Source of the DNA: Mycobacteriales bacterium
Lineage (GTDB): Bacteria > Actinomycetota > Actinomycetes > JAFAQI01
DNA length: 64,000 bases
Direction of reading: 5' to 3'
Assembly (NCBI GenBank): GCA_035550655.1
Contig: DASZOU010000022.1
Span: 31,096-95,095, forward strand
Both the position numbers and the translations under genes were made by a program. Shown piece by piece: positions 1 to 64,000 of this stretch; position 1 is the stretch's first letter; each line of letters opens with the position of its first letter. The notes under the pieces are model-generated. The model was not told where the DNA came from and ran no database searches. It saw only the letters and a program-made list of their open reading frames with translations.

Positions 1-183
1 CACGTTGACGAAGCGGTTCAGCGAGCCGTCCTCGCTCACCAGCCGGCCGCGCAGCCCCTCGTAGCGCGAGTCGAGATCCACGAACAGCTCCTGCAGCGTC
101 CCGCCTTCGCCGGTCACGGCTTTCTCGCCGCCGGTGTAGCTGCGCAGGATCGTCGGGATACGGGCTTCGATTGCCATGGCCAT
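1..183 (-). CDS. cysO: Sulfur-carrier protein CysO (MoaD/ThiS beta-grasp), N-terminal ~61 aa only, truncated by the window edge
   Basis: Reverse translation from 183 gives MAMAIEARIPTILRSYTGGEKAVTGEGGTLQELFVDLDSRYEGLRGRLVSEDGSLNRFVNV, a typical CysO/MoaD N-terminus. It sits directly downstream of mec, as in the mycobacterial mec-cysO-cysM arrangement. Confidence 0.7.
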   Translation of the reverse strand, partial: MAMAIEARIPTILRSYTGGEKAVTGEGGTLQELFVDLDSRYEGLRGRLVSEDGSLNRFVNV

Positions 184-220
184 ATTTTCGCAACACCGCC
201 TGCCCGGCCGGGATTCCGGG

Positions 221-625
221 TCAGACGATCTCGACCGGCTCCTCTTCCACGGCACCGTCGACGATGCGGAAGCTGCGGAACTCGGTGGTGTCGGGCTCGC
301 GAGTCGACACGAGCACATAGTGAGCGCTGGGCTCCGCGGCCAGACCGATGTCGGTTCTCGACGGGTAGGCCTCGGTCGCGGTGTGTGAGTGGTAGATCAC
401 GACTGGCTCCTCGTCCCGATCGTCCATCTCCCGCCATACCCGGAGCTGTTCCATCGAGTCGAACCGGTAGAACGTCGGCGATCGTTCCGCGTTCTGCATC
501 GCGACGAACCGTTCCGGCCGATCGCTGCCGGCGGGGCCGGCGATGATCCCGCAAGCTTCGTCGGGATGGTCACGACGAGCGTGGTCGACGATTGCGTCGT
601 GGAGATCGCGGCGAATCCTCAGCAC
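221..625 (-). CDS. mec: JAMM/MPN+ metalloprotease Mec (CysO-cysteine peptidase)
   Basis: 134 aa with the HSHTATEAYPSRTDI JAMM motif (HxHx7Sx2D) and an EACGII N-terminal region. Located immediately upstream of cysO. Confidence 0.85.
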   Translation of the reverse strand: MLRIRRDLHDAIVDHARRDHPDEACGIIAGPAGSDRPERFVAMQNAERSPTFYRFDSMEQLRVWREMDDRDEEPVVIYHSHTATEAYPSRTDIGLAAEPSAHYVLVSTREPDTTEFRSFRIVDGAVEEEPVEIV

Positions 626-651
626 GCGCAGAGGCTACGTCGACCCAGCCG

Positions 652-1215
652 TCAGCCCCCGGTGACGGCCCGGACCATCGCGTCCTGCAACCAGGTCACC
701 CAGTCGTACACGCCGAGCTGAAGGTGGCGCGACGACCCTGGTTCGGCTGACCGCCGTTCCTCATCCATGTCCTCCGTGACGCCCAGCGTCGTTCCGAGCG
801 CGAGTCGCACGTCGGTGAGGGCGTACAGCCAGCGCTCGGCCGCCGCTTCGGGGAGCTCGAGCCGAAGCTGCCCACCCTTGCGGCCCCCCGCCCCGGCCAA
901 GTCGTCAATCACCTGTTGGAGCGCGAGGCACTTCTGCGCCCGCAAGTCACTGTCCATGAGGCGCCGGAACTCGCCCGCGGCCGCGTCGTCATCGCGGTAA
1001 GCGTTGGGGAGCAACCGGGCGAGAACCGGATCCTGCGGCGGCTCGATGGCCTCCGGCGGCAGCGCGAGCATCGCCTCCATCGGATCGACCGGACCAGCGG
1101 AGCCCTCGCCCCCGAGCAGCTGCTTCACCTGCGCCGCGAGGCTGGCGAGCAGGACCACCTCGGAATCGTCGAGCCCGAGCCGGACGGCGCCGCCACGACG
1201 ACGGACGGAGCCCAC
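652..1215 (-). CDS. DUF2017-family protein (Rv1332-like)
   Basis: 187-aa acidic protein lying between clpS and mec in the conserved mycobacterial order. No catalytic motif recognised. Confidence 0.7.
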   Translation of the reverse strand: MGSVRRRGGAVRLGLDDSEVVLLASLAAQVKQLLGGEGSAGPVDPMEAMLALPPEAIEPPQDPVLARLLPNAYRDDDAAAGEFRRLMDSDLRAQKCLALQQVIDDLAGAGGRKGGQLRLELPEAAAERWLYALTDVRLALGTTLGVTEDMDEERRSAEPGSSRHLQLGVYDWVTWLQDAMVRAVTGG

Positions 1216-1218
1216 CGC

Positions 1219-1509
1219 TCAGTCCTGCTGCAGCGTGGCCCACAGGCCGGCGGCGTGCAGTCTCGCGACGTCGTTCTCCATCTGCTCGCGACTTCCGCTG
1301 GACACGGCGGCACGGCCCTTGTGGTGAACGTCCAACATCAGCTCGGTCGCCTTGTCGCGGCTGTACCCGAACAGCTTCTGGAAGACCCAGGTGACGTAGC
1401 TCATCAGGTTGACCGGGTCGTTCCACACGATCGCAACCCAAGGCTTGTCCGGCTCCTCGGCCTCGAACGCCTTGGGGCTCCGCGATCGCTCGATCGTCGG
1501 CGCCGTCAT
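1219..1509 (-). CDS. clpS: ATP-dependent Clp protease adaptor ClpS
   Basis: 96 aa. The [47 protein letters not shown] stretch is a canonical ClpS core. Divergent from pncB. Confidence 0.9.
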
Positions 1510-1538
1510 CCATCCAGTGTCGCTTCTAGAGTCAGCGC

Positions 1539-2846
1539 ATGGCCAGCACTGCGCTGCTCACCGACCACTACGAGCTCACCATGGTGGACGCCGCCCTGCG
1601 CAGCGGTGCCGCCACCAGGCGCTGCGCCTTCGAGGTCTTCGCCCGGTCGTTGCCGGGACAGCGGCGATACGGCGTGTTCGCGGGGTTAGGCCGCCTCGTC
1701 GAAGCCATCACGATGTTCAGCTTCGACACCGACGCCATCGAGTTCCTCGCCGCGCGGGGGGTGGTCGACGCTGCGACGTGCGAGTGGCTGGCGAGCTATC
1801 GCTTCGGTGGATCCATCGACGGCTACGCCGAGGGTGAGGTCCACTTCCCGGGCTCGCCGGTGCTCACCGTCGAGGGCAGCTTCGCCGAGTGCGTGGTCCT
1901 CGAGACCCTCGTCCTGTCCGTCCTCAACCACGACAGCGCGGTGGCCACCGCGGCGGCGCGGATGACCGGCGCCGCTGCGGGCCGACCGTGCATCGAGATG
2001 GGCTCGCGACGTACCCACGAGGTCGCGGCGACGGCGAGTGCTCGCGCGGCCTACGTCGGCGGCTTCGACGCCACGTCGAACCTCGCCGCCGGGGAACGCT
2101 GGGGAATCCCGACGACCGGCACGGCCGCCCACGCCTTCACCCTCGTGCACGACGACGAGCGCAGTGCGTTTGCGGCGCAAGTCGAGGCTCTGGGCGTGGG
2201 CACGACGCTTCTGGTCGACACGTACGACGTCGAGGCCGGCATCCGCACGGCAGTCGAGGTGGCCGGACCCTCGCTGGGCGCTATCCGGCTCGACTCCGGA
2301 GACCTCCCGACGCAGGCACGGGAGGCGCGCCGGCTGCTCGATGCCATGGGCGCGACGAAGACCCGCATCGTCGTGACCAGCGACCTCGACGAGCACGCCA
2401 TCGCCGCGCTGGCGTCTGCTCCGGTCGATGGCTACGGCGTCGGAACCTCCGTCGCCACCGGCAGCGGCGTCCCGACCGCGGGCTTCGTCTACAAGCTGGT
2501 CGCCCGCGAGGACGGGACCGGGGCGATGCGGCCGGTCGAGAAGCGAAGTGCCGGCAAGACCAGCGCCGGCGGGCGCAAGCATGCGTCGCGGCGACTCGCA
2601 CACGGCATCGCGGTCGCCGAGGTCTTGCGAATCGGGCCGGGCGACATCGCCGTCGACGAACGACCGCTGCAGCTCGCAGTGATGCGTGACGGCGATGCCG
2701 TCGCGGTCGATGCCCTCGCCGACGCGCGAGAGCGGTGCCGGCGATCCCTCGCCGAGCTGCCGCCGCATGCGATGAAGCTGTCTGCGGGTGAGCCCGCTAT
2801 CGAGACCGTCGTCGAGCCCCCGAAGTCGGAGACAATCAAGCCATGA
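1539..2846 (+). CDS. pncB: Nicotinate phosphoribosyltransferase
   Basis: 435 aa. The N-terminus [15 protein letters not shown] and overall length match NAPRTase. Overlaps pncA by ATGA. Confidence 0.9.
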
Positions 2847-3412
2847 CCAGGGCGCTCGTCGTCGTCGATGTGCAGAACGACTTCTGTGAGGGCGGCTCGC
2901 TGGCCGTCGCCGGCGGGGCGAGCGTCGCCGCCGGGATCAGCACGCTGCTCGCCACCACCGACTACCCGGTGGTCGTCGCCACGCGGGATGCCCACCGCGA
3001 CCCCGGCGATCACTTCTCGGACCGTCCGGACTTCGTCGACCACTGGCCGCGGCACTGTGTCGTCGGGACGGCCGGCGCCCAGCTCCACCCCAACCTCGAC
3101 ACCCAGAGGATCGACGCGATCTTCGACAAGGGCGCCTTCCACGCCGCCTACAGCGGGTTCGAGGCGGTCGACTCCGATGGCACCGCCCTCGCGGACTGGC
3201 TGCGCTCCCGCAAGGTGGACGCGCTCGACGTGGTCGGCATCGCCACCGATCATTGCGTCCGCGCGACCGCCCTCGACGCCGTCAAGGAGGGGTTCGCGAC
3301 CACGGTCCTGCTCGATCACACCGCCGGGGTCGCGGCGGAAACGGTCGAGCGCGCGTTGGCGGAGATGTCGGCCGCGGGAGTCACGCTTCTGGGTCGACCA
3401 GCTTCCGCTTGA
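2843..3412 (+). CDS. pncA: Nicotinamidase/pyrazinamidase (isochorismatase family)
   Basis: 189 aa. ALVVVDVQNDFCEGGSLAV, the catalytic Cys in ATDHCVRATALDA and a metal-binding Asp/His pattern are present. Confidence 0.85.
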   Translation: MTRALVVVDVQNDFCEGGSLAVAGGASVAAGISTLLATTDYPVVVATRDAHRDPGDHFSDRPDFVDHWPRHCVVGTAGAQLHPNLDTQRIDAIFDKGAFHAAYSGFEAVDSDGTALADWLRSRKVDALDVVGIATDHCVRATALDAVKEGFATTVLLDHTAGVAAETVERALAEMSAAGVTLLGRPASA

Positions 3413-5021
3413 GGACCTTCCCCGTCGCGTTGCGGGGCAGCGCGTCGTGCCGGACGATCTCGCGCGGCACCTTGTAGTTGGCGAGCTGCTGCTTGACGTG
3501 CGACCGGAGCTCCTCCGAGGTCGCGCTGGCACCCTCACGAAGGACCACGTGGGCGACGAGGGCCTGCCCGAACTTCTCGTCCGGCATCCCGACGACGGCT
3601 ACGTCGAGCACGGCGGGATGGCTGTGCAGGACATCCTCGACCTCGGCCGGGAAGACGTTCTCGCCACCGGAGACGATCATGTCGTCGTCGCGACCCTCGA
3701 CGTACAACCGGCCGTCGTCGCCGAACCGCCCCAGGTCGCCGATCGATGCGAGGTTCCCGAGCCGCGCCTTGTCCTCACCGCTCGTGTAGCCCTCGAAGGA
3801 CATTCCGCTGCCTGCGAAGATGCGGCCGACCTCGCCGGGCGCGACGTCCTGGTCATTGTCGTCGACGATCCGCACGGACACGCCCTTCAGCACCCGGCCC
3901 GCGGTCGTCGGGGCTTCCCGGAGGTCGGCGGGACCGGCGACGCTCACGTACGCGATCTCGGTGGATCCGTAGAGGCTGTAGAGCACGTCGCCGAAGCGAT
4001 CCATGAATCGCGTGGCGAGCGTGGGGGCCAGCGCGGAGCCGGACAACGCCACGATGCGCAGCGAGCTCGTGTCGGGCGATGCATCGACGTCGAGCATTCG
4101 CTGGCACATCACCGGAACCGCCGCCATCGTGTCGGCCTGGTGCTTCTCGACGAGCGCCAGAGTGCCCGCAGGGTCGAACCGGCGCGACATCACGAGCGTC
4201 GAGTGCAGGAGCATCCCGATCGTCACGTTGCCGAGGCCCCAGGCGTGGAAGGTGGGCGCCGCGAGCACCGTGACGCCGCCGGCGCGGTACGGGATCGCGT
4301 CGAGCAGCGCGATGCCGCTGACCGCTCCCGTTATCGGGTTCGGCGATCCTCGCGCTGCCCCCTTCGGCCGTCCGGTCGTCCCGCTCGTGAGAATCACGTG
4401 CCGGCCTTCCACGCCGGGGGACGGCAATGCCGGAGCGTCCGCGTCGCCGTGCGCCGCCAGCAGTCCGGCGATGCTGTCCGACCGGTCATCTTCGTCGGTC
4501 CACGCCCACAGCCGCGGCCGGGATCCGGCATGCTGCCGGACGATGTCGGCGAACTCGTCGTCGGCGACGATCGCGGCAGCGTTCTCGCTGTCGAGCACGT
4601 CACCCAGCTGCGGCCCGGCGAAGCCGGTGTTGGCGTACAGCACATCCGCGCCGAGCTTCGAGATCGCCACCATCGCGACGATGAAGGCACCGGAGTTGCG
4701 CGCGAGCAGCGCGACGGAGTCCCCCGCACCGACGCCCTGCGCGGCCAGGCCGGCCGCGACGACGCTGCTTCGGCGGTCGACCTCCGCGAACGTGAGGGTT
4801 TCGCGATCGTCGATGACCGCGACGCCGTCGGGGTACCGCGCCGCGTTCGCGGCATACAGGCCGGCCGGCGTCCGGCCCCAATGACGCAACCCGCCGACGA
4901 CCCCGAGCAGGCGGTCGGGACGAACCGGCGTCGTGAGGCCGATTCGGTGAGCGACCTTCGCGGTCGCCCAGCCACCGCGCGCAACACCTCCGGCGAGAGA
5001 CGCCAGCCGGTCGACGACCAT
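3381..5021 (-). CDS. Acyl-CoA synthetase / AMP-dependent ligase (FadD-like)
   Basis: AMP-binding motifs ILTSGTTGRPKGA, YGSTE and the GRxDD-like GRDDDMIVSGGENV are present. The chosen start ATG at 5021 is preceded by an AGGAG Shine-Dalgarno sequence. The 5090 start in the track would overlap the upstream gene. Confidence 0.85.
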   Translation of the reverse strand: MVVDRLASLAGGVARGGWATAKVAHRIGLTTPVRPDRLLGVVGGLRHWGRTPAGLYAANAARYPDGVAVIDDRETLTFAEVDRRSSVVAAGLAAQGVGAGDSVALLARNSGAFIVAMVAISKLGADVLYANTGFAGPQLGDVLDSENAAAIVADDEFADIVRQHAGSRPRLWAWTDEDDRSDSIAGLLAAHGDADAPALPSPGVEGRHVILTSGTTGRPKGAARGSPNPITGAVSGIALLDAIPYRAGGVTVLAAPTFHAWGLGNVTIGMLLHSTLVMSRRFDPAGTLALVEKHQADTMAAVPVMCQRMLDVDASPDTSSLRIVALSGSALAPTLATRFMDRFGDVLYSLYGSTEIAYVSVAGPADLREAPTTAGRVLKGVSVRIVDDNDQDVAPGEVGRIFAGSGMSFEGYTSGEDKARLGNLASIGDLGRFGDDGRLYVEGRDDDMIVSGGENVFPAEVEDVLHSHPAVLDVAVVGMPDEKFGQALVAHVVLREGASATSEELRSHVKQQLANYKVPREIVRHDALPRNATGKVLKRKLVDPEA

Positions 5022-5037
5022 CCTCAAACTCTCCTCG

Positions 5038-5952
5038 TCACGGCGACAGCTCGATCCCCCAGCGGCCCTGCCACTCACCACCGGGCGCAAGCTCGACGAG
5101 CGACTCTCCCGACGCGAGTGCGTTGGGTGGCGCCGTCATCGGCTCGACGCCCAGCCCTCGCCGCCTGCGGCTCGGGTCCGGCAACGCGTCACCCGTGAAG
5201 ATCTCCAGGTACGGGTACGCCGAGTCGACCCAGACCGTCACCGCGCGTTCGCCTCCGGGAGCGGCAAGGCGCAGCCTGGCAAGTCCATCGGCATCGCGAG
5301 ACAGCCCGGTGTAGGTGTGGTCGACCTCGAGCTCACCGAGCCGGCGCGGCTCGCGGAAGTCGTACGCCGTGCCGGCGACCTCCTCCTGCCCGACGGGGAT
5401 CTGCTGCTCACCGGTCAGCAACCGGGTCGTTGCCGGCAGCGTGAGCACCGCGTCGTCGATGGTCGCGGTGCCGACCGTGACGTACGGATGGAACCCGGCC
5501 GCCACCGGCGCGACCGTCTCGCTCTCGTTGCGAATCGTCGTCACGACGGTCAGGCCGTTGTCGTCGAGCGACCAGGCGTTCGTCACGGTGAGCCGCCAGG
5601 GATATCCCGGCTGCGGCGCACAGACGCAGGAGAGGGTGACGGACGAGTCCGAGTGCTCGACCAGGTCCCAGGCGAGCCAGCGGACCAGACCATGGATCGC
5701 GTTGTGCTGCTCGGGCTCGGTGATCGCAAGCTGCTGATCCGCGCCGTCCCAGCGCCACCTTCCGTCCTGCACCCGGTTGGGCCAGGGAACCAGCGTCTGG
5801 CAGCGGGCACCGTCGCACATCGCGTCCGGCGGGTACCCGTCGAGCACGTCGAGCCCGGCAGCGGTGTACGTGCGCAGCCCGCCGCCGACCTCGACGGCGA
5901 CCGCTTCCTGCTCGCCGTGCCGGATCACGTACTGCGCGCCGCTGGGTTCCAT
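5038..5952 (-). CDS. Aldose 1-epimerase (galactose mutarotase-like) family protein
   Basis: Mutarotase-like beta-sandwich signature (…GFHPYVTV…, …EPMTAPPNAL…). Start taken at MEPSGAQY (5952) because the track's longer N-terminus is Arg-rich low-complexity. Confidence 0.75.
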   Translation of the reverse strand: MEPSGAQYVIRHGEQEAVAVEVGGGLRTYTAAGLDVLDGYPPDAMCDGARCQTLVPWPNRVQDGRWRWDGADQQLAITEPEQHNAIHGLVRWLAWDLVEHSDSSVTLSCVCAPQPGYPWRLTVTNAWSLDDNGLTVVTTIRNESETVAPVAAGFHPYVTVGTATIDDAVLTLPATTRLLTGEQQIPVGQEEVAGTAYDFREPRRLGELEVDHTYTGLSRDADGLARLRLAAPGGERAVTVWVDSAYPYLEIFTGDALPDPSRRRRGLGVEPMTAPPNALASGESLVELAPGGEWQGRWGIELSP

Positions 5953-5960
5953 CGCGCGGA

Positions 5961-6530
5961 TCAGTTCATCGTCGGGTCGTAGGGAAACGTCGCAACAGCG
6001 CAAAGCGGCCACGGCTGCCGTCGCAGCACGGCCGACCAGAGCCCGTCGGGGAAGTCGACGAACGCGTCCCCCGGCATCCGGTCGACGACGAACCACGCCC
6101 CGTCCTCGATCTCGGCCTCGAGCTGACCGCCACCCCACCCCGCGTATCCGGCGAACACCCGCAGCTCGCGGAGCGACGCGGCGAGCTGACTCGGGTCGTA
6201 GTCGAGGTCAACTGTGACGAGCGGCCCGACCACCGGTCGCCATGCCTGCCCGGCCACAGCGCTGCCAGCCGCTCCCGGATCGACCACGCCGAGCGCGATC
6301 GCGACGTTCGGCTCAACCGGACCACCGCTGAACAGCACCGCCGGTGCACTTGCGATGTCGGCGACCGGCGGGACGACCTCGAGCAGCGACGCATCCCCTG
6401 GCCGGTTGAGGACGAGACCCAGAGCGCCGTCGGCGTTGTGCTCGAGCATCGCGATGACCGTGCGGTTGAACTCCGGCGACCGCAACGTCGGGCTGGCGAC
6501 CAGAAGCTTGCCGGCGAGCCCGCCCGTCAT
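5961..6530 (-). CDS. YqgE/AlgH family protein (UPF0301/DUF179)
   Basis: 189 aa; LLVASPTL…FNRTVI…LEHN…GALGLVLNRP is the typical YqgE signature. Confidence 0.85.
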   Translation of the reverse strand: MTGGLAGKLLVASPTLRSPEFNRTVIAMLEHNADGALGLVLNRPGDASLLEVVPPVADIASAPAVLFSGGPVEPNVAIALGVVDPGAAGSAVAGQAWRPVVGPLVTVDLDYDPSQLAASLRELRVFAGYAGWGGGQLEAEIEDGAWFVVDRMPGDAFVDFPDGLWSAVLRRQPWPLCAVATFPYDPTMN

Positions 6531-7759
6531 CAGCGCACCGCCACCGGGAGATCGGTCAGACCGCGCAGGTTGATCCGTCCGTTGCGGGTGACCGCTCCGT
6601 CGAGACTGATCGTGGGGAACCGCCGGAACAGCCCGGCCAGAGCAGCTCGCGCCTCGCGCCGTGCAAGCGCGTTGCCGAGGCAGTGATGGATGCCACCGCC
6701 GAACGACACGTGCTGCTTGGCATTGGGCCGGTCGAGCCTGACGCTCGCAGCATCCGCGCCGAACACGGTCTCGTCCCGGTTGGCCGAGCCAAGGCTCGCG
6801 ATGACGACCCGGCCACGCGGGATGACGACGTCGGCGACGCGGTAGTCCTCGAGCGTCACCCGCCGCGTCAGCTGTACGGGGCTGTCGAAGCGCAACAGCT
6901 CCTCGACGGCGTTGTCCTCGATCCCGGTCTCACGGCGCAGGACCTCTGCCTGCTCCGGGGCGTTGAGCAGGGCGTAGGCGCCGTTGCCGATCAGGTTCAC
7001 GGTGGTCTCATGCCCCGCGACGTACAGCAGGATCACCTGCGAGACCAGTTCTTCGTCGGTGAGAGCGTCGTCACCGTCGTGAACGTTGATCAGCGCGGTG
7101 AGCAGGTCAGCCGCGGGGTGCTCGCGCTTCCAGGCGATCGCCTCCGACGTGCGGTCCGCCATCTCGATCTCGGCAGCGACGATGGCGCGAACGATCTCGG
7201 GGTCCGGCACCGGCTCCAACGACCGGACGATCGTCGCCGACAGCTCGCGCAACCGGTCCACGTCGTTCTCGGGCATGCCGAGCATCGCCGAGATGACGGC
7301 GAACGGAAGGGGGAACGCGAGCGCGTCGATCAGGTTGACCGCGCCCAGGTCCTCGATCCGGTCGAGCGACTCCGCTACGAGCCCGTCGATCACCGGGCCG
7401 AGGCCGTCCACCGTGCGGGGGGTGAACGCCTTGGCGACGAGGCGACGCAACCGGGTGTGATCCGGCGGATCGCGGTCGAGCATCGACAGGCCGCCGCCGC
7501 GACGGCCGTGATCCGCTTCGCTGTAGATCTCGTCGTAGACGTCCCGGAGCGGGCCGTGCTCCGTGACGTGCCGGTCCTCGACCGACATCCGCGAGCGAAG
7601 CAGCTCGTCGACGTCACGGTGGCGCCACAACGCCCAGAACCCGAACTCGTGCTCCTCGACCGGGACGGCGTCGCGGAGGGTGGCGTATTGCGGGTAGGGG
7701 TCCACTGTGAAGGCAGGGTCGAACGGCTGGAAGGAGACCGCCGCCTGCGTCATACCCAA
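6530..7759 (-). CDS. Cytochrome P450
   Basis: 409 aa. Heme-binding loop FGGGIHHCLGNALAR, the EXXR motif (ELLRFDSP) and the I-helix AGHETT are all present. Confidence 0.9.
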   Translation of the reverse strand: MGMTQAAVSFQPFDPAFTVDPYPQYATLRDAVPVEEHEFGFWALWRHRDVDELLRSRMSVEDRHVTEHGPLRDVYDEIYSEADHGRRGGGLSMLDRDPPDHTRLRRLVAKAFTPRTVDGLGPVIDGLVAESLDRIEDLGAVNLIDALAFPLPFAVISAMLGMPENDVDRLRELSATIVRSLEPVPDPEIVRAIVAAEIEMADRTSEAIAWKREHPAADLLTALINVHDGDDALTDEELVSQVILLYVAGHETTVNLIGNGAYALLNAPEQAEVLRRETGIEDNAVEELLRFDSPVQLTRRVTLEDYRVADVVIPRGRVVIASLGSANRDETVFGADAASVRLDRPNAKQHVSFGGGIHHCLGNALARREARAALAGLFRRFPTISLDGAVTRNGRINLRGLTDLPVAVR

Positions 7760-7777
7760 ACGGTATCCACTCGCGGC

Positions 7778-8482
7778 TCAGTCCACGACCGTCGGAAACG
7801 CGACGCCCTGCGCCGCCAACTCCGTCTCTCCACGTTTGCGCGCACGCGCGCTGTATACCCCGGTGAAAACCCCTAGACCGCCGAAGCAGACGAACGCGAG
7901 AGCCGGCGACACGGCGAGAAACGGACCGGTCGGCAGCACCGTCGCGAGGAAGATCCGAGCCGAGGCCTCGACGACCAAGCCGACGCCCCAGGTCAGCGTG
8001 ATCACGGCGAACACGCGCTGCGCGTCCCCGATCTCCCACAGCTCGTCGTACGCCGCCCGCCGCCGCGGATCGTCACCGGCCGACATCGCCTTGCCGATGT
8101 GGAACATCATCGGCCTGCTCATGAGCAGCGAGAACATGCACGCGATCCCGAAGCCGAGGGTGAACGCCGAGTCGCGGACCTTCAGCACGAACGCGCTGCC
8201 GCCCAGCAGTTCCGAGACCGACACGCCAACGACGAACCCGGACAAGACGATGGCACCGATGGGATCGAGCCGTCGGGTCCGGACCCACTGCAGCACGACC
8301 CACGCGGCTGGGAAGAAACCGGCGATGATCAACGCACGCTGGTCGCTCGACACATGATGACGGACCACGTAGTACACGCTCAGTGGCACGATCGCACCAC
8401 CGATGACGCTGGGCACGAACGCCCGTGGCGAGGGCGGCCCGGGCTCCCAAACCGCGCCCGGCGTGCCGCTCTTCTCGGCCAT
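7778..8482 (-). CDS. Polytopic membrane protein of unknown function
   Basis: 234 aa with about 6 hydrophobic segments and no enzymatic motif. Confidence 0.5.
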   Translation of the reverse strand: MAEKSGTPGAVWEPGPPSPRAFVPSVIGGAIVPLSVYYVVRHHVSSDQRALIIAGFFPAAWVVLQWVRTRRLDPIGAIVLSGFVVGVSVSELLGGSAFVLKVRDSAFTLGFGIACMFSLLMSRPMMFHIGKAMSAGDDPRRRAAYDELWEIGDAQRVFAVITLTWGVGLVVEASARIFLATVLPTGPFLAVSPALAFVCFGGLGVFTGVYSARARKRGETELAAQGVAFPTVVD

Positions 8483-8499
8483 CGCGAAAGAATAGATCC

Positions 8500-8937
8500 G
8501 TGCCCGCCGCCAAGGACGTCGTCTACCGCTACGGAACCCGGCTGCACAACGCGCTGTTCACCGCGAGCGGCGGCAGGCTGTTCAACCGCGGCCGCGGCAT
8601 GCCCATGGTCAAGCTGACGACAACCGGCCGCAAGTCGGGGCAGCCGCGCACGATCATGGCGACGACGCCGTTGCAGATGGGCGACTCACTCGTCCTCATC
8701 GCCTCCTTCGGCGGCGACGACCGCGAGCCGCAGTGGTGCCAGAACATCCGGGCGAACGCCGACGTCGAGGTCACGGTGAACGGCCAGACGCGCAAGATGC
8801 GCGCCCGGGTCGCGAGCGCCGACGAACGCGCCGAGCTCTGGCCGAAGGTGGTCGCGAACCCCCACGCTTCGTTCTACGCCGACTATCAGAAGAAGACCGC
8901 CCGCGAGATCCCGGTCGTGATCTTCGACCCTGCCTGA
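8500..8937 (+). CDS. Deazaflavin (F420)-dependent nitroreductase family protein (DUF385/Ddn-like)
   Basis: In-frame GTG at 8500. Translation VPAAKDVVYRYGTRLHNALF…MVKLTTTGRKSGQPRT…ADYQKKT matches the split-barrel Ddn/DUF385 fold. Confidence 0.8.
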   Translation: MPAAKDVVYRYGTRLHNALFTASGGRLFNRGRGMPMVKLTTTGRKSGQPRTIMATTPLQMGDSLVLIASFGGDDREPQWCQNIRANADVEVTVNGQTRKMRARVASADERAELWPKVVANPHASFYADYQKKTAREIPVVIFDPA

Positions 8938-8952
8938 CCTCGCACGAAGCCG

Positions 8953-9138
8953 TCACCCGAGCGTGGACAGCCCGCCGTCCACCGCAATGGTCTGGCCCGT
9001 GATGTAGCTCGCGGCGTCGCTGCCCGAGCGCAACCCCGCAATCGACGAGATCAGCACAGCGGACGCGCCCTCGCCCATCACCGGGAGCGCCGCTTGCGGG
9101 CGAGGCGAGGTCTCATCCTTGCGTCCCTCGCTCACCAC
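8953..9138 (-). pseudogene. C-terminal remnant (61 aa) of a short-chain dehydrogenase/reductase
   Basis: …DAASYITGQTIAVDGGLST is a typical SDR C-terminus. The Rossmann/catalytic part is absent because the intact marR gene occupies the upstream space. The fragment starts 7 nt inside the marR stop. Confidence 0.4.
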
Positions 9139-9644
9139 CCCAGGGACGCCGGCGCCGCAGGACGCAGGCCCGCCGTCTCGGCGGCGGTTGCGAACAGCCG
9201 CAGCGCCTTGACGAGCGCTGCTTGTTCCGAACCGGGGATCGCGCCGATCAGGGCGGCGATCTGACCGCGACGTTTGGCGATGACCTCGGACACCAGGTGC
9301 TGGCCCCTCGCCGTGAGGCAGAGCACGACCTCACGGCGGCTTGCTGGGTTCTCGGTGCGGCTGACCAGCTCCGTCGCGACCAGCCGGTCGATCACGCGCA
9401 TCGCCGTTGAGGCGTTGACGTCGAGCTCGCCGGCGAGGCGGGAGAGGTTTGTCTGCCCGCGGTCGGCCAGCACCGCGAGCGTCCGGAACTGGGTGAGCGT
9501 CACCCGCGGGTCGACCTCTTCGACCGTCCTCGTGGAGATCCCTACCAGCAACCACGAGGCCGCGAGAACCGCCGTCACGAACTCGTCCAGCTCACCGTCA
9601 GCGGACGGTCCCGTCCCCTCAGCCACCCCATCTGAGGTAGTCAC
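9132..9644 (-). CDS. MarR-family transcriptional regulator
   Basis: 170 aa with a winged-HTH (…LTQFRTLAVLADRGQTNLSRLAGELDVNASTAMRVIDRLVATELV…). Confidence 0.85.
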   Translation of the reverse strand: MTTSDGVAEGTGPSADGELDEFVTAVLAASWLLVGISTRTVEEVDPRVTLTQFRTLAVLADRGQTNLSRLAGELDVNASTAMRVIDRLVATELVSRTENPASRREVVLCLTARGQHLVSEVIAKRRGQIAALIGAIPGSEQAALVKALRLFATAAETAGLRPAAPASLGW

Positions 9645-9671
9645 TCGCCCCTCCCCCGGATGACCAATCAG

Positions 9672-9696
9672 CTTCGCGGCACAGCGCGCCGCGAAG
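9672..9696. promoter_or_regulatory. Inverted repeat CTTCGCGGC-N7-GCCGCGAAG between the mscS stop and the marR start
   Basis: Perfect 9-bp arms read directly. The position (28 bp upstream of marR, 4 bp after the mscS stop) fits either a MarR autoregulatory operator or an intrinsic-terminator-like hairpin. Confidence 0.3.
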
Positions 9697-9699
9697 GGC

Positions 9700-10452
9700 T
9701 CATCCGATCAAAGTGTGCCGACCGGCGCCGTTTCGCGCTGCACCCCCCGGCGGAAACGGCTCACCCGGGTGAACAATGCCGCCTACCGCCGGGTCGCGCA
9801 GCCGGCCCACCGCCGCGCCCAGAAGGGCGGCGTTGGGAATCGCGAGCGGGCCCTCGGCGGTTTCCAGCGCGGTGTACACGATCCCGATGGAGGTGATCGT
9901 GCCGTCGAAGGGGCCGTTCAGGGAGCCAGACCGCACCCGGACGTACTCGCCGACCGCGAACGGGCGCGAGACGAGCATCACGATGCCGGCCGCCACGTTG
10001 CTGAGCGGCTGCTGCGCGGCGATTCCGACCACCACTCCGGTGATGGCACCGCCCAGGAGCAGTCGCTGCACCGAGATGTTCATCAGGTTCAGCGTGACGA
10101 CGAGGATGACCAGAATCCCGACGAGCATGACGCCGAGGCGCACGGCAGCGGCGGTCCCTGCGCCGCCACGCAGGCCAGCGACCCGGGAGGCCTCCCCAGC
10201 CGCCGAGCGGACCGCGACCACGCCGAAAACCGCGAACACCACGGCAAGCGCTATCGCGACGTACCGCCGAGTCGCGTGCGCATGCAGGGGGCCGAGCCTG
10301 CCGCTCACGATCACGGCGATGAGCGCCACGGCTCCGGTCCACATGGCCTGCCGAAAGTCGGGGTGAAGCCGGTTCTCCATCGCTTCCACGGCCCGGGCGG
10401 CGACCGCCCGGGTACGGCTGTCGGGGGAACGTCGTCTGATTAGGCGCACCAC
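9700..10452 (-). CDS. Mechanosensitive ion channel, MscS family
   Basis: TM3/beta-domain signature LNLMNISVQRLLLGGAITGVVVGIAAQQPLSNVAAGIVMLVSRPFAVGEYVRV. The true start may be the internal Met at 10380. Confidence 0.8.
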   Translation of the reverse strand: MVRLIRRRSPDSRTRAVAARAVEAMENRLHPDFRQAMWTGAVALIAVIVSGRLGPLHAHATRRYVAIALAVVFAVFGVVAVRSAAGEASRVAGLRGGAGTAAAVRLGVMLVGILVILVVTLNLMNISVQRLLLGGAITGVVVGIAAQQPLSNVAAGIVMLVSRPFAVGEYVRVRSGSLNGPFDGTITSIGIVYTALETAEGPLAIPNAALLGAAVGRLRDPAVGGIVHPGEPFPPGGAARNGAGRHTLIG

Positions 10453-10521
10453 ACTGCTCTGCCCGGATTGGGCGCCAGAACACGGGTGCGAAGGTGATCA
10501 TCGGGGTAGAGATCATGCGAG

Positions 10522-12477
10522 ATGAGCATCGAGATCGCCCCACGCGCCGCCGTTGACCCGCATCAGCTTCGCCGCGTCCTCGATGGGCGCTGGGCGGACA
10601 CTCGCGAGCAGGTCCGCCAGCTTCTTCGCGACCCACGCCTGGCCCCCCGCCAAGGACTGAGCATCGACGAGCAGCGGCAACGCACGCTAGAAGGACTGCT
10701 CGCCGTGGCTGCGACCGACGGCCCGAAGCTGATGTTCCCGAAGGAGTGCGGCGGTCTCGACGAAGTGGGCGCCGGCGTGACCAGCTTCGAGACGCAGGCT
10801 CACGCCGACCTCTCCCTGCTCGTCAAGTGCGGGGTGCAGTTCGGGCTGTTCGGCGGCGCCATCCGCCACCTCGGTACCGCCCGCCACCACGAGCAGTACC
10901 TCCGCGACGTGATGAACGCGGAGCTGCTCGGCTGCTTCGCCATGACGGAGACCGGTCACGGCTCAGACGTCCAGTCGCTTCGCACGACCGCGACGTACGA
11001 CGCGACGACCCAGGAGTTCGTCGTCTGCACCCCCGACGACGACGCCGCCAAGAACTACATCGGCAACGCGGCGCGCGACGGCCGGCTGGCCGTCGTCTTC
11101 GCCCAGCTCTGCACCGCCGGCGAGGTACACGGTGTGCACGCGCTGCTGGTGCCGATCAGGGACGCCGCGGGCAACACCGCGCCGGGGGTGCGAATCGCCG
11201 ACGACGGCGAGAAAGCCGGACTGAACGGCGTCGACAACGGTCGCATCTGGTTCGACAACGTCCGGGTTCCGCGCGAAGCATTGCTCGACCGGTTCGGAGC
11301 GGTTTCGCCGGACGGCAGCTACTCGAGTCCCGTCGACAACGTCAACCGCCGCTTCTTCACCATGCTCGGCACGCTCGTGCAGGGGCGCATCAGCATCTCC
11401 GGCTCCGCGTTGTCCGCGACGAAGAACGCGCTGACGATCGCCGTCCGCTATGGCAACAGCCGCCGCCAGTTCAAGGCTCCTGACGCCGGCGAGGAGATCG
11501 TGGTGCTCGACTACCTCGCGCACCAGCGGGCGCTGCTGCCCGCGCTCGCAACCACCTACGCCTTGAGCTTCGCCCAAGCGGAGCTGGTGAGCGAGCTGCA
11601 CGACGTGCAGTCGGAGGCGAGCGACGAACAGGCGCGCCGACGGCTCGAGACGTTCGCTGCCGGACTGAAGGCGACGTCGACGTGGCATGCCACCGCCACC
11701 ATCCAGGCCTGCCGTGAGGCGTGTGGGGGCGCCGGCTATCTCTCGGAGAACCAGCTCGCGGGACTCAAGGCCGACACCGACGTCTTCACGACCTTCGAAG
11801 GTGACAACACCGTCCTGCTGCAGCTGGTGGCGAAGACGTTGCTGACGAACTACCAGGCGGAGTTCGGAGAGCTCGACACGATCGGCACCGCGCGCTTCGT
11901 CGCCGAGCAGGTGGCCGACATCGTCATCGAGCGGAGCGGTGCGCGAGGGATCGTGCAACGGCTCGTCGACGCGCTCCCCGGTACGTCGGACGACGAGACC
12001 AGCCTGCTCGACCGCGGCTACCAGATCTCACTGCTCGCCTGGCGCGAGAAGCACCTGCTGGAAGGCCTCGCGCGACGACTGCGCAAAGGCGTCGAAGCCG
12101 ATGCCGATCTCTTCGACGTCTTCAACTCGGCGCAGGACCACCTGCTCCTCGCCGCACGCGCCCACATTGACGCTCGCGTCCTCGAGGCGTTCGACACCGC
12201 ATTGAGCGCTGTGGAGGACGAGGCGGTCGCAGACCTGCTGAACCGCGTGTGCGACCTCCATGCGCTGTCGGTGATCGAGCGTGAGCGCGGCTGGTTCCTG
12301 GAGCACAACCGGCTGACGGCCAGCCGCAGCAAGCGAGTGACCGCCACGGTGAACGACCTCTGCCGCGAGCTGCGACCGCACGCCGATCTCCTGGTGGCGG
12401 CGTTCGGCATCCCGGATGAGCTCATCACCGCTCCGATCGCCTGCCGGCCCGCGGGCGCCGGCCCTCGGTTTGGTTGA
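10522..12477 (+). CDS. Acyl-CoA oxidase / acyl-CoA dehydrogenase family (ACOX-like, 651 aa)
   Basis: ACAD N/M/C domains (…CFAMTETGHGSDVQSL…, …GGAGY…) plus the C-terminal ACOX-type extension. Confidence 0.85.
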   Translation: MSIEIAPRAAVDPHQLRRVLDGRWADTREQVRQLLRDPRLAPRQGLSIDEQRQRTLEGLLAVAATDGPKLMFPKECGGLDEVGAGVTSFETQAHADLSLLVKCGVQFGLFGGAIRHLGTARHHEQYLRDVMNAELLGCFAMTETGHGSDVQSLRTTATYDATTQEFVVCTPDDDAAKNYIGNAARDGRLAVVFAQLCTAGEVHGVHALLVPIRDAAGNTAPGVRIADDGEKAGLNGVDNGRIWFDNVRVPREALLDRFGAVSPDGSYSSPVDNVNRRFFTMLGTLVQGRISISGSALSATKNALTIAVRYGNSRRQFKAPDAGEEIVVLDYLAHQRALLPALATTYALSFAQAELVSELHDVQSEASDEQARRRLETFAAGLKATSTWHATATIQACREACGGAGYLSENQLAGLKADTDVFTTFEGDNTVLLQLVAKTLLTNYQAEFGELDTIGTARFVAEQVADIVIERSGARGIVQRLVDALPGTSDDETSLLDRGYQISLLAWREKHLLEGLARRLRKGVEADADLFDVFNSAQDHLLLAARAHIDARVLEAFDTALSAVEDEAVADLLNRVCDLHALSVIERERGWFLEHNRLTASRSKRVTATVNDLCRELRPHADLLVAAFGIPDELITAPIACRPAGAGPRFG

Positions 12478-12486
12478 CTCTTCGCC

Positions 12487-13413
12487 ATGACTGGACGCGA
12501 ACAGGCGATCGGCGCCGCCCTCGCCGTGGTGGTGCTCGTGGGGGTCATCGACGCCTCCGTCTCCGGACATGACAGCGGATCGACGCCGTCGTCCTCCGCA
12601 ACCCCTGCGGCGACCAGCCAGCCGACCACGAGCGCGCCGACACCGACCAGCGCTGCCACCTCGGCCCAGCCCTCGCACCGAGCGCACCACTCCCCGCACC
12701 ACACGGCGAACGGCGGCGTCACGCCTGCGACGACTGCGGCCGAAGCCGCGTCGCCGACCCCGACCCGCACAACCGCTGCGCGGCATGCGTCACCGACCGC
12801 CTCGGCGTCGCCGACCATCCCTCCGGGGGTGCTCGGAACGTTCAGCTACACGACCAAGGGGTCGGAACAGACCAACATCCCGGGAACGCAGCGGGAGTTC
12901 CCCTCAACCACGAAGATCACGAACAAGCGAAAGGCATGCGGTGTCGCCAGCACCTGGAAGCCGGTGCCCGAGCACGTCCAGACGCAGGTGCTCTGCCCAT
13001 CGGGTGACGGGATCAAGGTCACGTCGTACCGCACCACGATCAGCTTCTACGGCGTCAGCAGCGGCGAAGACTTCACCTGCTCCGGACCGTCATACGTCTA
13101 CCAGCCAGCAGTCGCGGCGGGCCACGTCTGGAAGTTCAAGTGCAAGGCACCGGACGCGGTCGCGGTGCAGACCTCACGCGTCGTCGGCTACGACACGATC
13201 GACGTCGGCGGCACGACGGTCCGAACCCTCCACGTCCACGTCGACACGAAGTTGCACGGCAACAGCAGCGGGAGGTCCTCGCAGGACTACTGGATCGCGA
13301 CCAGCAAGCCCATCCTGGTCAAGGAACAGGGCACGGTAGCGGCGTCCCAGCGGAACGTGAACTACACCGAGAGCTACTCGCTGGCGCTCAAGAGCCTCTC
13401 CCCCAAGACCTGA
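12487..13413 (+). CDS. Membrane-anchored secreted protein with a Ser/Thr/Pro-rich linker and a Cys-containing C-terminal domain (unknown function)
   Basis: N-terminal TM helix, ~90-aa PT-rich low-complexity linker, then a ~190-aa domain with 4 Cys. The C-terminal domain has visibly lower GC than its surroundings. Confidence 0.55.
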   Translation: MTGREQAIGAALAVVVLVGVIDASVSGHDSGSTPSSSATPAATSQPTTSAPTPTSAATSAQPSHRAHHSPHHTANGGVTPATTAAEAASPTPTRTTAARHASPTASASPTIPPGVLGTFSYTTKGSEQTNIPGTQREFPSTTKITNKRKACGVASTWKPVPEHVQTQVLCPSGDGIKVTSYRTTISFYGVSSGEDFTCSGPSYVYQPAVAAGHVWKFKCKAPDAVAVQTSRVVGYDTIDVGGTTVRTLHVHVDTKLHGNSSGRSSQDYWIATSKPILVKEQGTVAASQRNVNYTESYSLALKSLSPKT

Positions 13414-14297
13414 CGCTCGCGTTCCGGCATCGACAACAGGCCGGCGGTGAAGACGCCGAGCGCCACCCAAACCAGACAGAAGCCGACGAGACGGACCGCC
13501 GGGAGCGGCTCGTGACGGACGGCTACGCCGATCACGAACTGGATGGTCGGGGTCAGGTACTGCATCAGGCCAAGGCGTGACAGCGCGATCCGCGGGGCCG
13601 CGCCGGCGAACAGCAGCAGCGGCACGACGGTCACGATCCCCGCGCTGGCCAGCAGCGCGGCGTGGTCGGCGCCGTGACCCGTGAACGTCCCATCACCGCG
13701 GGCCGCCGAAACGGCGAGGTAACCCGCAGCAAGCGGCGCGAGGACCGCGGCTTCGACCACGAGTCCGTTCATGGGCGTCACGCCGACGACCTTCTTCACC
13801 AGGCCGTACGCACCGAAGCTGAACGCGAGCACCAACGCGATCCAGGGCGGCCGACCGGCTTGGACGGTCAGGACCACGACTCCCGCGGTCGCGACCCCTA
13901 CCGCCGTCCACTGCGTGCGCCCCAACCGCTCTCGCAGCACGATCACGCCTAGGGCGACAGTGACGAGCGGATTGATGAAGTAGCCCAGCGAGGTCTCCAC
14001 GACATGGCCGTGGTTGACGCCCCAGATGTACACGCCCCAGTTGATGCCGATCAGCAACCCCGCCAGGCTCAACAGGCCGAGCGAGCGGGTGTCCCTCGGC
14101 AACGCCCGCCACGCGCCCCGTCCCGACACCACAAGCAGAAGCACCGTGACGCTGATCAGGGACCACACCACGCGGTGGGCGAGGATCTCCACGGCACCGG
14201 CCGGCTTCAGCAACGGCCAGTACAGCGGGAACAGGCCCCAGATGAGGTACGCCGCGAGGCCCATCACGGTGCCGCGGCGTTCCTCAGTCACGTCCAC
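13374..14297 (-). CDS. rarD: RarD (EamA/DMT-family transporter)
   Basis: 307 aa, 10 TM; N-terminus LAAYLIWGLFPLYWPLLKPAGAVEILAHRVVWS is the RarD signature. Confidence 0.85.
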   Translation of the reverse strand: MDVTEERRGTVMGLAAYLIWGLFPLYWPLLKPAGAVEILAHRVVWSLISVTVLLLVVSGRGAWRALPRDTRSLGLLSLAGLLIGINWGVYIWGVNHGHVVETSLGYFINPLVTVALGVIVLRERLGRTQWTAVGVATAGVVVLTVQAGRPPWIALVLAFSFGAYGLVKKVVGVTPMNGLVVEAAVLAPLAAGYLAVSAARGDGTFTGHGADHAALLASAGIVTVVPLLLFAGAAPRIALSRLGLMQYLTPTIQFVIGVAVRHEPLPAVRLVGFCLVWVALGVFTAGLLSMPERERQVLGERLLSASE

Positions 14298-14455
14298 GTT
14301 CCCGTCCCCGGCCGGCTGGCACGCCGGGCGGTGCCGGCTGGTCGGTTCGACGCTATCGGCCGGGTCGCATCGCCTCGACGCGTTTTCCGACTGGTCCGCT
14401 CGGCTACACCCGACCTGTGGGCCACGACTATGGCGGCGGGAGCGGTACGCGAGCG

Positions 14456-15706
14456 ATGATCACCGATGTGACCTCGACACCGACCGCACCCACTGCGGCG
14501 AGAGCGGTCAATCTCGAGCGCTGGCCCGGCATGGCGCCGCCACAGCCAGCACGGATCCGTGCGGCGCTCGCGCGCGCCGCCATGCGGCGAATCGCTCGTC
14601 GCGCCGGGCTACGCGTCGACCTGCCCGACGGCTCTCATTTCGGTCCCGATGACGCCCCCGTGATGCGGGTCATCTCCGCCGAGTCCTTCTTCACCCGGCT
14701 GGGACGCGACGGCAAGATCGGCTTCGGCGAGGCGTTCATGGCCGGCGACTGGGACGCGCCCGATCTGGCCGCGGCGATCGAGCCGCTGGCCCGTCACATC
14801 GACTCGCTGGTTCCGGAGTGGCTGCAGTGGATCCGTGGGGCCTACGAAGCGCGCCAGCCCGCGACTGAGGACAACGATCGCCACGGAGCGCGCAGCAACA
14901 TCGAGCGCCACTACGACCTGTCGAACGAGCTGTTCGCGCTGTTCCTCGACGAGACGATGACGTACTCGTCGGCGATCTTCGACGACCCGGGCGAGCCATT
15001 GGCGACGGCACAGCGCCGGAAGATCGACCGGCTGCTCGACCAGGCCGGGGTCGAGGCGGGAAGCCGGGTGCTCGAGATCGGGACCGGCTGGGGCGAGCTG
15101 GCGATCCGCGCCGCCCGCCGCGGTGCCTCGGTCACGACGATCACCCTGTCGAAAGAGCAGGCGGCACTCGCCCGTCAGCGTGCGGGGGCAGAAGCGGTCG
15201 ACGACAGGGTCGACGTTCGGCTCTGCGACTACCGCGACATCGGCGGCACGTACGACGCGATCGTCAGCGTCGAGATGATCGAGGCGGTCGGTGAGCGATG
15301 GTGGCCGACGTACTTCGAGGTACTCGACCGGCGGCTGCGGGCAGGCGGGCGGGTCGGCCTGCAAGCCATCGTGATGCCACACCGCAGGATGCTCGCCTCA
15401 CGTCGGTCTTACTCCTGGATTCACAAGTACATCTTCCCGGGCGGAATCATCCCGTCGCTCGACGCCATCGAAGACATCGTGCGAAAGCAAACCGCGTTGC
15501 GCATCATCGATGTGAAGCGGTTCGGCGCCTCCTACGCGGAGACGTTGCGGCGTTGGCGAGAGCGCTTCGTCTCGGCCGCCGCCGCCGTCAGCGCCCTCGG
15601 CTTCGATGACACCTTCCGGCGGATGTGGACCTTCTACCTCGCCTACTGCGAGGCGGGATTCCGTGCCGGCCATCTCGACGTCGTACAGCTCACGATGACG
15701 AAGTGA
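14456..15706 (+). CDS. Cyclopropane-fatty-acyl-phospholipid synthase family SAM-dependent methyltransferase
   Basis: HYDLSNELFALFLDETMTYSSAIF…VLEIGTGWGELAIRAARRGASVTTITLS…; the N-terminal IGFGEAFMAGDWDA extension is typical of the mycolic-acid/CFA synthase-like family. Start taken at ATG 14456. Confidence 0.85.
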   Translation: MITDVTSTPTAPTAARAVNLERWPGMAPPQPARIRAALARAAMRRIARRAGLRVDLPDGSHFGPDDAPVMRVISAESFFTRLGRDGKIGFGEAFMAGDWDAPDLAAAIEPLARHIDSLVPEWLQWIRGAYEARQPATEDNDRHGARSNIERHYDLSNELFALFLDETMTYSSAIFDDPGEPLATAQRRKIDRLLDQAGVEAGSRVLEIGTGWGELAIRAARRGASVTTITLSKEQAALARQRAGAEAVDDRVDVRLCDYRDIGGTYDAIVSVEMIEAVGERWWPTYFEVLDRRLRAGGRVGLQAIVMPHRRMLASRRSYSWIHKYIFPGGIIPSLDAIEDIVRKQTALRIIDVKRFGASYAETLRRWRERFVSAAAAVSALGFDDTFRRMWTFYLAYCEAGFRAGHLDVVQLTMTK

Positions 15707-16527
15707 GCGACTTCGGGGGGGACCGGTTCGCCACCGGATTGGCGGTCACGGCCGGGGTCGACATCGTGGTCTTCGCGGCGACGTGGGCGCTGGCGCGCCG
15801 GCGCGGCCGATACAACATCGTCGACGTGACGTGGGGGCTCGCAATCCTCGCGATCACGGGGACGGCCTTCGGCTGGTCGACCGCTACTTCGGGTGACACG
15901 ACGCGGCGAGTGCTGGTGCTGGTCATGACAGCCGCGTGGGCGTTGCGCCTTGCGTGGCACATCGCAGCCCGCAACCGCGGCCATGGCGAGGACCCGCGCT
16001 ACGCCGCGATCCTGCGCAAAGCGCCGGGCTCGGTGCCGCTGTACGCGATCCGCCGCGTGTTCCTCCCGCAAGCCGTGATCGCCTTCGGTGTCTCGATGCC
16101 GCAGCAGGTCGCGATGTACCAGCGCGGCTCCCGGCCGGCGCTCGACATCATCGGCGCGGCCTTGTTCGTCATCGGCCTCGGGTTCGAGGCGACGGCCGAC
16201 GCGCAGCTGGCGCGGTTCATTCGTACTCGCAGCGGCAGTCACGAGGTCATGGACCACGGGCTGTGGCGTTACAGCCGTCACCCGAACTACTTCGGCGAGT
16301 CGGTGCTCTGGTTCGGCCTCTGGCTGCCGGCGGCCGGTGACTGGCGCGGGCAGCTGACGGTGATCGCTCCGGTGGTCGTGACCTATCTCGTCGGGTTCGC
16401 GACCGGCAAGCCGATGCTCGAGAAGGGAATGGCCAAGCGCAAGCCGGCGTACGCGGCGTACATGGCGAAGACGTCCGGCTTCGTGCCCCTCCCGCCGCGG
16501 CGGCTGCGACCAACCGTGCCCGAGTGA
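15703..16527 (+). CDS. DUF1295 membrane protein (steroid 5-alpha-reductase / ICMT-like fold)
   Basis: In-frame GTG at 15703 overlaps the TGA of the preceding gene (GTGA). The C-terminal HEVMDHGLWRYSRHPNYFGESVLWFGLW motif is characteristic of the family. Confidence 0.8.
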   Translation: MSDFGGDRFATGLAVTAGVDIVVFAATWALARRRGRYNIVDVTWGLAILAITGTAFGWSTATSGDTTRRVLVLVMTAAWALRLAWHIAARNRGHGEDPRYAAILRKAPGSVPLYAIRRVFLPQAVIAFGVSMPQQVAMYQRGSRPALDIIGAALFVIGLGFEATADAQLARFIRTRSGSHEVMDHGLWRYSRHPNYFGESVLWFGLWLPAAGDWRGQLTVIAPVVVTYLVGFATGKPMLEKGMAKRKPAYAAYMAKTSGFVPLPPRRLRPTVPE

Positions 16528-16545
16528 CCAGGACATGATCCCGAC

Positions 16546-17562
16546 ATGACGGTCCGACCTGTCAGCGAGCTGCTCGCCCGAGCCTCTGAACGCCGTGCGG
16601 TAAACCCCGCGGACGGAAAGAGCTCCTCGACCTTCGAGAAGGTGACGATCGACGGCGAGCGGTATTTCTTGAAGCGGCTCAGCCCGGCGACGGACTGGAT
16701 CATGCGGGTGACGGGCGACGAGGTGCATCGCCCCTACCTGGTCTGGCAGGCGGGACTCATGGGAGAGGCGCCGGCCTCCATCGACCACACCGTCGTGGCA
16801 ATGCAGATCGACGGGGCGGGCAAGGATGCCGTCTGCTCCACGCTGATGCGCGACATCGCCGAACACCTCGTCCCAGAGGGTGACGGCGTCGTACCGAGGT
16901 CGCAGCACGAGAGCTTCATCGATCACCTGGCGGAGCTCTCCGCAGCGTTCTGGGGATTCACCGACACCATCGGCGGCCTGACGACGATGACCGAGCGGCT
17001 GCGCTTCTTCGATCCCCGGGTGGTGGCGAAGGAGCTCGAAGTCGCCGACCCTCCCGGCCCGATCGTCGGGGCGGACGCCGGGTGGCGCGCGCTCCCCGCG
17101 CTGTCGCCCCTCCTCGCCGACCTGGCCTTCGCCGTGCAGGACGACCCGTCCCTGCTGACGGTTCCGCTGTCGCAGACGCCGGTGACCTTCCTTCACGGGG
17201 ACTGGAAGATGGGCAACCTGGGGTCTCACCCGGATGGACGGACCATCCTGCTCGACTGGGCCTATCCCGGATCGGGCCCGGCCTGCTGGGACCTGTGCTG
17301 GTACCTCGCGCTCAACCGGGCGCGGCTGCCGGAGCCGAAGGAGGCCTCGATCGAGCGGTTCCGGGCGGCTCTCGAGCGCCACGGCGTCGCGACGGCCGAC
17401 TGGTTCGACCGGCAGCTCGACCTCTGCCTCGCAGCGATCATGGTCACGTTCGGCTGGGAGAAGGCGATCGGCGACGAGACTGAGCTGCGATGGTGGGAAC
17501 ACCACGTCCGTGAGGCCCTGCAGCGTCAGGGAATCGGGCTTCCGCGCCGCGGTCCGGCGTGA
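16546..17562 (+). CDS. Phosphotransferase enzyme family protein (APH / choline-kinase-like kinase fold)
   Basis: Brenner-type catalytic motif FLHGDWKMGNLG and the DWAYPGSGPACWDL activation segment are present. Confidence 0.75.
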   Translation: MTVRPVSELLARASERRAVNPADGKSSSTFEKVTIDGERYFLKRLSPATDWIMRVTGDEVHRPYLVWQAGLMGEAPASIDHTVVAMQIDGAGKDAVCSTLMRDIAEHLVPEGDGVVPRSQHESFIDHLAELSAAFWGFTDTIGGLTTMTERLRFFDPRVVAKELEVADPPGPIVGADAGWRALPALSPLLADLAFAVQDDPSLLTVPLSQTPVTFLHGDWKMGNLGSHPDGRTILLDWAYPGSGPACWDLCWYLALNRARLPEPKEASIERFRAALERHGVATADWFDRQLDLCLAAIMVTFGWEKAIGDETELRWWEHHVREALQRQGIGLPRRGPA

Positions 17563-18338
17563 CCATCGACCACTACGCCGGTGCTGCCCGCCGATGGGCC
17601 GAAGGCGCGACGATCGTCTACCGGCCGATCGCCCATCGGCTGCTCGACACCAGCCCACATCGACTGACTGGACGGGCGGTCCTCGACGCCGGCGCCGGCA
17701 CCGGGGTGGTCAGTGCGGCGCTGACCGAGCTCGGGGCACGTCCGATCGCTCTCGATCTGTCCGTCGACATGTTGGCGTGGGGCGCGGATCACCGGCCACC
17801 AGCGGTCGCGGGGGACGTCACCCGGCTGCCGCTTCGCTCCGACGCGGTGGACGACACCGTCGCGGCGTTCGTGTTCAACCATCTGACCGAGCCCCATCTC
17901 GCGCTCGCCGAGGCCGGTCGGGTGACGCGCCCGGGTGGCGGCGTACTCGCCTGCGTCTACGCGAACTCCAGCCGAAGTGAGGTTCGCGACGCGCTGGACG
18001 AAGCGGCCCGCGGTGAGGGCTGGCGCGTCCCCGACTGGTACGTGCGACTGAAGCAGACAGCGACACCACTGCTCGGTGATCCGCACCGGATGGCGGCGAC
18101 CGCCGACCGGGCCGGGCTTGCCGACGTCATCGCGACCGAAGAGGTCCTGGACGTCGGCGTCGAGGAACCTGAACAGCTCGTCGACTACCGGCTCGGCCAG
18201 GCTCAGTTCGCCGCCTGGCTCGACGAGCTCGGACCCCGCCGGGCGGAGCAGGCGAGAGACCGCCTGGTCGAGGTGGTCCGGCCGATCATGCGGCCCTACC
18301 GGCCGACCGTCGTGTTTCTCGTGGCACGCGCTCGCTGA
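17559..18338 (+). CDS. Class I SAM-dependent methyltransferase
   Basis: Motif I AVLDAGAGTGVVSAAL and post-I acidic residue. ATGA overlap with the upstream kinase-like gene. Confidence 0.75.
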   Translation: MTIDHYAGAARRWAEGATIVYRPIAHRLLDTSPHRLTGRAVLDAGAGTGVVSAALTELGARPIALDLSVDMLAWGADHRPPAVAGDVTRLPLRSDAVDDTVAAFVFNHLTEPHLALAEAGRVTRPGGGVLACVYANSSRSEVRDALDEAARGEGWRVPDWYVRLKQTATPLLGDPHRMAATADRAGLADVIATEEVLDVGVEEPEQLVDYRLGQAQFAAWLDELGPRRAEQARDRLVEVVRPIMRPYRPTVVFLVARAR

Positions 18339-18412
18339 CGCGAGCAGGTGGCGGTCGCTCGCCAAACGGCTCGCTACGACGCAGACTCAGGATCGACCCG
18401 GGAGGGGATGTC

Positions 18413-18973
18413 ATGGCAGACCTGAACGACGTACACCGCCGAGTGCTGAGCGCGACCGGCACGATCGTCGCCGGCATCGGTCCGCAACAGTGGAATGAGG
18501 CGACCCCGTGCGAAGGGTGGGATGTACGCGCCCTGGCCAACCACGTGGTCGCGGGCAACTACTGGGCCGCTGAGCTCGCCGCGGGGAAGACGATCGACGA
18601 AGTCGGAACCGCCCTCGACGGCGACGTGCTGGGGGACGACGCGGCCGGCTCGTACGAGAAGTCGGCAGCTGCGGCAGCGGCCGCCTTCGAGGCGCCGGGA
18701 GCCCTCGACGCACCGTGCGCCGTTTCCTACGGGCCGGTCCCCGGCTCGGTGTACGCCGGTCACCGGATCATCGACGTGCTCGTTCACGGCTGGGACCTTG
18801 CCAAGGCGACCGGACAGGACACCACGCTCGATCCCGATCTGGTCGCCGCCTGCATCGAGATCGTCGAGCCTCAGCTCGACATGCTGGCGGCCAGTGGAGC
18901 CTTCGCCCCCGCCACCGAGGTCGGGGACGACGCGGATCCGCAGGCGAGGCTGCTGGGCTGGCTCGGTCGCTAA
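18413..18973 (+). CDS. Mycothiol-dependent maleylpyruvate isomerase N-terminal-domain / DinB_2-like protein (TIGR03086-type)
   Basis: 186 aa; WNEATPCEGWDVRALANHVV…HGWDLAKATG conserved His/Asp pattern of the DinB/YfiT four-helix family. Confidence 0.65.
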   Translation: MADLNDVHRRVLSATGTIVAGIGPQQWNEATPCEGWDVRALANHVVAGNYWAAELAAGKTIDEVGTALDGDVLGDDAAGSYEKSAAAAAAAFEAPGALDAPCAVSYGPVPGSVYAGHRIIDVLVHGWDLAKATGQDTTLDPDLVAACIEIVEPQLDMLAASGAFAPATEVGDDADPQARLLGWLGR

Positions 18974-19659
18974 CCCCCGCGCCGCGCGGCGGTGCGGATC
19001 GACAGCCGCGGCCCGATGAAGACCCGGGCCAGCGCCAAGAGGGCAACCGCGTACATCGCGCCCTCGATCAGCGGCCACAGGATCGGGCCGTGGCCTGCCA
19101 GGCCGGTGTCGATGAGCAGCCGCGCGCCGTAGAACGGCAGCAGTTTCGCGACCGTCGACGTGTGGCTCACCGCAAGCTGGATGCCGACGACACCGATCAG
19201 GACGAGCGTTGCCTCGAGCTCGCGCGGGACGATTGCGGCGACGGCGATGCCGAACGGCACCGCGATCGCAGCAACGGCACTCACCCCGAGCAGCAGCACG
19301 CCAGGGTTGTCGGGATGCGAGATCGGCGCCATCAGCGCGGTGAACAGCCCGGACAGCACGATGCCGAACGGGCACAAGAAGAGCAGCCGACCGACCAGCA
19401 GCTCGTGGGGCCGGTATCCCGACAGCACGAGCCGGTGATCGACCTCACTGGAGGACAGCGCGGAGAAGACGGTGGCGCCGCCAACGGCGAACGCCATCGC
19501 CACGCCCCCGGTGCCGACCGCGTCCCGGCCTTCTCCCACCGAGCTGAGGTAGAAGCTCATCGGCAGTGCCACGAGCAGCGCGATGGCGATGTGCCGGCGG
19601 ACCAGGTCCCGGCCGTGCATCTCCGCCATGATCACCATGCGCGACAGCGACTCCCTCAT
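18970..19659 (-). CDS. ABC-2 type transporter permease
   Basis: 6 TM segments. Start at MRESLSRM (19659) is coupled to the ATPase stop (ATGA). Confidence 0.7.
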   Translation of the reverse strand: MRESLSRMVIMAEMHGRDLVRRHIAIALLVALPMSFYLSSVGEGRDAVGTGGVAMAFAVGGATVFSALSSSEVDHRLVLSGYRPHELLVGRLLFLCPFGIVLSGLFTALMAPISHPDNPGVLLLGVSAVAAIAVPFGIAVAAIVPRELEATLVLIGVVGIQLAVSHTSTVAKLLPFYGARLLIDTGLAGHGPILWPLIEGAMYAVALLALARVFIGPRLSIRTAARRGG

Positions 19660-20273
19660 GGCCGCTCCAACGAGGGGTGCGACGGCAGCTCGACCACCCG
19701 GTCGGCGCGGCTGAGCTCGGCGAGCATGTGCGTGACGACCACCACCGCTTTCCCCTGCCGGCTCCACGCGCGGCAGTGGTCCCAGAAGTTGACGTAGGTG
19801 CCCCGGTCGAATCCTTGGTACGGCTCGTCCAGTAGCAGGAGTCCGGGATTGCCGAGAAGGGCGATCGCGAGGTTGAGCTTCTGCCGCGTGCCGCCCGACA
19901 TCTCGGCAGTGACGACGCGCGCGCCGACCGGGAACCCGAACTCGTCGAGCAGGTCGTGACCGCGTCTCAGCGCCGTGGCACGGCCGAGTCCTAGTCCCCG
20001 GCCGAACATCACCAGGTGCTCGTCCGCGGTCAGGAGCTCGAACAGGCCCGGCGTCTGCGGGCAGTACCCGACGGCACCCGCGACCCGGACCTCACCCGCA
20101 TCGGCGGGCAAAAGCCCGGCGCAGATGCGCATGAGGGTCGACTTGCCGGCGCCGTTCTCGCCGGTCAGCGCGACGACCTCACCGGCGGTCACCGACAGGC
20201 TGACCCGGTCGAGCACCGTCGCGCGCCGGTAGCGCTTGCACACGCCCTCGACGACGAGCTCGTCGGGCGGCAT
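19656..20273 (-). CDS. ABC transporter ATP-binding protein
   Basis: Walker A GENGAGKST, signature MSGGTRQKL, Walker B LLLLDEP. Start set at MPPDELVV (20273). Confidence 0.8.
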   Translation of the reverse strand: MPPDELVVEGVCKRYRRATVLDRVSLSVTAGEVVALTGENGAGKSTLMRICAGLLPADAGEVRVAGAVGYCPQTPGLFELLTADEHLVMFGRGLGLGRATALRRGHDLLDEFGFPVGARVVTAEMSGGTRQKLNLAIALLGNPGLLLLDEPYQGFDRGTYVNFWDHCRAWSRQGKAVVVVTHMLAELSRADRVVELPSHPSLERP

Positions 20274-20467
20274 GGTGCGCACGTCTCGATGGTCGGGTTG
20301 CGCTGGTCCCGTCAGCCAGGGGCGAAGGTCATCCCCTCGCCTGGCGGGTCCGGGCAGCCCAGGATGGTCACGCCAATTTTCTGACAATTTGTTGTCAACA
20401 ACGCCCGGCAGTGCTTGGTTCACAGGTGTCGGGCCGTTTGAGCCTGCAGCCCAAGGGAGGGCCTGCG

Positions 20468-20869
20468 ATGGGCATGTTCAAGGACATCCGCAGCATGCAG
20501 AAGACCGCGAAGGAGATGGTGCCGCCGGAGCATCGGGGGGTCGCGGGCGGGTTCCGCGCCCTGAAGGACACCGCGGCGATGGGCGCCCAGATGATGGGCA
20601 ACCTGCAGGCGGCCAACGAGACCGCCACCCGGCTCCGCTCCACCGGCAAGCCGGGTACGGCGGTGGTGACGAGCGCGACCCAGACCGGCGCGTACATCAA
20701 CGACAGCCCGCAAGTACATCTCGGGCTGCAAGTGACCGTGGACGGCGCCACCTATCCCGCCGAGACCGACGCCATCATCCCGATCATCCAGATCCCACAG
20801 GTTCAGCCGGGCGCGACCCTTGCGGTTCTCGTCGACCCCGCGGACCCCAAGGTGCTGATGCTCGCCTGA
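20468..20869 (+). CDS. Hypothetical small protein (133 aa)
   Basis: AAGGGAGGG Shine-Dalgarno 7 nt upstream of ATG 20468. No recognisable domain. Confidence 0.4.
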   Translation: MGMFKDIRSMQKTAKEMVPPEHRGVAGGFRALKDTAAMGAQMMGNLQAANETATRLRSTGKPGTAVVTSATQTGAYINDSPQVHLGLQVTVDGATYPAETDAIIPIIQIPQVQPGATLAVLVDPADPKVLMLA

Positions 20870-20896
20870 ACGGCGCGCGGTCTTGATCGGCAGGTG

Positions 20897-20924
20897 CCGG
20901 GCGGCCGGATGCGCGGCCGCCCGG
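20897..20924 (+). terminator. GC-rich hairpin (11-bp perfect stem CCGGGCGGCCG / CGGCCGCCCGG, 6-nt loop) 28 nt after the stop of the small ORF
   Basis: Read directly from the sequence. There is no U-tract, which is common for actinobacterial intrinsic terminators. Confidence 0.35.
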
Positions 20925-20965
20925 TACCCGCTGTCCCGGTGAAGGCGGGCCAGTAGCCTCCCCCC

Positions 20966-21676
20966 GTGGAGTCGGGCGGGGACTTGGCATTGCTGCGGAT
21001 GTCGGGCGTCTCCAAGCACTTCCGCCGCGGCCGCGAAGTCGTCGCCGCCGTCAACGACGTCAGTCTCGAGGTCCGCGCCGGTGAGTTCGTCAGCGTTGTC
21101 GGCCCGAGCGGGTCCGGCAAGTCGACGTTGCTGCATCTCGCCGGCGGTCTCGATCGCGCAGACACCGGCTCGGTGTGGGTGGACGGGCAGGACGTCTCGA
21201 CGCTGTCGGCGTCGGCCCTGGCGCGACTGCGTCGCCGGCACGTCGGATTCGTGTTCCAGTTCTTCCACCTGATCCCGAACCTGACGGTCGGTGAGAACGT
21301 CGCGCTGCCACTGGTCCTGGACGGCGGACGCCATGGTGACGATCGGGTCGCCGAGCTGATCGAACGGGTCGGCCTGGCGCCGCGAGCGCGGCACCTGCCG
21401 GGTGAGCTGTCGGGCGGCGAGATGCAGCGAGTGGCGATCGCGCGGGCGCTGGTCAACTCACCCCGCCTGATCCTCGCCGACGAGCCGACCGGCAACCTCG
21501 ACCGCGCGACCGGCGCCGAGATCCTCGCCGTACTGGAGGAGCAAGTCACCCAAGCGGGAGTGGCGCTGCTCATGGTCACGCACGACGAGGCCGCCGCCCG
21601 GCGCGCCGAGCGAACCCTGCACGTCGTTGACGGACAGCTGACCTCAACTCGGCGCGCCTCCGCCCGGCGGGGCTGA
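20966..21676 (+). CDS. ABC transporter ATP-binding protein (MacB/LolD-type)
   Basis: Walker A GPSGSGKST, Q-loop, signature LSGGEMQRV, Walker [12 protein letters not shown]. Confidence 0.9.
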   Translation: MESGGDLALLRMSGVSKHFRRGREVVAAVNDVSLEVRAGEFVSVVGPSGSGKSTLLHLAGGLDRADTGSVWVDGQDVSTLSASALARLRRRHVGFVFQFFHLIPNLTVGENVALPLVLDGGRHGDDRVAELIERVGLAPRARHLPGELSGGEMQRVAIARALVNSPRLILADEPTGNLDRATGAEILAVLEEQVTQAGVALLMVTHDEAAARRAERTLHVVDGQLTSTRRASARRG

Positions 21677-21677
21677 C

Positions 21678-24206
21678 GTGCTCCGGGTCGCCTACTGGTT
21701 GAACCTGCGCCAAGCCCGCCGACGTCCGCTGCGCGCGGCGCTCGCAGTGATCTCGATCGCCGCCGGAGCGTCGCTGGGTGTCTCCGTGCTCGTCATGACG
21801 GCGAGCGTGTCCGCCAGCTTCCACACCTTCGGCCGCCAGCTCGCCGGACCCGCACCACTGCGGATCGTGGGCGCCACATCCAACGGCGGCATCGACGAAA
21901 GCGTCCTCAACACGGTCGAGCGGACCCCGGGCGTGCAGACCGCCGTACCGGTCGTACAGGTCGTCACCTACGCCGGAAGCCGCGCCGATCCGCGGGCGGA
22001 GAGCATCCTCAGCCTCGGCATCGACTGCCGGCTGCAGGCGCTGGTCGGACGGTTCGGTTGCTCCCGGACCGGGCTGACCGCGTTGGGCGACGCGGGTGGC
22101 GTCGCGGTCAGTCCTCAGCTGGCGAGCCGGCTCGGCCCCGACGCCGCTATCCAGACCGACACCGGCACGATTGCGCTGCGCTCGGCGCTGCGGCTGCCGG
22201 CGCTGGCCCGGTTCAACCACGGCGCCGTGGCCGTGTTCCCGCTGCGCGAAGCGCAGCACCTGTTCGCCCGTACGCACCGCCTCGATGCGATCTACGTGAT
22301 CCCGGCGACAGGGGCCGACGTCCGCGACCTGCGCACCCGACTGCAGGCGGCCGTCGGCTCGTGGAACGGCGTGCTCACCGCAACCCAGCCGCCGCCTGCC
22401 ATCGGCATCTACACCGACACGATCCTGCCGCTCTTCGCGCTGCTCAGCCTGTTCGCTCTCGCCGTCGGCGGAATGCTGATCTTCAACATCTCCGCGCTCG
22501 CCATGGAAGAGCGGCGCCGCGAGCTCGCCCTCGTAGCCGCGCTCGGGGGGACCGCCCGGGTGGTCCGGCTCGGGGCGATGCTCGAGGGCGCCGCGCTCGG
22601 GCTGCTGGGCGGACTGCTCGGGGTGGCTGGCGGCACGCTGCTCGCCCGGCCATTGACGGCGAGCCTGTCGAAGTTCACGGTCCTGGTCGTCGGGGTGCGG
22701 ATCCCTGTCCACCTCACGGTTGGGGCGGTCCTCGCAGGGATCGCGCTCGGCGCGGTCGTCGGCGGGATCGCGGCCCTGATGTCGACGCGGCGGATCGGCC
22801 GGATCGACGTCGTCGCCGAGCTGTCGATGCGCGAGGAGACCTTCGACGCACAGCACCGCCGCAACGCCGTGATGGCCGGCGTCTTCATCGTGCTGTGCGT
22901 CTTGGGGTTCGCGGTCTGCTGGGTCGCTCAGCGCAACGGCGCCATCGAGCCGTGGCAGGCAAAGATCGCGCCCGTCGGCGTGCTGCTCGCGACGGTGTCG
23001 TCACTGCTCGCCTCGGCGTCGCTCGCGGCGGTGATCGCGGCCACCCTCGCGCGGCTCGTCCGTGGCTTCGACGGACCGCTTCGGCTCGGCATCGCGAACC
23101 TGGCGCGGCAGGGCCGGCGCGCCGGTGTGATGGCAGTCGCGGTGGGCGCCGCGGTGACGACGGCGTTCGTCATAGGCAGCACCCAAGCCGCCGCGAAGGC
23201 TGACATCGCCCACAGCATCGAGACCGGGCACCCGCAGGAGGTGTACGTCTCGACGCTGTCCCCCAACAACACGGTCAACATCGAGTCCAAGCCGACCGCG
23301 GCCCTCGGTGCTGCCCTCGGCCGCATCCCGGGCGTCGCACGGGTGGACCGCAGCGAGTTCGTCCTCAGCGGGCACGACAGCAGCCATTTGGTCGGGATCC
23401 TGGCCGCGACGTACCCGTGGCTGAACCTGCCGTTGATCGAGGGCAGCAAGAGCCCGCAGTCGTTCGCGTCCGGCCGGGTGCTGATCGGCGCTGCCCTCGC
23501 GCGAGACCGTGGGCTTCGCCCCGGGTCCACGATGCTCATCGACACCCCGACCGGCCGCAAACCGGTGACCGTCGGCGGCGTCTGGCGGGACGGCAACCTG
23601 GGCGGTCGCGCCGTCACCATCCCGATGTCGCTGTATCAGCGGCTCTTCGGCAGGCAGCCGGTGCAGAGCTTCGGGCTGATTCCGGTCCGCGGCCTCAGCG
23701 CCGCGGCGCTCGCCGACCGAGTCAGGGCAGCGAGCCTGCTTCCCGGACTGATCGTCGAAGATCCGGCGCAGTACGCCGCAGACATCTCCTCCTCCGTCAA
23801 CGACCAGCTGTCGCCGTTCACCGCGATGCAGCGCGGGCTGCTTCTCGTCGCGTTCGTCGCCGTGCTCTCGACACTGCTCCTGGTCGGTGTGCAGCGCCGG
23901 CGCGAGCTCGGCCTCCTGGCAGCAGTCGGAATGGAACCGTCACAGCTTGCCCGGATGACGATTGCCGAGGGTCTGTGCGCCGGGGTCGTCGGCCTCGCGC
24001 TGGCGTTGGTCGGGTCGGTCGTGATCCAGACCGGCTTCCACCTCGTCTTGCCGATCATCATCGGGTTCAAGGACCCGCTCCGCTACGACTTCGTCAGCTT
24101 CGCGGTATGGGCGGCCGCCTCGCTCGTCCTGGTCGGCGCCGCATCGGTGCTACCGGCCTGGCGCAACGCACGCGTACCAGTCCTCGAATCCCTGCAATAC
24201 GAGTAA
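21678..24206 (+). CDS. FtsX-like ABC permease with two FtsX/MacB permease domains (842 aa)
   Basis: Two repeats of the 4-TM FtsX module, each preceded by a large extracytoplasmic domain. Starts immediately after the ATPase gene. Confidence 0.85.
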   Translation: MLRVAYWLNLRQARRRPLRAALAVISIAAGASLGVSVLVMTASVSASFHTFGRQLAGPAPLRIVGATSNGGIDESVLNTVERTPGVQTAVPVVQVVTYAGSRADPRAESILSLGIDCRLQALVGRFGCSRTGLTALGDAGGVAVSPQLASRLGPDAAIQTDTGTIALRSALRLPALARFNHGAVAVFPLREAQHLFARTHRLDAIYVIPATGADVRDLRTRLQAAVGSWNGVLTATQPPPAIGIYTDTILPLFALLSLFALAVGGMLIFNISALAMEERRRELALVAALGGTARVVRLGAMLEGAALGLLGGLLGVAGGTLLARPLTASLSKFTVLVVGVRIPVHLTVGAVLAGIALGAVVGGIAALMSTRRIGRIDVVAELSMREETFDAQHRRNAVMAGVFIVLCVLGFAVCWVAQRNGAIEPWQAKIAPVGVLLATVSSLLASASLAAVIAATLARLVRGFDGPLRLGIANLARQGRRAGVMAVAVGAAVTTAFVIGSTQAAAKADIAHSIETGHPQEVYVSTLSPNNTVNIESKPTAALGAALGRIPGVARVDRSEFVLSGHDSSHLVGILAATYPWLNLPLIEGSKSPQSFASGRVLIGAALARDRGLRPGSTMLIDTPTGRKPVTVGGVWRDGNLGGRAVTIPMSLYQRLFGRQPVQSFGLIPVRGLSAAALADRVRAASLLPGLIVEDPAQYAADISSSVNDQLSPFTAMQRGLLLVAFVAVLSTLLLVGVQRRRELGLLAAVGMEPSQLARMTIAEGLCAGVVGLALALVGSVVIQTGFHLVLPIIIGFKDPLRYDFVSFAVWAAASLVLVGAASVLPAWRNARVPVLESLQYE

Positions 24207-24296
24207 GGCCAGTGACGGACGCGGGCGCCCTTCGTGGCGTCGGCGGGACCGACTCCAAGATCGTTTCCGTCATAGCTCGGCCGTAAGTTCCGCTGC

Positions 24297-24782
24297 GTGA
24301 AGACGCGGACATGCACTGAGTGTCGGCGCATCTTCCAGCCGTCAAGCGGCCATCTGAGATGTCCTTCATGTAGATCGAAGGGTGTCTGCGGTTGCGGTAA
24401 GCCCAAACAAGTCAAGTCGTCGACCTGCGCCGACTGCCGTACCGAGGGCGGCTCATCCAACGGCAACTGGCGCGGTGGACGAACACGACACAAGGCCGGC
24501 TACATCTTGGTCAAAGCGCGCTTGCATCCACGGGGCGGCTCAAGCGGCTACGTGTTCGAGCACATCCTTGTCGCGGAAGAGCTCCTTGGCCGGTACCTGG
24601 CGCCGGACGAGACGATCCACCATCGAAATGGCGTCCGCGACGACAACCGTCCGGAGACCCTCGAGCTGTGGACGCGACCGCAGCCTTCCGGCATCCGCGC
24701 ACGCGATGCGCTCGCCTGGGCGCACGAGATCATCGCGCGCTACGAGGGAACGGGGTCGCCTCCAACAACGCTCACATCGTGA
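24297..24782 (+). CDS. HNH endonuclease with N-terminal Cys-rich zinc ribbon
   Basis: GTG start. CxxC…CxxC…CGCG…CxxC then HNH core GYVFEHILVAEELLGRYLAPDETIHHRNGVRDDNRPENLELW. It sits 98 bp from the 3-prime end of ssrA on the opposite strand. Confidence 0.75.
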   Translation: MKTRTCTECRRIFQPSSGHLRCPSCRSKGVCGCGKPKQVKSSTCADCRTEGGSSNGNWRGGRTRHKAGYILVKARLHPRGGSSGYVFEHILVAEELLGRYLAPDETIHHRNGVRDDNRPETLELWTRPQPSGIRARDALAWAHEIIARYEGTGSPPTTLTS

Positions 24783-24842
24783 GCGCTCATGTTCCTCGCG
24801 AAGGCGGAGCCTTCGCTCGTCAACGAACTTGATCGCCTCGGA

Positions 24843-24858
24843 AGAGCGCAAGCGCTCT
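24843..24858. terminator. Short hairpin AGAGCGC-AA-GCGCTCT between the convergent HNH gene and ssrA
   Basis: 7-bp perfect stem read directly. Lies just downstream of the tmRNA 3-prime end (minus strand) and the HNH stop (plus strand). Confidence 0.3.
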
Positions 24859-24879
24859 CCGCTCGGCTCACGGCGTTCG

Positions 24880-25236
24880 TGGAGGCGGCGGGATTCGAAC
24901 CCGCGTCCTTCGGCGGTTCATCAAGGCTTCTCCGGGCGCAGCCTGTTGCGGTTTTCTCAGCTCCAGCGGCGGCACAGGCGCCCCGCTGCGAGCTCAGTCA
25001 CTGTTTGATTTCCCTTGGATCCCCGTGACCGGGATCCGCGGTGGAGCCTCCTATCGATGCCAGGTCCTAGAGCGGAGGCGCCCCTAGGCTGACAGCTCTG
25101 CTACCTGTCAGGCAGCGAGAGCGAGCCGGTTGTTATCGGCATTTATTGAAGTTGCCGCGAGTGGTTTGCGAGATCACGCGACATCCTCGGCCCGCTTCCC
25201 TTGAATCGACGTCCGAAGTCGAAACCGTTCGCCCCC
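24880..25236 (-). ncRNA. ssrA: tmRNA (transfer-messenger RNA, SsrA), ~357 nt, CCA not encoded
   Basis: Reverse complement begins GGGGGCGAACGGTTTCGACTTCGGACGTCGATTCAAGGGAAGCGGGCCGAGG and ends …GGGTTCGAATCCCGCCGCCTCCA (tRNA-Ala-like acceptor with a G3:U pair). The internal tag ORF at 25108-25140 (minus) reads GCC GAT AAC AAC CGG CTC GCT CTC GCT GCC TGA, giving A-DNNRLALAA-stop. Confidence 0.9.
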
Positions 25237-25314
25237 TCGTGTGTTCGGTGATGAGTACAACGTCGAGCGTACCCCTCGGCTTCCCACCAGGAACCTCGGA
25301 TTTCTGCCACCCCA

Positions 25315-25331
25315 ATACCCCAGGGGGGTAT
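25315..25331. promoter_or_regulatory. RicR/CsoR-type operator ATACCCC-AGG-GGGGTAT (TACCC-N5-GGGTA) upstream of the permease-csoR operon
   Basis: Perfect 7-bp inverted repeat read directly. It matches the published RicR/CsoR GC-rich pseudopalindrome class and lies 58 bp upstream of the permease ATG. Confidence 0.6.
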
Positions 25332-25388
25332 TTTGCAAGGGTGGGCACGCTCTCGACGATCTGGCACAGCCTCGACGAGGGCTTCTTC

Positions 25389-26579
25389 ATGTTCTGGCAG
25401 ACGCTCTGGGCTCTCGTGCTCGGCTTCGTGCTCTCCGGCGCCGTCCAGGCCCTGGTGTCACGTCGCGCGATGGTGCGCACCATGGGCGATCACGGCCCCG
25501 CCGCGATCACCCGCGCGTCCCTGTTCGGGATGGCGAGCTCCTCCTGCTCCTACGCCGCCAGCGCGCTGGCTCGGTCGCTGTTCGACCGCGGCGCCGACTT
25601 CACCACGGCAATCGTCTTCATGGTCGCCTCGACGAACCTCGTCATCGAGCTCGGTCTCGTGATGTGGCTCCTGATCGGCTGGCAGCTCGCCGCTGCCGAG
25701 TTCCTCGGCGGCGCGATCATGATCGTCCTGCTCGCAGCGCTCCTGCCGAAGGCGGCGAGCGCCTCGCTCCTCGAAACAACGAGAGCGCACCGAGATGACG
25801 CGCAAGCGGAGCCTGAAGACTCCGAACCCGACGCCGGCTTCCGCGCTCGGTTGCAGGATCCCGCTCGGCGTCGGGCCGCCGCCCGCTACACGTTGTCGGA
25901 CCTGTCCATGCTGCGCCGCGAGATCGTCATCGGCTTCGTGGTCGCCGGGTTCCTCGCGGTCGGCGTCCCGACTCGGGTGTGGTCGGCCGTCTTCATCCAC
26001 GGTCACGGCGCCCTGACCGCGATCGAGAACGCCCTCGTCGGCCCTGCCGTCGCGATGGTGAGCTTCGTCTGCTCGATCGGCAACGTGCCGCTCGCCGCCG
26101 CGCTCTGGCAACGCGGCGTGAGCTTCGGCGGCGTAATCGCCTTCGTCTTCGCCGACCTGCTCTCGCTGCCGCTCGTCCTCATCTACCGCAAGCTGTACGG
26201 CGGCCGGCTGACACTGCGGCTCGTGGCGGTGCTCTGGTTCGCCATGAGCAGCGCCGGGCTTCTCACCGAGGTCGTCATGCGCGCCCTCGGCGGGATTCCC
26301 GGTCATCGGCCGCGGCTCGTCGCGGCCGAGCACTTCGCCTGGAACCACACGACCGTGCTGAACATCATTGCTCTGGTCGGCTTCGCGCTCGTCGTCCGCG
26401 CCGGACGCGGCGCCAGGGCGGACGACGGCGGCTCGCCGTACGCGATCGATCCGGTGTGCGGCATGCAGGTCGAGCGCGCGCACGCGCCCGCGTCGTACGG
26501 CGACGGCGTGACCCAGGTCTACTTCTGCAGCACTCGATGCCGGGATCACTACGTGACGGACAGGGAGACGGTGGCATGA
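25389..26579 (+). CDS. YraQ/ArsP-like (DUF318) permease fused to a C-terminal YHS/TRASH metal-binding domain
   Basis: Polytopic permease with the family Cys motif (…MASSSCSYAAS…). The C-terminus DPVCGMQV…YFCSTRCRDHY is a YHS/TRASH domain. The track's longer N-terminus (from 25146) would run through the tmRNA gene, so the start is set at ATG 25389 (an in-frame GTG at 25341 is also possible). Confidence 0.8.
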   Translation: MFWQTLWALVLGFVLSGAVQALVSRRAMVRTMGDHGPAAITRASLFGMASSSCSYAASALARSLFDRGADFTTAIVFMVASTNLVIELGLVMWLLIGWQLAAAEFLGGAIMIVLLAALLPKAASASLLETTRAHRDDAQAEPEDSEPDAGFRARLQDPARRRAAARYTLSDLSMLRREIVIGFVVAGFLAVGVPTRVWSAVFIHGHGALTAIENALVGPAVAMVSFVCSIGNVPLAAALWQRGVSFGGVIAFVFADLLSLPLVLIYRKLYGGRLTLRLVAVLWFAMSSAGLLTEVVMRALGGIPGHRPRLVAAEHFAWNHTTVLNIIALVGFALVVRAGRGARADDGGSPYAIDPVCGMQVERAHAPASYGDGVTQVYFCSTRCRDHYVTDRETVA

Positions 26580-26866
26580 CCACAACGCGCGGCTACACCG
26601 CGGACAAGGCGGCGTACCAGCGCCGGTTGCGCCGGATCGAGGGACAGGTGCGCGGCATCGCGCGGATGGTGGACGACGACGAGTACTGCATCGACGTACT
26701 GACCCAGGTCGCAGCCGTCACCAAGGCGCTGCAGGCGGTCGCCCTCGGCCTGCTGGAGGACCACCTCGGACACTGCGTGCGCGAGGCCGTTGCGGACGGC
26801 GGTGACGATGCCGACGTGAAGCTGCGCGAGGCCTCCGAAGCCATCGCCAGACTGGTTCGCTCGTAG
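26576..26866 (+). CDS. csoR: CsoR/RicR-family copper-sensing transcriptional repressor (DUF156)
   Basis: 96 aa; YCIDVLTQVAAV…HLGHCV contains the Cys-His-Cys Cu(I) ligand set. ATGA overlap with the permease stop. Confidence 0.85.
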   Translation: MTTTRGYTADKAAYQRRLRRIEGQVRGIARMVDDDEYCIDVLTQVAAVTKALQAVALGLLEDHLGHCVREAVADGGDDADVKLREASEAIARLVRS

Positions 26867-26950
26867 CGCGGTTGCGCGGCGACTTTCCACAGTCACGGGC
26901 CGAAATCCCTTTATTCACAAGACAATTCAGGGCTTGACACTAGGCATTCT

Positions 26951-26966
26951 TCGAACATATGTTCGA
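26951..26966. promoter_or_regulatory. LexA SOS box (Cheo-type) TCGAACATATGTTCGA overlapping the -10 of the REP13E12 gene promoter
   Basis: Perfect match to the actinobacterial/mycobacterial consensus TCGAAC-N4-GTTCGA. TTGACA at 26934-26939 and TATGTT at 26958-26963 with an 18-nt spacer form a sigma-70-like promoter. Confidence 0.7.
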
Positions 26967-26969
26967 GTC

Positions 26970-28280
26970 GTGCTGGACCCCGAGTTCGATCGCATCTTCG
27001 GAAAGACGGATGCGCGGCTCGCTGTGCTGGAAGAGATGCCGGTGGGTGGCGCTCTCGCATCGGCACTCGTCGCGCTGCGGAGCCTGCAGATGGACGGGTA
27101 CGCCGCGGTCCGGGTTCATGCCCTGTGGTCGAAGGTCATCGCGTGGGCGGCGGCTCAACAGATGATCGCCACGAATGACTGCGTCAGCGGTGTGCGCGGA
27201 CTCGTCGGACCGCCGGACGATCCCCACGAGGCCTACGTGCTCGCCGCGCAGGAGATTGCGTGCGCCACCTCCGTCCCCTACCCGACAGCGATGGCGCAGA
27301 TCGAGCTCGTCGACCGGATCGGGGAATGCATGCCCGAGAGCTGGTCGGCACTCGACCGGGGCGACATCTCGTTGAACCACGTGAAGGCATGTCACCGCGC
27401 GACGCGCAACTGCCCGCCGAGGGTCGCCGCCGCGGTCGAAGCACAGGTGATCCCGCAGGCGGTTGCGCGTGGCTGGACGCCGAGCGAGCTCGCTCGCGCG
27501 GCGCGCAAGCTCATCATCACGATCGATCCGGAGGGCGCCGCGCAGCGCGAGGCGGAAGCCAAGACCAGGTCCGACGTCGAGTTCTTCCCGGGCGAGGACG
27601 GCATGGCCGGACTGAACTCGTTCGGCCCGGCTCCGCTGGTCCGAGAGATGGCCGACGTGATCGACGATCGTGCCGCAACGATGAAGCGTGAGGGCGACAA
27701 CCGATCGATCGGCCTGCGGCGTTTCCAGGCGCTGTACGACGCCGTCGTCGGCTCGTCGGCCGGCTCCAAGCCGAGTCCCGCCCGCGCGCACACGCTGCTG
27801 ACCGTCCCGCTCACCACGGTGCTCGGGCTTGATGACCAACCCGGCGAGCTGGCCGGCTACGGGCCGGTCACTGCGGCAACCGCGCGCCGGATCGCCGCAG
27901 ACTCGACGTTGAGCCGGCTCGTCACCGACCCGATGTCCGGTACGCCGATCGACCTGGGCCGAAAGTACAAGCCGTCGCGTCTACTGCGCGACCTCGTCAA
28001 GGCCACGCAGCCACGGTGCTCGATGATCGGCTGCTCCCGGCCGGCGTACCAGTGCGAGATGGACCACCGACTCGAGCACAACCGGGGCGGTGACACCAAT
28101 CCACAGAACCTGCAACCACTGTGCAAGCTGCATCACCAGCTGAAGACGAAGCAGCGCTGGAAGGTCGGCATCAACGCCGACGGCGAGCAGGAGTGGACCA
28201 GCTACCTCGGCTTCCGCTACGTCTCGCGCGACCGGGACCCGCGGGCCGGCGACCCCGACCCGCCGCGGCAGGTGGCGTGA
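26970..28280 (+). CDS. REP13E12-family protein (DUF222 N-terminal domain + C-terminal HNH nuclease)
   Basis: DUF222 body followed by CSMIGCSRPAYQCEMDHRLEHNRGGDTNPQNLQPLCKLHHQLK (HNH). The start is uncertain; in-frame GTG 26970 is used, and the track's TTG at 26934 lies inside the promoter. Confidence 0.8.
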   Translation: MLDPEFDRIFGKTDARLAVLEEMPVGGALASALVALRSLQMDGYAAVRVHALWSKVIAWAAAQQMIATNDCVSGVRGLVGPPDDPHEAYVLAAQEIACATSVPYPTAMAQIELVDRIGECMPESWSALDRGDISLNHVKACHRATRNCPPRVAAAVEAQVIPQAVARGWTPSELARAARKLIITIDPEGAAQREAEAKTRSDVEFFPGEDGMAGLNSFGPAPLVREMADVIDDRAATMKREGDNRSIGLRRFQALYDAVVGSSAGSKPSPARAHTLLTVPLTTVLGLDDQPGELAGYGPVTAATARRIAADSTLSRLVTDPMSGTPIDLGRKYKPSRLLRDLVKATQPRCSMIGCSRPAYQCEMDHRLEHNRGGDTNPQNLQPLCKLHHQLKTKQRWKVGINADGEQEWTSYLGFRYVSRDRDPRAGDPDPPRQVA

Positions 28281-28287
28281 CGAGAAC

Positions 28288-28764
28288 TCAGACCCAGCCT
28301 TTTGAGCGCCTGCCGGTCGCGCGCTCGATCTCACGCGCAGCGTCCCGCGCGGCGAGGGTCTGCCGCTTGTCGTAGGCACGCTTTCCGCGCGCCAAGGCGA
28401 TCTCGACCTTCACCTTGCCGTCCTTGAAGTACAGCTGCAGCGGGACGAGCGTGAGGCCCGACTCCTTGGTCTTGCCGACCAGCTTCGCGATCTCCTCGCG
28501 GTGAAGCAGCAGCTTGCGGCGCCGGCGCGGCTCATGGTTGGTCCAGGTGCCCTGCGTGTACTCGGGGATGTGCAGGTTCTCCAGCCACACCTCGCCGTCA
28601 CGCACTGTGGCGTAGGAGTCGACCAGCGACGCCCGCCCCGCACGCAGCGACTTCACTTCGGTTCCCTGCAGCACGACGCCTGCCTCGTAGACGTCCTCGA
28701 TCGCGTAGTCGTGGCGAGCCTTGCGGTTCTGCGCGATGAGCTTGCGGCCGGACTCCTTCACCAT
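28288..28764 (-). CDS. smpB: SsrA-binding protein SmpB
   Basis: 158 aa; [32 protein letters not shown]…LENLHIPEY…LLLHREE is the canonical SmpB sequence. Confidence 0.95.
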
Positions 28765-28779
28765 GGGTCAACAGCGCCG

Positions 28780-29943
28780 TCAGCCGGCGCTGCCGGCGTC
28801 GGCGGTGAGACCGGAGAGCACCTCGATGGCGTGCTGGTAGAGCACCGACTGCGGAACCTCTGGGCCGAGGATGACGTCGGGAGTGATGCCGACGCCGTCG
28901 AGCGATCGTCCCTGGGGCGTCAGGTAGTGCCCGACGGTGAGCTCGATGTCGGATCCGTCCGAGAGCCGGTCAGGAGCCTGCACGCTGCCCTTGCCGAACG
29001 TCTGCGATCCGACGATCACCGCGCGGCCGCGGTCCTGCAGCGCACCCGCGACGATCTCCGCGGCACTCGCCGTACCGCCGTTCACCAGGACCACGAGCGG
29101 GATCGCGGTGTTGCCGCGACCACCGGTCGTACCGAGCGGAAGCGGTGCCGAGCCCCGCTGCACATAGCTCACCACGGTGCCGCGATCGAGGAACACCGAC
29201 GCGGTCCGGACCGCCTCGTCCAGCAGGCCGCCGGGGTCGTCCCGCAGGTCGAGCACGATGCCGCGCAGGTGGTCGCGCTCGGCGGCGCGCACCCGAGCGC
29301 GCACCCAGTCACCGACACCACGCGTGAACATCGCGACCCGCAGCCGCTCGACGCCCGGCGCGAGACGTTGCGCGCTCACGTCACCGTTGCGGATCGTCGC
29401 CCGCGACAGCACGTCCGTGACCGACCGGCCGCCGCGATCCACGCGGACGGTCACGCTGGTGCCCGGGCGCCCCCACAGCGCGTCGGCGACGTCCGCGACC
29501 GTCCGGCCGGTCACCGGCAGGCCCGCCACCGCGGTGAGCACGTCTCCCACCCGCAGCCCGGCGCGTGCGGCAGGCGAGCCGCTCTGCACGCTCTCGATCC
29601 GCAGCACACCCGAGGCGGCACGGCGGACCCAGATCCCGACCCCGCTGTAGGAACCGGAGAGGGTCTGCTCGTACCGGGCGAACTCCGTCGGCTCGTAGTA
29701 CGCCGACCACGGGTCACCCAGCGCCCGAAGCATGCCGTCCACCGCAGCCTGCTGCAGCACCGATTCCGGCACCGGCTTGGAAGCGTGCGACTCGATCGCC
29801 CTGACCGCCTGGTCGAGCACGGTGGCGCGACCTGCTGCGGGCGTCCCGGCACCACGATGCAGGGCGGCACCCGTCGCGACCCCGGCGCCGAACACCGCCA
29901 CGGTCGCCGCGAGGGCAAGCGGCCGGACGCTCGCGAGCCGCAT
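28780..29943 (-). CDS. S41-family C-terminal processing peptidase (Ctp-like)
   Basis: Signal/TM N-terminus, PDZ domain (GLRVGDVLTAVAG) and S41 catalytic region (…GGTASAAEIVAGALQD…, Ser/Lys dyad context). Confidence 0.85.
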   Translation of the reverse strand: MRLASVRPLALAATVAVFGAGVATGAALHRGAGTPAAGRATVLDQAVRAIESHASKPVPESVLQQAAVDGMLRALGDPWSAYYEPTEFARYEQTLSGSYSGVGIWVRRAASGVLRIESVQSGSPAARAGLRVGDVLTAVAGLPVTGRTVADVADALWGRPGTSVTVRVDRGGRSVTDVLSRATIRNGDVSAQRLAPGVERLRVAMFTRGVGDWVRARVRAAERDHLRGIVLDLRDDPGGLLDEAVRTASVFLDRGTVVSYVQRGSAPLPLGTTGGRGNTAIPLVVLVNGGTASAAEIVAGALQDRGRAVIVGSQTFGKGSVQAPDRLSDGSDIELTVGHYLTPQGRSLDGVGITPDVILGPEVPQSVLYQHAIEVLSGLTADAGSAG

Positions 29944-29946
29944 CGC

Positions 29947-30846
29947 CTACACCCTCAGATGGCGCTGCAGCGTGAGGAAGGACGCGATCGCCGGTAGCAG
30001 GATGCCGATGAGGATGACGAGCGGCAGCGCCTCCCACAACGTCGACCACTGGCCGAAGGGCGCGAGCACCCGCGTCGCCAGCGTGCTGGAGATGTACCAC
30101 CGGACGAGCAGGAGCAACACCACCGCGAGACCGGAACCGGCGACCCCCGCCGCGGTGCCCTCGAGCACGAACGGCGCCTGGATGTAGAAGTCCGATGCGC
30201 CGACCAGCCGCATGATGCCGGTCTCCCGGCGACGGCTGAACGCCGCCACCCGCATCGAGTTGTAGATCAGCAGGCAGGTGGAGATCAGCAGCAGGACAGT
30301 GAGCAGCAGCGCGCCGAGCGTCACGTGGTGGAAGAAGGCGAACAGCCGCTTGAGGGTCGACGAGGCGTTCTGGACCGACTGCACGCCCGGCGCTCGGCCC
30401 ACGGCGCTCGTCACCACCGCGAACTGGTGCGGGTCCTTGAGCTTCACCGCGAAGGACTCGGGCAGCTGGTCCTGCGTCGTCACGCGGACCAGGTCAGGGT
30501 TGCCCTTGAACTCTTCCTTGAACCGCTTGTACGCGTCGGCCTGCGAGATGTAGGTGACGTGCTCGACCTGCGGCAGCCCGTTGAGCGTGTTCTCGATGTT
30601 GGTGCGGTCCGCGTCGGTGAGGCAGTTGGAGCCGGCCTGCGGCGTTCCGCACACGGGCTGCAGGTAGACCGACACCTCGATCTGGTTGAGCAGATCGTGC
30701 TCGAGCTGGTTGGCGCCGACCCGGATGATCAGCGCGATGCCGAGCAAGGTCAGTGAGATCGCGACCGTCATGACCGCCGCGATCGTCATCGTCACGTTTC
30801 GCTTGAGGCCGATCCCGACCTCTTGCAGCACGAACTCGGTGCGCAC
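29947..30846 (-). CDS. ftsX: Cell-division ABC transporter permease FtsX
   Basis: 299 aa, 4 TM with a large periplasmic loop. Located between ftsE and the S41 peptidase, as in other actinobacteria. Confidence 0.9.
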   Translation of the reverse strand: MRTEFVLQEVGIGLKRNVTMTIAAVMTVAISLTLLGIALIIRVGANQLEHDLLNQIEVSVYLQPVCGTPQAGSNCLTDADRTNIENTLNGLPQVEHVTYISQADAYKRFKEEFKGNPDLVRVTTQDQLPESFAVKLKDPHQFAVVTSAVGRAPGVQSVQNASSTLKRLFAFFHHVTLGALLLTVLLLISTCLLIYNSMRVAAFSRRRETGIMRLVGASDFYIQAPFVLEGTAAGVAGSGLAVVLLLLVRWYISSTLATRVLAPFGQWSTLWEALPLVILIGILLPAIASFLTLQRHLRV

Positions 30847-30858
30847 GCCAGGCCTCCG

Positions 30859-31548
30859 CTACTGCGCGTAGCCGTAGACGCCGCGGCTCTGGTCGCGGGT
30901 GACGTGCCCGCCTTCCAGCTCCACGACGCGGCGGCGCATCGAGTCGACGATGTTCGAGTCGTGCGTGGCCATCACGACCGTCGTGCCGGTCCGGTTGATC
31001 CGGTCGAGCAGCTTCATGATGCCGATGCTCGTCGCCGGGTCGAGGTTTCCGGTGGGCTCGTCGGCGAGCAGCACGCGCGGCCGGTTCACGAATGCGCGCG
31101 CGATCGCAACGCGCTGCTGCTCACCACCGGAGAGCTCGTCGGGCTTGCGGTTCTCCTTGCCGTCCAGCCCGACGAGGCTGAGCACCTCAGGCACGACCTT
31201 GGCAACCACGGAGCGGGGCTTGCCGATGACGTCGAGCGCGAACGCGACGTTCTCCGCGACGGTCTTGTTGGGCAGCAGCCGGAAGTCCTGGAACACGGTG
31301 CCGATCTGCCGGCGCAGCGCCGGCACCCGCCAGTGCGACAGTCGCGACAGCTGCTTGCCGGCGACCCAGATCTCGCCCTTGGTCGGCGTCTCCGCCTTCA
31401 GGGCAAGCCGCAGGAAGGTCGACTTCCCCGATCCCGACTGGCCGACGAGGAAGACGAACTCACCCTTGTCGACGTCGACCGAGACGTTGTCGAGGGCTGG
31501 CCTTGTGCTCGTCGGGTAGACCTTGGTCACCGACTCGAAGCGAATCAT
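30859..31548 (-). CDS. ftsE: Cell-division ATP-binding protein FtsE
   Basis: [11 protein letters not shown]…GQSGSGKST…[14 protein letters not shown]…[11 protein letters not shown] is canonical FtsE. Confidence 0.95.
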
Positions 31549-31571
31549 TTGCCGGTCAGTCTAGATGCGCT

Positions 31572-32678
31572 TCAGGCATCCGCCTGGCTGCGACGCCAGC
31601 GGACCTCAGCTTCGATGAAGGCGTCGATGTCGCCGTCGAGCACTCCTCCGGTATTGCCCACCTCGAGGCCCGTTCGAGCGTCTTTGACCAGCTGGTAGGG
31701 ATGCAGGACGTAGTCCCGCACTTTGTCGTCGCTGCCGAAGCCGACGGTGTTGCGGGACCCCTTGAGCCGGTCCATCTCGGCGGCCTCGGCCTTTCGCCGC
31801 TCCTCGAGCAGCTTCGCGGCGAGCACCTCCATCGCCCGAGCCCGGTTCTGGATCTGACTGCGCTCGTTCTGGCAGGTCACGACGATCCCGGTCGGCAGAT
31901 GGGTGATCCGCACTGCGGAGTCGGTGGTGTTGACCCCCTGCCCGCCCGGCCCCGACGAACGGTAGACGTCGACCCGGATCTCGTCTTCGGGGATGTCGAC
32001 ATGGTCCGCCTCGTCAACCACAGGGGTCACATCCACCCCGGCGAACGACGTCTGCCGCCTGGCCTGGTTGTCGAACGGGGAGATGCGGACCAGCCGGTGC
32101 ACCCCGTGCTCCCCCGCGAGCGTGCCGTAGGCGAAGGGCGTGCGTACGACGAAGGTCGCCGACTTGATCCCCGCCTCTTCCGCGTAGGAGGTGTCGAAGA
32201 CCTCTGTCGCGTAGTCGTGGCGCTCCGCCCAGCGCAGGTACATCCGCATCAGCATCTCGGCCCAGTCCGCGGCGTCGGTCCCGCCGGTACCGGAGTTGAT
32301 CGTCACGAGGGCGTCCCGCTCGTCGTACTCCCCGGACAGCAGCGTGCGGATCTCGAGGCCCTCGATGTCGCTGCGCAGCGCCGGAAGGTCCGCGGCGGCC
32401 TCGGCGAGCAGGTCGGGATCACCGAGCTCGATCGCCGCAGAGAGGTCGTCGAGACGGTTCCGAAGGCCATCGAGGCGCGCCAGGTCCGCCTTGAGCGCCG
32501 ACAGCCGGCGGGTCACCCGCTGGGCGCGCTCCTGGTCACCCCACAGGTCGGGGTCGGCGGCCTCGGTCTCGAGCTTCTCGAGCTCACTGCGCATGTCAGC
32601 AGGCTTGAGCACGGCCTCGATGGATCCCAGCGTCGCGGAAAGCTCCTTGAGCTCCTCGGCTGGCTCGGTCCCGGACAC
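31572..32678 (-). CDS. prfB: Peptide chain release factor 2
   Basis: SPF motif (RISPFD), GGQ motif ([19 protein letters not shown]). GTG start at 32678 is preceded by GGGAGGAGG. There is no programmed frameshift; the ORF is continuous. Confidence 0.9.
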
Positions 32679-32741
32679 CTGTCCTCCTCCCGGCCCACCG
32701 CCCAAGATCGGCCTCGGCTTCGCCGACATCGGCTAGCGAGG

Positions 32742-33245
32742 TTACCGGGCGTCGTCGCAGGCAGCAGTGCTACCCGCGACGGGTGACGTCGCGTGCGCCG
32801 TGTCCCGGACCGGCACCGCACCACCCGCATGCGTGATCCCGAGCCAGCCCAGCAGCCGCCCGAACGGCACCGTGACCTCGCCCCGCAACGCGACGGTCAC
32901 GGTCCCTCCCGCCACCGTGGTGTCGGGCGGATCCAGGTGCCGGAACGTGCGCGCGAGGTCCGGGCTGCGCTGCTCGATCGAGTCACGAGCCATCTTCGCG
33001 GCGCGGGCCGGGTCGAGCGGGAGCGACCCGCCGCAGCGCAGCTCGGGCCCGTCGTAGACCCGGTCGGTGTCGACACCTTGCGCCGCGTCGATCGCCGCGG
33101 CGTCCGCGGCCGACGACAGCGCCCGCTCCGCGAGGAACACCTTCGACACGTCGATGCCGGCGACGATCAACGCGACGGCGATCGCCGTGTAGCCGATGAC
33201 CAGCACCGCGAGCGATCCGTCATCGCGGCCACCCGCTACTCGCAC
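32742..33245 (-). CDS. TadE/TadG-like pseudopilin / pilus-assembly protein
   Basis: N-terminal hydrophobic TadE-type segment (…SLAVLVIGYTAIAVALIVAGIDVS…) followed by a soluble domain. Third of three consecutive TadE-like genes; start uncertain. Confidence 0.5.
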   Translation of the reverse strand: MRVAGGRDDGSLAVLVIGYTAIAVALIVAGIDVSKVFLAERALSSAADAAAIDAAQGVDTDRVYDGPELRCGGSLPLDPARAAKMARDSIEQRSPDLARTFRHLDPPDTTVAGGTVTVALRGEVTVPFGRLLGWLGITHAGGAVPVRDTAHATSPVAGSTAACDDAR

Positions 33246-33706
33246 GACGCGTCCGGTACGCCGGTGCCGGAGTAGCAGCTGATCCGTTCCGAGTGGTGTG
33301 CGCTGACGCCGATCGCCGCGACGCAACGGCCGCGGCACATCCAGACAGGCACCAGCGGGATCGGGACCTGAGCGCCGAGCGACACGGTGAACCGCGAACC
33401 CGGCGCGTAGTCGCACGCGCCACAGTCGACGACCCGCCCGTGCGGCGACCAGCGCACACCTTCGTCACGCAACGCGAGCGCGACCGCGGCCTCCGCCCGC
33501 CGCTCACCCAAGTCGTCGGCGCCGGCCGTGGCGTAGGCACGAGCAGCGTCGCGCGCTGCTGCCGTCATGCCGAACGCCGCCCGCTGCACGGTGACCGCGG
33601 TCATCACGACGTATCCGAGCGGCACGAGCAGCAACACGGAGAGGAAGACGAACTCGACGAGCGCGCTGCCGGTGTCGCCGCCGAGCCGCTCGCCCTGGTT
33701 CGTCAC
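33236..33706 (-). CDS. TadE-like protein
   Basis: GDTGSALVEFVFLSVLLLVPLGYVVMTAV TadE/prepilin-like N-terminus. GTG start overlaps the upstream stop (GTGA). Confidence 0.6.
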   Translation of the reverse strand: MTNQGERLGGDTGSALVEFVFLSVLLLVPLGYVVMTAVTVQRAAFGMTAAARDAARAYATAGADDLGERRAEAAVALALRDEGVRWSPHGRVVDCGACDYAPGSRFTVSLGAQVPIPLVPVWMCRGRCVAAIGVSAHHSERISCYSGTGVPDASCE

Positions 33707-34110
33707 GACTGGGCTTCGAGCAGGGCGTGTCCGGTCGCGTGGACGGTCGGACCGACCGGCAGGAACCACGCGAGCAGTGGCAACCGAGCCGTCACCTCGA
33801 TCGTCACGACCTGGGCGCCGTCGACCGAGTCCTGCGAGCGGGCCGCAACCGCGTGGGCGTACGACGGGCCCAGCGCCTCCTTGATCTCCCGGTTGGCCGC
33901 AGCAGCCGCCGCCGTTGCGCTCGCGACATCCGCGTTGGCGCCGTACCTCGCGCCGTCCGCAACACACGCTGCCAGCACGTTGCGCACGTGGTAGTCCACG
34001 CCGACCTGCAGGACAGCCAGGAACAGCAAGGTGACGAGCGAGCCGACGAGGACGAACTCGACGGCCGCAGAGCCGGTGTCGGCGGCCGCGGAGCCGCGAC
34101 CGGTGCTCAC
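33703..34110 (-). CDS. TadE-like protein
   Basis: GSAAVEFVLVGSLVTLLFLAVLQVGVDYHVRN TadE-type N-terminus. GTG start overlaps the stop of the small upstream ORF. Confidence 0.6.
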   Translation of the reverse strand: MSTGRGSAAADTGSAAVEFVLVGSLVTLLFLAVLQVGVDYHVRNVLAACVADGARYGANADVASATAAAAAANREIKEALGPSYAHAVAARSQDSVDGAQVVTIEVTARLPLLAWFLPVGPTVHATGHALLEAQS

Positions 34111-34307
34111 TGGCTCGGGTCGCCCGCAATGTTCAGCGCGTTCGTGAGCAGGTTGCGCAGCGTCGGCTCGGCAACGACCCACAAGGCGACGACGATCCCT
34201 GCCGTCATCATCGTGATCAGCACCCAGCCGGGGACGTCGCCCCGGTCGCGGTCGTTGGCGATCCGGAACCCCAGCGACCGCCACCACGCCTGCACCGAAC
34301 TCCTCAT
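34107..34307 (-). CDS. Small membrane protein in the flp position of the tad locus (putative Flp-like pilin, 66 aa)
   Basis: ATG 34307 is preceded by GGAGG. The product is MRSSVQAWWRSLGFRIANDRDRGDVPGWVLITMMTAGIVVALWVVAEPTL…, with a charged leader and one hydrophobic helix. The canonical G/XXXXEY motif is absent, so it is Flp-like only by position and size. Confidence 0.4.
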   Translation of the reverse strand: MRSSVQAWWRSLGFRIANDRDRGDVPGWVLITMMTAGIVVALWVVAEPTLRNLLTNALNIAGDPSQ

Positions 34308-34335
34308 GACTGCACCCTCCTGTCGAGACGGATCG

Positions 34336-35274
34336 TCACGGCACTGCAAGACGCAGGCCGTAGAAACCGGGAAAGAGCGCGAACACAACGGTCACGGGGA
34401 GGACGAAGAACACGACGGGGACGAGCATCGCGATCTCCTTTCGACCGCCGGCTTCGAGCAACGCCCGGCGACCCTCCTCACGCGCGTCGGCCGCTTGGGC
34501 GCGCAAGACGTCCGCCATCGGCGTCCCGCGCTCGACGGCGATCGCCATGCCGTCGACGAACCGGATCACGGCCGGCAGCGCCGTCCGCGTCGCGAGCGAC
34601 TCGAGAGCGGACACGAGGGTTGCACCGGCTCGGCTGTCGGCCAGGACCTGGCGGATCTCCGCCGCGAGCTCGCCGGTCGCAGTCCGCGAGACCCGCTCGA
34701 GCGCGCTCACCGGGCTCTCGCCCGCCCCTACGGCGAGCGCCAGAAGCTCCGCGATCGTCGGGAACTCCGCAACCATCCGCGCCTCACGTCGACGTACCTC
34801 ACGAGTGAGCAGGTGGTCGCGCACCATCACGCCGAACAGGCCGAACACCACCGCGAGAACCAGCAGCGCGACCGGTGACCGGTGCGCGCCACGAACCGCT
34901 GCGACCACCGACAACACGAGCCCGACCGCCAGCCCGACGGCGCCATACAGCACCTGCTCGACCCGGAATGCTTCGAGTGTCATCCGGCCACCGGCGCGCA
35001 GCAGCCGTCGCCGCACCGACGCTGCGCCACCGATCCAGCCGTCGACGCGACGGGCGAGGTGTTTGAGGGTCGGGCCCAGCAGCCGTTCAACGGCGCCGAA
35101 CGACGTCGTCGGGGCCGTTGTCGCGAGCAGCCGTGACTGCCGGGGCGTGTCGGTGAGGTACGGCGCCAGCCGATCGTCGAGTCGCGCCCTTCGCATCGGG
35201 GGGCTCGATCGAAGCGCCAGCCACAGCCCGCTGCCGCTGACCGCACCCAGTCCGGCTCCGGCCGGCGACCACAT
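34336..35274 (-). CDS. tadC: Type II secretion system F-domain protein TadC
   Basis: T2SSF domain (…ELLALAVGAGESPVSALERVS…). ATG start shares 1 nt with the tadB stop. Confidence 0.75.
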   Translation of the reverse strand: MWSPAGAGLGAVSGSGLWLALRSSPPMRRARLDDRLAPYLTDTPRQSRLLATTAPTTSFGAVERLLGPTLKHLARRVDGWIGGAASVRRRLLRAGGRMTLEAFRVEQVLYGAVGLAVGLVLSVVAAVRGAHRSPVALLVLAVVFGLFGVMVRDHLLTREVRRREARMVAEFPTIAELLALAVGAGESPVSALERVSRTATGELAAEIRQVLADSRAGATLVSALESLATRTALPAVIRFVDGMAIAVERGTPMADVLRAQAADAREEGRRALLEAGGRKEIAMLVPVVFFVLPVTVVFALFPGFYGLRLAVP

Positions 35275-36125
35275 CACCGCAGCACCCGAACGTCGTCGGG
35301 GAGCCGGGCGACGAGCAGCATCACGCGATAGGCGAAGAAGGAGACGACGCCGCCGCACACCAGCACTGCGACACCCGCCGCGCTGTCATACGCCGCGACC
35401 GTCTGCGGCCGAAGTGAGAGCGTTGCGAGGACGAACCAGGGCGCTGAGAGCGCCAGCCGGGCCGCCGCAACGGTCCATCCCTGGCGGGTCTCCAGCTCCC
35501 CGCGGGTTCGGGCATCGTCGCGCAGGAACTGCGAGAGAGTGCGCAACAGCCGGCCGAGGTCGCTGCCCCCGACATCTCGTGCAATCCGAAGCGACTCGAT
35601 GATGCGGTCCGCCACCGGGTCCGCCAGCGACATCTTCAACCGGTCGAGGCAGTCGCCGAACCGGCCGGTCGCACGATGGTCGACGGCGAAGCGCTCGAAC
35701 TCGGGTCGCAGCGGCTCCGGGCCGCGTACCGCCAGCTGTGCGACCGCTTCCGGCAGTGACAGACCGGCGCGCACCGCCGAACCCAGGTTGTCGACGACGT
35801 CCGGCCAGAGCGCCCGCAGCTCGGCGACCCGCAACGACCGGCGGCGGCGAACCAGAGCAAGCGGCGCATAGCCGGCGAACCCGGCAAACGCTGCCGCGAT
35901 GGTGGCGGCCCGGCTGATGCCGGCCACCACGATGAAGGTCACGAACGCCGCTCCGGCGCACATGGCGTAGAGCTGCCTCGGGCGGATACCCGGCAAGCCC
36001 GCTTGGGCGAGCAGCTCGCGGGTGCCTTGGCCGGATTCGCGGGGCACCCCGCGCGGCGCGTCCCTGGCCGTCCACACCAACAAGCACCCGACACCGAACA
36101 TCAGGCCCAACAGCGCGCCGATCAC
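35274..36125 (-). CDS. tadB: Type II secretion system F-domain protein TadB
   Basis: 283 aa with the T2SSF domain (…LPEAVAQLAVRGPEPLRPEF…). Confidence 0.75.
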   Translation of the reverse strand: MIGALLGLMFGVGCLLVWTARDAPRGVPRESGQGTRELLAQAGLPGIRPRQLYAMCAGAAFVTFIVVAGISRAATIAAAFAGFAGYAPLALVRRRRSLRVAELRALWPDVVDNLGSAVRAGLSLPEAVAQLAVRGPEPLRPEFERFAVDHRATGRFGDCLDRLKMSLADPVADRIIESLRIARDVGGSDLGRLLRTLSQFLRDDARTRGELETRQGWTVAAARLALSAPWFVLATLSLRPQTVAAYDSAAGVAVLVCGGVVSFFAYRVMLLVARLPDDVRVLR

Positions 36126-37432
36126 GCCGTCCGCTCCTGCGCGAGCAGCTCGGCGAGGTCAACCCGCGCTGCGTCAAAGCGTTGCGGGTGCGGTGGCCAG
36201 CCGTCCGCCCGCACCAAATGACCGTTACGAGTCGTGAACAAGTCGGCGGTTTCGACGACGTCACCCTCGACCCGTCCGGGCACCGCGAGGATCTCCCGAA
36301 CCCGTCGCCGGCCTCGTCCGTCCCGGGCCAGGTGAATGACCAAGTCGACGCTCGCGGCGACCGTCGGAACCACGAACTGGTGGCTGACGTTCTCCCCCGC
36401 CAGCAGCGGCAGCGTGCAGAGCTTCGTCACGGCCTCGCGCGCCGAGTTCGCGTGCAAGGTGCACATGCCAGGCAGCCCGGAGTTGAGCGCGATCAACAGG
36501 TCGAGCGCCTCCTCCTGCCGGACCTCCCCCACGACGATCCGGTCCGGGCGCATTCGCAGCGCCTCTTTCACCAACCGGCGCAACCGCACCTCGCCCGTTC
36601 CTTCGAGGTTGGGTTGCCGGGTCTGCATCGCGACGACATCCGCCAGCTGCACCCGGAGCTCGAAGACCTCTTCGCAGGTGATCACCCGCTCGTGCGCAGG
36701 GACTGCCGAGACGAGGCAGTTGAGCATCGTCGTCTTCCCGGCTTGGGTTCCGCCGGCGACGATGATGTTGAGCCCTGCCACGACCGCGGCCTCGAGAAAC
36801 CGCGCGGCCTGGCGAGTGATCGTGCCGAGTGAGATGAGCTCTTCGAACGAGTGCGCCGACAAGACGAACTTGCGGATGTTGACCGCCCAGTCCGCGCGTG
36901 TGACGTCCGGGATCACGACGTGGAGCCGTTCGCCTCCAGGGAGCATTGCGTCGACGAACGGCGTGCTGAAGTCGACCCGCCGCCCCGAGGTCTTCAGCAT
37001 CCGCTCGACCAGGTCCTTGACTTGGGTCGCGTCGAGGATCGTGGTGGTCAGCTCGCTGCGGCCACGCCGCGCGACGAACACACGTCCGGGCTCGTTGATC
37101 CACAGCTCCTCGACTTCCGGGTCGTCGAGGTAGCGCTGCAACGGGCCGAACCCGGCGACGGCGTCGTACACCGCGCGGGCAACGCCTTCGGGATCGGCGA
37201 GCGGCGGCAGCGTGCTCGTCGCCGCCCGCTCGTCGTAGTCGGCCACCGCCTCGTCGACGAGGCGCTGCATCTCATGCGGAGCCGACACCGGGTCGAGGCC
37301 ACGACGACGGACCAGCTCACGGACCTCGTCCTCGACCAGAGCCCGCCCATCCACGGCGCGGAACGCTAGATGCGGCGGATGCCCGCGACAACCTCCAGTT
37401 GGAAAGCTGTGGAGGCCTTCGAGTTCCTGCAC
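36122..37432 (-). CDS. tadA: Tad/Flp pilus assembly ATPase TadA/CpaF (VirB11-family secretion ATPase)
   Basis: Walker A IVAGGTQAGKTT, Asp box, Walker B, His box (…GLPGMCTLHANSA…). GTG start at 37432; an alternative start at 37354 is possible. Confidence 0.9.
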   Translation of the reverse strand: MQELEGLHSFPTGGCRGHPPHLAFRAVDGRALVEDEVRELVRRRGLDPVSAPHEMQRLVDEAVADYDERAATSTLPPLADPEGVARAVYDAVAGFGPLQRYLDDPEVEELWINEPGRVFVARRGRSELTTTILDATQVKDLVERMLKTSGRRVDFSTPFVDAMLPGGERLHVVIPDVTRADWAVNIRKFVLSAHSFEELISLGTITRQAARFLEAAVVAGLNIIVAGGTQAGKTTMLNCLVSAVPAHERVITCEEVFELRVQLADVVAMQTRQPNLEGTGEVRLRRLVKEALRMRPDRIVVGEVRQEEALDLLIALNSGLPGMCTLHANSAREAVTKLCTLPLLAGENVSHQFVVPTVAASVDLVIHLARDGRGRRRVREILAVPGRVEGDVVETADLFTTRNGHLVRADGWPPHPQRFDAARVDLAELLAQERTA

Positions 37433-37458
37433 CGCCCGCCGTCAAAGCGGCGCGACCG

Positions 37459-38166
37459 CTAAGGGACCCGCGCGAATGCGTTGAAGCGGTACCTCGCGTT
37501 GGCGTAGTTGGCGATCTGCTGGTCCTCGATGACGACGTCCGTGAGACCGGCGTCGCGCATCGCCTCCGCCATCCATTCGCGGTCGAAGCGGTGATCCAGT
37601 CCGTCGTACCGTTCGGCGTACGTCGCCGCGCCACCGAGCCGCTCTTGCCGGCCGGCGAGCGCCTCCGCCGCAGTGGCGAGATCGGGGACGTCCAGCACCG
37701 CGACCGCCCGCACCGCCTTGCGGGCCATGCGCTCGATGACGAGCCGCGCGTACTCGTACGACGGGAAGTAGAAGAAGACACTGCATGCCACGACCGCATC
37801 CACTGCCGGCTGAGTGTCGAGCTCAGCCGCCTCCGCGACAGTGAAGGCGGCGCCGGGCATGACACGCCTGGCGTCTTCGATCAGGCGCGCCGAGTAGTCC
37901 ACGCCACCGACATCGATCCCCGCGACGAAGGCCGGATAGAGAAAGGCACCCGAACCGCACCCGACCTCGAACAACGAGTCACCGGGGCGAAGCTCCAGGC
38001 GATTGCAGGTCCGACGGACGAAATCGGTCCACGCATCCTCGGTGATGGACCCGAACCCGGTATCGAATCCGTCGGCGGCGAGCATTCCTGCGAGTGGCGA
38101 CCTCGACTCGGCATCGTGCTCGACGCCATGACGGCTCCAGACCTCATGCCACCGGCTCTCCTTCAA
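37459..38166 (-). CDS. Class I SAM-dependent methyltransferase
   Basis: Motif I LFEVGCGSGAFLYPAFVAGIDVGGVDYS. The start is ambiguous: TTG 38166 overlaps the upstream stop (TTGA), while the first ATG is at 38085. Confidence 0.65.
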   Translation of the reverse strand: MKESRWHEVWSRHGVEHDAESRSPLAGMLAADGFDTGFGSITEDAWTDFVRRTCNRLELRPGDSLFEVGCGSGAFLYPAFVAGIDVGGVDYSARLIEDARRVMPGAAFTVAEAAELDTQPAVDAVVACSVFFYFPSYEYARLVIERMARKAVRAVAVLDVPDLATAAEALAGRQERLGGAATYAERYDGLDHRFDREWMAEAMRDAGLTDVVIEDQQIANYANARYRFNAFARVP

Positions 38167-39983
38167 GACGTTGTCACCCGGCTCAGGGCGTCGACAAGGC
38201 GCTCGTTGTCGGCAGGAAGCTTGACGGCGACCCGAATGAACTGCCCGTGCTCCAAGCCGGGCTTGCCGGTGCAGTCCTTCACCAGGATCGACTCGCCGAG
38301 CAGCCGTTGGGCGACGTCCGTTGCCGTCAGCGAGCCGGGCAGCTCGCAGAGCAGGTAGTTGCCGTGCGACGGCACGACCCGCAAGGAAGGGAGCTCGCTC
38401 AGGCTGCTGGCCAGCTCGTTGCGAGCACCGCGAAGCTGCGCACACGCCTTCTCATAGGCAGGCTCGTAGCGGCCCATGAGCTGCATGAAGTACTCACCGA
38501 AGGAGTTGATGTTCCACACGGCCCGATGTGCCCGAAGCCGCTGCAACAACTCGGAGTCGGCCGTCGCAACCACCCCCAGCCGGCACCCGGGAACGCCGTG
38601 CGTCTTGCCGATGCTCCTCACAAGGATCATGTTGGGGTAGGCGGCCAGGACCTCGTCGTCCACCAGCGAGGCGCAGTGATCGGGTTCCGCGAAATCGACG
38701 AACGACTCGTCGACGATGAGCCGCTTTCCGGCCGTCGCCATGTGCTTGGCCAACTGGAGCACCTCGAAGTCCGGCAAGCAACGGCCGGTCGGGTTGTCCG
38801 GGTTGACGAGGACGAGGACATCGGTGCGGTCGGAAAGGTCGAACAGGCTGGCCGGCTCGAGCCCGAAGTCAGGATCCGCCGAGGGCAGCTCCTCGATCTC
38901 GGCACCTGGAAACCGTTTGAGGTACTCCTCGAACGTCGGCACAGGTACGCCGACGCGTTCCGCCTCGAGGACTGTGCCGATCGCGGTGATCCACTCCGAG
39001 GCGCCGTTACCGACCGCTATCAACGACTCGTCGCACCCGAACATCTTTGCGGCGAGGTGGTCGACCACCCACGCCGCTGATGGGTAGTTCCGCAGTAGTG
39101 GATCGAACTCACGTCGCAGCTCGTCGACCATCTCCGGCGGCGGGAAGAACGGGTTGCTGAGGTAGCAGAAGTCGTGCAGCTCCGTGAACCGCCAGTACCC
39201 GCCATGGCGTTGCAGGTACGCGTCGTACTGCCTGTCCGGCGGCGCGAACAGCGTCTCCGCGATTCGGAGGTCCTGCAGGTCGTCGATCTCGTACCACTTC
39301 TCGTCGTCAAGCGTCATCGCTGCGAGGTTGTGCCGTTCGAGCGTCGCGATGACGCGCATCACTTCCTCGTAGTACTCGTTGTTGCCCATCGTGCGCACGT
39401 AGGCCTCGAGGAAGGGCAAGTACTCGTCCGCGAGGTACTCGCGGGAGAACTTGTAGATGTTGACCGTCTTGTAGTGCTGCGTCAGCGCGTCACGGTCGAA
39501 GGCGCGCTTCGGAACGAAATGGTCGATGGTCCCCTCGGGCGTGACGGTCACCACCGTGCCGTCCATCCAGCTGCGAAACCTGTCGACGACTGCGACGTTC
39601 GGCTGCGGGTGCTTGATCAGACGCGTGAGGATTCGAGGCTCGTAGATCAGGTCGCTCTCGAGGAGCAGGGTGTCGTCCTGCACGAGCTCGTCCCGCGCGA
39701 GGTAGAGCGAATGGATGTTGTTCGTGGTGTCGTAGACGGTGTTGTCGACGTACGAAACCGGAGTGCCGTTCCACTCCGTCCCGACAAGGTCTCGTACGCC
39801 CTGCGCCCCGTGCCCGACAACCAGGACGATGCGGTCCACGGCACCGGTGTCGACCAAGGCATCGAGGCTGCGTTCGATGAGCGTGCGGCCGTGAATGCTC
39901 ACCATGCACTTGGTGCGGTCCTTGGTGAGCGCGCCGAGCCTCCTTCCCATGCCTGCCGCGAGGATCAATGCCTGCATCGGCAC
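38163..39983 (-). CDS. Bifunctional fusion: N-terminal LicC-like cytidylyltransferase (NTP-transferase fold) + C-terminal HisC/CobD-like PLP-dependent class I/II aminotransferase-fold enzyme (606 aa)
   Basis: N-terminal ALILAAGMGRRLG…NNIHSLYLARDEL…WYEIDDLQDLRIAE parallels pneumococcal LicC (NNFYSLYLVKEEL…IYEIDSVQDY). C-terminal LVNPDNPTG and SIGKTHGVPGCRLG (PLP Lys) are the fold-type I aminotransferase/threonine-phosphate decarboxylase motifs. Confidence 0.8.
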   Translation of the reverse strand: MPMQALILAAGMGRRLGALTKDRTKCMVSIHGRTLIERSLDALVDTGAVDRIVLVVGHGAQGVRDLVGTEWNGTPVSYVDNTVYDTTNNIHSLYLARDELVQDDTLLLESDLIYEPRILTRLIKHPQPNVAVVDRFRSWMDGTVVTVTPEGTIDHFVPKRAFDRDALTQHYKTVNIYKFSREYLADEYLPFLEAYVRTMGNNEYYEEVMRVIATLERHNLAAMTLDDEKWYEIDDLQDLRIAETLFAPPDRQYDAYLQRHGGYWRFTELHDFCYLSNPFFPPPEMVDELRREFDPLLRNYPSAAWVVDHLAAKMFGCDESLIAVGNGASEWITAIGTVLEAERVGVPVPTFEEYLKRFPGAEIEELPSADPDFGLEPASLFDLSDRTDVLVLVNPDNPTGRCLPDFEVLQLAKHMATAGKRLIVDESFVDFAEPDHCASLVDDEVLAAYPNMILVRSIGKTHGVPGCRLGVVATADSELLQRLRAHRAVWNINSFGEYFMQLMGRYEPAYEKACAQLRGARNELASSLSELPSLRVVPSHGNYLLCELPGSLTATDVAQRLLGESILVKDCTGKPGLEHGQFIRVAVKLPADNERLVDALSRVTTS

Positions 39984-39991
39984 AGTCTCGA

Positions 39992-40798
39992 TCAGGGTTC
40001 GTCGAATGTCACCAACTCGGTATGCGTCTCTCGCGCATGCTCCGGCGGGGGCGTCATGTAGTCGTCCCCGAACTCGGCGCGCAGATAGGCGTCCGGGTCA
40101 GCCGGACCGGGCAGCGTGAGTCCACCCAGCCGCTGCGGACTGAGGGGGAAGATCACCTCCCTCGGCATGGCCGCCCAGATACCTGCGGCGCCGATGCCCA
40201 GCAAGTTGCCGTCGCGTTTCGACTGCCGCCAAGTCAGCCAGCGCTCGAGCAGTCGAGTCAGCCAGCCTGGTAGCTGCGCGACCAGCCACCACTTGGTCCG
40301 CTGCACTCCGCGCGGCAGCGCGGGCGACCGGGCCATGTGCGCGGCGTAGCTGGCGGTCTGCACGAGCAGGGCCATCGCTCGCTCGATGCGTCTCAGCACA
40401 GCGGACGTCGAGACCGGCACCACCGTCATGATGTCGATGAAGAGGCCGTCGTGCGCGGGGGCCGGAAGTTGGTGCAGGGCGTGGAAGGCGCTCGGCGCAT
40501 GGGTGCCGTTGATGTACACCTTGACGGTTGACGTGATCGCCGGGTCGTCGTGAGGGGTCTGCACGAGGTACGCCGGCCCTAACAGCGCGGGGGCCGCCGA
40601 GACGAATCTCTCGATGTCCCTGGGAAGCATGCAGAGATCGACGTCGTCGTCCCACGGGATCGGCGAGCCTTCCCTCACGGCGCCCAGGAGGGTCCCGCTG
40701 TCGATCCAGTAGGTCACGCCCAGCGCCTGGCAGACGCGGTCGACGTCGTGCAGCGCATCGAGAAGGGTGCGAAGCACGCGATTGCGGCGCCCGTCCAT
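39992..40798 (-). CDS. LicD-family phosphotransferase (phosphocholine / aminoalcohol-phosphate / polyol-phosphate transferase)
   Basis: LicD DxD signature GTLLGAVREGSPIPWDDDVDLCMLPRD. ATG at 40798 is preceded by AAAGGAG. The longer track ORF N-terminus is Arg-rich and antisense-like. Confidence 0.75.
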   Translation of the reverse strand: MDGRRNRVLRTLLDALHDVDRVCQALGVTYWIDSGTLLGAVREGSPIPWDDDVDLCMLPRDIERFVSAAPALLGPAYLVQTPHDDPAITSTVKVYINGTHAPSAFHALHQLPAPAHDGLFIDIMTVVPVSTSAVLRRIERAMALLVQTASYAAHMARSPALPRGVQRTKWWLVAQLPGWLTRLLERWLTWRQSKRDGNLLGIGAAGIWAAMPREVIFPLSPQRLGGLTLPGPADPDAYLRAEFGDDYMTPPPEHARETHTELVTFDEP

Positions 40799-40939
40799 CC
40801 TCACTCCTTTGGTGCGCCGTGCAGCCCCGCGGTTGATGGTGACAGATCTCCTCCGGCTGATTGGTGACACCTGAGCCGTTCCACGTCGGATCAGGCTGCC
40901 ATCTGACACGATGCCGAGGAGATCCGCACTGGGTGAAAG

Positions 40940-42775
40940 GTGTTCCACATGGCCGCCGAGGCCGCGCCCGCCGGCGTGCCAGCCGATGCCGGGACGGCCC
41001 GACTCGGACCGGCGTACTCGCGGCTGCTGACCTACCCGGTGATGACGGCCGGCGCGCTCGCCGACTGCATCGCGTTCGCGATGAGCCGCAGCGGCGACGC
41101 AGGGGCCGCACCGCTGTACTGGCTCGGCCAGATCGCCCTCCTTCTTCCGTGCATCGTCATCTGCCTGCGCCGATCCGCGTCGCCGAAGAGCCGGATATGG
41201 GCACTGCAGCTGTTGGCGGCGCTCCAAAGTTTCGTCGCATGGGCGTACAGCCCGGACCGCTTCCGCTTCCCGGACGAGCTACAACATCTGCGGACGGCCG
41301 ACAACATCCTCGCCACCGGGCATCTGTTCAGCGCGAACCCCGCACTACCCGTCAGTCCGGGGTTCCCGTCGTTGGAGATCGTGACCACCGCCGTGAGCAG
41401 GTTGTCCGGCATGTCGGTGTACACCGCCGGCGTCATCACCTCATCGGTCGCGCACGTCCTGCTCGTGACTGCGGTCGTTTCTTGGGCCCACGCGCTGCGG
41501 CTCGGGTCACGCCAAGCTGCCGCAGCCGCGCTCGTCTTCGGATTCGCCCCCGACTACCCGTACTTCGACACCCTGTTCACCTACACCGCAATCGCGCTGC
41601 CGTTCTTCGTCCTTGCGGCCCGCGCCGCAGTCCGCTCAGTCACGCGACAGGATGCCGCCCTGCTCGTGCTGCCGCCGTTGCTGATCGCTGTCGTCAGCCA
41701 TCACCTCACCGGCTACCTTGCCTGCGGCTATGTCGCGCTCCTCGCCGCAACGTTGGCGATGGGGCGCCGGCCCGAGCCGTCGGCGCCGTGGTGGACGGCC
41801 CCTGGCGTTGCCTTGGTCGGCGTCGCCGGGGTGGGCGTGGTCTGCGCAGCAGCCTGGACAGCGGCCTTCGCCCCGCATGCGCTCGACTACCTGCTGACCC
41901 CGACCAAGGCCGCATTGCACGCAGTGTTCAGCCCGAGCGGATCGGCCGCAGGCGATGTCGCCGCACACGGCGAGGTTGCCCCGCTGTGGCAACGGGCCCT
42001 CGCCATCGCGGGCAGCGTCGTCATGCTGGGGCTGGCGGCGGTCGGCACGGTTCGGTTGTGGCGGTCACCCGTGCCCCGCTGGGTGCAGCTGCTCGCGGGC
42101 GGCGCGATCGCCTACCCCGCCGTCCTCGTCATCCGGGTGGTCGCTGCGGACGGTCCCGAGATCGCGTCTCGGCTCCTGGTCTACGCGATGCTGCTGACCT
42201 GCCTGCCCGTGGCCGCCCTGCTGGTCGCCGTGTGGGCCGACGGCACCTCGCGGGGACGCGTCGTGATCGCCTTGACCCTCGCCGTCACGATCGCGGCGGG
42301 ATCAACGGTGGCCGCGACCCCTTCCCCCTGGGAACGCCTACCCGGGTCGTTCCACGTCGCCGCAGAGGAGAGCGGCGTCGATGCGCGGGTCGCGGCCGCG
42401 GCCCACTACGGAGACCGGACGTTCGCCCCCGGCAGCGTCGTCGCCTGCGACCTGTCGCTGTGCAGCCTCCTCGGCGGCGAGTCCAAGGCGATCACCAGCA
42501 GCGCGTCGGCACCGATGTTCTTCGCCCCGACGGACATCCTGCGCAATGGCGAGATCAGCCGGCTCGGGCTGGACTACGTGCTGGTCGACGACCGGTTGAC
42601 GCAGCAGCTTCCCGCCTTCGGTCTGTACTTCCCCGGCGAGAACAACACAGGCGGATACCCGCGACCTTTCCCACCCGCCCGTCTCGCGTCCTTCGCCACC
42701 GACCCGCTATACAGCCGGGTCTACGACAACGGGGACATCCAGATCTACGACGTGTCCGCGGTGTGGAATGTCTAG
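40940..42775 (+). CDS. Large polytopic membrane protein (611 aa), candidate glycan polymerase/transferase of unknown family
   Basis: More than 12 predicted TM segments and a C-terminal soluble domain. Divergent from licD. Confidence 0.55.
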   Translation: MFHMAAEAAPAGVPADAGTARLGPAYSRLLTYPVMTAGALADCIAFAMSRSGDAGAAPLYWLGQIALLLPCIVICLRRSASPKSRIWALQLLAALQSFVAWAYSPDRFRFPDELQHLRTADNILATGHLFSANPALPVSPGFPSLEIVTTAVSRLSGMSVYTAGVITSSVAHVLLVTAVVSWAHALRLGSRQAAAAALVFGFAPDYPYFDTLFTYTAIALPFFVLAARAAVRSVTRQDAALLVLPPLLIAVVSHHLTGYLACGYVALLAATLAMGRRPEPSAPWWTAPGVALVGVAGVGVVCAAAWTAAFAPHALDYLLTPTKAALHAVFSPSGSAAGDVAAHGEVAPLWQRALAIAGSVVMLGLAAVGTVRLWRSPVPRWVQLLAGGAIAYPAVLVIRVVAADGPEIASRLLVYAMLLTCLPVAALLVAVWADGTSRGRVVIALTLAVTIAAGSTVAATPSPWERLPGSFHVAAEESGVDARVAAAAHYGDRTFAPGSVVACDLSLCSLLGGESKAITSSASAPMFFAPTDILRNGEISRLGLDYVLVDDRLTQQLPAFGLYFPGENNTGGYPRPFPPARLASFATDPLYSRVYDNGDIQIYDVSAVWNV

Positions 42776-43565
42776 CTTCCCGCGCACTCGCTCCGATCTC
42801 GTCGCTCTCGGGCTCCTTGCGCTGGGCGGCGGCGTCGCCGACATCGGGGCAGCCGGGTGGAGCGGGCCCGTACCGGCGGCGGTGGTGCTCGCAACCGCCT
42901 TCCTCGGGCCCGGCCTGGCCTGGCAGAACCTTCGCGGCACCCTCCGCTCCGGCCCGGTCAGCCTCGGCCTCGCCGCTGCCATCAGCACCGGCTGCCTCAT
43001 CACCCTCGGGCTCGGGATGAACGCCGCCTCAGTTGCGCTGAGCCGCAGCCATTGGGCGACGGCGCTCGCCGCGGTCGTCATCGGGTTGGCCGTCGCCGCG
43101 CTGATCCGGCCCCGGCGGATGCTGTTCGATCGCGAGCTTGGGCAAGACGCCGCCGCAACGCCCCGTCGCGTCAGCATTGCCGCGATCTGCGCCTTGTGCG
43201 CGGTGCTGGCCGCGAGCGGCGGGCGGATCGCCTGGTCGAGCCAGCAGCACTGGCTGGCCCGCCAGCACTACACCGAGCTCTACGCCACCGCGACCACGAC
43301 CGGCGAGCTGGTGACGGTCAACAACCATGAAGGCAACCAGGTCAGCTATGTAGCCAGAATCGACGCGGCGGGACAGCCTGCCGCGGTTGTCCGCTTCACC
43401 CTGCCGCAAGGTGGGACGTGGCGGCGCACGGTTGTTGTCCAACCAAGCGAGGTGACAACCGACAGGCCGCTGCTGCAGGTCGAGCTGGCGCGCGACGGTG
43501 TGCCCGGGGTGTACCGCTGGATCAGACTCATCCGACCACAGCCCTCGGCGTCGGCAGCCGGCTGA
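42768..43565 (+). CDS. Membrane protein with C-terminal extracytoplasmic beta-rich domain (unknown function)
   Basis: About 5 TM segments then a ~110-aa soluble domain. Overlaps the upstream gene by 8 nt. Confidence 0.5.
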   Translation: MSSFPRTRSDLVALGLLALGGGVADIGAAGWSGPVPAAVVLATAFLGPGLAWQNLRGTLRSGPVSLGLAAAISTGCLITLGLGMNAASVALSRSHWATALAAVVIGLAVAALIRPRRMLFDRELGQDAAATPRRVSIAAICALCAVLAASGGRIAWSSQQHWLARQHYTELYATATTTGELVTVNNHEGNQVSYVARIDAAGQPAAVVRFTLPQGGTWRRTVVVQPSEVTTDRPLLQVELARDGVPGVYRWIRLIRPQPSASAAG

Positions 43566-43674
43566 GCGCTGGGCCGCGAGACCGCCGCGAAATAGGCTGA
43601 TCACTCGGCGCAAGCCCCGGGATCGGCCCGCCCAGCCCGCGAGCTCGACGGCAAGTACGGAAGGGGTGCCAGGC

Positions 43675-44505
43675 GTGGATCCACTGCCCGGGTTGGCGCC
43701 GGCCGACGTCGACGAAGCCGCGGCGGTCGTCGAACAGCTGTGGTCCGCGACCAGCAGCCGGCTCGCCGTGTTTCGAGTGCCAGTGCTCGCGTTGCGGCAC
43801 CGACGCCTGCTCACGGCCCTCTCGCGGGCTCTCGGGCAGCTTCCGATCCTGCGAGTGCAACCGTCCCGGTCACCGGCGGGTCAGGAGCTCACGGCGTTGC
43901 TGCTCGGTCCGCACTGGCGGGCCGACTCGGGTCGTCGCCTTCCAGAGCTTCGCGTGCGCATCGGCGGCCGGCTGCTGCGGATGCCCGACCGGCGCGCCGC
44001 CGTCGCCGTACTTGAGCTGCCAGCCGATCCCGCGGAATACCTGGCAGGCCGGAAGAAGCAGGCGCTGCGCACCAACCTCGCACACGCTCGCGAACACGGC
44101 ATCACGGTCAGCGAGATCGTGGCTGGGGCCGAACAGCTCGACTGCATCGAACAGGTGCTGGTTGCTCGCGAGGACGAGTGGTGGGCCAAGTACGAGAGCT
44201 GGTTGCGGCGCGTGGTTGACGCGAGACTCGTGCGGCTTTTCGCGGGCCGCGGACCCGACGGCGCGGTTCTGACCGTTGCCCTCGTGGTTCCGGACGCGCC
44301 GTGGGCGATGCTGCGCCTGTTCGTGAGCACACCGGACGACCTCGCCGGTTATGCCAGGTACTCGACCCACGCCTTCATGGTGGAAGCGCTGGCGAAAGCC
44401 GGTGTCCGCACCCTGCTTGTCGACACCGTCTTCGATGCTCCCCCAGGTGTGCGCTACTTCCAGAGCCGGCTGGGCTTCGAGCTGGCAAACATCGCGGTCG
44501 GGTAG
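43675..44505 (+). CDS. FemAB/CelD-like (BioF2-like, GNAT-fold) acyl/aminoacyl-transferase family protein
   Basis: …AEYLAGRKKQALRTNLAHAREHGITVSEIV… is the Acetyltransf_6/CelD-type motif. GTG 43675 is placed 9 nt after a GGAAGGGG Shine-Dalgarno; the start is uncertain. Confidence 0.55.
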   Translation: MDPLPGLAPADVDEAAAVVEQLWSATSSRLAVFRVPVLALRHRRLLTALSRALGQLPILRVQPSRSPAGQELTALLLGPHWRADSGRRLPELRVRIGGRLLRMPDRRAAVAVLELPADPAEYLAGRKKQALRTNLAHAREHGITVSEIVAGAEQLDCIEQVLVAREDEWWAKYESWLRRVVDARLVRLFAGRGPDGAVLTVALVVPDAPWAMLRLFVSTPDDLAGYARYSTHAFMVEALAKAGVRTLLVDTVFDAPPGVRYFQSRLGFELANIAVG

Positions 44506-44512
44506 CGCCGCC

Positions 44513-45625
44513 ATGCAAGCCCGAGTCATCCCGCTGGCGGACCTGAGCCTCGCCGACGAGTCCAAGTGGGCCGCGCTCGCCGAACGAGCCGCCGAGCCCA
44601 ATCCGTACCTCGAGCCGGACTGCGTCCTCCCCGCCTGGCGCCATCTGCCCGAAGCATCGGACCTGCGTTTGGTCGTGGCGGAGCACGCCGACCAGTTCCT
44701 GGCATGCCTTCCCATCGGCTCGCCCCAGCCGTGGAGCCGGCTGCACCGCGCCGCACTGATGGGCCGGGCGGACACGACATCCATATTGCTCAGCACCCCG
44801 TTGGTGGATCCGGCCGGAGGTCTGGATGCCGTAACGGTGTTGCTACAAGGAATCCGCGACCAGGGTCGGGCCCTCGGCGCAGGTTTGCTGGTGTTGGACT
44901 GGCTCGGAGACGACGGGACAGTCGGCCCCCTGCTGCGCGAAGCCGCCGCAGGGCTCCGGATGCCCCGGTCGGAACTGTGGCCGTGGCAGCGGCCAGCAAT
45001 GTTTCGCAAAGCTGACCCCACCGAGTACTGGCTGCGCGAGCTCGGCCATCAGCACCAACGCAAGATCCAGCAGAAGCGCCGTCAGCTGGCCAAGCAGATC
45101 GGACCGCTCGAAGTGGTCGACCGGGCCGGCGACCCTTCGGCCGTCGCGGAGCTCATCCGGCTGGAAGCCACCGGATGGAAGCAGACTTCACCCGAGGGCG
45201 AGGCATTCGCGCGCCGAGAGGCGACGGTGCGGTTCTTCACCGAGCTGTGTGAGCGGTTCGCTGCCTCCGGCCGACTCGTTCTGCTCTCGTTGCAGTCCGC
45301 GGATCGCGCCGCCGCCATGCTGTGTTGCCTGCGGTCCGGAGAAGGACTCTTCGCCTATCGGATCGGCTTCGACGAGGCGCTGGGGCGCGGCAGCCCGGGC
45401 GTGCAGGTCTTCCTCGACGCCATGGCCTACCTGCACCGGGAGACCGACGCGGCGTTTCTGGATTCCTGCACCACACCGGACAACCGCTACCTGCCGGATC
45501 TGTTGCCCGACACCCGCAGCCTGACGACGATGGTGATCGCGATCGGCGGCGCGCTCGATCGGGGCTTCGTCCGGGCCCTCCCTCTGCTCTCAGCCGCGCA
45601 ACGAGCGTCTGGCCGGACGCCGTGA
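44513..45625 (+). CDS. FemAB/CelD-like (BioF2-like, GNAT-fold) acyl/aminoacyl-transferase family protein
   Basis: 370 aa; …YWLRELGHQHQRKIQQKRRQLAKQIGPLEVV… is the same family motif. Paralog of the preceding gene. Confidence 0.65.
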   Translation: MQARVIPLADLSLADESKWAALAERAAEPNPYLEPDCVLPAWRHLPEASDLRLVVAEHADQFLACLPIGSPQPWSRLHRAALMGRADTTSILLSTPLVDPAGGLDAVTVLLQGIRDQGRALGAGLLVLDWLGDDGTVGPLLREAAAGLRMPRSELWPWQRPAMFRKADPTEYWLRELGHQHQRKIQQKRRQLAKQIGPLEVVDRAGDPSAVAELIRLEATGWKQTSPEGEAFARREATVRFFTELCERFAASGRLVLLSLQSADRAAAMLCCLRSGEGLFAYRIGFDEALGRGSPGVQVFLDAMAYLHRETDAAFLDSCTTPDNRYLPDLLPDTRSLTTMVIAIGGALDRGFVRALPLLSAAQRASGRTP

Positions 45626-46935
45626 CGGCCCGGCGATCGATTCGAGTGCCGCAGGCACTGACCCGAGAACGCGCCGCGAGCCTCGCGGCCAGCCCGGTCA
45701 TTCGCGGCACCGCCTTCCTCTACGGCAGCACGATCACCACGAGTGTTCTCGGTTTCTTCTTCTGGTTCGTCGCCGCCCGACTGCTGACGCCGGAAGAAGT
45801 CGGCGCCGGATCAGCGGCCCAGTCGGCCGCTCAGCTCTGCGCGACGATCGGCATCCTCGGCCTCGGCACGCTCACCATCGCGGAGCTCGCGACGGATCGA
45901 AGCAAGGTCCGCCAGCTCGTGTCGGCCACGTGTCTCGTCGCAGCGATCGCGTCCACTGCGGCCGGCGTGGTGACAGGCGTCGTGCTCACTCACACGAGCC
46001 GTCATCTCGACGCCGTCGTCGGCGGCTGGCTGCCGTTGACCACTTTCGCGCTGCTCGCCGGTACGACCGCCGCCGGTCTGGTTCTCGACGATGCCTGCAT
46101 CGGCCTCCTGCGCGGCGAGATCCAACTCGTGCGCAACGCCGTGTTCGCGGCGGCGAAGCTCGCCTTGCTACCGGTGGCGATCTATGCCGGTGGATTCGGC
46201 CACGGCCGCCAGATCATTGTGGTCTGGCTGCTCGCCAGCGCGGGCTCGCTGGTCGTCGCGTACGGCCTGATCCGACGACGAACCGAGCCCGCGACGTGGC
46301 GGCCAGACCTGTCCAACCTGATCGCAAAGCGCCGGTTGATCTGGAGCCACCACCTGCTCAACGTCGCCGTCCTGGCTCCCGGGCTCGCCGCTCCGGTCGT
46401 CGTGACGACCCTCGTGGGACCCAGCGCAAACGCGGGCTTCTACACCGCGCTGCTCGTCACCAACTTCGTGAACATCATCCCGAGCCAGCTGGCGACCACG
46501 TTCTTCGCGCTCGCCCCGGGCGACGAAGCGGCGCTCGCACGCGAGATCCGCATCACGCTTCGGGTCTCGGTCGCCGTCTCGGTGGCGGCCGCGGTGCTGT
46601 TCGGGTTCGGCTCACACCTGATTCTTCACGTGTTCCGGCGAAGCTACGTGTCCGCTGCGCCCGCGATGGCGCTGCTCGGATTCGCCACTTTTCCCTACGC
46701 GATCAAGTCGCACTTCGTGGGCATCACCAGAGTTCAGGGCCGAATGCAGCGAGGGGCGGCGTTTGCAGCGCTCGCTGCGATCATCGAGATCGTTGGCGCG
46801 GTCATCGGGACAAGCCTCGACAACGTGACCGGCGCGGCCGCCGGACTGCTGACCGCACTCGTCTTCGAGTCGCTGCTGTTCGGTCCGACGGTGCTGTCCG
46901 CGCTCCGCGGACAGCAGCCATCAGCGTCGACGTGA
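45622..46935 (+). CDS. Polysaccharide biosynthesis protein / MOP-superfamily flippase (Wzx-like)
   Basis: 437 aa, ~14 TM with a duplicated architecture. GTGA coupling to the upstream gene. Confidence 0.75.
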   Translation: MTARRSIRVPQALTRERAASLAASPVIRGTAFLYGSTITTSVLGFFFWFVAARLLTPEEVGAGSAAQSAAQLCATIGILGLGTLTIAELATDRSKVRQLVSATCLVAAIASTAAGVVTGVVLTHTSRHLDAVVGGWLPLTTFALLAGTTAAGLVLDDACIGLLRGEIQLVRNAVFAAAKLALLPVAIYAGGFGHGRQIIVVWLLASAGSLVVAYGLIRRRTEPATWRPDLSNLIAKRRLIWSHHLLNVAVLAPGLAAPVVVTTLVGPSANAGFYTALLVTNFVNIIPSQLATTFFALAPGDEAALAREIRITLRVSVAVSVAAAVLFGFGSHLILHVFRRSYVSAAPAMALLGFATFPYAIKSHFVGITRVQGRMQRGAAFAALAAIIEIVGAVIGTSLDNVTGAAAGLLTALVFESLLFGPTVLSALRGQQPSAST

Positions 46936-47904
46936 GGACACGCGCCGGAGCGCCGCGGCGCCACGGGTGAGCGCGCGCCGGAGCCTTGCCGGCAGCATCA
47001 CGGACGCCAGGAAGAACACCCAAGCGCGCCAGCCCGCTGATCGCTCGGCAAGCACGCTTCGTGCGATGCGCCCGGCGCCGCGCCAGTCCCGCTGGGCTAC
47101 CGCGAGAACGCCGGTGACGCACAGCAGACCGTCGCCGTGTTCCCGCGGCGTCAGACCAGCGCGCTGCCCCTCGAACCAGTCGCGACTGAGCCGCCAACCC
47201 GCCCGCGACGAGGCGGAGTCGCCCGCGGCAGCGACGGTGTAGTCAAGCAGCACCTGGTCCAGCATGAGGACCGCAGTGGACGGATCGGCGGCGAGAAGCA
47301 GCAAGGTCTCCCAGTCCTCGTGCAGATGCGTCGCGCTGGTCGCCCTTGCCCGCTGCGCAGCGTCTCGGCTGAGCAGCATCATCGACGCCGCGACGGTTGT
47401 CTCCCCGGGTCGAATCTCCCGACGGACAAACAGGTAGTCGGCAAGCCGTTCACCGGGCCGAAGCACGCGGCGTGGCACGGTCTGGATGAACCGGCCGTCG
47501 GAATCGACCAGGTTCATCCGGCACAGCACCACGACGTTGCCGGCCAGCTCGGCCTTCGCCGCCTCCGCGGCCGCGACCTGGCGACGGATCTTCTCCGGAT
47601 GCCACCTGTCGTCGTCGTCGAGAAAAGCGATGTAGTCGGCGCCCGCGGCCGCATCGATCGCAGCCGCCCGAGCCGCCCGTGGACCTCGGCGTCGATCCGA
47701 CTCGATGATCCGCAGCCGCGGCTCGTCGGGCAACGCGGCGGCGAGCTCACCCGGTGCGGGGCCGTCCACGCTGACCACGACCGCGACGTCGCGATAGGTC
47801 TGCTGCAAGGCGCTTTGCACCGCCCTCACGACATGGGGCGCGCCAAGGGTGGGCACCACGACGACGACCCGCGGTCCGGTCCGGGAACCGTCACTCGAGG
47901 CCAT
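46921..47904 (-). CDS. Family 2 glycosyltransferase
   Basis: GT-A motifs VVVVPTLGAPHVVRAVQSALQQTYRDVAVVVSVDGP and IAFLDDDDRWHPEK (DxD). Start at ATG 47904. Confidence 0.8.
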   Translation of the reverse strand: MASSDGSRTGPRVVVVVPTLGAPHVVRAVQSALQQTYRDVAVVVSVDGPAPGELAAALPDEPRLRIIESDRRRGPRAARAAAIDAAAGADYIAFLDDDDRWHPEKIRRQVAAAEAAKAELAGNVVVLCRMNLVDSDGRFIQTVPRRVLRPGERLADYLFVRREIRPGETTVAASMMLLSRDAAQRARATSATHLHEDWETLLLLAADPSTAVLMLDQVLLDYTVAAAGDSASSRAGWRLSRDWFEGQRAGLTPREHGDGLLCVTGVLAVAQRDWRGAGRIARSVLAERSAGWRAWVFFLASVMLPARLRRALTRGAAALRRVSSRRR

Positions 47905-48143
47905 CCATCCGCCGTTCACAGAGAGTCGGATCTGAGGTGACGCTATCGGCCTTCGATCCGCCCGCGTCCTCGACCGGGCGAGCCTCGTTAGGACAAGACG
48001 AACCCCCACGGTTCATCGCCTGCCGTCACAAGGCAAGCAAGTCCGCCGTTTCCGGCGAACGGCTTGGTTGTCCGCAGACGTCGGGCGGCGGACCACCCGT
48101 CCGGCGGATCACCAACTCGGGACAAGGGATCGAGACAGTCATC

Positions 48144-49289
48144 ATGAGACGCACCCCAGCCGTCGTCGCCGTCCTCGCCTCAGTCGGACTGCTCATGTCC
48201 GTGGGGGTGGGAGTGTCTTTGGCGTCCGCAACAACAGCTACGTCCCCGCGACCGTTCACCGCCTACATCAACGTCGGTGACGCAGCATCGCTGTCGGCGC
48301 TCGGGACCCGGATCGGGGCACCGATCAGCTATGCGTCGGACTACTTCGACGACCGCTCGTGGGCGAACATCGACGACAACTGGAACATGAGCAACTGGGC
48401 GGGCAAGGGCTACCGGATGATCTGGGGTGTCCCGATGCTGCCGCTCTCCGGAGCAACTCTGGCGAGCGGCGCAACCGGGGCCTACGACCAGTACTACGTG
48501 ACGGTGGCCAAGGACCTGGTCGCGCACGGCATGGGCGACTCGATCCTGCGTCTTGGCTGGGAGTTCAACCAGCCGTCCTACCCCTGGTACGCCGCCGGAC
48601 AGGCATCGGCCTTCGTCGCCTACTGGCGTCACATCGTCAGCGCGATGCGCGGGGTCGCGGGAGCCGCGTTCAGCTTCGAGTGGAACCCGTCCATGGGCGA
48701 CAACGGCGGCGGCGACAAGTCGATGGGCGACTTCACCTCGTACTACCCGGGTGACGCGTATGTCGACATCGTCGCGCTCGACGTCTACGACATCGCGTGG
48801 AACAGCTACCCCGGCGAGCCCGCGCAGTTCTCCAGCATCCAGTCCCGGACCTGGGGGCTCAACTGGCTCTCGTCCTTCGCGAGCCAGCACAGCAAGCCGG
48901 TGGCCATCGCGGAGTTCGGCCTCGGCTGGGGCGGATCTGCCGGCAACGGCCAGCCGTACTCAGGAAGCGGCACCGTGTCCGGCGGCGACAACCCCCGTTT
49001 CGTGCGCGACATCGCAACCTGGATGCAGCAGCACAACGCAGTGATCGGTGGCTTCTGGGACAACTCCTTCTCCTCCATCGACAACGGCCAGAACCCGATG
49101 ACCGCAGCCGAGATCGCCGCGCAGTTCGGTGGCGGCGCGGCGCCGACACCGGCGCCGACCACCACGACCGCAGCGCCGAAGCCGGCGCCGACCACCACCA
49201 CCGCGGCGCCCACACCCGCGGCCACCGCCACCCCGACGACATCAACGACGCCGGCGAAAAAGCGCCGCCCCCACGATCACCTGCGCTAG
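48144..49289 (+). CDS. Secreted GH26-like glycoside hydrolase (mannanase-family fold) with C-terminal Pro/Thr-rich tail
   Basis: Sec signal peptide (…SLASA|TT), LRLGWEFNQPSYPWY (RxGxEFN acid/base region), …AIAEFG… nucleophile region. ~85% nt identity to the 56523-57869 gene. Confidence 0.75.
   Translation: MRRTPAVVAVLASVGLLMSVGVGVSLASATTATSPRPFTAYINVGDAASLSALGTRIGAPISYASDYFDDRSWANIDDNWNMSNWAGKGYRMIWGVPMLPLSGATLASGATGAYDQYYVTVAKDLVAHGMGDSILRLGWEFNQPSYPWYAAGQASAFVAYWRHIVSAMRGVAGAAFSFEWNPSMGDNGGGDKSMGDFTSYYPGDAYVDIVALDVYDIAWNSYPGEPAQFSSIQSRTWGLNWLSSFASQHSKPVAIAEFGLGWGGSAGNGQPYSGSGTVSGGDNPRFVRDIATWMQQHNAVIGGFWDNSFSSIDNGQNPMTAAEIAAQFGGGAAPTPAPTTTTAAPKPAPTTTTAAPTPAATATPTTSTTPAKKRRPHDHLR
49149..49214 (+). 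repeat. Tandem 33-bp duplication inside the Pro/Thr linker-coding region (APTTTTAAPKP / APTTTTAAPTP)
   Basis: Two adjacent units, ccggcgccgaccaccacgaccgcagcgccgaag / ccggcgccgaccaccaccaccgcggcgcccaca (28/33 identical), read directly. Confidence 0.6.
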
Positions 49290-49293
49290 CGGT

Positions 49294-50310
49294 TCAGCCA
49301 GCCGGGTTGAGCCGGTCGAGGCCGCGTTCCGCGTGCTCGTAGACCTGCTGCGAAGCAGGGAAGTTCGCAAGTCGATGCGTTCCGTAGTCGAAGTACGCCT
49401 CTGAGGCGACATCGTGAGTGGCGCACCAGTCGAGCAGCTTGCTGACGAAATAGGGGTCATCACCCCCGCCGCCGTTGGTGTTCTCCTCAGGCGTCGCCAG
49501 CGCCCACTCCGGCAGCGAGATCGGCTTTTGATGAGCGGCGCCGAAGGACGCGAGCCAGTCAAGGCCGTTGGGATGTGTCTCGATCCAGTCCCACCGCGAC
49601 TCCGGCGTGGCGTCCGGCGTGTTCCATTCCCAGTCGTAGACGTCCAGACCGATCTGGTCTACGTACGCGTCGCCCGGGTACGCCGCCTCGGCGTCCATGC
49701 TGCGCGTTCCGGTGTTCGGGTTCCAGACGAAAGTGAACCGCTGACCCTCGACAGAGCGCATGGCCGTGACGATGTGGCGGTAGTACGCGATCCAGGCCTG
49801 CGGATCATCCACGGCCGACCAGCGGTACCAGCCGCCGTTCATCTCCCACCCGATCCGCAGCGCCGCCGACGCGGCGCCGTAGCGGACGAGGTTTGCCGCC
49901 AGCGTGTGGAAGTACTGGTCGTAGTCGCCTTGCGCACCGTCGGCGATCGACGAAGGCCCTTGGTCGGGAAGCATCGGGACCCCCAGCATCAGCCGGAATC
50001 CCGAACCCTGCCACCGCCGGAGCAGCCACAGCGGGGAGGCGATGTCATCCCAGGTGGCGGACGGCAAATAGTCCGAGGCGAACCCCACCGCGACCTTGCG
50101 CCACTGGCCGAAGTCGACCGCTCCGTTCGGGTCGCCCGGCCCGATGTACACCCCCGACACCGGCGCGGTACGTGCCGACGGCGGCGCGGTTGCCGTCGCC
50201 TCGGGACGGTGCGCCAGCTGCCAGCCGAAGATGCCGGCAGCTGCGGCGACGGCCGCGAGCGCCAGCGACGCCACCAGCCGCCGCCGCGAACGCCTGCCGC
50301 TACCCGGCAC
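49294..50310 (-). CDS. GH26-like glycoside hydrolase, divergent paralog, with twin-arginine-like signal
   Basis: RIGWEMNGGWYRW and PEWA regions align with the two plus-strand paralogs. GTG 50310 gives VPGSGRRSRRRLVASLALAAVAAAAG (RR + hydrophobic + AxA). The start is uncertain and overlaps the upstream GT2 stop by 11 nt. Confidence 0.7.
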   Translation of the reverse strand: MPGSGRRSRRRLVASLALAAVAAAAGIFGWQLAHRPEATATAPPSARTAPVSGVYIGPGDPNGAVDFGQWRKVAVGFASDYLPSATWDDIASPLWLLRRWQGSGFRLMLGVPMLPDQGPSSIADGAQGDYDQYFHTLAANLVRYGAASAALRIGWEMNGGWYRWSAVDDPQAWIAYYRHIVTAMRSVEGQRFTFVWNPNTGTRSMDAEAAYPGDAYVDQIGLDVYDWEWNTPDATPESRWDWIETHPNGLDWLASFGAAHQKPISLPEWALATPEENTNGGGGDDPYFVSKLLDWCATHDVASEAYFDYGTHRLANFPASQQVYEHAERGLDRLNPAG

Positions 50311-51319
50311 GGGACCGCTCCTCCGGCACCGGTACGTCGTCCCCAGCTGCCGGAGCAGCCTTCGCGGCCGGGCTATGGAGAGCGGCATGAACGGCGCCGG
50401 CGAGCGCGGCAAAGCAGCCGGCCAAGACGGCGGCGAAACGCAGCACCGCGGCGAAATCGCCGCTGACAACCTGCCAGAGGCATCGGCCGAGTGCGGTGGG
50501 CACGGTACGGAGGGCATAGGCCCGCTCGGAGCTCAGCCGCTCATGCGTCAGCCGTCGCATCTCGATCTTGCCGCGCCCCTCGCTGAAGCAACGAGCGAGG
50601 AAGAAACGGAAGCTGGACCGGCCGGTCGGCACGAAGTGCTCGACCCGGGCATCCGGCACGTAGAGCCAGTGATCGCCGGACCGCCGGGCGAACCGGATGC
50701 ACATCTCGGTGTCCTCAGGGCGCGAGACGTCGAGGCGCTTGCCGAACCCTTCGTCGAACCCGCCGCAGGCCAGGAACTGGGCGCGGCGGATCGCCATGTT
50801 CTCGCTCCAGACGTTGCGGACCTCGGCCTGGGAGGTCGGCATGCCTTTGAAGCTGGCGCCCACCACCCACAGGAACTCGTCGGGGAACCACCGCGGCTTG
50901 CCCGTCTGCCACCGCGGGCTGGCACTCCCGCCGGTGCCGGCGACCGACGGCTCGCCCAGAGGCGCGATCAGCCGGCGCAGCCAGCTAGGGGCTGCAACCA
51001 CGTCGTCGTCGAGGAACGCCACGAGGGGGCTGCGGGCAGCACGAACTCCGGCGTTGCGCGTCGACGATGCGCCTCGCACACCCGTGTTGGCGACCACCTT
51101 GACGCGCGGATGCACCCGGTACAGCGTGCGCAGCTTCAGATAGAGGGGGTCGTTGTTGTCGACCGCGATGACCACCTCGAGGGGTGTCACATCCTGCGCG
51201 AGCGCGGAGGTCACACTGCGCTGGAGCAAGTCCAGCCGGTTCTCGCTGTGGCAGGCGATGACGACGGACACGCCACCGGTGAGCACGTCGCTGGGAGAGA
51301 GCGGCTGCCGGCGGTTCAC
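50300..51319 (-). CDS. Family 2 glycosyltransferase
   Basis: VSVVIACHSENRLDLLQRSVTSALAQD…VIAVDNN…FLDDDV (DxD) GT-A core. Confidence 0.8.
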   Translation of the reverse strand: MNRRQPLSPSDVLTGGVSVVIACHSENRLDLLQRSVTSALAQDVTPLEVVIAVDNNDPLYLKLRTLYRVHPRVKVVANTGVRGASSTRNAGVRAARSPLVAFLDDDVVAAPSWLRRLIAPLGEPSVAGTGGSASPRWQTGKPRWFPDEFLWVVGASFKGMPTSQAEVRNVWSENMAIRRAQFLACGGFDEGFGKRLDVSRPEDTEMCIRFARRSGDHWLYVPDARVEHFVPTGRSSFRFFLARCFSEGRGKIEMRRLTHERLSSERAYALRTVPTALGRCLWQVVSGDFAAVLRFAAVLAGCFAALAGAVHAALHSPAAKAAPAAGDDVPVPEERSRAG

Positions 51320-52218
51320 GACGCCACGCTTTGTTCGGTCACAGCGGCCGCGGCGAGGTCGCTCGAGGAAGTGCGCTGCGTCGGTAGGACAACCGGGCGG
51401 TGGAGTCGCGCCGGCGCCTCAGCGCGGTATTCGCGCATGATGGTGCGAAGCACGCGCCAGCCGTCCTTGATCGTGTTGAGGTTGGTCTCTCCGTACAGCC
51501 GCCGGCTCTCGACGCTCGGCACCTCGGCGATGCGTGCGCCCGCTCGGGCGATCCGGACGTTCATCAGCGTCTCGATCTCGAAGCCGTCCCCCCAGACCGC
51601 TTCTCCGGCTTCGCCCACGCTGAGGCCGAACGCCGGCAGGCAGCTCGCCCAGAACGCGTTATAGCCGTAGCAGAGGTCGGTGAAGCCACTTCCGAACAAC
51701 ACGTTGACCAGGCGGTTGAGGGCGCGGTTGCCCAGGCGACGGATCGGCGTGATGTCGTGCGAGCAGCCGCCGACGGCGAAGCGCGAGCCCTTCGCGAAGT
51801 CCGCGCCGGCCAGCAGCGACGCCACGAACTCCGGGATCTCGGCGGGGTCAGTCGAGCCGTCCGCATCCAGCATCACGATGATCTCGCCGGTGCAAGCGGC
51901 GAAGCCGCATGCGAGGGCGTTTCCCTTTCCGCGGCGGTTCTGGTGGATGACCTTGACATCCGGTCGTAGCCGCCGTGCCACCTCGACAGTGTCGTCGACC
52001 GAGTGGCCATCGACGAGGATGACCTCGTAGACATCGTTCGGGATCCGCGCGAAGACGTGCTCGAGGTTGCGCGCCTCGTTCATCGCCGGGATGACGACAC
52101 TCACGGTCGGCATCCGGAAGCTCGTCTCGAGCTCGACGATCTCGGCGAGACCGGCACGCTCGGCCGATCCGGCGAGCTGGGCGGTTTCGGTGGCTGCTGC
52201 ACCGGTGCGGGTCGCCAT
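51316..52218 (-). CDS. Family 2 glycosyltransferase, polyprenol-phosphate sugar synthase-like (DPM1/GtrB/Ppm1-type)
   Basis: MPTVSVVIPAMNEARNLEHV…VILVDGHSVDDT…GKGNALACGF…VMLDADGSTDP is the canonical GtrB/DPM1 motif set. ATGA overlap with the downstream GT2. Confidence 0.8.
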   Translation of the reverse strand: MATRTGAAATETAQLAGSAERAGLAEIVELETSFRMPTVSVVIPAMNEARNLEHVFARIPNDVYEVILVDGHSVDDTVEVARRLRPDVKVIHQNRRGKGNALACGFAACTGEIIVMLDADGSTDPAEIPEFVASLLAGADFAKGSRFAVGGCSHDITPIRRLGNRALNRLVNVLFGSGFTDLCYGYNAFWASCLPAFGLSVGEAGEAVWGDGFEIETLMNVRIARAGARIAEVPSVESRRLYGETNLNTIKDGWRVLRTIMREYRAEAPARLHRPVVLPTQRTSSSDLAAAAVTEQSVAS

Positions 52219-52448
52219 CGTTGGCCCATCCTTCGTAGTGACAGGTCGGGCCGGTTTCGCCATTGCTCCCCGCCGGGCTATGGCGACCAGTTCGTCGCCC
52301 GGTGGTTCATCGCTCCCAATTGCGACGCTAGGCACGAGGACTGGCGAATACCACGGGACAAGCGCCCGACTCGATGACCCGAATGCGGGGCGAAAAAACC
52401 ACCCGTCGTAGCTATTGCGCCGACGTCAGACACGCGGCTAACGGCAAG

Positions 52449-53705
52449 ATGGTGCGGGTGAGCAGCGTGCTGAAGCGCATCGATCTCACCGCCCTGCGCG
52501 CTCCCGCGAAAGTGGTCGATGTATCACTCGACGAGACGCCGGCCGGTGCCGCGCGAGTCGTCGACACGGCCGGCTACGAGTCGCTCTGGTGCCTGCTGCG
52601 CTCGGGCGGGGTACCCGTCGGCATCACGCTCTGGGACGTTTCCGGAGACGACGAGGTGAGCGTCGACGTCATCCGAGCGGCCACCCGAACCGAGTTCGAC
52701 CGTCACGATGCCGCCCCCGATCCGCAACCCGTGCCCGGCCTCGACCTCACCGTCGCGCTGTGCACCCGCGAACGCCCGGATGACCTGCGGGCTGCGCTGG
52801 ACAGCCTGAGCCAGCAGACCGACTCCGCGTTCTCCGTCGTAGTCGTCGACAACGCGCCCGCCAGCACGTCGACTCGGGAGGTCGTCGAGGCGGCAGGCGG
52901 CACGAACACGCGCTACGTCGTCGAGCCTGCGCCGGGCCTGTCTCGAGCCCGCAACACCGCGCTCGCCGCCGTCGAGACTCCGCTCGTCGCCTGGATGGAT
53001 GACGACGAGACCGCCGATCCGCAGTGGATAGAACGGGTCAAACAGGGCTTCGGCCACTCGTCCCGACCGGCTGCGGTGTGCGGACTGATGCTGCCCGCCG
53101 AGCTCGAGACGGAGGCGCAGGTCCGCTTCGAACAGTACGGCGGGTTCAACAAGGGCCGCGGCCTCGTCCCCGAGGTCCTCTCGCTCGCCGCGGGAACGGT
53201 ACGCAGCCCGATGTACCCGCTGCCCAACTTCGGCGCCGGCGGCAACATGGCGTTCCGGGTCGAGGCGTTGCGCGCCGCCGGTGGCTTCGACCCCTGCCTC
53301 GGCGCCGGAACCAGCACCCACGGCGGCGAGGAGACCCGAGCGCTCGCGCTGGTCCTCCGGGCGGGCGGCACGGTGCTGCACTGGCCCGCCGCCATCACGT
53401 GGCACTACCACCGGCGTGAGCTCGACGCGCTGCGCAACCAGTTCCGCGGCTACAGCGCCGGGCTGTCAGCCTTCTTCGCGAGCATGTGGTTGACCGCTCC
53501 CTCGGCGAGCAGCCGCGAGTTGTTGCACGTCGTTCCCACCGCCCTTGGCCACGTCCGACCCGGCGCCGGGAACCGGCGCGTCGGTGGCCTCCCCGACGAC
53601 TTCCCCAAGGACCTGCTCCGGGCCGGGCGCGCCGGATTCCTCGAGGGCGGCGTTGCGTACCTCCGCGAGCGTCGCCGCCACCGCGCGGCTTCCGGCGCGG
53701 GTTAG
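52449..53705 (+). CDS. Family 2 glycosyltransferase with N-terminal extension
   Basis: LTVALCTRERPDDLRAALDSLSQQTDSAFSVVVVDNAP and WMDDDETADPQW (DxD). Start taken at ATG 52449. Confidence 0.7.
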   Translation: MVRVSSVLKRIDLTALRAPAKVVDVSLDETPAGAARVVDTAGYESLWCLLRSGGVPVGITLWDVSGDDEVSVDVIRAATRTEFDRHDAAPDPQPVPGLDLTVALCTRERPDDLRAALDSLSQQTDSAFSVVVVDNAPASTSTREVVEAAGGTNTRYVVEPAPGLSRARNTALAAVETPLVAWMDDDETADPQWIERVKQGFGHSSRPAAVCGLMLPAELETEAQVRFEQYGGFNKGRGLVPEVLSLAAGTVRSPMYPLPNFGAGGNMAFRVEALRAAGGFDPCLGAGTSTHGGEETRALALVLRAGGTVLHWPAAITWHYHRRELDALRNQFRGYSAGLSAFFASMWLTAPSASSRELLHVVPTALGHVRPGAGNRRVGGLPDDFPKDLLRAGRAGFLEGGVAYLRERRRHRAASGAG

Positions 53706-53714
53706 GCAAACCGG

Positions 53715-54725
53715 ATGCAGCTGCGCACCCTGGCGGGAACGACCGTCACCACCTCTGCCCTTGGACTGGGGTGCGCCGGGCTGTATCGACTTCCCCGGCG
53801 CGACCACCGGGAGGCCGTCCTCGCCGCGGCGGTGGCGGCGGATGTTCGCCATTTCGACACGGCTCCGATGTACGGATTGGGCCGGGCCGAAGCCGAGCTT
53901 GCTCCGTTGCTCCGGTCGCGCCGCGACGAGTTGACCGTCACGACGAAGTTCGGCATCGAGCCGTCAGCGATCGGCGCCATGATCGGGCGGGTTCAAGGTC
54001 CGGTGCGGTCGCTGCTCGCCCGGCGTTCCGGGCTTCAGCAAAGCGTGGGCCGCTCCGGCGCCGGACCGGCAAGCGGTGCCGTTGGCCGCTTGCTGTACAG
54101 CGCGGCGGGGTACGACGCGGGCACCGCAGCGCGCAGCCTGACGCGCAGCCTGCGAGCCCTGCGGTCGGACTACATCGACATCTTCGCCCTGCACGATCCG
54201 ATGGGCACCGCGGTGACGAACGCCCCTGAGCTCATCGGTTACCTCGAGGACCAGGTTCGAGCCGGGACGATCCGGTGCTGGGGGATCGCGGGCGAGCTGC
54301 CCCCGACCGGATCGCCGGGCCGCCGGTTGCTCGAGGGCGCGCCACTCGTCCAGCAGCCCGACGACGTGTTCGAGCCGGCGGAGTCGGTCTCGCCGGACCG
54401 GGCCACGATCACCTTCGGTTGCCTGTCACGAGCCCTGCCCGCGTTGCTCGCGCATGTCACGGCCACGCCCGGCACGCGCGCCCGATGGAGCGAGCGACTG
54501 GGCGTGGACGCCGCCGACCCGCAGGCGATGGCGGGGCTGCTGCTCAGAGCGGCGATTCGCCGCAATCCCTCGGGAGTCGTGCTGTTCTCGACGACGCGGC
54601 CCGAGCGAGTTGGCGCCGCGGTCGAATCCGTCGCAAGGCCCGAAGACCCTGCCGTGGCGAGCGCATTGCATGCCATTGTCCAGGAGGTCGCACTACTGCC
54701 CGAACACCGCGAAAGGCCCGAATGA
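53715..54725 (+). CDS. Aldo/keto reductase
   Basis: 336 aa; LGLGCAGL…FDTAPMYG…TKFG AKR catalytic-tetrad context. Confidence 0.85.
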   Translation: MQLRTLAGTTVTTSALGLGCAGLYRLPRRDHREAVLAAAVAADVRHFDTAPMYGLGRAEAELAPLLRSRRDELTVTTKFGIEPSAIGAMIGRVQGPVRSLLARRSGLQQSVGRSGAGPASGAVGRLLYSAAGYDAGTAARSLTRSLRALRSDYIDIFALHDPMGTAVTNAPELIGYLEDQVRAGTIRCWGIAGELPPTGSPGRRLLEGAPLVQQPDDVFEPAESVSPDRATITFGCLSRALPALLAHVTATPGTRARWSERLGVDAADPQAMAGLLLRAAIRRNPSGVVLFSTTRPERVGAAVESVARPEDPAVASALHAIVQEVALLPEHRERPE

Positions 54726-56419
54726 TCGACGATCTCGCTGCGCTCGGCACCGACGCGCGCTTTGCCGCGGACCTGGCTGTCGTCGGCGCCGGACCAGCCG
54801 GCATCGTGGTTGCCCTCGAGGCCGCCCGGCGGGGGCTCGACGTCGTACTGCTCGAAAGCGGACGCGAGCACTACGACGAAGCGGTCCAGGAGCTGTCCGA
54901 GGCGGCCGAATGGGATCGGTCCCGCCACGCCCCGATGTCGATGGCGATCCGGCGGCAGGTCGGGGGCACGTCGGTCACCTGGGGCGGCCGATGCGTGCCG
55001 TTCGACCCGGTCGACTTCACCACGCGAGCCGTCGCGGGCTCGGCACGGTGGCCGGTGAGCTACGAAGAGATACGGGAGTACTTCGGCCGGGCCTGCGACT
55101 GGATGCAGTGCGGCAGACCCGTGTTCAACGTCGCCGACATTCCTTCCCTCGCCGGCGATTTGGTCCCCGGTCTCACCGACCGCGACGGTGTGAAGTCGAC
55201 GGATCTCGAACGATGGTCGCTCCCGACCAACTTCGGCCAGGTGTATCGAAAGCAGCTCCACGACCTGCCGAACCTGCGACTGCTTGCGGGGGTGACCTGC
55301 ATCACCGTCGAGTGCCCGCCGGAACGCCGGCAGGTCGACGCAATCGAGTGCCGCACCACCGCGGGCGGGCGGGTGCGAGTCGAGGCGCGGGCCTTCGTGA
55401 TCGCCGCCGGTGGCCTTGAGAGCACTCGGCTGCTGATGAGCTCGCCAGGACCACAAGGCGGCGAGCTGGGAAACCACTCCGGACATCTGGGCCGCTGGTA
55501 CATGGCGCACGTGGAAGGCGTGGCAGCAAAGGTCCAGTTCACCACCGCGCCGCGCGCGACGAAGTACGACTACGAACGTGACATCGACGGCAGCTACGTC
55601 CGCCGCCGGTTCACGCTGACCGAGGAGCTCCAGCTGCGCGAAGGAGTCCCTAACTTCGCCGCGTGGATCACCAATCCGGACCTCGCGGACGCCTCGCACG
55701 ACCGCGGCGAGCTCTCCTTCGCCTATCTCGCTCTCGTCTCACCGGTCGGCAAGCGGTTCGCACCTGACGCCCAGCGGTTGTCGTTGACCGGCGTAGTCGT
55801 GCCGGGCGCACCGTACGGCCACACGGAGATATCTCCGGTGGGCGAGCACCTGCGCAACCTGGCGCGGCATCCCGTGACCACCGGACGGTTCGCCTTCGGA
55901 TTCGGTACCCGCCGATTTCTCCAGCGCGGTCGCCGCGCCCCCGGCTTCTTCTCCTACAGCCCCAACAACCGCTACCCGCTGCAGTACCACGCCGAGCACC
56001 TGCCGCAGGCCGACAGCCAGGTGTCGCTCACCCGCGAGCGCGACGCGCTCGGCCGGCCGAAGCTGGCCATCGACCTAAGGTTCGCGTCGGCCGACGTCGA
56101 GGGCGTGGTCCGGGCTCATGCGCTGCTCGATCGAGCCTTGCGAGACTGCGGCGTGGGGCGGCTCGAGTACGTATCGACTGACCTTCCGGCGGCGATCGAA
56201 GAACGACTTGGCGGCGGCTTCCACCAGTCCGGGACCACGCGAATGGCAGCGACGGAGAACGACGGCGTGGTCAACCGCGACCTCCGGGTGTACGGCGTCG
56301 ACAATCTCTACGTTGCGAGCAGCTCCACGTTCGTCACATCGGGTCAGGCCAACTCGACCTTCATGATCGTCGCCTTCGCCGTGCGCCTCGCCGAGCACCT
56401 GGGCCGCCGGCTCAGCTAG
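54722..56419 (+). CDS. GMC-family FAD-dependent oxidoreductase
   Basis: FAD motif DLAVVGAGPAGIVVALEAARRG, GMC signature regions, and a C-terminal His/Asn active-site region (…HQSGTTRMAA…). ATGA overlap with the AKR. Confidence 0.85.
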   Translation: MIDDLAALGTDARFAADLAVVGAGPAGIVVALEAARRGLDVVLLESGREHYDEAVQELSEAAEWDRSRHAPMSMAIRRQVGGTSVTWGGRCVPFDPVDFTTRAVAGSARWPVSYEEIREYFGRACDWMQCGRPVFNVADIPSLAGDLVPGLTDRDGVKSTDLERWSLPTNFGQVYRKQLHDLPNLRLLAGVTCITVECPPERRQVDAIECRTTAGGRVRVEARAFVIAAGGLESTRLLMSSPGPQGGELGNHSGHLGRWYMAHVEGVAAKVQFTTAPRATKYDYERDIDGSYVRRRFTLTEELQLREGVPNFAAWITNPDLADASHDRGELSFAYLALVSPVGKRFAPDAQRLSLTGVVVPGAPYGHTEISPVGEHLRNLARHPVTTGRFAFGFGTRRFLQRGRRAPGFFSYSPNNRYPLQYHAEHLPQADSQVSLTRERDALGRPKLAIDLRFASADVEGVVRAHALLDRALRDCGVGRLEYVSTDLPAAIEERLGGGFHQSGTTRMAATENDGVVNRDLRVYGVDNLYVASSSTFVTSGQANSTFMIVAFAVRLAEHLGRRLS

Positions 56420-56491
56420 CCCCAAGAATCGACCGACAAGCCGGACGATCCGGGCAAGTCGGTCGCCGCTGCCACCCATCCGGCTCATTAC

Positions 56492-56511
56492 CGAAACGCG
56501 ATCACGTTTCG
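56492..56511. promoter_or_regulatory. Palindrome CGAAACG-CGATCA-CGTTTCG 12-31 nt upstream of the third GH26-like gene
   Basis: Perfect 7-bp arms read directly. Its position overlaps the expected promoter/RBS region, so it is a candidate operator. Confidence 0.3.
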
Positions 56512-56522
56512 AGACACTGAGT

Positions 56523-57869
56523 ATGAGACGTGTCGCGGCCTTCATCGCCAGCCTCGTCGTCTCGTGCCTGATCATCGCAATCGGGGTCGGACGCGGGGCG
56601 CCGTCAGCGGCAGTCGCGAGCACGACCAGCCCGTTCACGGCGTACATCGATGTCGGCGACAACACCGGACTTGCGGCGCTCGGGCAGCGCATCGGCACCC
56701 CAATCAGCTACGCCTATGACTACTTCGACGACCGCTCGTGGGCGAACATCGACGACACGTGGAACATGAACAACTGGGCCGGTACCGGCTATCGCATGAT
56801 CTGGGGCGTACCGATGCTGCCGCTGTCGGGCGCGACGCTTTCAATCGGTGCGACCGGCGCGTACGACCAGTACTACGTGACTGTCGCGAAAGACCTCGTC
56901 GCGCACGGTATGGGCAACTCGATCCTGCGGCTCGGCTGGGAGTTCAACCAGAAGTCCTACCCGTGGTACGCCGCCGGGCAGGCCCCGGCGTTCGTCGCCT
57001 ACTGGCGACACATCGTGACCGCGATGCGCTCGGTGTCGGGGGCAGCCTTCACCTTCGAGTGGAACCCATCGCTCGGCGACAACGGCGGCGGCGATGCAGC
57101 GATGGGCAACTTCACGAGCTACTACCCGGGCGACGCGTACGTCGATGTCGTCGCGCTCGACGTGTACGACATCGCGTGGAACAACTACCCCGGCGAGCCG
57201 GCGCAGTTCTCCAGCTTCGAGACGAGGACGTGGGGCCTCAACTGGCTCGCGTCGTTCGCCTCGCAGCACGCGAAGTCGCTCGCGATCGCCGAGTTCGGCC
57301 TCGGCTGGGGCGGCTCTGCCGGCAACGGCCAGCCGTACTCGGGGTCCGGCACCGTCTGCGGTGGCGACAACCCACGGTTCGTCCACGACATGGCCGCATG
57401 GATGAAGCAGCACAACGCCGTCACCAGCGGCTACTGGGACAACTCCTTCTCCTCCATCGACAACGGTCAGAACCCGTTGACGGCCAGCGAGATCGCGGCC
57501 GACTTCGGTAGCGGCGCGACGCTCACACCGTCGACGTCTCCCACTCAGACGTCGACCGCCCCGACGACCACGAAGCACAAGCGGAGCCACCTGCGCCAGG
57601 CCGGGCTGACCCTCGGCCGCGTCGTTGCCTCGGCGAACGGCATCACGCTCAGCGGCCGCTTGGTCCCGGCACACTCCGGCATCAAGGTGCGCGTGGAGAC
57701 GGCGCAGTCGGCTCACGCGGCGCGTTGGGCGTCACGCGGACAGGCGGCCACCTCCGCCAACGGCCGCTTCCACACCGTCGTCGCGAACCCAGCCCATGCG
57801 CGATACGTCCGGGTCGTCGCGAAGGTCGGCCGGCACACCCGCTCCTCGCACCCCGTCATGGTCGGCTAG
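56523..57869 (+). CDS. Secreted GH26-like glycoside hydrolase (paralog of 48144-49289) with extra C-terminal domain
   Basis: Signal peptide, same catalytic regions (LRLGWEFNQKSYPWY, AIAEFG), then a ~110-aa C-terminal extension after the PT linker. Confidence 0.75.
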   Translation: MRRVAAFIASLVVSCLIIAIGVGRGAPSAAVASTTSPFTAYIDVGDNTGLAALGQRIGTPISYAYDYFDDRSWANIDDTWNMNNWAGTGYRMIWGVPMLPLSGATLSIGATGAYDQYYVTVAKDLVAHGMGNSILRLGWEFNQKSYPWYAAGQAPAFVAYWRHIVTAMRSVSGAAFTFEWNPSLGDNGGGDAAMGNFTSYYPGDAYVDVVALDVYDIAWNNYPGEPAQFSSFETRTWGLNWLASFASQHAKSLAIAEFGLGWGGSAGNGQPYSGSGTVCGGDNPRFVHDMAAWMKQHNAVTSGYWDNSFSSIDNGQNPLTASEIAADFGSGATLTPSTSPTQTSTAPTTTKHKRSHLRQAGLTLGRVVASANGITLSGRLVPAHSGIKVRVETAQSAHAARWASRGQAATSANGRFHTVVANPAHARYVRVVAKVGRHTRSSHPVMVG

Positions 57870-57888
57870 CCCTCACTACGTTGTCTGT

Positions 57889-58449
57889 GTGAGCCGCACC
57901 GACGTCCTGGTCGTCGCCGCGACCCGCGAGGAAGCGCGATACGTCCCGGACGACGTGCCGCTCCTCGTCACCGGTCTGGGCAAGGTCGCCGCAGCCGCTG
58001 CGCTGGCCGGCTGGCTGGGCGCCGCTACTCCACTGGAGCCAGGGTTCGAGGTGATCAACATCGGTACGGCGGGTGCACTGCGCGACGGCATCCACGGACT
58101 TCACCTTCCCGGACAGGTGATCAACCACGACATCTCCGCTGATCTGCTCGCGGGCATCGGCATCAAGGTGGAGGACTCACTCGTGATCGAGGGCGGGAGC
58201 GACCTCGTGCTCGCGACCGGCGACACGTTCGTCGCCGACGCGGCCACCCGCGCCGCACTCGCCGAGCGGGCAGCGCTGGTCGACATGGAGGCGTTCGCGG
58301 TGGTCTGGGCATGCCGCAAGGCCGCCGTCCGGGTGCGGGTCGTCAAGCACATCAGCGACAACGCGGACACGACCGCGCTCTCGTGGCCCGAGCTCGTCGA
58401 CGCGAGCGCCCTCGCGCTCGGGCGCTGGGTCGCCGACTACCTGGCGTGA
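57889..58449 (+). CDS. Nucleoside phosphorylase-family protein (MTA/SAH nucleosidase / futalosine hydrolase-like)
   Basis: GTG start. …LVTGLGKVAAAAALA…INIGTAGAL…DMEAFAV… PNP/UDP-1 fold motifs are present. Confidence 0.65.
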   Translation: MSRTDVLVVAATREEARYVPDDVPLLVTGLGKVAAAAALAGWLGAATPLEPGFEVINIGTAGALRDGIHGLHLPGQVINHDISADLLAGIGIKVEDSLVIEGGSDLVLATGDTFVADAATRAALAERAALVDMEAFAVVWACRKAAVRVRVVKHISDNADTTALSWPELVDASALALGRWVADYLA

Positions 58450-58589
58450 GCTCGGAGCCGGTTCGCTCGACGGAGGAGCCGACGTACGGCGCGGTGCGCT
58501 GACGCCACGCGGTCAGTCGTCCTAGGGTCGAGGTTTCTGCGTCGGCGACGCCGACCCCGCTGTCGGGCGGAGAGCCGGAAGGAGGACGA

Positions 58590-60302
58590 GTGACTGCCCA
58601 GCCGGTCGATGCGGCGCCGACGGCGCGGCCGTCTGCGGCACCGCGACTTCGGGCTTGGCAGGCGGAGGCACTCGGGCAATACCGGGAGAAGTCGCCGGCG
58701 GATTTCCTCGTCACGGCAACGCCGGGCGCCGGCAAGACCGCGTTCGCCCTGGCACTCGCCGGCGAGCTGCTCGCCAAACGGGTGGTCGACCGGGTGGTCG
58801 TCGTGGCGCCGACCGACCACCTGCGCACGCAGTGGGCATACGCCGCGGACCGTCACGGTCTGCGCCTCGACCCGACGCTCGGCAACGACGTCGGCCCGGT
58901 TCGTGCCGGCCTGCACGGCTACGTGACGACGTATGCGCAGGTTGCTGCCAAGCCGGCGATCCACGAGGCCAGAACCCGGGCGAAGCGCACGATCGTGATC
59001 CTCGACGAGATCCACCACGCCGGCGACGGGCTGTCCTGGGGTGAGGCCGTCATGACCGCCTTCGACACCGCCACGCGCCGGCTGGCGCTGACCGGGACAC
59101 CGTTCCGCACCCGTCCCGACGAGCGAATCCCCTTTGTTCGCTACGAGGTGGACAGCGACGGCGCGCTCGTCAGCATCGCCGACTACACCTACGGGTACGG
59201 CGAGGCGCTCGCCGAAGGCGTGGTTCGCCCGGTCGTGTTCGCGGCGTACACCGGGGTGTCGCGGTGGAAGAACTCCGCCGGCGACGTCATCGCGTCATCG
59301 TTGTCCGAGGCCTCGACCAAGAGCACGGAGGCGCGGGCTTGGCGAACCGCGCTCAACCCGGGCGGCAAGTGGATTCCGCACGTGATCGCGGCGATGGACG
59401 AGCGGATCACCCACCTGCGCGCGACGTCGATGCCCGACGCCGCCGGGCTCGTGCTCGCGAGCGATCAGAACGACGCCAGGGAGTACGCCGAGATCGTCAA
59501 GCGGATCACCGGGCACGCGCCCGCGCTGATCCTGTCGGACGACCCCAAGGCCAGCAAGCGGCTCGAGCGCTTCACGCACTCCGATGAGCGGTTCGCGGTG
59601 TGCGTCCGGATGATCAGCGAAGGTGTCGACATCCCGCGCGCGGCTTGCCTGGCCTGGATGACCAGCTACCGGACACCATTGTTCTTCGCCCAAGCGGTGG
59701 GCCGCGTCGTGCGGTCGCGGCGGCCCGGCGAGTCGGCCACCGTGTTCCTTCCCGCGGTACGCCCCCTGCTCGCCCTCGCCGCGGAGATCGAGCAGGCGCG
59801 CAACCACGTGATGCCGCCGCGTGCTGACAGTGGTGACGCCCACGACCTCGATCCGCTGGTCGCGGCCGACGATCGCCTGACCGGAGTCGACGGCTGGGAG
59901 GCACTGGACTCCGACGCTGCGTTCGCTCACGTGCTCGAGGGCGGCCGGGCTGTTGTCGCCAGCCCCGTCGTGCACAGCGCAGAGGAACAGGACTATCTCG
60001 GTCTGCCAGGGCTGCTTACTGCCGAGCAGACCGCCTCGCTGCTTGCCCGCCGCGACGAGGCCCACCGGCGCCGCGCCACGGGGGACGACATCGTCGGCCG
60101 GCCGCGCGACACGGCATGGCAGTCAGCCGCAGGACTTCGCAAGGAGATCCACGAGATGGTGGGCCGGCTCGCCGTGCGCAAGAACATCAGCCACGCCGCC
60201 GTCCATGCGCAGCTGCGCAAGGCGGTGCCGAGTACCGCCAAGCCCCCCGGCGAGGACGTGCTCGCCGCCCGTCGCGACTGGCTGATGGAGCAGCTCATCT
60301 GA
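58590..60302 (+). CDS. Superfamily 2 DEAD/DEAH-box-type helicase (ResIII-like N-terminus + ~200-aa C-terminal domain)
   Basis: GGAAGGAGGA Shine-Dalgarno 6 nt before GTG. Walker A TPGAGKT, DEIH (ILDEIHHAG), motif III TGTPFR, motif VI QAVGRVVR. Confidence 0.8.
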   Translation: MTAQPVDAAPTARPSAAPRLRAWQAEALGQYREKSPADFLVTATPGAGKTAFALALAGELLAKRVVDRVVVVAPTDHLRTQWAYAADRHGLRLDPTLGNDVGPVRAGLHGYVTTYAQVAAKPAIHEARTRAKRTIVILDEIHHAGDGLSWGEAVMTAFDTATRRLALTGTPFRTRPDERIPFVRYEVDSDGALVSIADYTYGYGEALAEGVVRPVVFAAYTGVSRWKNSAGDVIASSLSEASTKSTEARAWRTALNPGGKWIPHVIAAMDERITHLRATSMPDAAGLVLASDQNDAREYAEIVKRITGHAPALILSDDPKASKRLERFTHSDERFAVCVRMISEGVDIPRAACLAWMTSYRTPLFFAQAVGRVVRSRRPGESATVFLPAVRPLLALAAEIEQARNHVMPPRADSGDAHDLDPLVAADDRLTGVDGWEALDSDAAFAHVLEGGRAVVASPVVHSAEEQDYLGLPGLLTAEQTASLLARRDEAHRRRATGDDIVGRPRDTAWQSAAGLRKEIHEMVGRLAVRKNISHAAVHAQLRKAVPSTAKPPGEDVLAARRDWLMEQLI

Positions 60303-60308
60303 GGCGCG

Positions 60309-61061
60309 GTGCGCCATGATCACCCGATGAACCGGGTCAAGGCAGGCTTCTTCAGCCTCACCCCCGCCGCGCCGCCGGACGATGACGGCAGCTACCTGCG
60401 CTGGCACCTGCTCGACCACATGCCGGAGCAGTACCAGATCCCAGGAATCGTTCTCGGCTTGCGCTGGATCGCGGATGGCGACTACCCGGAGCACCGGATC
60501 ACTGCCGCCGGCGCGCTCGCCGACGTGGGTAACGCCGTCGCCTACCTGATGGCGGAACCGGTGCAGCAGACGTACGACGCCTTCATGGATCTCGGAGCGC
60601 AGCTTCGCGAGGCCGGCCGGTTCCCGGAGGTCCGGCCGTCGCTGCAGACCCGGCTCCTCGCGATCGGGCCATGCCAGGCCTCGCCGGCCGCAGCCGTATC
60701 GGGCGAGGTCATCCCCTTCCGCCCCCACCGTGGAATCGTTCTCGTCGTCGAAGGTCCCAACGACGATGCGACGGCGTGGCACGACTGGCTGGCCGTCGAG
60801 CACGAAGCGGCGCTCCTCGAGGTACCAGGGGTGGCGGGCATCTGGTCCTTCCAGTCGAACGACATCTGGAAGCTGCGGCCGACCTGTGTCGGCCCCCCGC
60901 AGCGCACCACGGTGATCTTCGTGGACGCCGACCCGATCGCGACGACCTCGGCCTTGGCGCCGATGATCGAGCAACGCTGGTCTTCGCGCGCGGTACGTCC
61001 GTTGTTCGCAGGTCCGCTGCGGACGATGGTCGACTGGGACGCCTGGCCGAGGGAGACATAG
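60309..61061 (+). CDS. Conserved hypothetical protein (250 aa)
   Basis: No motif recognised. An internal ATG at 60327 is an alternative start. Overlaps the downstream gene start by 1 nt. Confidence 0.45.
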   Translation: MRHDHPMNRVKAGFFSLTPAAPPDDDGSYLRWHLLDHMPEQYQIPGIVLGLRWIADGDYPEHRITAAGALADVGNAVAYLMAEPVQQTYDAFMDLGAQLREAGRFPEVRPSLQTRLLAIGPCQASPAAAVSGEVIPFRPHRGIVLVVEGPNDDATAWHDWLAVEHEAALLEVPGVAGIWSFQSNDIWKLRPTCVGPPQRTTVIFVDADPIATTSALAPMIEQRWSSRAVRPLFAGPLRTMVDWDAWPRET

Positions 61062-61921
61062 TGCGACTGTCGCTCGTCACGCCGGTGCTGACGATGATGC
61101 CCGGAGCACATGCCCGCTGGGAGGAGACCGGCGGAATCGACGACGTGGCGCGAATCGCGGCGGCATGCGACCGGCTCGGATTCGACCACATCACCTGCAG
61201 CGAGCACATCGGCGTACCCGACCATGAGGCCCCGCGACGAGGGGCGACCTACTGGGACCCGCTGGCCACGTTCGGCTATCTCGCGGCCCGCACCCAGCGG
61301 ATCCGGCTTGCGACCAACGTCCTCGTCCTCGGTTACCACCATCCGCTCGAGATCGCCAAGCGCTACGGCACGCTCGACGCGGTCAGCGGCGGGCGGCTGG
61401 TCCTCGGCGTCGGCGTGGGCACGTTGGTGGAGGAGTTCGAGCTGCTGGGAGCACCGTTCGAGGACCGAGGAGAGCGCGCCGACGATGCGATGCGGGCGTT
61501 GCGGGCGTCGCTCTCACGATCCAACCCGTCGTACGACGGGACGTACTACTCCTTCGGCGGCCTCGTCATCGATCCATGCGCCGTTCAGGAGAGGGTTCCG
61601 ATCTGGGTCGGCGGTCGAAGCCTCCGCTCACTACGGCGCGCCGCAGCCCTCGGCGACGGCTGGACCCCGTTCGCGGTGAGCCCAACGCAGGTTCGCGACT
61701 GGCTCGGCGAGGTGGAGCACTCCCCCGACTTCGAGGTCGTGCTCGCACCCGCCCAGCCACTCGATCCGATCGATCATCCGCAGCAGACCATTGACGAGCT
61801 GGCGGCGCTCGGCGAAGCAGGCGCGACGATCGTGAAGGCAAGCATCGTGCACCACTCGCTCGACCATTGCATCGAACAGCTCGAAGCCCTCGCCGCTCTC
61901 GCTCAGGCCGGCGTGAGGTAG
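61061..61921 (+). CDS. LLM-class F420-dependent oxidoreductase (luciferase-like monooxygenase family)
   Basis: GTG start. …LSLVTPVLTMMPGAH…IDDVARIAAACDRLGFDHI…RLVLGVGVG… is the typical TIM-barrel LLM sequence. Confidence 0.8.
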   Translation: MRLSLVTPVLTMMPGAHARWEETGGIDDVARIAAACDRLGFDHITCSEHIGVPDHEAPRRGATYWDPLATFGYLAARTQRIRLATNVLVLGYHHPLEIAKRYGTLDAVSGGRLVLGVGVGTLVEEFELLGAPFEDRGERADDAMRALRASLSRSNPSYDGTYYSFGGLVIDPCAVQERVPIWVGGRSLRSLRRAAALGDGWTPFAVSPTQVRDWLGEVEHSPDFEVVLAPAQPLDPIDHPQQTIDELAALGEAGATIVKASIVHHSLDHCIEQLEALAALAQAGVR

Positions 61922-62181
61922 CCCCGCACCTCGTACTGCTTCACGTCTGGCGATGCCAGGCCGAGCTCTCCGGCGAGTGGGCCGATCTTCTCGAGGACCA
62001 GCTCGTCGGCGGCATCGGCCGACTCATAGACGTCGACCGCAAGAACACCGTCGTCGGTCACGGCTGCCCAGTGGAAGAGCACTCCTGGCGCCGAGTGGCC
62101 GCCGAAGCCCATGAGCTCGATCAGCTTGTCGTACTGCTCGCCGGTCCAACCCGGCCCGTGGAACTCCCGTGCAATCACCAT
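61903..62181 (-). CDS. Hypothetical small protein (92 aa)
   Basis: Clean ORF divergent from padR. No motif recognised. Confidence 0.4.
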   Translation of the reverse strand: MVIAREFHGPGWTGEQYDKLIELMGFGGHSAPGVLFHWAAVTDDGVLAVDVYESADAADELVLEKIGPLAGELGLASPDVKQYEVRGYLTPA

Positions 62182-62248
62182 GACACGCCCCTCCCCTGAA
62201 CGATTCCGAGATCCGTAGTTTTACTCCACTCAGGAGTAAGTTGGCAAG

Positions 62249-62872
62249 ATGCGGCGGACCGGCACCACTGCACATGCGCTGCTCGGCCTACTCGCGCTGC
62301 GGCCGGCCTGGTCGACGTACGAGCTCAACCAGCAGATGCAGCGCAACCTGCGCTTCTTCTGGCCTCGTGCGGAGAGCCGCATCTATGCCGACGCGCTCGC
62401 CCTCGTCGAGCGCGGTTGGGCGGCGACGAAGACCGAGCAAACCGGTCGCCGCACCCGCACGATCTACCGCATCAGCCGCCGCGGCCGGGCGGCACTCAGC
62501 GACTGGCTCGCGACCCCGCCGCGCGCGACCGCACTCGAGTGCGAGGCCCTGCTACGGGTGTTTCTGGCAGACCATGCGCCGCCCGGCGCCACCCGGGCTG
62601 CGCTCGACCAGGTGCGAGCGGACGCCGAGGCGATCCTCGCCGTGGGCAGGCGGGTCAGCGAGGAGTACGCCGCCGGCACGGCGCCGTTCCAGGACCAGGT
62701 GCACATCCGCTCGATCGTGTTCGACTTCCTGAGCCACCACGCGATGATGCTGCGCGAGTGGGCCGACCGCGCGGAGGCGACCATTGCGTCGTGGGAGGGC
62801 ATGGGCGCCGAGGAGCGCGCCGTCAGAGCGATCGAAGCGATCTCGACGGTGCGGGCGAAGTACCCCGACTAA
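62249..62872 (+). CDS. PadR-family transcriptional regulator
   Basis: ALLGLLALRPAWSTYELNQQMQRNLRFFWPRAESRIYADALALVERGW winged-helix PadR signature. Confidence 0.85.
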   Translation: MRRTGTTAHALLGLLALRPAWSTYELNQQMQRNLRFFWPRAESRIYADALALVERGWAATKTEQTGRRTRTIYRISRRGRAALSDWLATPPRATALECEALLRVFLADHAPPGATRAALDQVRADAEAILAVGRRVSEEYAAGTAPFQDQVHIRSIVFDFLSHHAMMLREWADRAEATIASWEGMGAEERAVRAIEAISTVRAKYPD

Positions 62873-64000
62873 CAACGGACGCCGGAGGTCATTCGGTTCG
62901 ACGTGGGGTTGTAGCAGGCGCCGGGCATGCCGAGCATCTGTGCCGGAACGCATCGGTTGGAGTTGAGGCAGGCGCGCGGCGCCGGGTCACCGCCGAGGAT
63001 GCGCACCGCCAGATCGGGCTCGGCGTAGAACGGACGGCCGATCCCGACCAGGTCGGCCTCGCCGGCGTCGAGGATGCCATTGACCTCGCCCGCCGTGCGG
63101 ATCCCACCCACGGCGAAGACCGGAATCGACACCTGTGACTTGACCGCAGTGAACAGCTCGCGGTTCCAGACCGGCCGGAACGGTGCACGCCTTCCCGCCC
63201 ACCAGTAGCCGAACTGCAGCGAGACCCGACGGGAACGTCGAGGAGCTGCGCGATGAAGCCGTTCGGACATCGCCTTGTTGGTTCGCAGGTTCGTGGGCGC
63301 GTCGCCGCGCGCGAGCGTGGTGTCGGGGAGCACCGAGACGGTCACGGGCGTCACTGCGTCGTAGCCCCACTCCTGCACCAGCCGAGCCAGCGCCACCGCC
63401 TCTTCTGCATTGGAGTGCGGAAGGCCGAGCGGTGCGACCTCCGCCGGCACCTTCACCGTGCACGCGAAGTCGGGTCCGGCACGCTCCGCCACCGACTCCC
63501 TGATGAGCCGCAGGACACGGGCGCGGTTCTCGAACGACCCACCGAACTCATCGGTGCGCCGGTTGTAGAACGGTGAGAGGAACTGGTCGAGCAACTTGGC
63601 GTTGGCCGAGCCGAGCTGCACCCCGTCATAGCCGGCCTCGCGAGCCCAGGCCGCGACCTCACCGTAGCGGGTGGCCATGTCGCGCACCTCTTGGGTCGTC
63701 ATCACGTGAATCGGAACACCGCGAAACGACGGCCGGAGGAACCACGGCAACGGCGACGCGGCGAGAACAGGAGCCTTTCGCTGCGACGCGTACGGCTCGT
63801 GCCACGCTTCGATCGCGTAGATGCCGGCGTGCCCGACCTGCAGCATGATGCTCGCACCGGCCGCGTGGACGGCCGCAACCATCGGTGCGAGGCGAAGCAC
63901 CTTGTCACGGCTGTCTATGCACGTCATCCCCGGTGACGACCGGCCCTCGGGCCAGATGCAGGACGAGCCCTGGATGATCAAGCCGACGCCGGCCTTGGCG
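62869..64000 (-). CDS. NADH:flavin oxidoreductase (Old Yellow Enzyme family), N-terminus beyond the window end
   Basis: …LIIQGSSCIWPEGR…, …FDGVQL…HGAHGYL-like (…VQLGSANAKLLDQFLSP…), …VFAVGGIRT… are OYE TIM-barrel motifs. The ORF runs to the window edge. Confidence 0.8.
   Translation of the reverse strand, partial: AKAGVGLIIQGSSCIWPEGRSSPGMTCIDSRDKVLRLAPMVAAVHAAGASIMLQVGHAGIYAIEAWHEPYASQRKAPVLAASPLPWFLRPSFRGVPIHVMTTQEVRDMATRYGEVAAWAREAGYDGVQLGSANAKLLDQFLSPFYNRRTDEFGGSFENRARVLRLIRESVAERAGPDFACTVKVPAEVAPLGLPHSNAEEAVALARLVQEWGYDAVTPVTVSVLPDTTLARGDAPTNLRTNKAMSERLHRAAPRRSRRVSLQFGYWWAGRRAPFRPVWNRELFTAVKSQVSIPVFAVGGIRTAGEVNGILDAGEADLVGIGRPFYAEPDLAVRILGGDPAPRACLNSNRCVPAQMLGMPGACYNPTSNRMTSGVRC

Follow-up and report, generated by a model that had tools for sequence, protein, structure and literature searches.

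Zwitterionic decorations of the phosphoethanolamine and phosphocholine type affect the recognition of microbial surfaces by the immune system, phages and antimicrobial peptides, and the bacterial routes known to us either import choline (Lic) or draw on membrane phospholipids for the group (EptA/PptA-type). The locus described here, part of a 64,000-nucleotide stretch of Mycobacteriales DNA (the window), raises the question of whether three adjacent genes, encoding (i) a LicD-family transferase, (ii) a fusion of a cytidylyltransferase with a PLP enzyme, and (iii) a SAM-dependent methyltransferase, decorate glycans by a route of their own. We judge it somewhat more probable than an even chance that this cassette equips an envelope glycan or glycolipid with an aminoalcohol in phosphodiester linkage, without requiring choline uptake, through a route from O-phospho-L-serine (Ser-P) to CDP-ethanolamine followed by methylation and LicD transfer. 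A preliminary description of the DNA had already read the trio as such a module; the domains, the CobD affinity of the PLP half, the pairing with transferases, and the synteny of the methyltransferase uphold that reading, whereas the parallel drawn between the methyltransferase and phosphoethanolamine methyltransferases (PMTs) was not borne out, and a LicC-type substrate pocket had to be abandoned.

Organization of the locus

The three genes are tightly packed and co-directional on the minus strand, as first described, each reading frame being backed by its third-codon-position G+C pattern, with stop and start codons that overlap or lie 8-14 nt apart. The LicD gene (39992-40798, 268 aa) carries a ribosome-binding site, AAAGGAG, 5' of its ATG. 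The fusion (38163-39983) comprises 606 aa when read from a GTG and 604 aa from the ATG at 39977; the latter, used in the identical database protein P0001 and fitting the family N-terminus MQAxILAAG, is the likely true start. The methyltransferase gene (37459-38166, 235 aa) overlaps the fusion's stop as claimed, starting from a TTG at 38166 within the TTGA shared with the fusion's TGA (38165-38163), a start backed by the conserved N-terminal W6/W10 in 43 homologues.

Architecture of the fusion protein

The fusion displays an N-terminal NTP_transf_3/NTP_transferase domain (PF12804, PF00483; aa 5-239) and a C-terminal Aminotran_1_2 domain (aa 312-600), and both LVNPDNPTG and SIGKTHGVPGCRLG, on which the original assignment relied, are present in the sequence. 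The AF2 model (pLDDT 91, pTM 0.86) finds as its top whole-chain Foldseek match PntC-AEPT from Treponema denticola (Tde1415; PDB codes 6pd1 and 6pd2, the latter being the match), a characterised fusion of the aminoethylphosphonate pathway, with an identity of only 16-17%. By analogy, the fusion corresponds in architecture to PntC-AEPT, with a phosphate ester in place of the phosphonate: both proteins comprise an N-terminal LicC-like cytidylyltransferase and a C-terminal fold-type I PLP enzyme, both have a Glu/Glu amine pocket and LicD-like transferases nearby, and the PLP domain of PntC-AEPT makes the 2-aminoethyl-P substrate, as predicted for the PLP half of the fusion. The two differ in that PntC-AEPT contains a class V AEP transaminase, whereas the fusion displays a class I/II, CobD-like, predicted phosphate-ester decarboxylase. 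Choline kinase, LicB and PEP mutase were not found in the window's annotated ORFs, a set that has gaps, in line with the earlier statement that LicA/LicB and PEP mutase are absent. Given the Aminotran_1_2/CobD-like C-terminal domain and the lack of an annotated PEP mutase, a phosphonate enzyme of the PntC-AEPT type was rejected.

A related proposal, that the cassette serves phosphonate or cobamide metabolism, either as a phosphonoalanine to aminoethylphosphonate decarboxylase or as a CobD-CobY-type cobamide enzyme, draws on the inclusion of CobY-type enzymes in NTP_transf_3 and on one surveyed locus (L023) in which the fusion and LicD directly adjoin genes for PEP mutase, Ppd and AEPT. The PEP mutase at that locus, however, bears its own fused nucleotidyltransferase, most fusion loci are polysaccharide loci devoid of PEP mutase, and neither PEP mutase nor cobamide genes were found among the annotated ORFs of the window, which makes this proposal highly improbable.

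The fusion belongs to a very large and taxonomically broad family, carried by many gut Bacteroidales, rumen and gut methanogens, spirochaetes, and soil actinobacteria, which rules out an oddity of one genome. The literature search retrieved neither a paper nor an assay nor a published function for this family, in agreement with the initial remark that no characterised LicC-CobD fusion was known.

The PLP-dependent half

The C-terminal half (aa ~251-606; 38163-39233) was compared with the two branches of the HisC/CobD class. The best NCBIfam model is TIGR01140 (CobD), with 197 bits against an equivalog cutoff of 290.55, followed by 148.7 bits for hisC (TIGR01141), also below its cutoff of 276.55; the same pattern, a CobD score above that for HisC yet below the CobD cutoff, holds for all nine family members scored (the window fusion and eight others). 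Among solved structures, the closest are SMUL_1544 from Sulfurospirillum (6oux, E=4e-40) and Salmonella CobD (1lc5, E=4e-34), with phmmer scores of 140 and 120 bits versus 43-71 bits for the HisC structures, which we take to be validated HisC enzymes. Pairwise, blastp gives 100-169 bits against SMUL_1544 and 48-91 bits against E. coli HisC in 18/18 members, the window fusion scoring 67 bits with the latter. The assignment to the CobD class rather than to the true aminotransferases, made from the sequence at the outset, is therefore sustained, and a true HisC was rejected, the hisC score falling below cutoff and the decarboxylases outranking HisC in HMM, pairwise and structural comparisons.

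The catalytic K460, NPxNPxG, DESF, R468 and R584 are invariant in the fusion family, K460 aligning with the Lys of the CobD SLTK motif, and NPDNPTG and K569 are conserved as well. The fusion thus shares with the CobD-type decarboxylases the catalytic Lys, together with the PLP-binding motifs, and has basic residues at two sites occupied in CobD by arginines, which are presumably phosphate-binding; K569 takes the position of one such Arg. Catalytic residues alone do not separate a decarboxylase from a transaminase.

The PLP half is predicted from these comparisons to be an O-phospho-amino-acid decarboxylase. Besides its subthreshold score, it departs from the CobD-type enzymes in its attached nucleotidyltransferase and its lack of cobamide context, and it represents a sister subfamily of CobD, the reaction type of which could differ. 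Two Campylobacter enzymes, Cj1436 and Cj1437, which we assume to be members of the same HisC/CobD superfamily, illustrate both possibilities. Cj1436 decarboxylates Ser-P in a capsule pathway, so that this reaction already serves glycan biosynthesis, whereas Cj1437 makes serinol phosphate by transamination (PMC11800397). In the Cj1436 pathway the ethanolamine phosphate proceeds to amide formation, not to CDP activation and phosphodiester transfer. A Cj1437-like aminotransferase in the fusion, converting dihydroxyacetone phosphate into serinol phosphate for CDP activation and transfer, would have a characterised glycan-pathway precedent in the conversion of DHAP to (S)-serinol-P (PMC11800397), and would suit both a score below the CobD equivalog cutoff and catalytic residues that fit either reaction. 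We consider it quite improbable, since the characterised decarboxylases outrank HisC-type transaminases in all HMM, pairwise and structural comparisons, a ranking that covers enzymes other than Cj1436 and Cj1437.

Within the predicted decarboxylase activity, the substrate may be sought between the O-phospho-L-threonine (Thr-P) of Salmonella CobD and the Ser-P of SMUL_1544. Two reasons favour Ser-P: its place in central metabolism, and the activity of SMUL_1544, the closest relative of solved structure, as a Ser-P decarboxylase. Use of Thr-P, which would make the transferred group an (R)-1-aminopropan-2-yl phosphate, methylated or not, is in keeping with the top NCBIfam model, that of the Thr-P decarboxylase CobD, and with the Foldseek superposition of the modelled PLP half on Salmonella CobD (TM 0.86, rmsd 2.2 Å), which equals that on SMUL_1544. 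It is nonetheless unlikely: SMUL_1544 outscores Salmonella CobD in 18/18 family members and has in common with the fusion the motifs CYLSNP(Y/F) and WNIN(S/G), and no PduX-type Thr kinase was seen among the annotated ORFs of the window. Ser-P, moreover, is a general metabolite and Thr-P is not, and phosphoethanolamine and its derivatives are established glycan substituents, whereas we know of no glycan that carries aminopropanol phosphate.

The cytidylyltransferase half

The N-terminal half (aa 1 to ~250; 39234-39983), predicted to be a LicC/PntC-like CTP:phospho-alcohol cytidylyltransferase, matches LicC (1jyk, E=1.6e-10) and PntC-AEPT (6pd1, E=1.4e-9) in the PDB. Its nucleotidyltransferase signature, GxG(T/S)Rx4-8PK in general form, reads GMGRRLGALTKDRTK, with TK replacing PK, and the family-invariant elements comprise K25 (GxGxRL...TK), NNxxSL, ESD, YYE and WYEID. 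The pocket residues E109 and E206, likewise invariant, align with E104 and E196, the amine-binding residues of the AEP-specific Tde-PntC, the match of E206 depending on a one-residue register choice; the choline pocket of LicC has the smaller Asp at both sites, numbered D105 and D192 in the same study (PMC6697681). An Asp/Asp choline pocket was accordingly rejected, and of the motif-for-motif likeness to LicC initially proposed, the fold and the GxGxRL, NNxxSL and YEID motifs stand, whereas the pocket is PntC-like. Because of this Glu/Glu pocket, phosphocholine is unlikely as the direct substrate.

Comparison with the Lic1 system (LicA/LicB/LicC/LicD) of Streptococcus pneumoniae and Haemophilus discloses the same logic, in which CTP activates a phospho-aminoalcohol and a LicD-family enzyme then transfers it to a glycan, with the LicC motifs and a PF04991 match for LicD. 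The differences are the lack of a choline transporter and kinase in the window, the precursor being predicted to arise de novo from the fused PLP enzyme, and the distance from LicC, both in that E-value and in the replacement of Asp by Glu in the pocket.

LicD and the genomic context of the fusion

The LicD protein exceeds the Pfam gathering threshold for PF04991 (E=3e-23; 83.4 bits, cutoff 22.6), covering the N-terminal half of the profile alone, and aligns by tblastn over nearly its full length with the LicDs adjoining other fusions. Its WDDDVDL motif matches WDYDVDL in the catalytic region of FKRP (PDB code, 6kaj), so that the identification as a LicD-family protein with a DxD motif stands. 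LicD is predicted on these grounds to be a transferase with a CDP-linked phospho-aminoalcohol as donor and a glycan or glycolipid as acceptor.

The co-occurrence of the fusion with licD, suggested earlier as a survey, was followed in 60 loci that contain the full-length fusion and no less than 2 kb of flanking sequence in either direction, counting neighbours within 10 kb. LicD occurs in 32 of them, a TagF-like protein in nine and CDP-OH_P_transf in two, at least one of these CDP-alcohol-type phosphotransferases being present in 41/60; the remaining 19 have no recognised phosphotransferase, which the limited tblastn query set may explain. This conserved pairing supports the logic of aminoalcohol phosphate synthesis, CTP activation and LicD transfer.

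The methyltransferase

The methyltransferase matches the Pfam families Methyltransf_11/12/25/23 and belongs to a small family of ~80 clusters, in which both termini have conserved elements peculiar to the family. The AF2 model (pLDDT 92.7) displays a generic class I SAM fold, with Foldseek TM values of ~0.6 to many C-, N- and O-methyltransferases. Plant/Plasmodium PMTs and PmtA share this fold and yield weak phmmer matches, to 5wp4 (PMT; E=4.7e-4, 23 bits, aa 49-111 of the Rossmann domain only) and 8ys9 (PmtA; E=2e-3). PMTs rank 30th and 47th in Foldseek, PMT and PmtA together spanning the 30th to 48th places with TM ~0.57-0.59, level with unrelated C- and O-methyltransferases. The parallel with PMTs drawn at first is thus not borne out, the likeness being confined to the Rossmann core, and sequence and Foldseek comparisons returned no specific relative with a known function.

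The gene neighbourhood is more informative. Members of the family adjoin the fusion in the window, at five surveyed loci (L025, L026, L071, L094 and L103) and on two JGI contigs, and adjoin CDP-OH_P_transf and/or LicD at L027, L028 and L103, so that all ten contexts inspected place the methyltransferase beside the fusion or CDP-OH_P_transf/LicD, often with stop/start overlap. L025 reproduces the LicD-fusion-methyltransferase order of the window with a 4-nt overlap, and at L103 the methyltransferase is located between the fusion and CDP-OH_P_transf. This synteny supports a functional tie of the methyltransferase to the module, as the earlier reading had it, and makes the head group a better candidate for the methylation target than a particular sugar. 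An enzyme acting elsewhere, for instance O-methylating a sugar of the polymer and leaving plain phosphoethanolamine as the decoration, would account for the generic class I fold devoid of PMT/PmtA-specific signal and for the absence of the methyltransferase from 54/60 fusion loci, sugar O-methyltransferases being frequent in polysaccharide loci. Against the small size of the family, its ten out of ten contexts and the L103 arrangement, we give this explanation a minor but appreciable chance.

Proposed pathway

The proposed pathway comprises four steps. First, the CobD-like domain would decarboxylate an O-phospho-L-amino acid, as its homology suggests, most likely Ser-P to phosphoethanolamine or, alternatively, Thr-P to aminopropanol phosphate. 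Second, the LicC/PntC-like domain of the same polypeptide would join this product with CTP to give the CDP-aminoalcohol, its Glu/Glu head-group pocket being suited to a small primary amine and not to choline. Third, the translationally coupled methyltransferase may methylate the head group, an assignment drawn from conserved synteny alone, with the nitrogen as the most plausible site and either the CDP-linked form or the transferred group as substrate. Fourth, LicD would take the phospho-aminoalcohol off its CDP carrier and attach it to a hydroxyl group of a sugar in a polymer, as its family and co-occurrence with the fusion suggest, the polymer probably being the product of the divergent polysaccharide cluster.

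If this pathway operates, de novo synthesis from phosphoserine in the cytoplasm, carried out by one fused enzyme, would constitute a third source of such groups. The fusion would then provide a genetic marker for these decorations, open many uncharacterised loci for capsule, EPS and N-glycans to interpretation, and supply a simple two-substrate enzyme (Ser-P and CTP) for CDP-aminoalcohol production. For phosphocholine-like epitopes that arise independently of choline, the dedicated methyltransferase family would be a candidate. A broader and decidedly tentative proposal, which we hold with less conviction than the cassette itself, sees the fusion as the entry enzyme of an unrecognised and very widespread route in Bacteria and Archaea from phosphoserine through phosphoethanolamine to CDP-ethanolamine. 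Needing neither a kinase nor ethanolamine or choline, such a route would be analogous to the Kennedy pathway and would supply LicD, TagF-like and CDP-alcohol phosphotransferases, and each lineage would add its own tailoring: N-methylation here, which might continue to phosphocholine and so amount to de novo bacterial ChoP formed without choline, and, among gut Bacteroidales and methanogens, N-carboxyalkylation of the opine type.

Flanking genes

Downstream of the trio, the first possible tadA start, a GTG at 37432, lies 26 nt past the methyltransferase stop, an alternative GTG at 37354 widening the gap to 104 nt, and no terminator-like site was found between the two genes. The reported run-on into the tad genes is thus a real adjacency in the window, but it is absent at L025, the sole further locus in which LicD, fusion and methyltransferase follow in this order. 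On the other side, the divergent polysaccharide cluster (40940-53705), a candidate source of the acceptor glycan that may belong to the module, comprises (i) four GT2 genes and two GH26-like genes, (ii) an Acetyltransf_6/FemAB-like gene (44351-45625), (iii) a Polysacc_synt flippase (45322-46935), and (iv) a membrane protein of 611 aa that matches no Pfam family.

Organization of the cassette

The cassette comprises three minus-strand genes at 37459-40798, whose frames are backed by third-codon-position G+C in a stretch of 69% G+C, encoding (i) a LicD homologue (39992-40798, 268 aa; PF04991, E=3e-23), whose motif WDDDVDL falls on the catalytic DxD segment of FKRP in the alignment and whose ATG follows a good Shine-Dalgarno sequence, AAAGGAG; (ii) a two-domain fusion (38163-39983, 606 aa from a GTG, or 604 aa from ATG 39977), with Pfam matches to NTP_transf_3/NTP_transferase (residues 5-239) and Aminotran_1_2 (residues 312-600); and (iii) a class I SAM-type methyltransferase (37459-38166, 235 aa, TTG start). 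A database protein identical to the fusion is labelled 'MAG TPA ... Mycobacteriales'. The LicD stop is separated from the fusion start by 8 nt (GTG 39983) or 14 nt (ATG 39977), the latter being the predicted, family-consistent start. The fusion stop TGA (38165-38163) shares bases with TTG 38166 (TTGA), preferred as the methyltransferase start over an ATG 27 codons downstream because the N-terminal tryptophans are conserved in 43 homologues. The trio of the preliminary description, with its overlap at 38166-38163, stands after small coordinate corrections only. Among the window ORFs, we found no PEP mutase, no choline kinase and, near the cassette, no LicB-like gene, in agreement with the earlier claim that the module does without LicA/LicB and PEP mutase.

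A G+C dip to 0.64 at 38-40 kb hinted at recent horizontal transfer, a reading that was discarded: the GC3 of the fusion (0.87) is like that of its neighbours, so that the dip resides in codon positions 1 and 2 and is an amino-acid composition effect, no mark of recent transfer. A promoter scan around the cassette returned no matches, the sigma-70 consensus being ill-suited to actinobacteria and the region high in G+C.

The cytidylyltransferase domain

Searched against the PDB, the N-terminal half of the fusion finds LicC of the pneumococcus (E=1.6e-10 to 1jyk) and, from Treponema, the cytidylyltransferase half of the PntC-AEPT fusion (E=1.4e-9 to 6pd1). The parallel with LicC proposed earlier is borne out by the multiple alignment for the successive motifs GxGxRL...K, NNxxSLY, and WYEIDD, but does not extend to the head-group pocket, where the fusion family invariantly displays E109 (LLLESDLIY) and Y204-Y205-E206 (NEYYEQV). 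Aminoethylphosphonate (AEP) engages Glu104 and Glu196 of Tde-PntC, the cytidylyltransferase half of PntC-AEPT, through its primary amine, whereas LicC has a smaller Asp at both positions, leaving room for choline (Rice et al., PMC6697681). E109 aligns unambiguously with PntC E104, and E206 falls at the position of the LicC Asp, given a one-residue register choice in the alignment. The fusion pocket thus looks made for a small primary amine, and by this feature the fusion is no member of LicC. The pocket residues were also considered as a separator of methyltransferase-linked and unlinked fusions, and rejected, both groups displaying the same ESD/YYE.

The PLP-dependent domain

Whether the C-terminal half sides with CobD or with HisC was one of the checks proposed at the outset, and the comparison places it on the decarboxylase side: TIGR01140 (CobD, Thr-P decarboxylase) is the best NCBIfam model at 197 bits against 148.7 bits for hisC, yet both scores lie under the equivalog cutoffs, so that the fusion is a member of neither CobD nor HisC. 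The same order was repeated in eight further family members. Among solved structures, phmmer ranks first 6oux (140 bits), whose title reads 'Structure of SMUL_1544, a decarboxylase from Sulfurospirillum multivorans', followed by Salmonella CobD (1lc5, 120 bits), whereas the validated HisC enzymes of E. coli, Thermotoga, Medicago, and M. tuberculosis reach 43-71 bits. SMUL_1544, which reportedly decarboxylates Ser-P, outscores Salmonella CobD and E. coli HisC by blastp in 18/18 family members.

The Schiff-base lysine K460, NPDNPTG, DESF, R468, and R584 are invariant in the family, and the counterparts of K569 and R584 in CobD are two arginines that presumably bind the substrate phosphate. Over the whole chain, Foldseek matches the AF2 model of the fusion (pLDDT 91, pTM 0.86) best to PntC-AEPT, and the PLP half of the model superimposes on CobD with a TM of 0.86 and an rmsd of 2.2 Å. 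Two other activities have to be weighed against Ser-P decarboxylation. Action on Thr-P, the substrate of the best-scoring profile, is less likely, SMUL_1544 being the closer relative throughout. The other rival is a transaminase of the Cj1437 type, which converts DHAP into serinol-P (PMC11800397). The scores rank decarboxylases above HisC enzymes, and the material compared yielded no residues that tell a Ser-P from a Thr-P enzyme or a decarboxylase from a transaminase.

Distribution of the fusion and its partner genes

The fusion is no peculiarity of one genome: the first homology search returned at least 8000 scored candidates, the best 120 clusters of which score at least 627 bits at 47-61% identity over about 600 aa, contain both domains except for three truncated entries, and include Nocardioides, Methanosarcina, Treponema, Alistipes, and Proteobacteria. 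The interest of the fusion comes from this breadth, not from the window locus itself. Locus scans (15 from reference genomes, 80 from metagenomes) left 60 loci once redundant ones, incomplete fusions, and flanks shorter than 2 kb on either side were removed. A LicD homologue lies within 10 kb of the fusion in 32/60, a TagF-like (Glyphos_transf) gene is near it in 9/60 and a CDP-OH_P_transf gene in 2/60, with at least one of the three in 41/60. The recognised partner is always of an enzyme class consuming a CDP-activated alcohol phosphate, which, more than any other finding, speaks for the fusion as the maker of a CDP-X donor.

In 21/60 loci, mainly from gut Bacteroidales, Methanosarcina, and Lentisphaerae, the fusion is directly followed by a gene of the ornithine-cyclodeaminase/mu-crystallin or octopine-dehydrogenase family, often with LicD next (L019-L021, 11818-14111; L001, 11841-12779; L008, 11817-12749; L018, 11880-12821; L002, 11898-12854; and many of L032-L096, in the coordinates of each locus). 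This fits a free amine on the fusion product that is tailored otherwise in other lineages, and suggests opine-type (N-carboxyalkyl) tailoring of an aminoalcohol phosphate in these loci, recalling the 2-[(1-carboxyethyl)amino]ethyl phosphate groups reported for some Proteus O-antigens.

A role in cobamide or phosphonate metabolism is disfavoured by gene context, with one locus pointing the other way: in L023 (8001-14749), the fusion and LicD lie directly upstream of a complete AEP set comprising a PEP mutase fused to NTP_transf_3, a phosphonopyruvate decarboxylase, and a class V aminotransferase, so that the locus houses a phosphate-ester head-group module next to one for phosphonates.

LicD is replaced as the companion of the fusion by a CDP-alcohol phosphatidyltransferase (PF01066), either alone or together with a GT2 gene, in Nocardioides and a number of metagenome contigs (L016, 9036-9812; L017; L022, 7103-7861; L063; L103, 12384-13430), a hint that the same CDP-aminoalcohol may also supply a lipid or other alcohol acceptor by a Kennedy-like route. 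In three Desulfobulbales/Desulfobacterales loci (L011, L012, and L014; match 10001-11950, 31-34% identity), the N-terminal frame stops after about 274-281 aa and the tblastn match runs on to residue about 606, so that the gene is frameshifted or else split in two. Two genes without a Pfam match, translationally coupled to or right after the fusion (L024, 7136-8065, 309 aa; L026, 5628-7001, 457 aa), may encode further unrecognised tailoring enzymes.

The methyltransferase

The methyltransferase is a generic class I enzyme by sequence and by AF2 structure (pLDDT 92.7), and its best PDB sequence matches are unannotated methyltransferases. The kinship with plant and Plasmodium phosphoethanolamine N-methyltransferases (PMTs) drawn in the preliminary description is one of analogy, and membership was rejected: Arabidopsis PMT matches at 23 bits over only a portion of the Rossmann domain (aa 49-111), and in Foldseek dozens of C-, N-, and O-methyltransferases come out at a TM of about 0.6, PMTs ranking 30th and 47th and the bacterial phospholipid N-methyltransferase PmtA 48th.

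The family is small (about 80 clusters, 230-250 aa each). L025 repeats the window's LicD-fusion-methyltransferase order with a 4-nt overlap, L026 has the order fusion-x-methyltransferase, and the enzyme again accompanies the fusion in L071, L094, and L103, the last in the order fusion-methyltransferase-CDP-OH_P_transf. One JGI contig (ElGGCYPV) carries two tandem paralogues (1685-2401 and 2374-3117) beside a 603-aa fusion, which would fit stepwise methylation by two enzymes; another combines the methyltransferase with a 603-aa protein and LicD. In two more distant members, the gene directly upstream is CDP-OH_P_transf, and one of the two has LicD genes on its flanks. Since the methyltransferase lies beside head-group machinery in every context read, these arrangements suggest that it acts on the head group; the rival reading is action on a sugar. 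The closest relatives of the window fusion (L024, L016, L022, and L023; 56-60% identity) are without this methyltransferase, which indicates an accessory enzyme joined to the core more than once.

Proposed pathway and relation to known systems

In the proposed pathway, (i) the CobD-like domain would decarboxylate phosphoserine, phosphothreonine being less likely; (ii) the N-terminal domain would cytidylylate the resulting aminoalcohol phosphate; (iii) the methyltransferase would methylate the head group, probably on nitrogen and, given the small cytidylyltransferase pocket, probably after CDP activation or after transfer; and (iv) LicD would attach the head group to a glycan through a phosphodiester, the divergent cluster being a plausible source of that glycan. 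The cassette would work like Lic1, but with de novo synthesis replacing the uptake and kinase steps, and the fusion would be the phosphate-ester counterpart of PntC-AEPT, of which it is no member. There is no curated NCBIfam model for the full-length fusion, and no published description was found in the openly accessible full-text literature.

Genomic neighbourhood

The run-on into the tad genes noted earlier is real as an adjacency: tadA starts 26 nt past the methyltransferase stop (GTG 37432), or 104 nt past it from GTG 37354, which may be the real start given the low GC3 (about 0.59) over the first 17 codons after GTG 37432, and no terminator-like site was seen between the two genes. The tad locus (32742-37432) comprises tadA, tadB, tadC, a small candidate pilin ORF (34107-34388) with a hydrophobic pilin-like segment, and TadE/TadG-like genes, followed in order by prfB, ftsE, ftsX, a Ctp protease gene, and smpB. 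A TadZ/CpaE-type ATPase was not found upstream of tadA, the decoration cassette filling that position. However, the arrangement is absent from L025, the only other locus with the same three-gene order, where an unrelated regulator comes next, and tad genes were noted in none of the other surveyed fusion loci. A functional link with the Tad pilus was set aside on these grounds, and the adjacency is treated as lineage-specific, with co-transcription possible.

Divergent from LicD, a polysaccharide cluster encodes a membrane protein, a FemAB-like acetyltransferase, a flippase, four GT2 enzymes, and two convergent genes (47937-50517) with weak GH26-like (mannanase-type) matches, which suggest a mannan-like polymer or a processing hydrolase. 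FemAB-like/Acetyltransf_6 genes occur near the fusion in three unrelated loci (window, 44351-45625; L023, 5340-8000; L103, 7558-8538), that of L023 being fused to a Wzz/tyrosine-kinase-like protein.

About 20 kb away, a separate cluster (14246-18338) comprises a CMAS-type cyclopropane/mycolic-acid methyltransferase, a DUF1295/PEMT-like membrane protein, an APH-family phosphotransferase (16528-17562), and a further class I methyltransferase (17514-18338), and looks like a lipid modification locus; APH is a kinase superfamily that also includes choline/ethanolamine kinases.

Follow-up and report, generated by a model that had tools for sequence, protein, structure and literature searches.

A candidate cyclic-dinucleotide-regulated surface or matrix glycan cluster with GH26-like hydrolases as partners

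Glycosyltransferases of the GT-C class use polyprenyl-phosphate-linked sugars as donors. The characterised enzymes of glycoside hydrolase family GH26, judged by solved relatives of the hydrolases described here, are mostly mannanases, xylanases and lichenases, and one GH26 gene, wpsE, lies inside the wps-1 Wzx/Wzy cluster of Actinoplanes missouriensis (PMC13390465). We analysed a window of 64,000 nucleotides, the whole stretch of DNA presented here, in which the block 40940-57869 combines a putative GT-C enzyme with GH26-like hydrolases. Codon-position GC, Pfam and NCBIfam together gave 14 genes in this block: four GT2 glycosyltransferases, a MOP-type flippase, an aldo-keto reductase (AKR), a GMC flavoenzyme, two GNAT-superfamily transferases, two membrane proteins and three GH26-like hydrolases. 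The original prediction of a glycan-biosynthesis cluster is borne out by this gene content; its families stood at the positions given for them, while its count of 16 genes fell to 14, the surplus ORFs, such as 48806-49276(-), being antisense artefacts that stem from the high GC content. Several long ORFs (GMC, flippase, GT2c, H1, H2 and LicD) start later than the maximal ORF. Genes overlap by 4 to 11 nt at GT2c/GT2b, GT2b/H2, AKR/GMC and Mem611/Mem265 when read from the sequence, which is evidence for operons. Pfam and NCBIfam found no gene in the cluster for a phosphoglycosyltransferase (Bac_transf/WecA), Wzy or Wzz. All NCBIfam matches mentioned below lie far below the equivalog cut-offs. 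The cluster host is an uncultured soil actinobacterium. The features are as follows.

37459..40798, minus strand: LicD module operon, with LicD (39992-40798), a nucleotidyltransferase fused to a CobD-like PLP enzyme (38163-39983) and a SAM methyltransferase (37459-38166)
40949..42775, plus strand: Mem611, predicted GT-C-fold glycosyltransferase, oligosaccharyltransferase-like, its C-terminus forming a globular extracytoplasmic domain
42768..43565, plus strand: Mem265, small membrane protein with about 4-5 TM segments and a C-terminal beta-rich domain (hydropathy)
43666..44505, plus strand: X335, FemX/MprF-C-like transferase with a DUF2156-type GNAT fold (start uncertain; maximal ORF from 43498)
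44513..45625, plus strand: GNAT424, PF13480 Acetyltransf_6, FemAB/CelD-like (73.8 bits, E 2e-20), predicted acyl or aminoacyl transferase (maximal ORF from 44351)
45622..46935, plus strand: MOP-superfamily flippase (Wzx/AglR-like), 437 aa, about 12 hydrophobic segments
46921..47904, minus strand: GT2a, PF00535 (67 bits)
48144..49289, plus strand: H1, secreted GH26-like hydrolase ending in a Pro/Thr-rich tail, PF02156 (20.2 bits, exactly the cut-off)
49294..50310, minus strand: H2, N-terminally anchored GH26-like hydrolase, PF02156 (38.5 bits)
50300..51319, minus strand: GT2b, AglG-like GT2, PF00535 (76 bits)
51316..52218, minus strand: GT2c, polyprenyl-phosphate hexose synthase-like, putative initiating enzyme, PF00535 (96 bits)
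52241..52325, minus strand: c-di-GMP-II-GAG-class aptamer (Rfam RF03169) in the 5′ UTR of GT2c-GT2b-H2
52374..53705, plus strand: GT2d, PF00535 (64 bits), first gene of GT2d-AKR-GMC
53715..54725, plus strand: AKR, PF00248 (70 bits)
54722..56419, plus strand: GMC-family FAD oxidoreductase of sugar-oxidising type, PF05199 (74.6 bits)
56523..57869, plus strand: H3, secreted GH26-like hydrolase carrying an additional C-terminal domain (about 100 aa), PF02156 (19.7 bits, slightly under the cut-off)

The sole large membrane enzyme of the cluster is Mem611, a polytopic protein of about 608-611 aa that matched nothing in Pfam or NCBIfam and for which we found only 26 homologues. Two methods placed the STT3/AglB oligosaccharyltransferases as its closest folds, the AglB-type C-terminal domain included. 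Judged by these folds, Mem611 is a predicted GT-C glycosyltransferase of a family undescribed so far. The original prediction had left it as an undefined 611-aa membrane protein; its polytopic nature stands, and this putative GT-C is now the probable key enzyme of the cluster. The Mem265 gene shares 8 nt with the Mem611 gene, suggesting translational coupling, and always lies 3′ of the GT-C gene in four further loci (L083, L084, L085 and L086). Mem265 itself has a faint similarity to DUF1616 (PF07760, E 0.02, and 9e-5 for the counterpart in L084, both below the cut-off).

All four predicted GT-A glycosyltransferases were recovered as PF00535 GT2 genes, each with a visible DxD motif, and the one expected to be of polyprenol-phosphate-sugar-synthase type corresponds to GT2c. 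Its closest solved relative is the P. furiosus Dol-P-Man synthase 5mlz (1e-18), followed by ArnC and GtrB, and its NCBIfam scores are 129 bits for AglJ and 63 bits, below the cut-off, for Dol-P-hexose transferase. In contrast to GtrB and archaeal DPMS, GT2c is missing the C-terminal TM helices by hydropathy. GT2b matched AglG of NCBIfam at 191 bits (E 2e-56), short of the cut-off of 440, and probably comes second among the sugar transferases that act on the lipid-linked sugar. GT2c and GT2b form a single fusion gene in L085 and L086. GT2d has orthologues of 40-69% identity in L030, L083-L085, L088 and L090-L092, and in distant relatives the GT-C gene is closely preceded by GT2d or a different GT2. 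Homologues of GT2a occur in distant versions of the cluster (L084, L087, L088 and L090), and none was detected in close Mycobacteriales relatives.

An element absent from the original prediction is the riboswitch aptamer at 52241-52325(-). Its match to RF03169 scored 42.6 bits, only 2.6 bits over the gathering score of 40. From its 3′ end it is 6 nt to the Shine-Dalgarno sequence GAAGGA and 23 nt to the ATG at 52218. The aptamer is conserved in four lineages, with copies upstream of GT2c in L083, L085, L086 and L087, and was not found in L030, L090 or L092. In the three-sequence alignment A5 (this locus, L083 and L087), RNAalifold gave compensatory changes in 5 of the 19 predicted pairs. Moreover, in nine further loci a GH26-like gene is directly preceded by a c-di-GMP-I or c-di-GMP-I-GGC aptamer. 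RF03169 belongs to a 'variant' class for which no ligand is known to be established. The c-di-GMP-class riboswitch sharpens the original wall or exopolysaccharide reading towards a regulated matrix or surface glycan.

The AKR and GMC oxidoreductases named in the original prediction are both present (70 and 74.6 bits), with a 4-nt overlap between their genes. In the AKR sequence, residues D, Y, K and H can be made out as catalytic candidates, and AKR orthologues of 46-65% identity lie beside GMC in L030, L083, L085 and L090-L092. The closest solved relatives of the GMC enzyme are FAD-glucose dehydrogenase (2e-22), fructose dehydrogenase and pyranose 2-oxidase. It has more than 1400 homologues, the best 120 of which share at least 60% identity over at least 96% of the query. 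No signal peptide was found in its sequence, and it is predicted to be cytoplasmic. By analogy, the pair could bring about the net epimerisation of a sugar.

The Wzx-like flippase was likewise recovered, as a MOP/Polysacc_synt-like protein scoring 23.9 bits for PF01943, below the cut-off of 28.2; orthologues occur in L083, L085, L091, L015 and L084. In L084 it is fused to X335 (hhalign 98.8%). The AF2 model of X335 (pLDDT 91) best matched MprF, FemX, Sbb17 and L/F-transferase in Foldseek (E about 1e-7, probability 1.0, TMq 0.42-0.49), and X335 is probably aminoacyl-tRNA dependent. It has 387 representative homologues, with an LPG_synthase_C match in 4 of 39 and Acetyltransf_6 in 3 of 39. GNAT424 matched the NCBIfam BspF-like model at 74 bits, far under its cut-off, and sequence search gave it no solved homologue. 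X335 and GNAT424, proposed as a paralogous FemAB/CelD-like pair, share the GNAT/FemX superfamily, but mutual paralogy was not upheld (BLAST E 0.023, hhalign probability 0.6%). The aminoacyl or acyl decoration of the polymer proposed on their account is plausible, given the FemX/MprF-like fold of X335 and its fusion to the flippase.

Next to this machinery are the three hydrolases, all with hydrophobic N-termini by hydropathy, that of H1 being signal-like. H1 and H3 share 79% protein and 83% DNA identity, and H1 is a duplicate of H3. The proposal of three signal-bearing paralogues holds for the family and the N-termini, while H2 is anchored and more distant (37% identical to both). H2 matched solved GH26 relatives at 1e-8 singly and at 1e-13 to 1e-15 with the family profile, whose alignment covers CtLic26A from end to end and pairs both catalytic glutamates, confirming these proteins as GH26 relatives; H3 also matched solved GH26 structures. 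An NCBI entry named 'glycosyl hydrolase [Mycobacteriales bacterium]' (P0001) is identical to H2. H2 is the last gene of the riboswitch-led GT2c-GT2b-H2 operon, with an 11-nt overlap with GT2b, and GH26-like genes accompany the same GT2, AKR, GMC and GT-C genes in distant lineages; the hydrolases are therefore dedicated partners, as predicted, and not chance neighbours.

Comparison with other genomes showed that the core of the cluster recurs from close to distant lineages. As a set, GT2c, GT2b, GT2d, AKR, GMC and GH26-like genes reappear, at 50-80% identity, in Mycobacteriales, Acidimicrobiales and Dormiibacterota MAGs. L083 and L085/L086 possess the full core, with an H3-type orthologue at the corresponding cluster end in L083; L030 (Acidimicrobiales) carries the core, with no flippase or Mem265 detected. 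All three sampled distant GMC loci, one from a Dormiibacterota MAG, hold GT2d-AKR-GMC and a GH26-like gene within 9 kb (GT2c in two), and a GH26-like gene lies at most 10 kb away in 7 of 8 independent Mem611-family contexts. Across 80 genome loci, the recurrent neighbours of the GH26-like subfamily are GT4, GT2, BY-kinase, PMT_2, Bac_transf and Wzy_C. A Tad locus adjoins the cluster here, in L083 and in L085. The LicD module (PF04991, 81 bits; NTP_transf_3 and Aminotran_1_2; CobD TIGR01140, 197 bits) had been joined to the cluster as one system, and synteny does not back this: in the close relatives L083, L085 and L086 the Tad ATPase and GT-C genes are direct neighbours, and no LicD module separates them. 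The LicD module is accessory, and specific to this genome among the close relatives compared.

Taken together, we propose, with a probability of roughly 0.55, that the cluster assembles a surface or matrix glycan via polyprenyl-phosphate-linked intermediates under cyclic-dinucleotide regulation. We infer every catalytic step from homology, upon the gene content, folds, synteny and RNA element found. In favour of this reading are the type of GT2c, the GT-C fold of Mem611 and the lack of a phosphoglycosyltransferase, Wzy or Wzz gene in the cluster, together with the gene overlaps, fusions, recurrent gene sets and aptamers described above. Counting against it are the missing TM helices of GT2c, the flippase and NCBIfam scores below their cut-offs, and the riboswitch's narrow margin and lack of a match in L030, L090 and L092. 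The c-di-GMP-II-class riboswitch would gate expression of GT2c, GT2b and H2. At the cytoplasmic face, GT2c would attach a hexose to polyprenyl monophosphate, and AglG-like GT2b, fused to GT2c in a relative, would extend the lipid-linked sugar with GT2d and GT2a. GMC and AKR may tailor the sugar in the cytoplasm as an oxidise-then-reduce pair via a keto intermediate, with net epimerisation or keto/deoxy chemistry as the outcome, and X335 and the PF13480 GNAT may add aminoacyl or acyl groups. The flippase would then move the lipid-linked glycan outward, where Mem611 with its partner Mem265 would pass it to an acceptor, or to a growing chain, outside the cytoplasm. Anchored H2 and secreted H1 and H3, as retaining GH26 enzymes that probably cut beta-linked glycans, would trim or remodel the product or set it free. 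The neighbouring LicD module may, in this genome alone, add a phospho-amino-alcohol.

Could the hydrolases instead serve catabolism, with GH26, GMC and AKR degrading and oxidising external plant beta-mannan or glucan beside biosynthetic genes by accident? The usual substrates of characterised GH26 enzymes and the occurrence of GMC and AKR enzymes in sugar catabolism would fit. However, the cluster has no sugar transporter, regulator or downstream catabolic gene, the H2 and GT2b genes overlap within a single operon, the GMC and AKR enzymes are predicted to be cytoplasmic and their genes follow GT2d, the gene combination is repeated across phyla, and c-di-GMP riboswitches precede GT2c and GH26 genes alike, so we regard this as very improbable. 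A classical Wzx/Wzy exopolysaccharide locus, with the priming transferase, polymerase and chain-length regulator elsewhere and Mem611 an unrelated envelope enzyme, would agree with the position of wpsE and with other genomes in which Bac_transf, Wzy_C and BY-kinase genes accompany the GH26-like subfamily in Wzx/Wzy clusters. These three genes are absent from this cluster and from L083, L085 and L030, however, and Mem611 stays syntenic with GT2s across orders; we give this explanation low odds.

Two further explanations follow known systems. In an oligosaccharyltransferase-like protein glycosylation pathway, AglJ/AglG-like GT2s could build an oligosaccharide on polyprenyl monophosphate, which Mem611 would move en bloc to secreted or surface proteins, such as pilins encoded by the neighbouring Tad locus or the hydrolases rich in Pro/Thr. 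The STT3/AglB folds, the AglJ-like and AglG-like scores (129 and 191 bits), the MOP flippase and the neighbouring tad loci speak for such protein glycosylation. Unlike STT3, however, Mem611 has neither the WWDYG motif nor an STT3 Pfam match; its loop motif is DE, like that of PMT/ArnT-type enzymes, and its distant homologues match PMT_2. Tad adjacency is confined to close relatives, and conserved endo-glycanase-type partners with c-di-GMP control fit a polysaccharide better, making protein glycosylation distinctly unlikely. The other explanation is three-component side-chain glycosylation as in the CsbB/GtcA/YfhO and PpgS/Rv3779 systems, where GT2c would make one polyprenyl-phosphate sugar, the flippase would move it and Mem611 would add it to a polymer made elsewhere, leaving the other GT2s for a separate cytoplasmic product. 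The GT2c type with a GT-C fold is the exact architecture of these systems, and the lack of a priming phosphoglycosyltransferase in the cluster is in line with it. We consider this explanation unlikely: the flippase is of the 12-TM MOP type rather than the GtrA type, the GT2c-GT2b fusion in L085 argues for extension of the lipid-linked sugar before export, and the GT-C gene is accompanied by three or four GT2s and dedicated glycanases.

Because spurious ORFs abound in high-GC DNA (the window is 69% GC), genes in the window were called from codon-position GC together with family searches and comparison with annotated relatives. We found 14 genes in five transcription units in the interval 40940-57869, and not 16 as the original prediction had it:

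40949-42775, + strand, unit 1: Mem611, a 608/611-aa membrane protein
42768-43565, + strand, unit 1: Mem265, its small membrane neighbour
~43666-44505, + strand, unit 1: X335, a GNAT-fold transferase
44513-45625, + strand, unit 1: GNAT424, another GNAT-fold transferase
45622-46935, + strand, unit 1: putative MOP flippase
46921-47904, - strand, unit 2: glycosyltransferase GT2a
48144-49289, + strand, unit 3: GH26-like hydrolase H1
49294-50310, - strand, unit 4: GH26-like hydrolase H2
50300-51319, - strand, unit 4: glycosyltransferase GT2b
51316-52218, - strand, unit 4: glycosyltransferase GT2c
52374-53705, + strand, unit 5: glycosyltransferase GT2d
53715-54725, + strand, unit 5: aldo-keto reductase (AKR)
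54722-56419, + strand, unit 5: FAD oxidoreductase (GMC)
56523-57869, + strand, unit 5: GH26-like hydrolase H3

Overlaps of 4-11 nt between Mem611 and Mem265, GT2c and GT2b, GT2b and H2, and AKR and GMC indicate tight operons. Family searches bore out the predicted four GT2s, AKR, GMC, one PF13480 GNAT and three GH26-like proteins. The downstream side of the cluster carries a nucleosidase and a helicase, and the upstream side carries housekeeping genes (tmRNA, smpB, ftsEX and prfB) plus a Tad pilus locus. The tmRNA gene (24877-25236, -) encodes the tag peptide ADNNRLALAA, and smpB lies nearby (28288-28767, -). An ArsP-type permease ORF, as called at 25071-26579 (+), overlaps the tmRNA gene on the opposite strand, so that its start is probably later than called; a DUF222 and HNH endonuclease protein (26820-28280, +) lies between the permease and smpB, and a tRNA-Asp at 21172-21263 stands in ordinary housekeeping context. 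The Tad locus and a LicD module are located on this side as follows:

32742-37432, - strand: Tad/Flp pilus locus with TadE/G-like, T2SSF and CpaF-type ATPase genes, immediately adjoining the cluster
37459-40798, - strand: LicD module, a three-gene operon of LicD, a nucleotidyltransferase-CobD-like PLP fusion and a SAM methyltransferase

Comparison with other genomes identified a compact version of the cluster, 65-80% identical to the window, in the close relatives L083, L085 and L086. It runs from the Tad ATPase gene through Mem611-Mem265, H2-GT2b-GT2c and flippase-GT2d-AKR-GMC to a pyruvyl transferase. X335 and GNAT424 are absent from these three loci, where no GT2a was detected either; more distant versions again contain GT2a and X335. 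L083 has one H1/H3-type hydrolase, at the H3 end of the cluster, and the close relatives have no second copy. The Tad adjacency is common to the three close relatives and absent in distant ones, so it may be mere inherited gene order. L030, an Acidimicrobiales MAG, has two hydrolases together with Mem611, GT2b, GT2c, GT2d, AKR and GMC, all 30-60% identical to those of the window. At the distant Mem611 loci L084, L087, L088 and L089, a GT2d-like or GT2b-like gene lies just upstream of the Mem611 homologue, and GH26-like genes are present in three of the four, L088 also having a GH5; L087 adds to this all four GT2s (GT2a to GT2d), an X335 homologue and a fragment of the flippase. Three distant GMC loci were sampled, among them a Dormiibacterota one, and in each GT2d-AKR-GMC lies at most 9 kb from GH26-like genes; two of the loci have GT2c and one has a flippase. 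A polysaccharide pyruvyl transferase (PF04230) follows GMC in L083 (1365-2621) and L085 (21053-21803), and none is present in the window, indicating that the decoration of the glycan probably differs between relatives: pyruvate in the close relatives, and GNAT, FemX-like and LicD-type in the window.

Mem611 gave no Pfam match, the STT3 family included, and no NCBIfam match even at E<=10, nor a sequence match to a solved structure, and searches of Mem265 against Pfam, NCBIfam and solved-structure sequences gave nothing above cut-off. A word-seeded search of 5.8 billion proteins, which could miss more distant members, found only 26 homologues of Mem611, none of them from a cultured organism: they come from MAGs or from unbinned metagenome contigs. 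The two most distant match PMT_2. When the AF2 model built from these 26 sequences (pLDDT 85, pTM 0.85) was searched with Foldseek, ten STT3 chains ranked first. The predicted model shows the multi-TM core fold of the GT-C enzymes STT3, PMT, ArnT and Aft, and its nearest folds are STT3 and AglB, C-terminal globular domain included. Residues D109-E110 ('FPDELQH'; family 'F-x-D-E-[LFM]') are invariant in 26/26 sequences, and the helix map of the model puts them in its first large loop on the extracytoplasmic side. Other invariant positions are H251-H252, E404/R408 and a D-x-R...P..G.Y motif near the C-terminus. The WWDYG motif of oligosaccharyltransferases (OSTs) was not found, with no 'WWD' anywhere in the Mem611 sequence, and the equivalent position reads W-E-R-L-P-G, which is not kept in distant members. 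Since both WWDYG and an STT3 sequence match are lacking, we assign Mem611, as judged from the predicted fold, to an undescribed GT-C family that resembles OSTs, and not to the OSTs. Literature searches returned nothing on new GT-C families; on OST-like GT-C enzymes in Actinobacteria they led to no more than the known studies of Pmt and AftD, and on DUF1616, to which Mem265 is faintly similar, to nothing informative. At L092, a 601-aa secreted-looking protein with no Pfam match (11110-12915, +) adjoins GT2d-AKR-GMC. It contains two types of ~40-aa repeats ('SC.S...C.AVG' and 'GYWLVA.DGGIF.FG'). With an hhalign probability of 0.1% and no hydrophobic segments, it was dismissed as a counterpart of Mem611, to which it is unrelated.

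The best solved relatives of GT2c are the Dol-P-Man synthase 5mlz (1e-18), then ArnC and GtrB, and its catalytic domain is most similar to DPMS/GtrB/ArnC/AglJ-type GT2s. All its NCBIfam scores are below cut-off (AglJ 129 bits against 325; Dol-P-hexose transferase model 63 bits) and no C-terminal TM segment is predicted, unlike in the GtrB/DPMS anchors, so that the functional assignment of GT2c is a provisional one. For GT2b the best NCBIfam model is AglG (191 bits, below the equivalog cut-off). In two independent assemblies a single 633-aa two-domain protein combines the orthologues of GT2c and GT2b (L085 13605-15506, -; L086 6742-8643, -). The flippase scored 23.9 bits with PF01943 (cut-off 28.2) and has ~12 hydrophobic segments; the precomputed matches of its orthologues are also weak.

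X335, from a family of 387 representatives, had no sequence match at E<=0.01; among 39 homologues, four match PF09924 (LPG_synthase_C) and three PF13480 (Acetyltransf_6). Foldseek with its predicted model (pLDDT 91) retrieved MprF(-C), FemX, Sbb17 and L/F-transferase (E ~1e-7, probability 1.0, TMq 0.42-0.49), which suggests the fold of FemABX/MprF-C (DUF2156) aminoacyl-tRNA-dependent transferases. GNAT424, the PF13480 protein, had no solved homologue by sequence search. The original prediction took the two proteins for paralogues, and close paralogy was ruled out by a BLAST E of 0.023 and an hhalign probability of 0.6%. In the Mem611 cluster of L084, a single protein joins a MOP flippase and an X335-like domain of FemX/MprF type (12726-14846, +; hhalign 98.8%), and a 765-aa homologue, P0386, has the same fusion, an arrangement that recalls MprF. 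GMC matches PF05199 (74.6 bits) and contains 'GAGPAG' for the FAD-binding GxGxxG motif and 'GGFHQSGTTRM' for the active-site His of the C-terminal domain; its closest solved relatives are FAD-glucose dehydrogenase, fructose dehydrogenase and pyranose 2-oxidase. It has more than 1400 homologues, of which the best 120 are all at least 60% identical over at least 96% of the query. A link to mycofactocin (MftF/MftG) was rejected on low scores, 42-97 bits against cut-offs of 280-387.

The hydrolases H1 and H3 share 79% identity at the protein level and 83% at the DNA level, and H2 is 37% identical to either. With PF02156, H2 scored 38.5 bits, H1 20.2 (exactly the cut-off) and H3 19.7 (just below it). 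A family profile of 22 sequences, A1, matched only GH26 structures (1e-13 to 1e-15), spanning the full-length CtLic26A domain, so the objection that these proteins might belong to unrelated families fails. GWE[FM]N of the hydrolases aligns with RPxHE(x)NG, and 'lpEw/AEFG' with 'IIAEFA' of Lic26A and the mannanases. Both catalytic glutamates are thus aligned, and E156 and E268 are invariant in 22/22 sequences. By sequence, H1-H3 are relatives of glycoside hydrolase family 26 (clan GH-A).

We further identified a c-di-GMP-II-GAG aptamer (RF03169, clan CL00127) that had escaped the original prediction, at 52241-52325 (-), scoring 42.6 bits against an Rfam gathering threshold of 40. It lies in the 5'-UTR of GT2c on the gene's strand, and from its 3' end there are 6 nt to the ribosome-binding site (GAAGGA) and 23 nt to the ATG. 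In L083 and the more remote L087, RF03169 reaches the gathering threshold at the same position before GT2c, and compensatory changes were seen in 5 of 19 pairs predicted by RNAalifold from a three-sequence alignment of these two with the window. Aptamers upstream of GT2c in L085 and L086 were detected only with R1, our own RNA model built from the window, L083 and L087. The riboswitch search found none in L030, L090 and L092, and scanning between GT2c and GT2d for promoter and terminator consensus sequences gave nothing. Moreover, nine unrelated loci of Actinomycetota have a c-di-GMP-I (RF01051) or c-di-GMP-I-GGC (RF03167) aptamer immediately before a GH26-like gene, mostly of H2 type, and on the same strand:

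L006, L010, L012, L048, L051 and L071, ~9670-9980, +: GH26-gene aptamers
L069, 8944-9019: GH26-gene aptamer
L087, 13961-14035: GH26-gene aptamer
L091, 17217-17291: GH26-gene aptamer

The presence of two c-di-GMP-clan aptamer classes, one on the GT2c operon, which includes H2, and one on H2-type genes, argues for a surface or matrix glycan under second-messenger regulation, with ligand binding and gene control as predictions. In the literature searched, neither an established ligand of the GAG (RF03169) and GGC (RF03167) variants nor an association of GEMM-I/GGC with GH26-like genes was found. Their positions on the transferase and hydrolase genes give these orphan variant RNAs a concrete gene context.

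In the LicD module, the CobD-like PLP part of the fusion (TIGR01140, 197 bits) belongs with the Ser/Thr-phosphate decarboxylases, and the SAM methyltransferase gene overlaps the stop of the fusion gene by 4 nt. No choline kinase or transporter was found at the module. The module may allow de novo synthesis of a CDP-activated phospho-amino-alcohol, such as phosphoethanolamine, its N-methylated forms or aminopropanol phosphate. Against solved structures the methyltransferase gave only generic class-I matches (phosphoethanolamine N-methyltransferase, E 5e-4). The module is missing from L083, L085 and L086, and it is this absence alone that marks it as an accessory of this genome; composition gave no signal of horizontal transfer, its GC3 of 0.83-0.87 being at the level of the neighbours.

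From gene content, folds, fusions, operon structure, co-occurrence across phyla and the aptamers, we infer the following pathway. GT2c would probably prime a polyprenyl monophosphate, given its likeness to Dol-P-Man synthase, ArnC and GtrB and the lack of a phosphoglycosyltransferase in the cluster. GT2b, with GT2d and GT2a, would extend the lipid-linked sugar. By analogy with DprE1/DprE2, the cytoplasmic GMC and AKR could plausibly oxidise and then re-reduce a sugar, and X335 and GNAT424 may add aminoacyl or acyl groups. The lipid-linked glycan would be exported by the MOP flippase and transferred outside the membrane by Mem611 with Mem265, and the product would be trimmed, released or remodelled by the anchored H2 and the secreted H1 and H3. 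If this model holds, the cluster represents an uncharacterised route to a surface or biofilm glycan, apparently common in soil bacteria, with hundreds at least of GMC orthologues at 60% identity or more across Actinomycetota and Dormiibacterota MAGs. In such a route a polyprenyl-monophosphate primer and an OST-like GT-C would replace the usual phosphoglycosyltransferase/Wzy machinery, and the unexplained flavoenzyme-reductase sugar-tailoring pair, the GH26-type glycanases and the c-di-GMP-class riboswitches on both initiating transferase and glycanase genes would set it apart.

Other explanations were weighed against this pathway. GH26 is usually regarded as a plant-polysaccharide-degrading family, and the locus could serve catabolism or be a chance juxtaposition, which we consider very improbable. 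In the genome collection, 524 loci encode a relative of this GH26-like subfamily, often several per genome and far more broadly distributed than this cluster type, and the recurrent neighbours across 80 genome loci (GT4, GT2, BY-kinase, PMT_2-type GT-C, Bac_transf and Wzy_C) indicate that the subfamily is generally embedded in polysaccharide loci. The pathway preferred here would give GH26 a probable role in processing a bacterium's own glycan. The cluster could also decorate side chains with single sugars, a reading that we regard as unlikely. In Gram-positives and mycobacteria, known multi-component transmembrane glycosylation systems combine a CsbB/GtrB-type GT2, a flippase and a GT-C (such as YfhO), as also in PpgS/Rv3779, and the cluster has in common with them a polyprenyl-phosphate-sugar synthase-type GT2, a putative flippase and a GT-C predicted to act outside the membrane. 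However, the putative flippase here is of MOP instead of GtrA type, and besides the synthase there are three more GT2s, one of which a relative carries as a fusion with it. The cluster also brings in GMC/AKR and GNAT enzymes for tailoring and GH26-like glycanases of its own, and its GT-C, from an undescribed family, has an AglB-like C-terminal domain.

OST-like glycosylation of proteins is an improbable alternative. Archaeal N-glycosylation by the Agl pathway, as in Haloferax volcanii, uses AglJ, AglG, AglR and AglB; the cluster shares with it AglJ and AglG as best models for GT2c and GT2b, a putative MOP flippase, the STT3/AglB-like GT-C fold with its C-terminal domain, and the implied assembly on a monophosphate carrier. 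In contrast to Agl, scores here are far below equivalog cut-offs, WWDYG and an STT3 Pfam match are lacking, the host is bacterial, and glycanases and redox enzymes are present that the Agl pathway does without. A bacterial Agl-type system, in which AglJ/AglG-like GT2s build an oligosaccharide on polyprenyl monophosphate, GMC/AKR epimerise a lipid-linked sugar, a hitherto unrecognised STT3/AglB-like GT-C family transfers the oligosaccharide en bloc to proteins or another surface acceptor and a variant c-di-GMP-II riboswitch acts as the switch, is a speculative proposal to which we give little credence; were it true, the orphan ligand of the variant riboswitch could be inferred from gene association. 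A conventional Wzx/Wzy locus with missing parts is a similarly poor prospect. EPS loci with an embedded hydrolase are known from Psl/PslG, cellulose/BcsZ and Pel/PelA, and like these the cluster has GTs and a putative flippase beside a hydrolase presumed to act on its own product. GH26 itself occurs in the wps-1 Wzx/Wzy cluster of Actinoplanes missouriensis (2026) as wpsE (WpsE) (PMC13390465). Its authors state that no Wzx/Wzy cluster with GH26 has been characterised (PMC13390465), so even this nearest case is functionally uncharacterised. Unlike EPS loci, the cluster has no Wzy, Wzz or priming transferase genes, and it has three hydrolase copies.

Parts of the preferred lipid-linked pathway also have known counterparts. 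In other systems, c-di-GMP-I/GEMM and c-di-GMP-II riboswitches control biofilm, adhesion and matrix genes; here a clan-II aptamer lies next to the SD of the putative initiating GT and GEMM-I on homologous GH26 genes, but the models that fit best belong to 'variant' families, RF03169 (GAG) and RF03167 (GGC). DprE1/DprE2 epimerise decaprenyl-phosphoryl-ribose in two enzymes. The GMC/AKR pair would share the logic only: a flavoenzyme oxidises a sugar hydroxyl and a second, NAD(P)H-dependent enzyme reduces it again, and the two are encoded beside polyprenyl-P-sugar enzymes; GMC and AKR stand against a VAO-type flavoprotein and an SDR, which makes this analogy and not homology. MprF is a flippase fused to an aminoacyl-tRNA-dependent transferase, and the predicted X335 fold and the fusions of an X335-like domain to a MOP flippase agree with MprF/FemX. 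Sequence similarity to MprF is marginal, however, the flippase superfamily differs from the MprF N-domain, and the acceptor is presumably a lipid-linked glycan instead of phosphatidylglycerol. No combined GMC, AKR, GT and flippase system was found in the literature searched. Of the systems described so far, three come nearest: three-component glycosylation in Gram-positives and mycobacteria, the Agl pathway of archaea, and EPS loci in which a hydrolase is embedded. As a lipid-linked glycan assembly locus the cluster is not categorically new, but it differs from all three by joining a predicted monophosphate-type primer and a putative MOP flippase to a novel OST-like GT-C, and by a conserved GT2-AKR-GMC triad, multiple GH26-like glycanases and c-di-GMP-class riboswitches.
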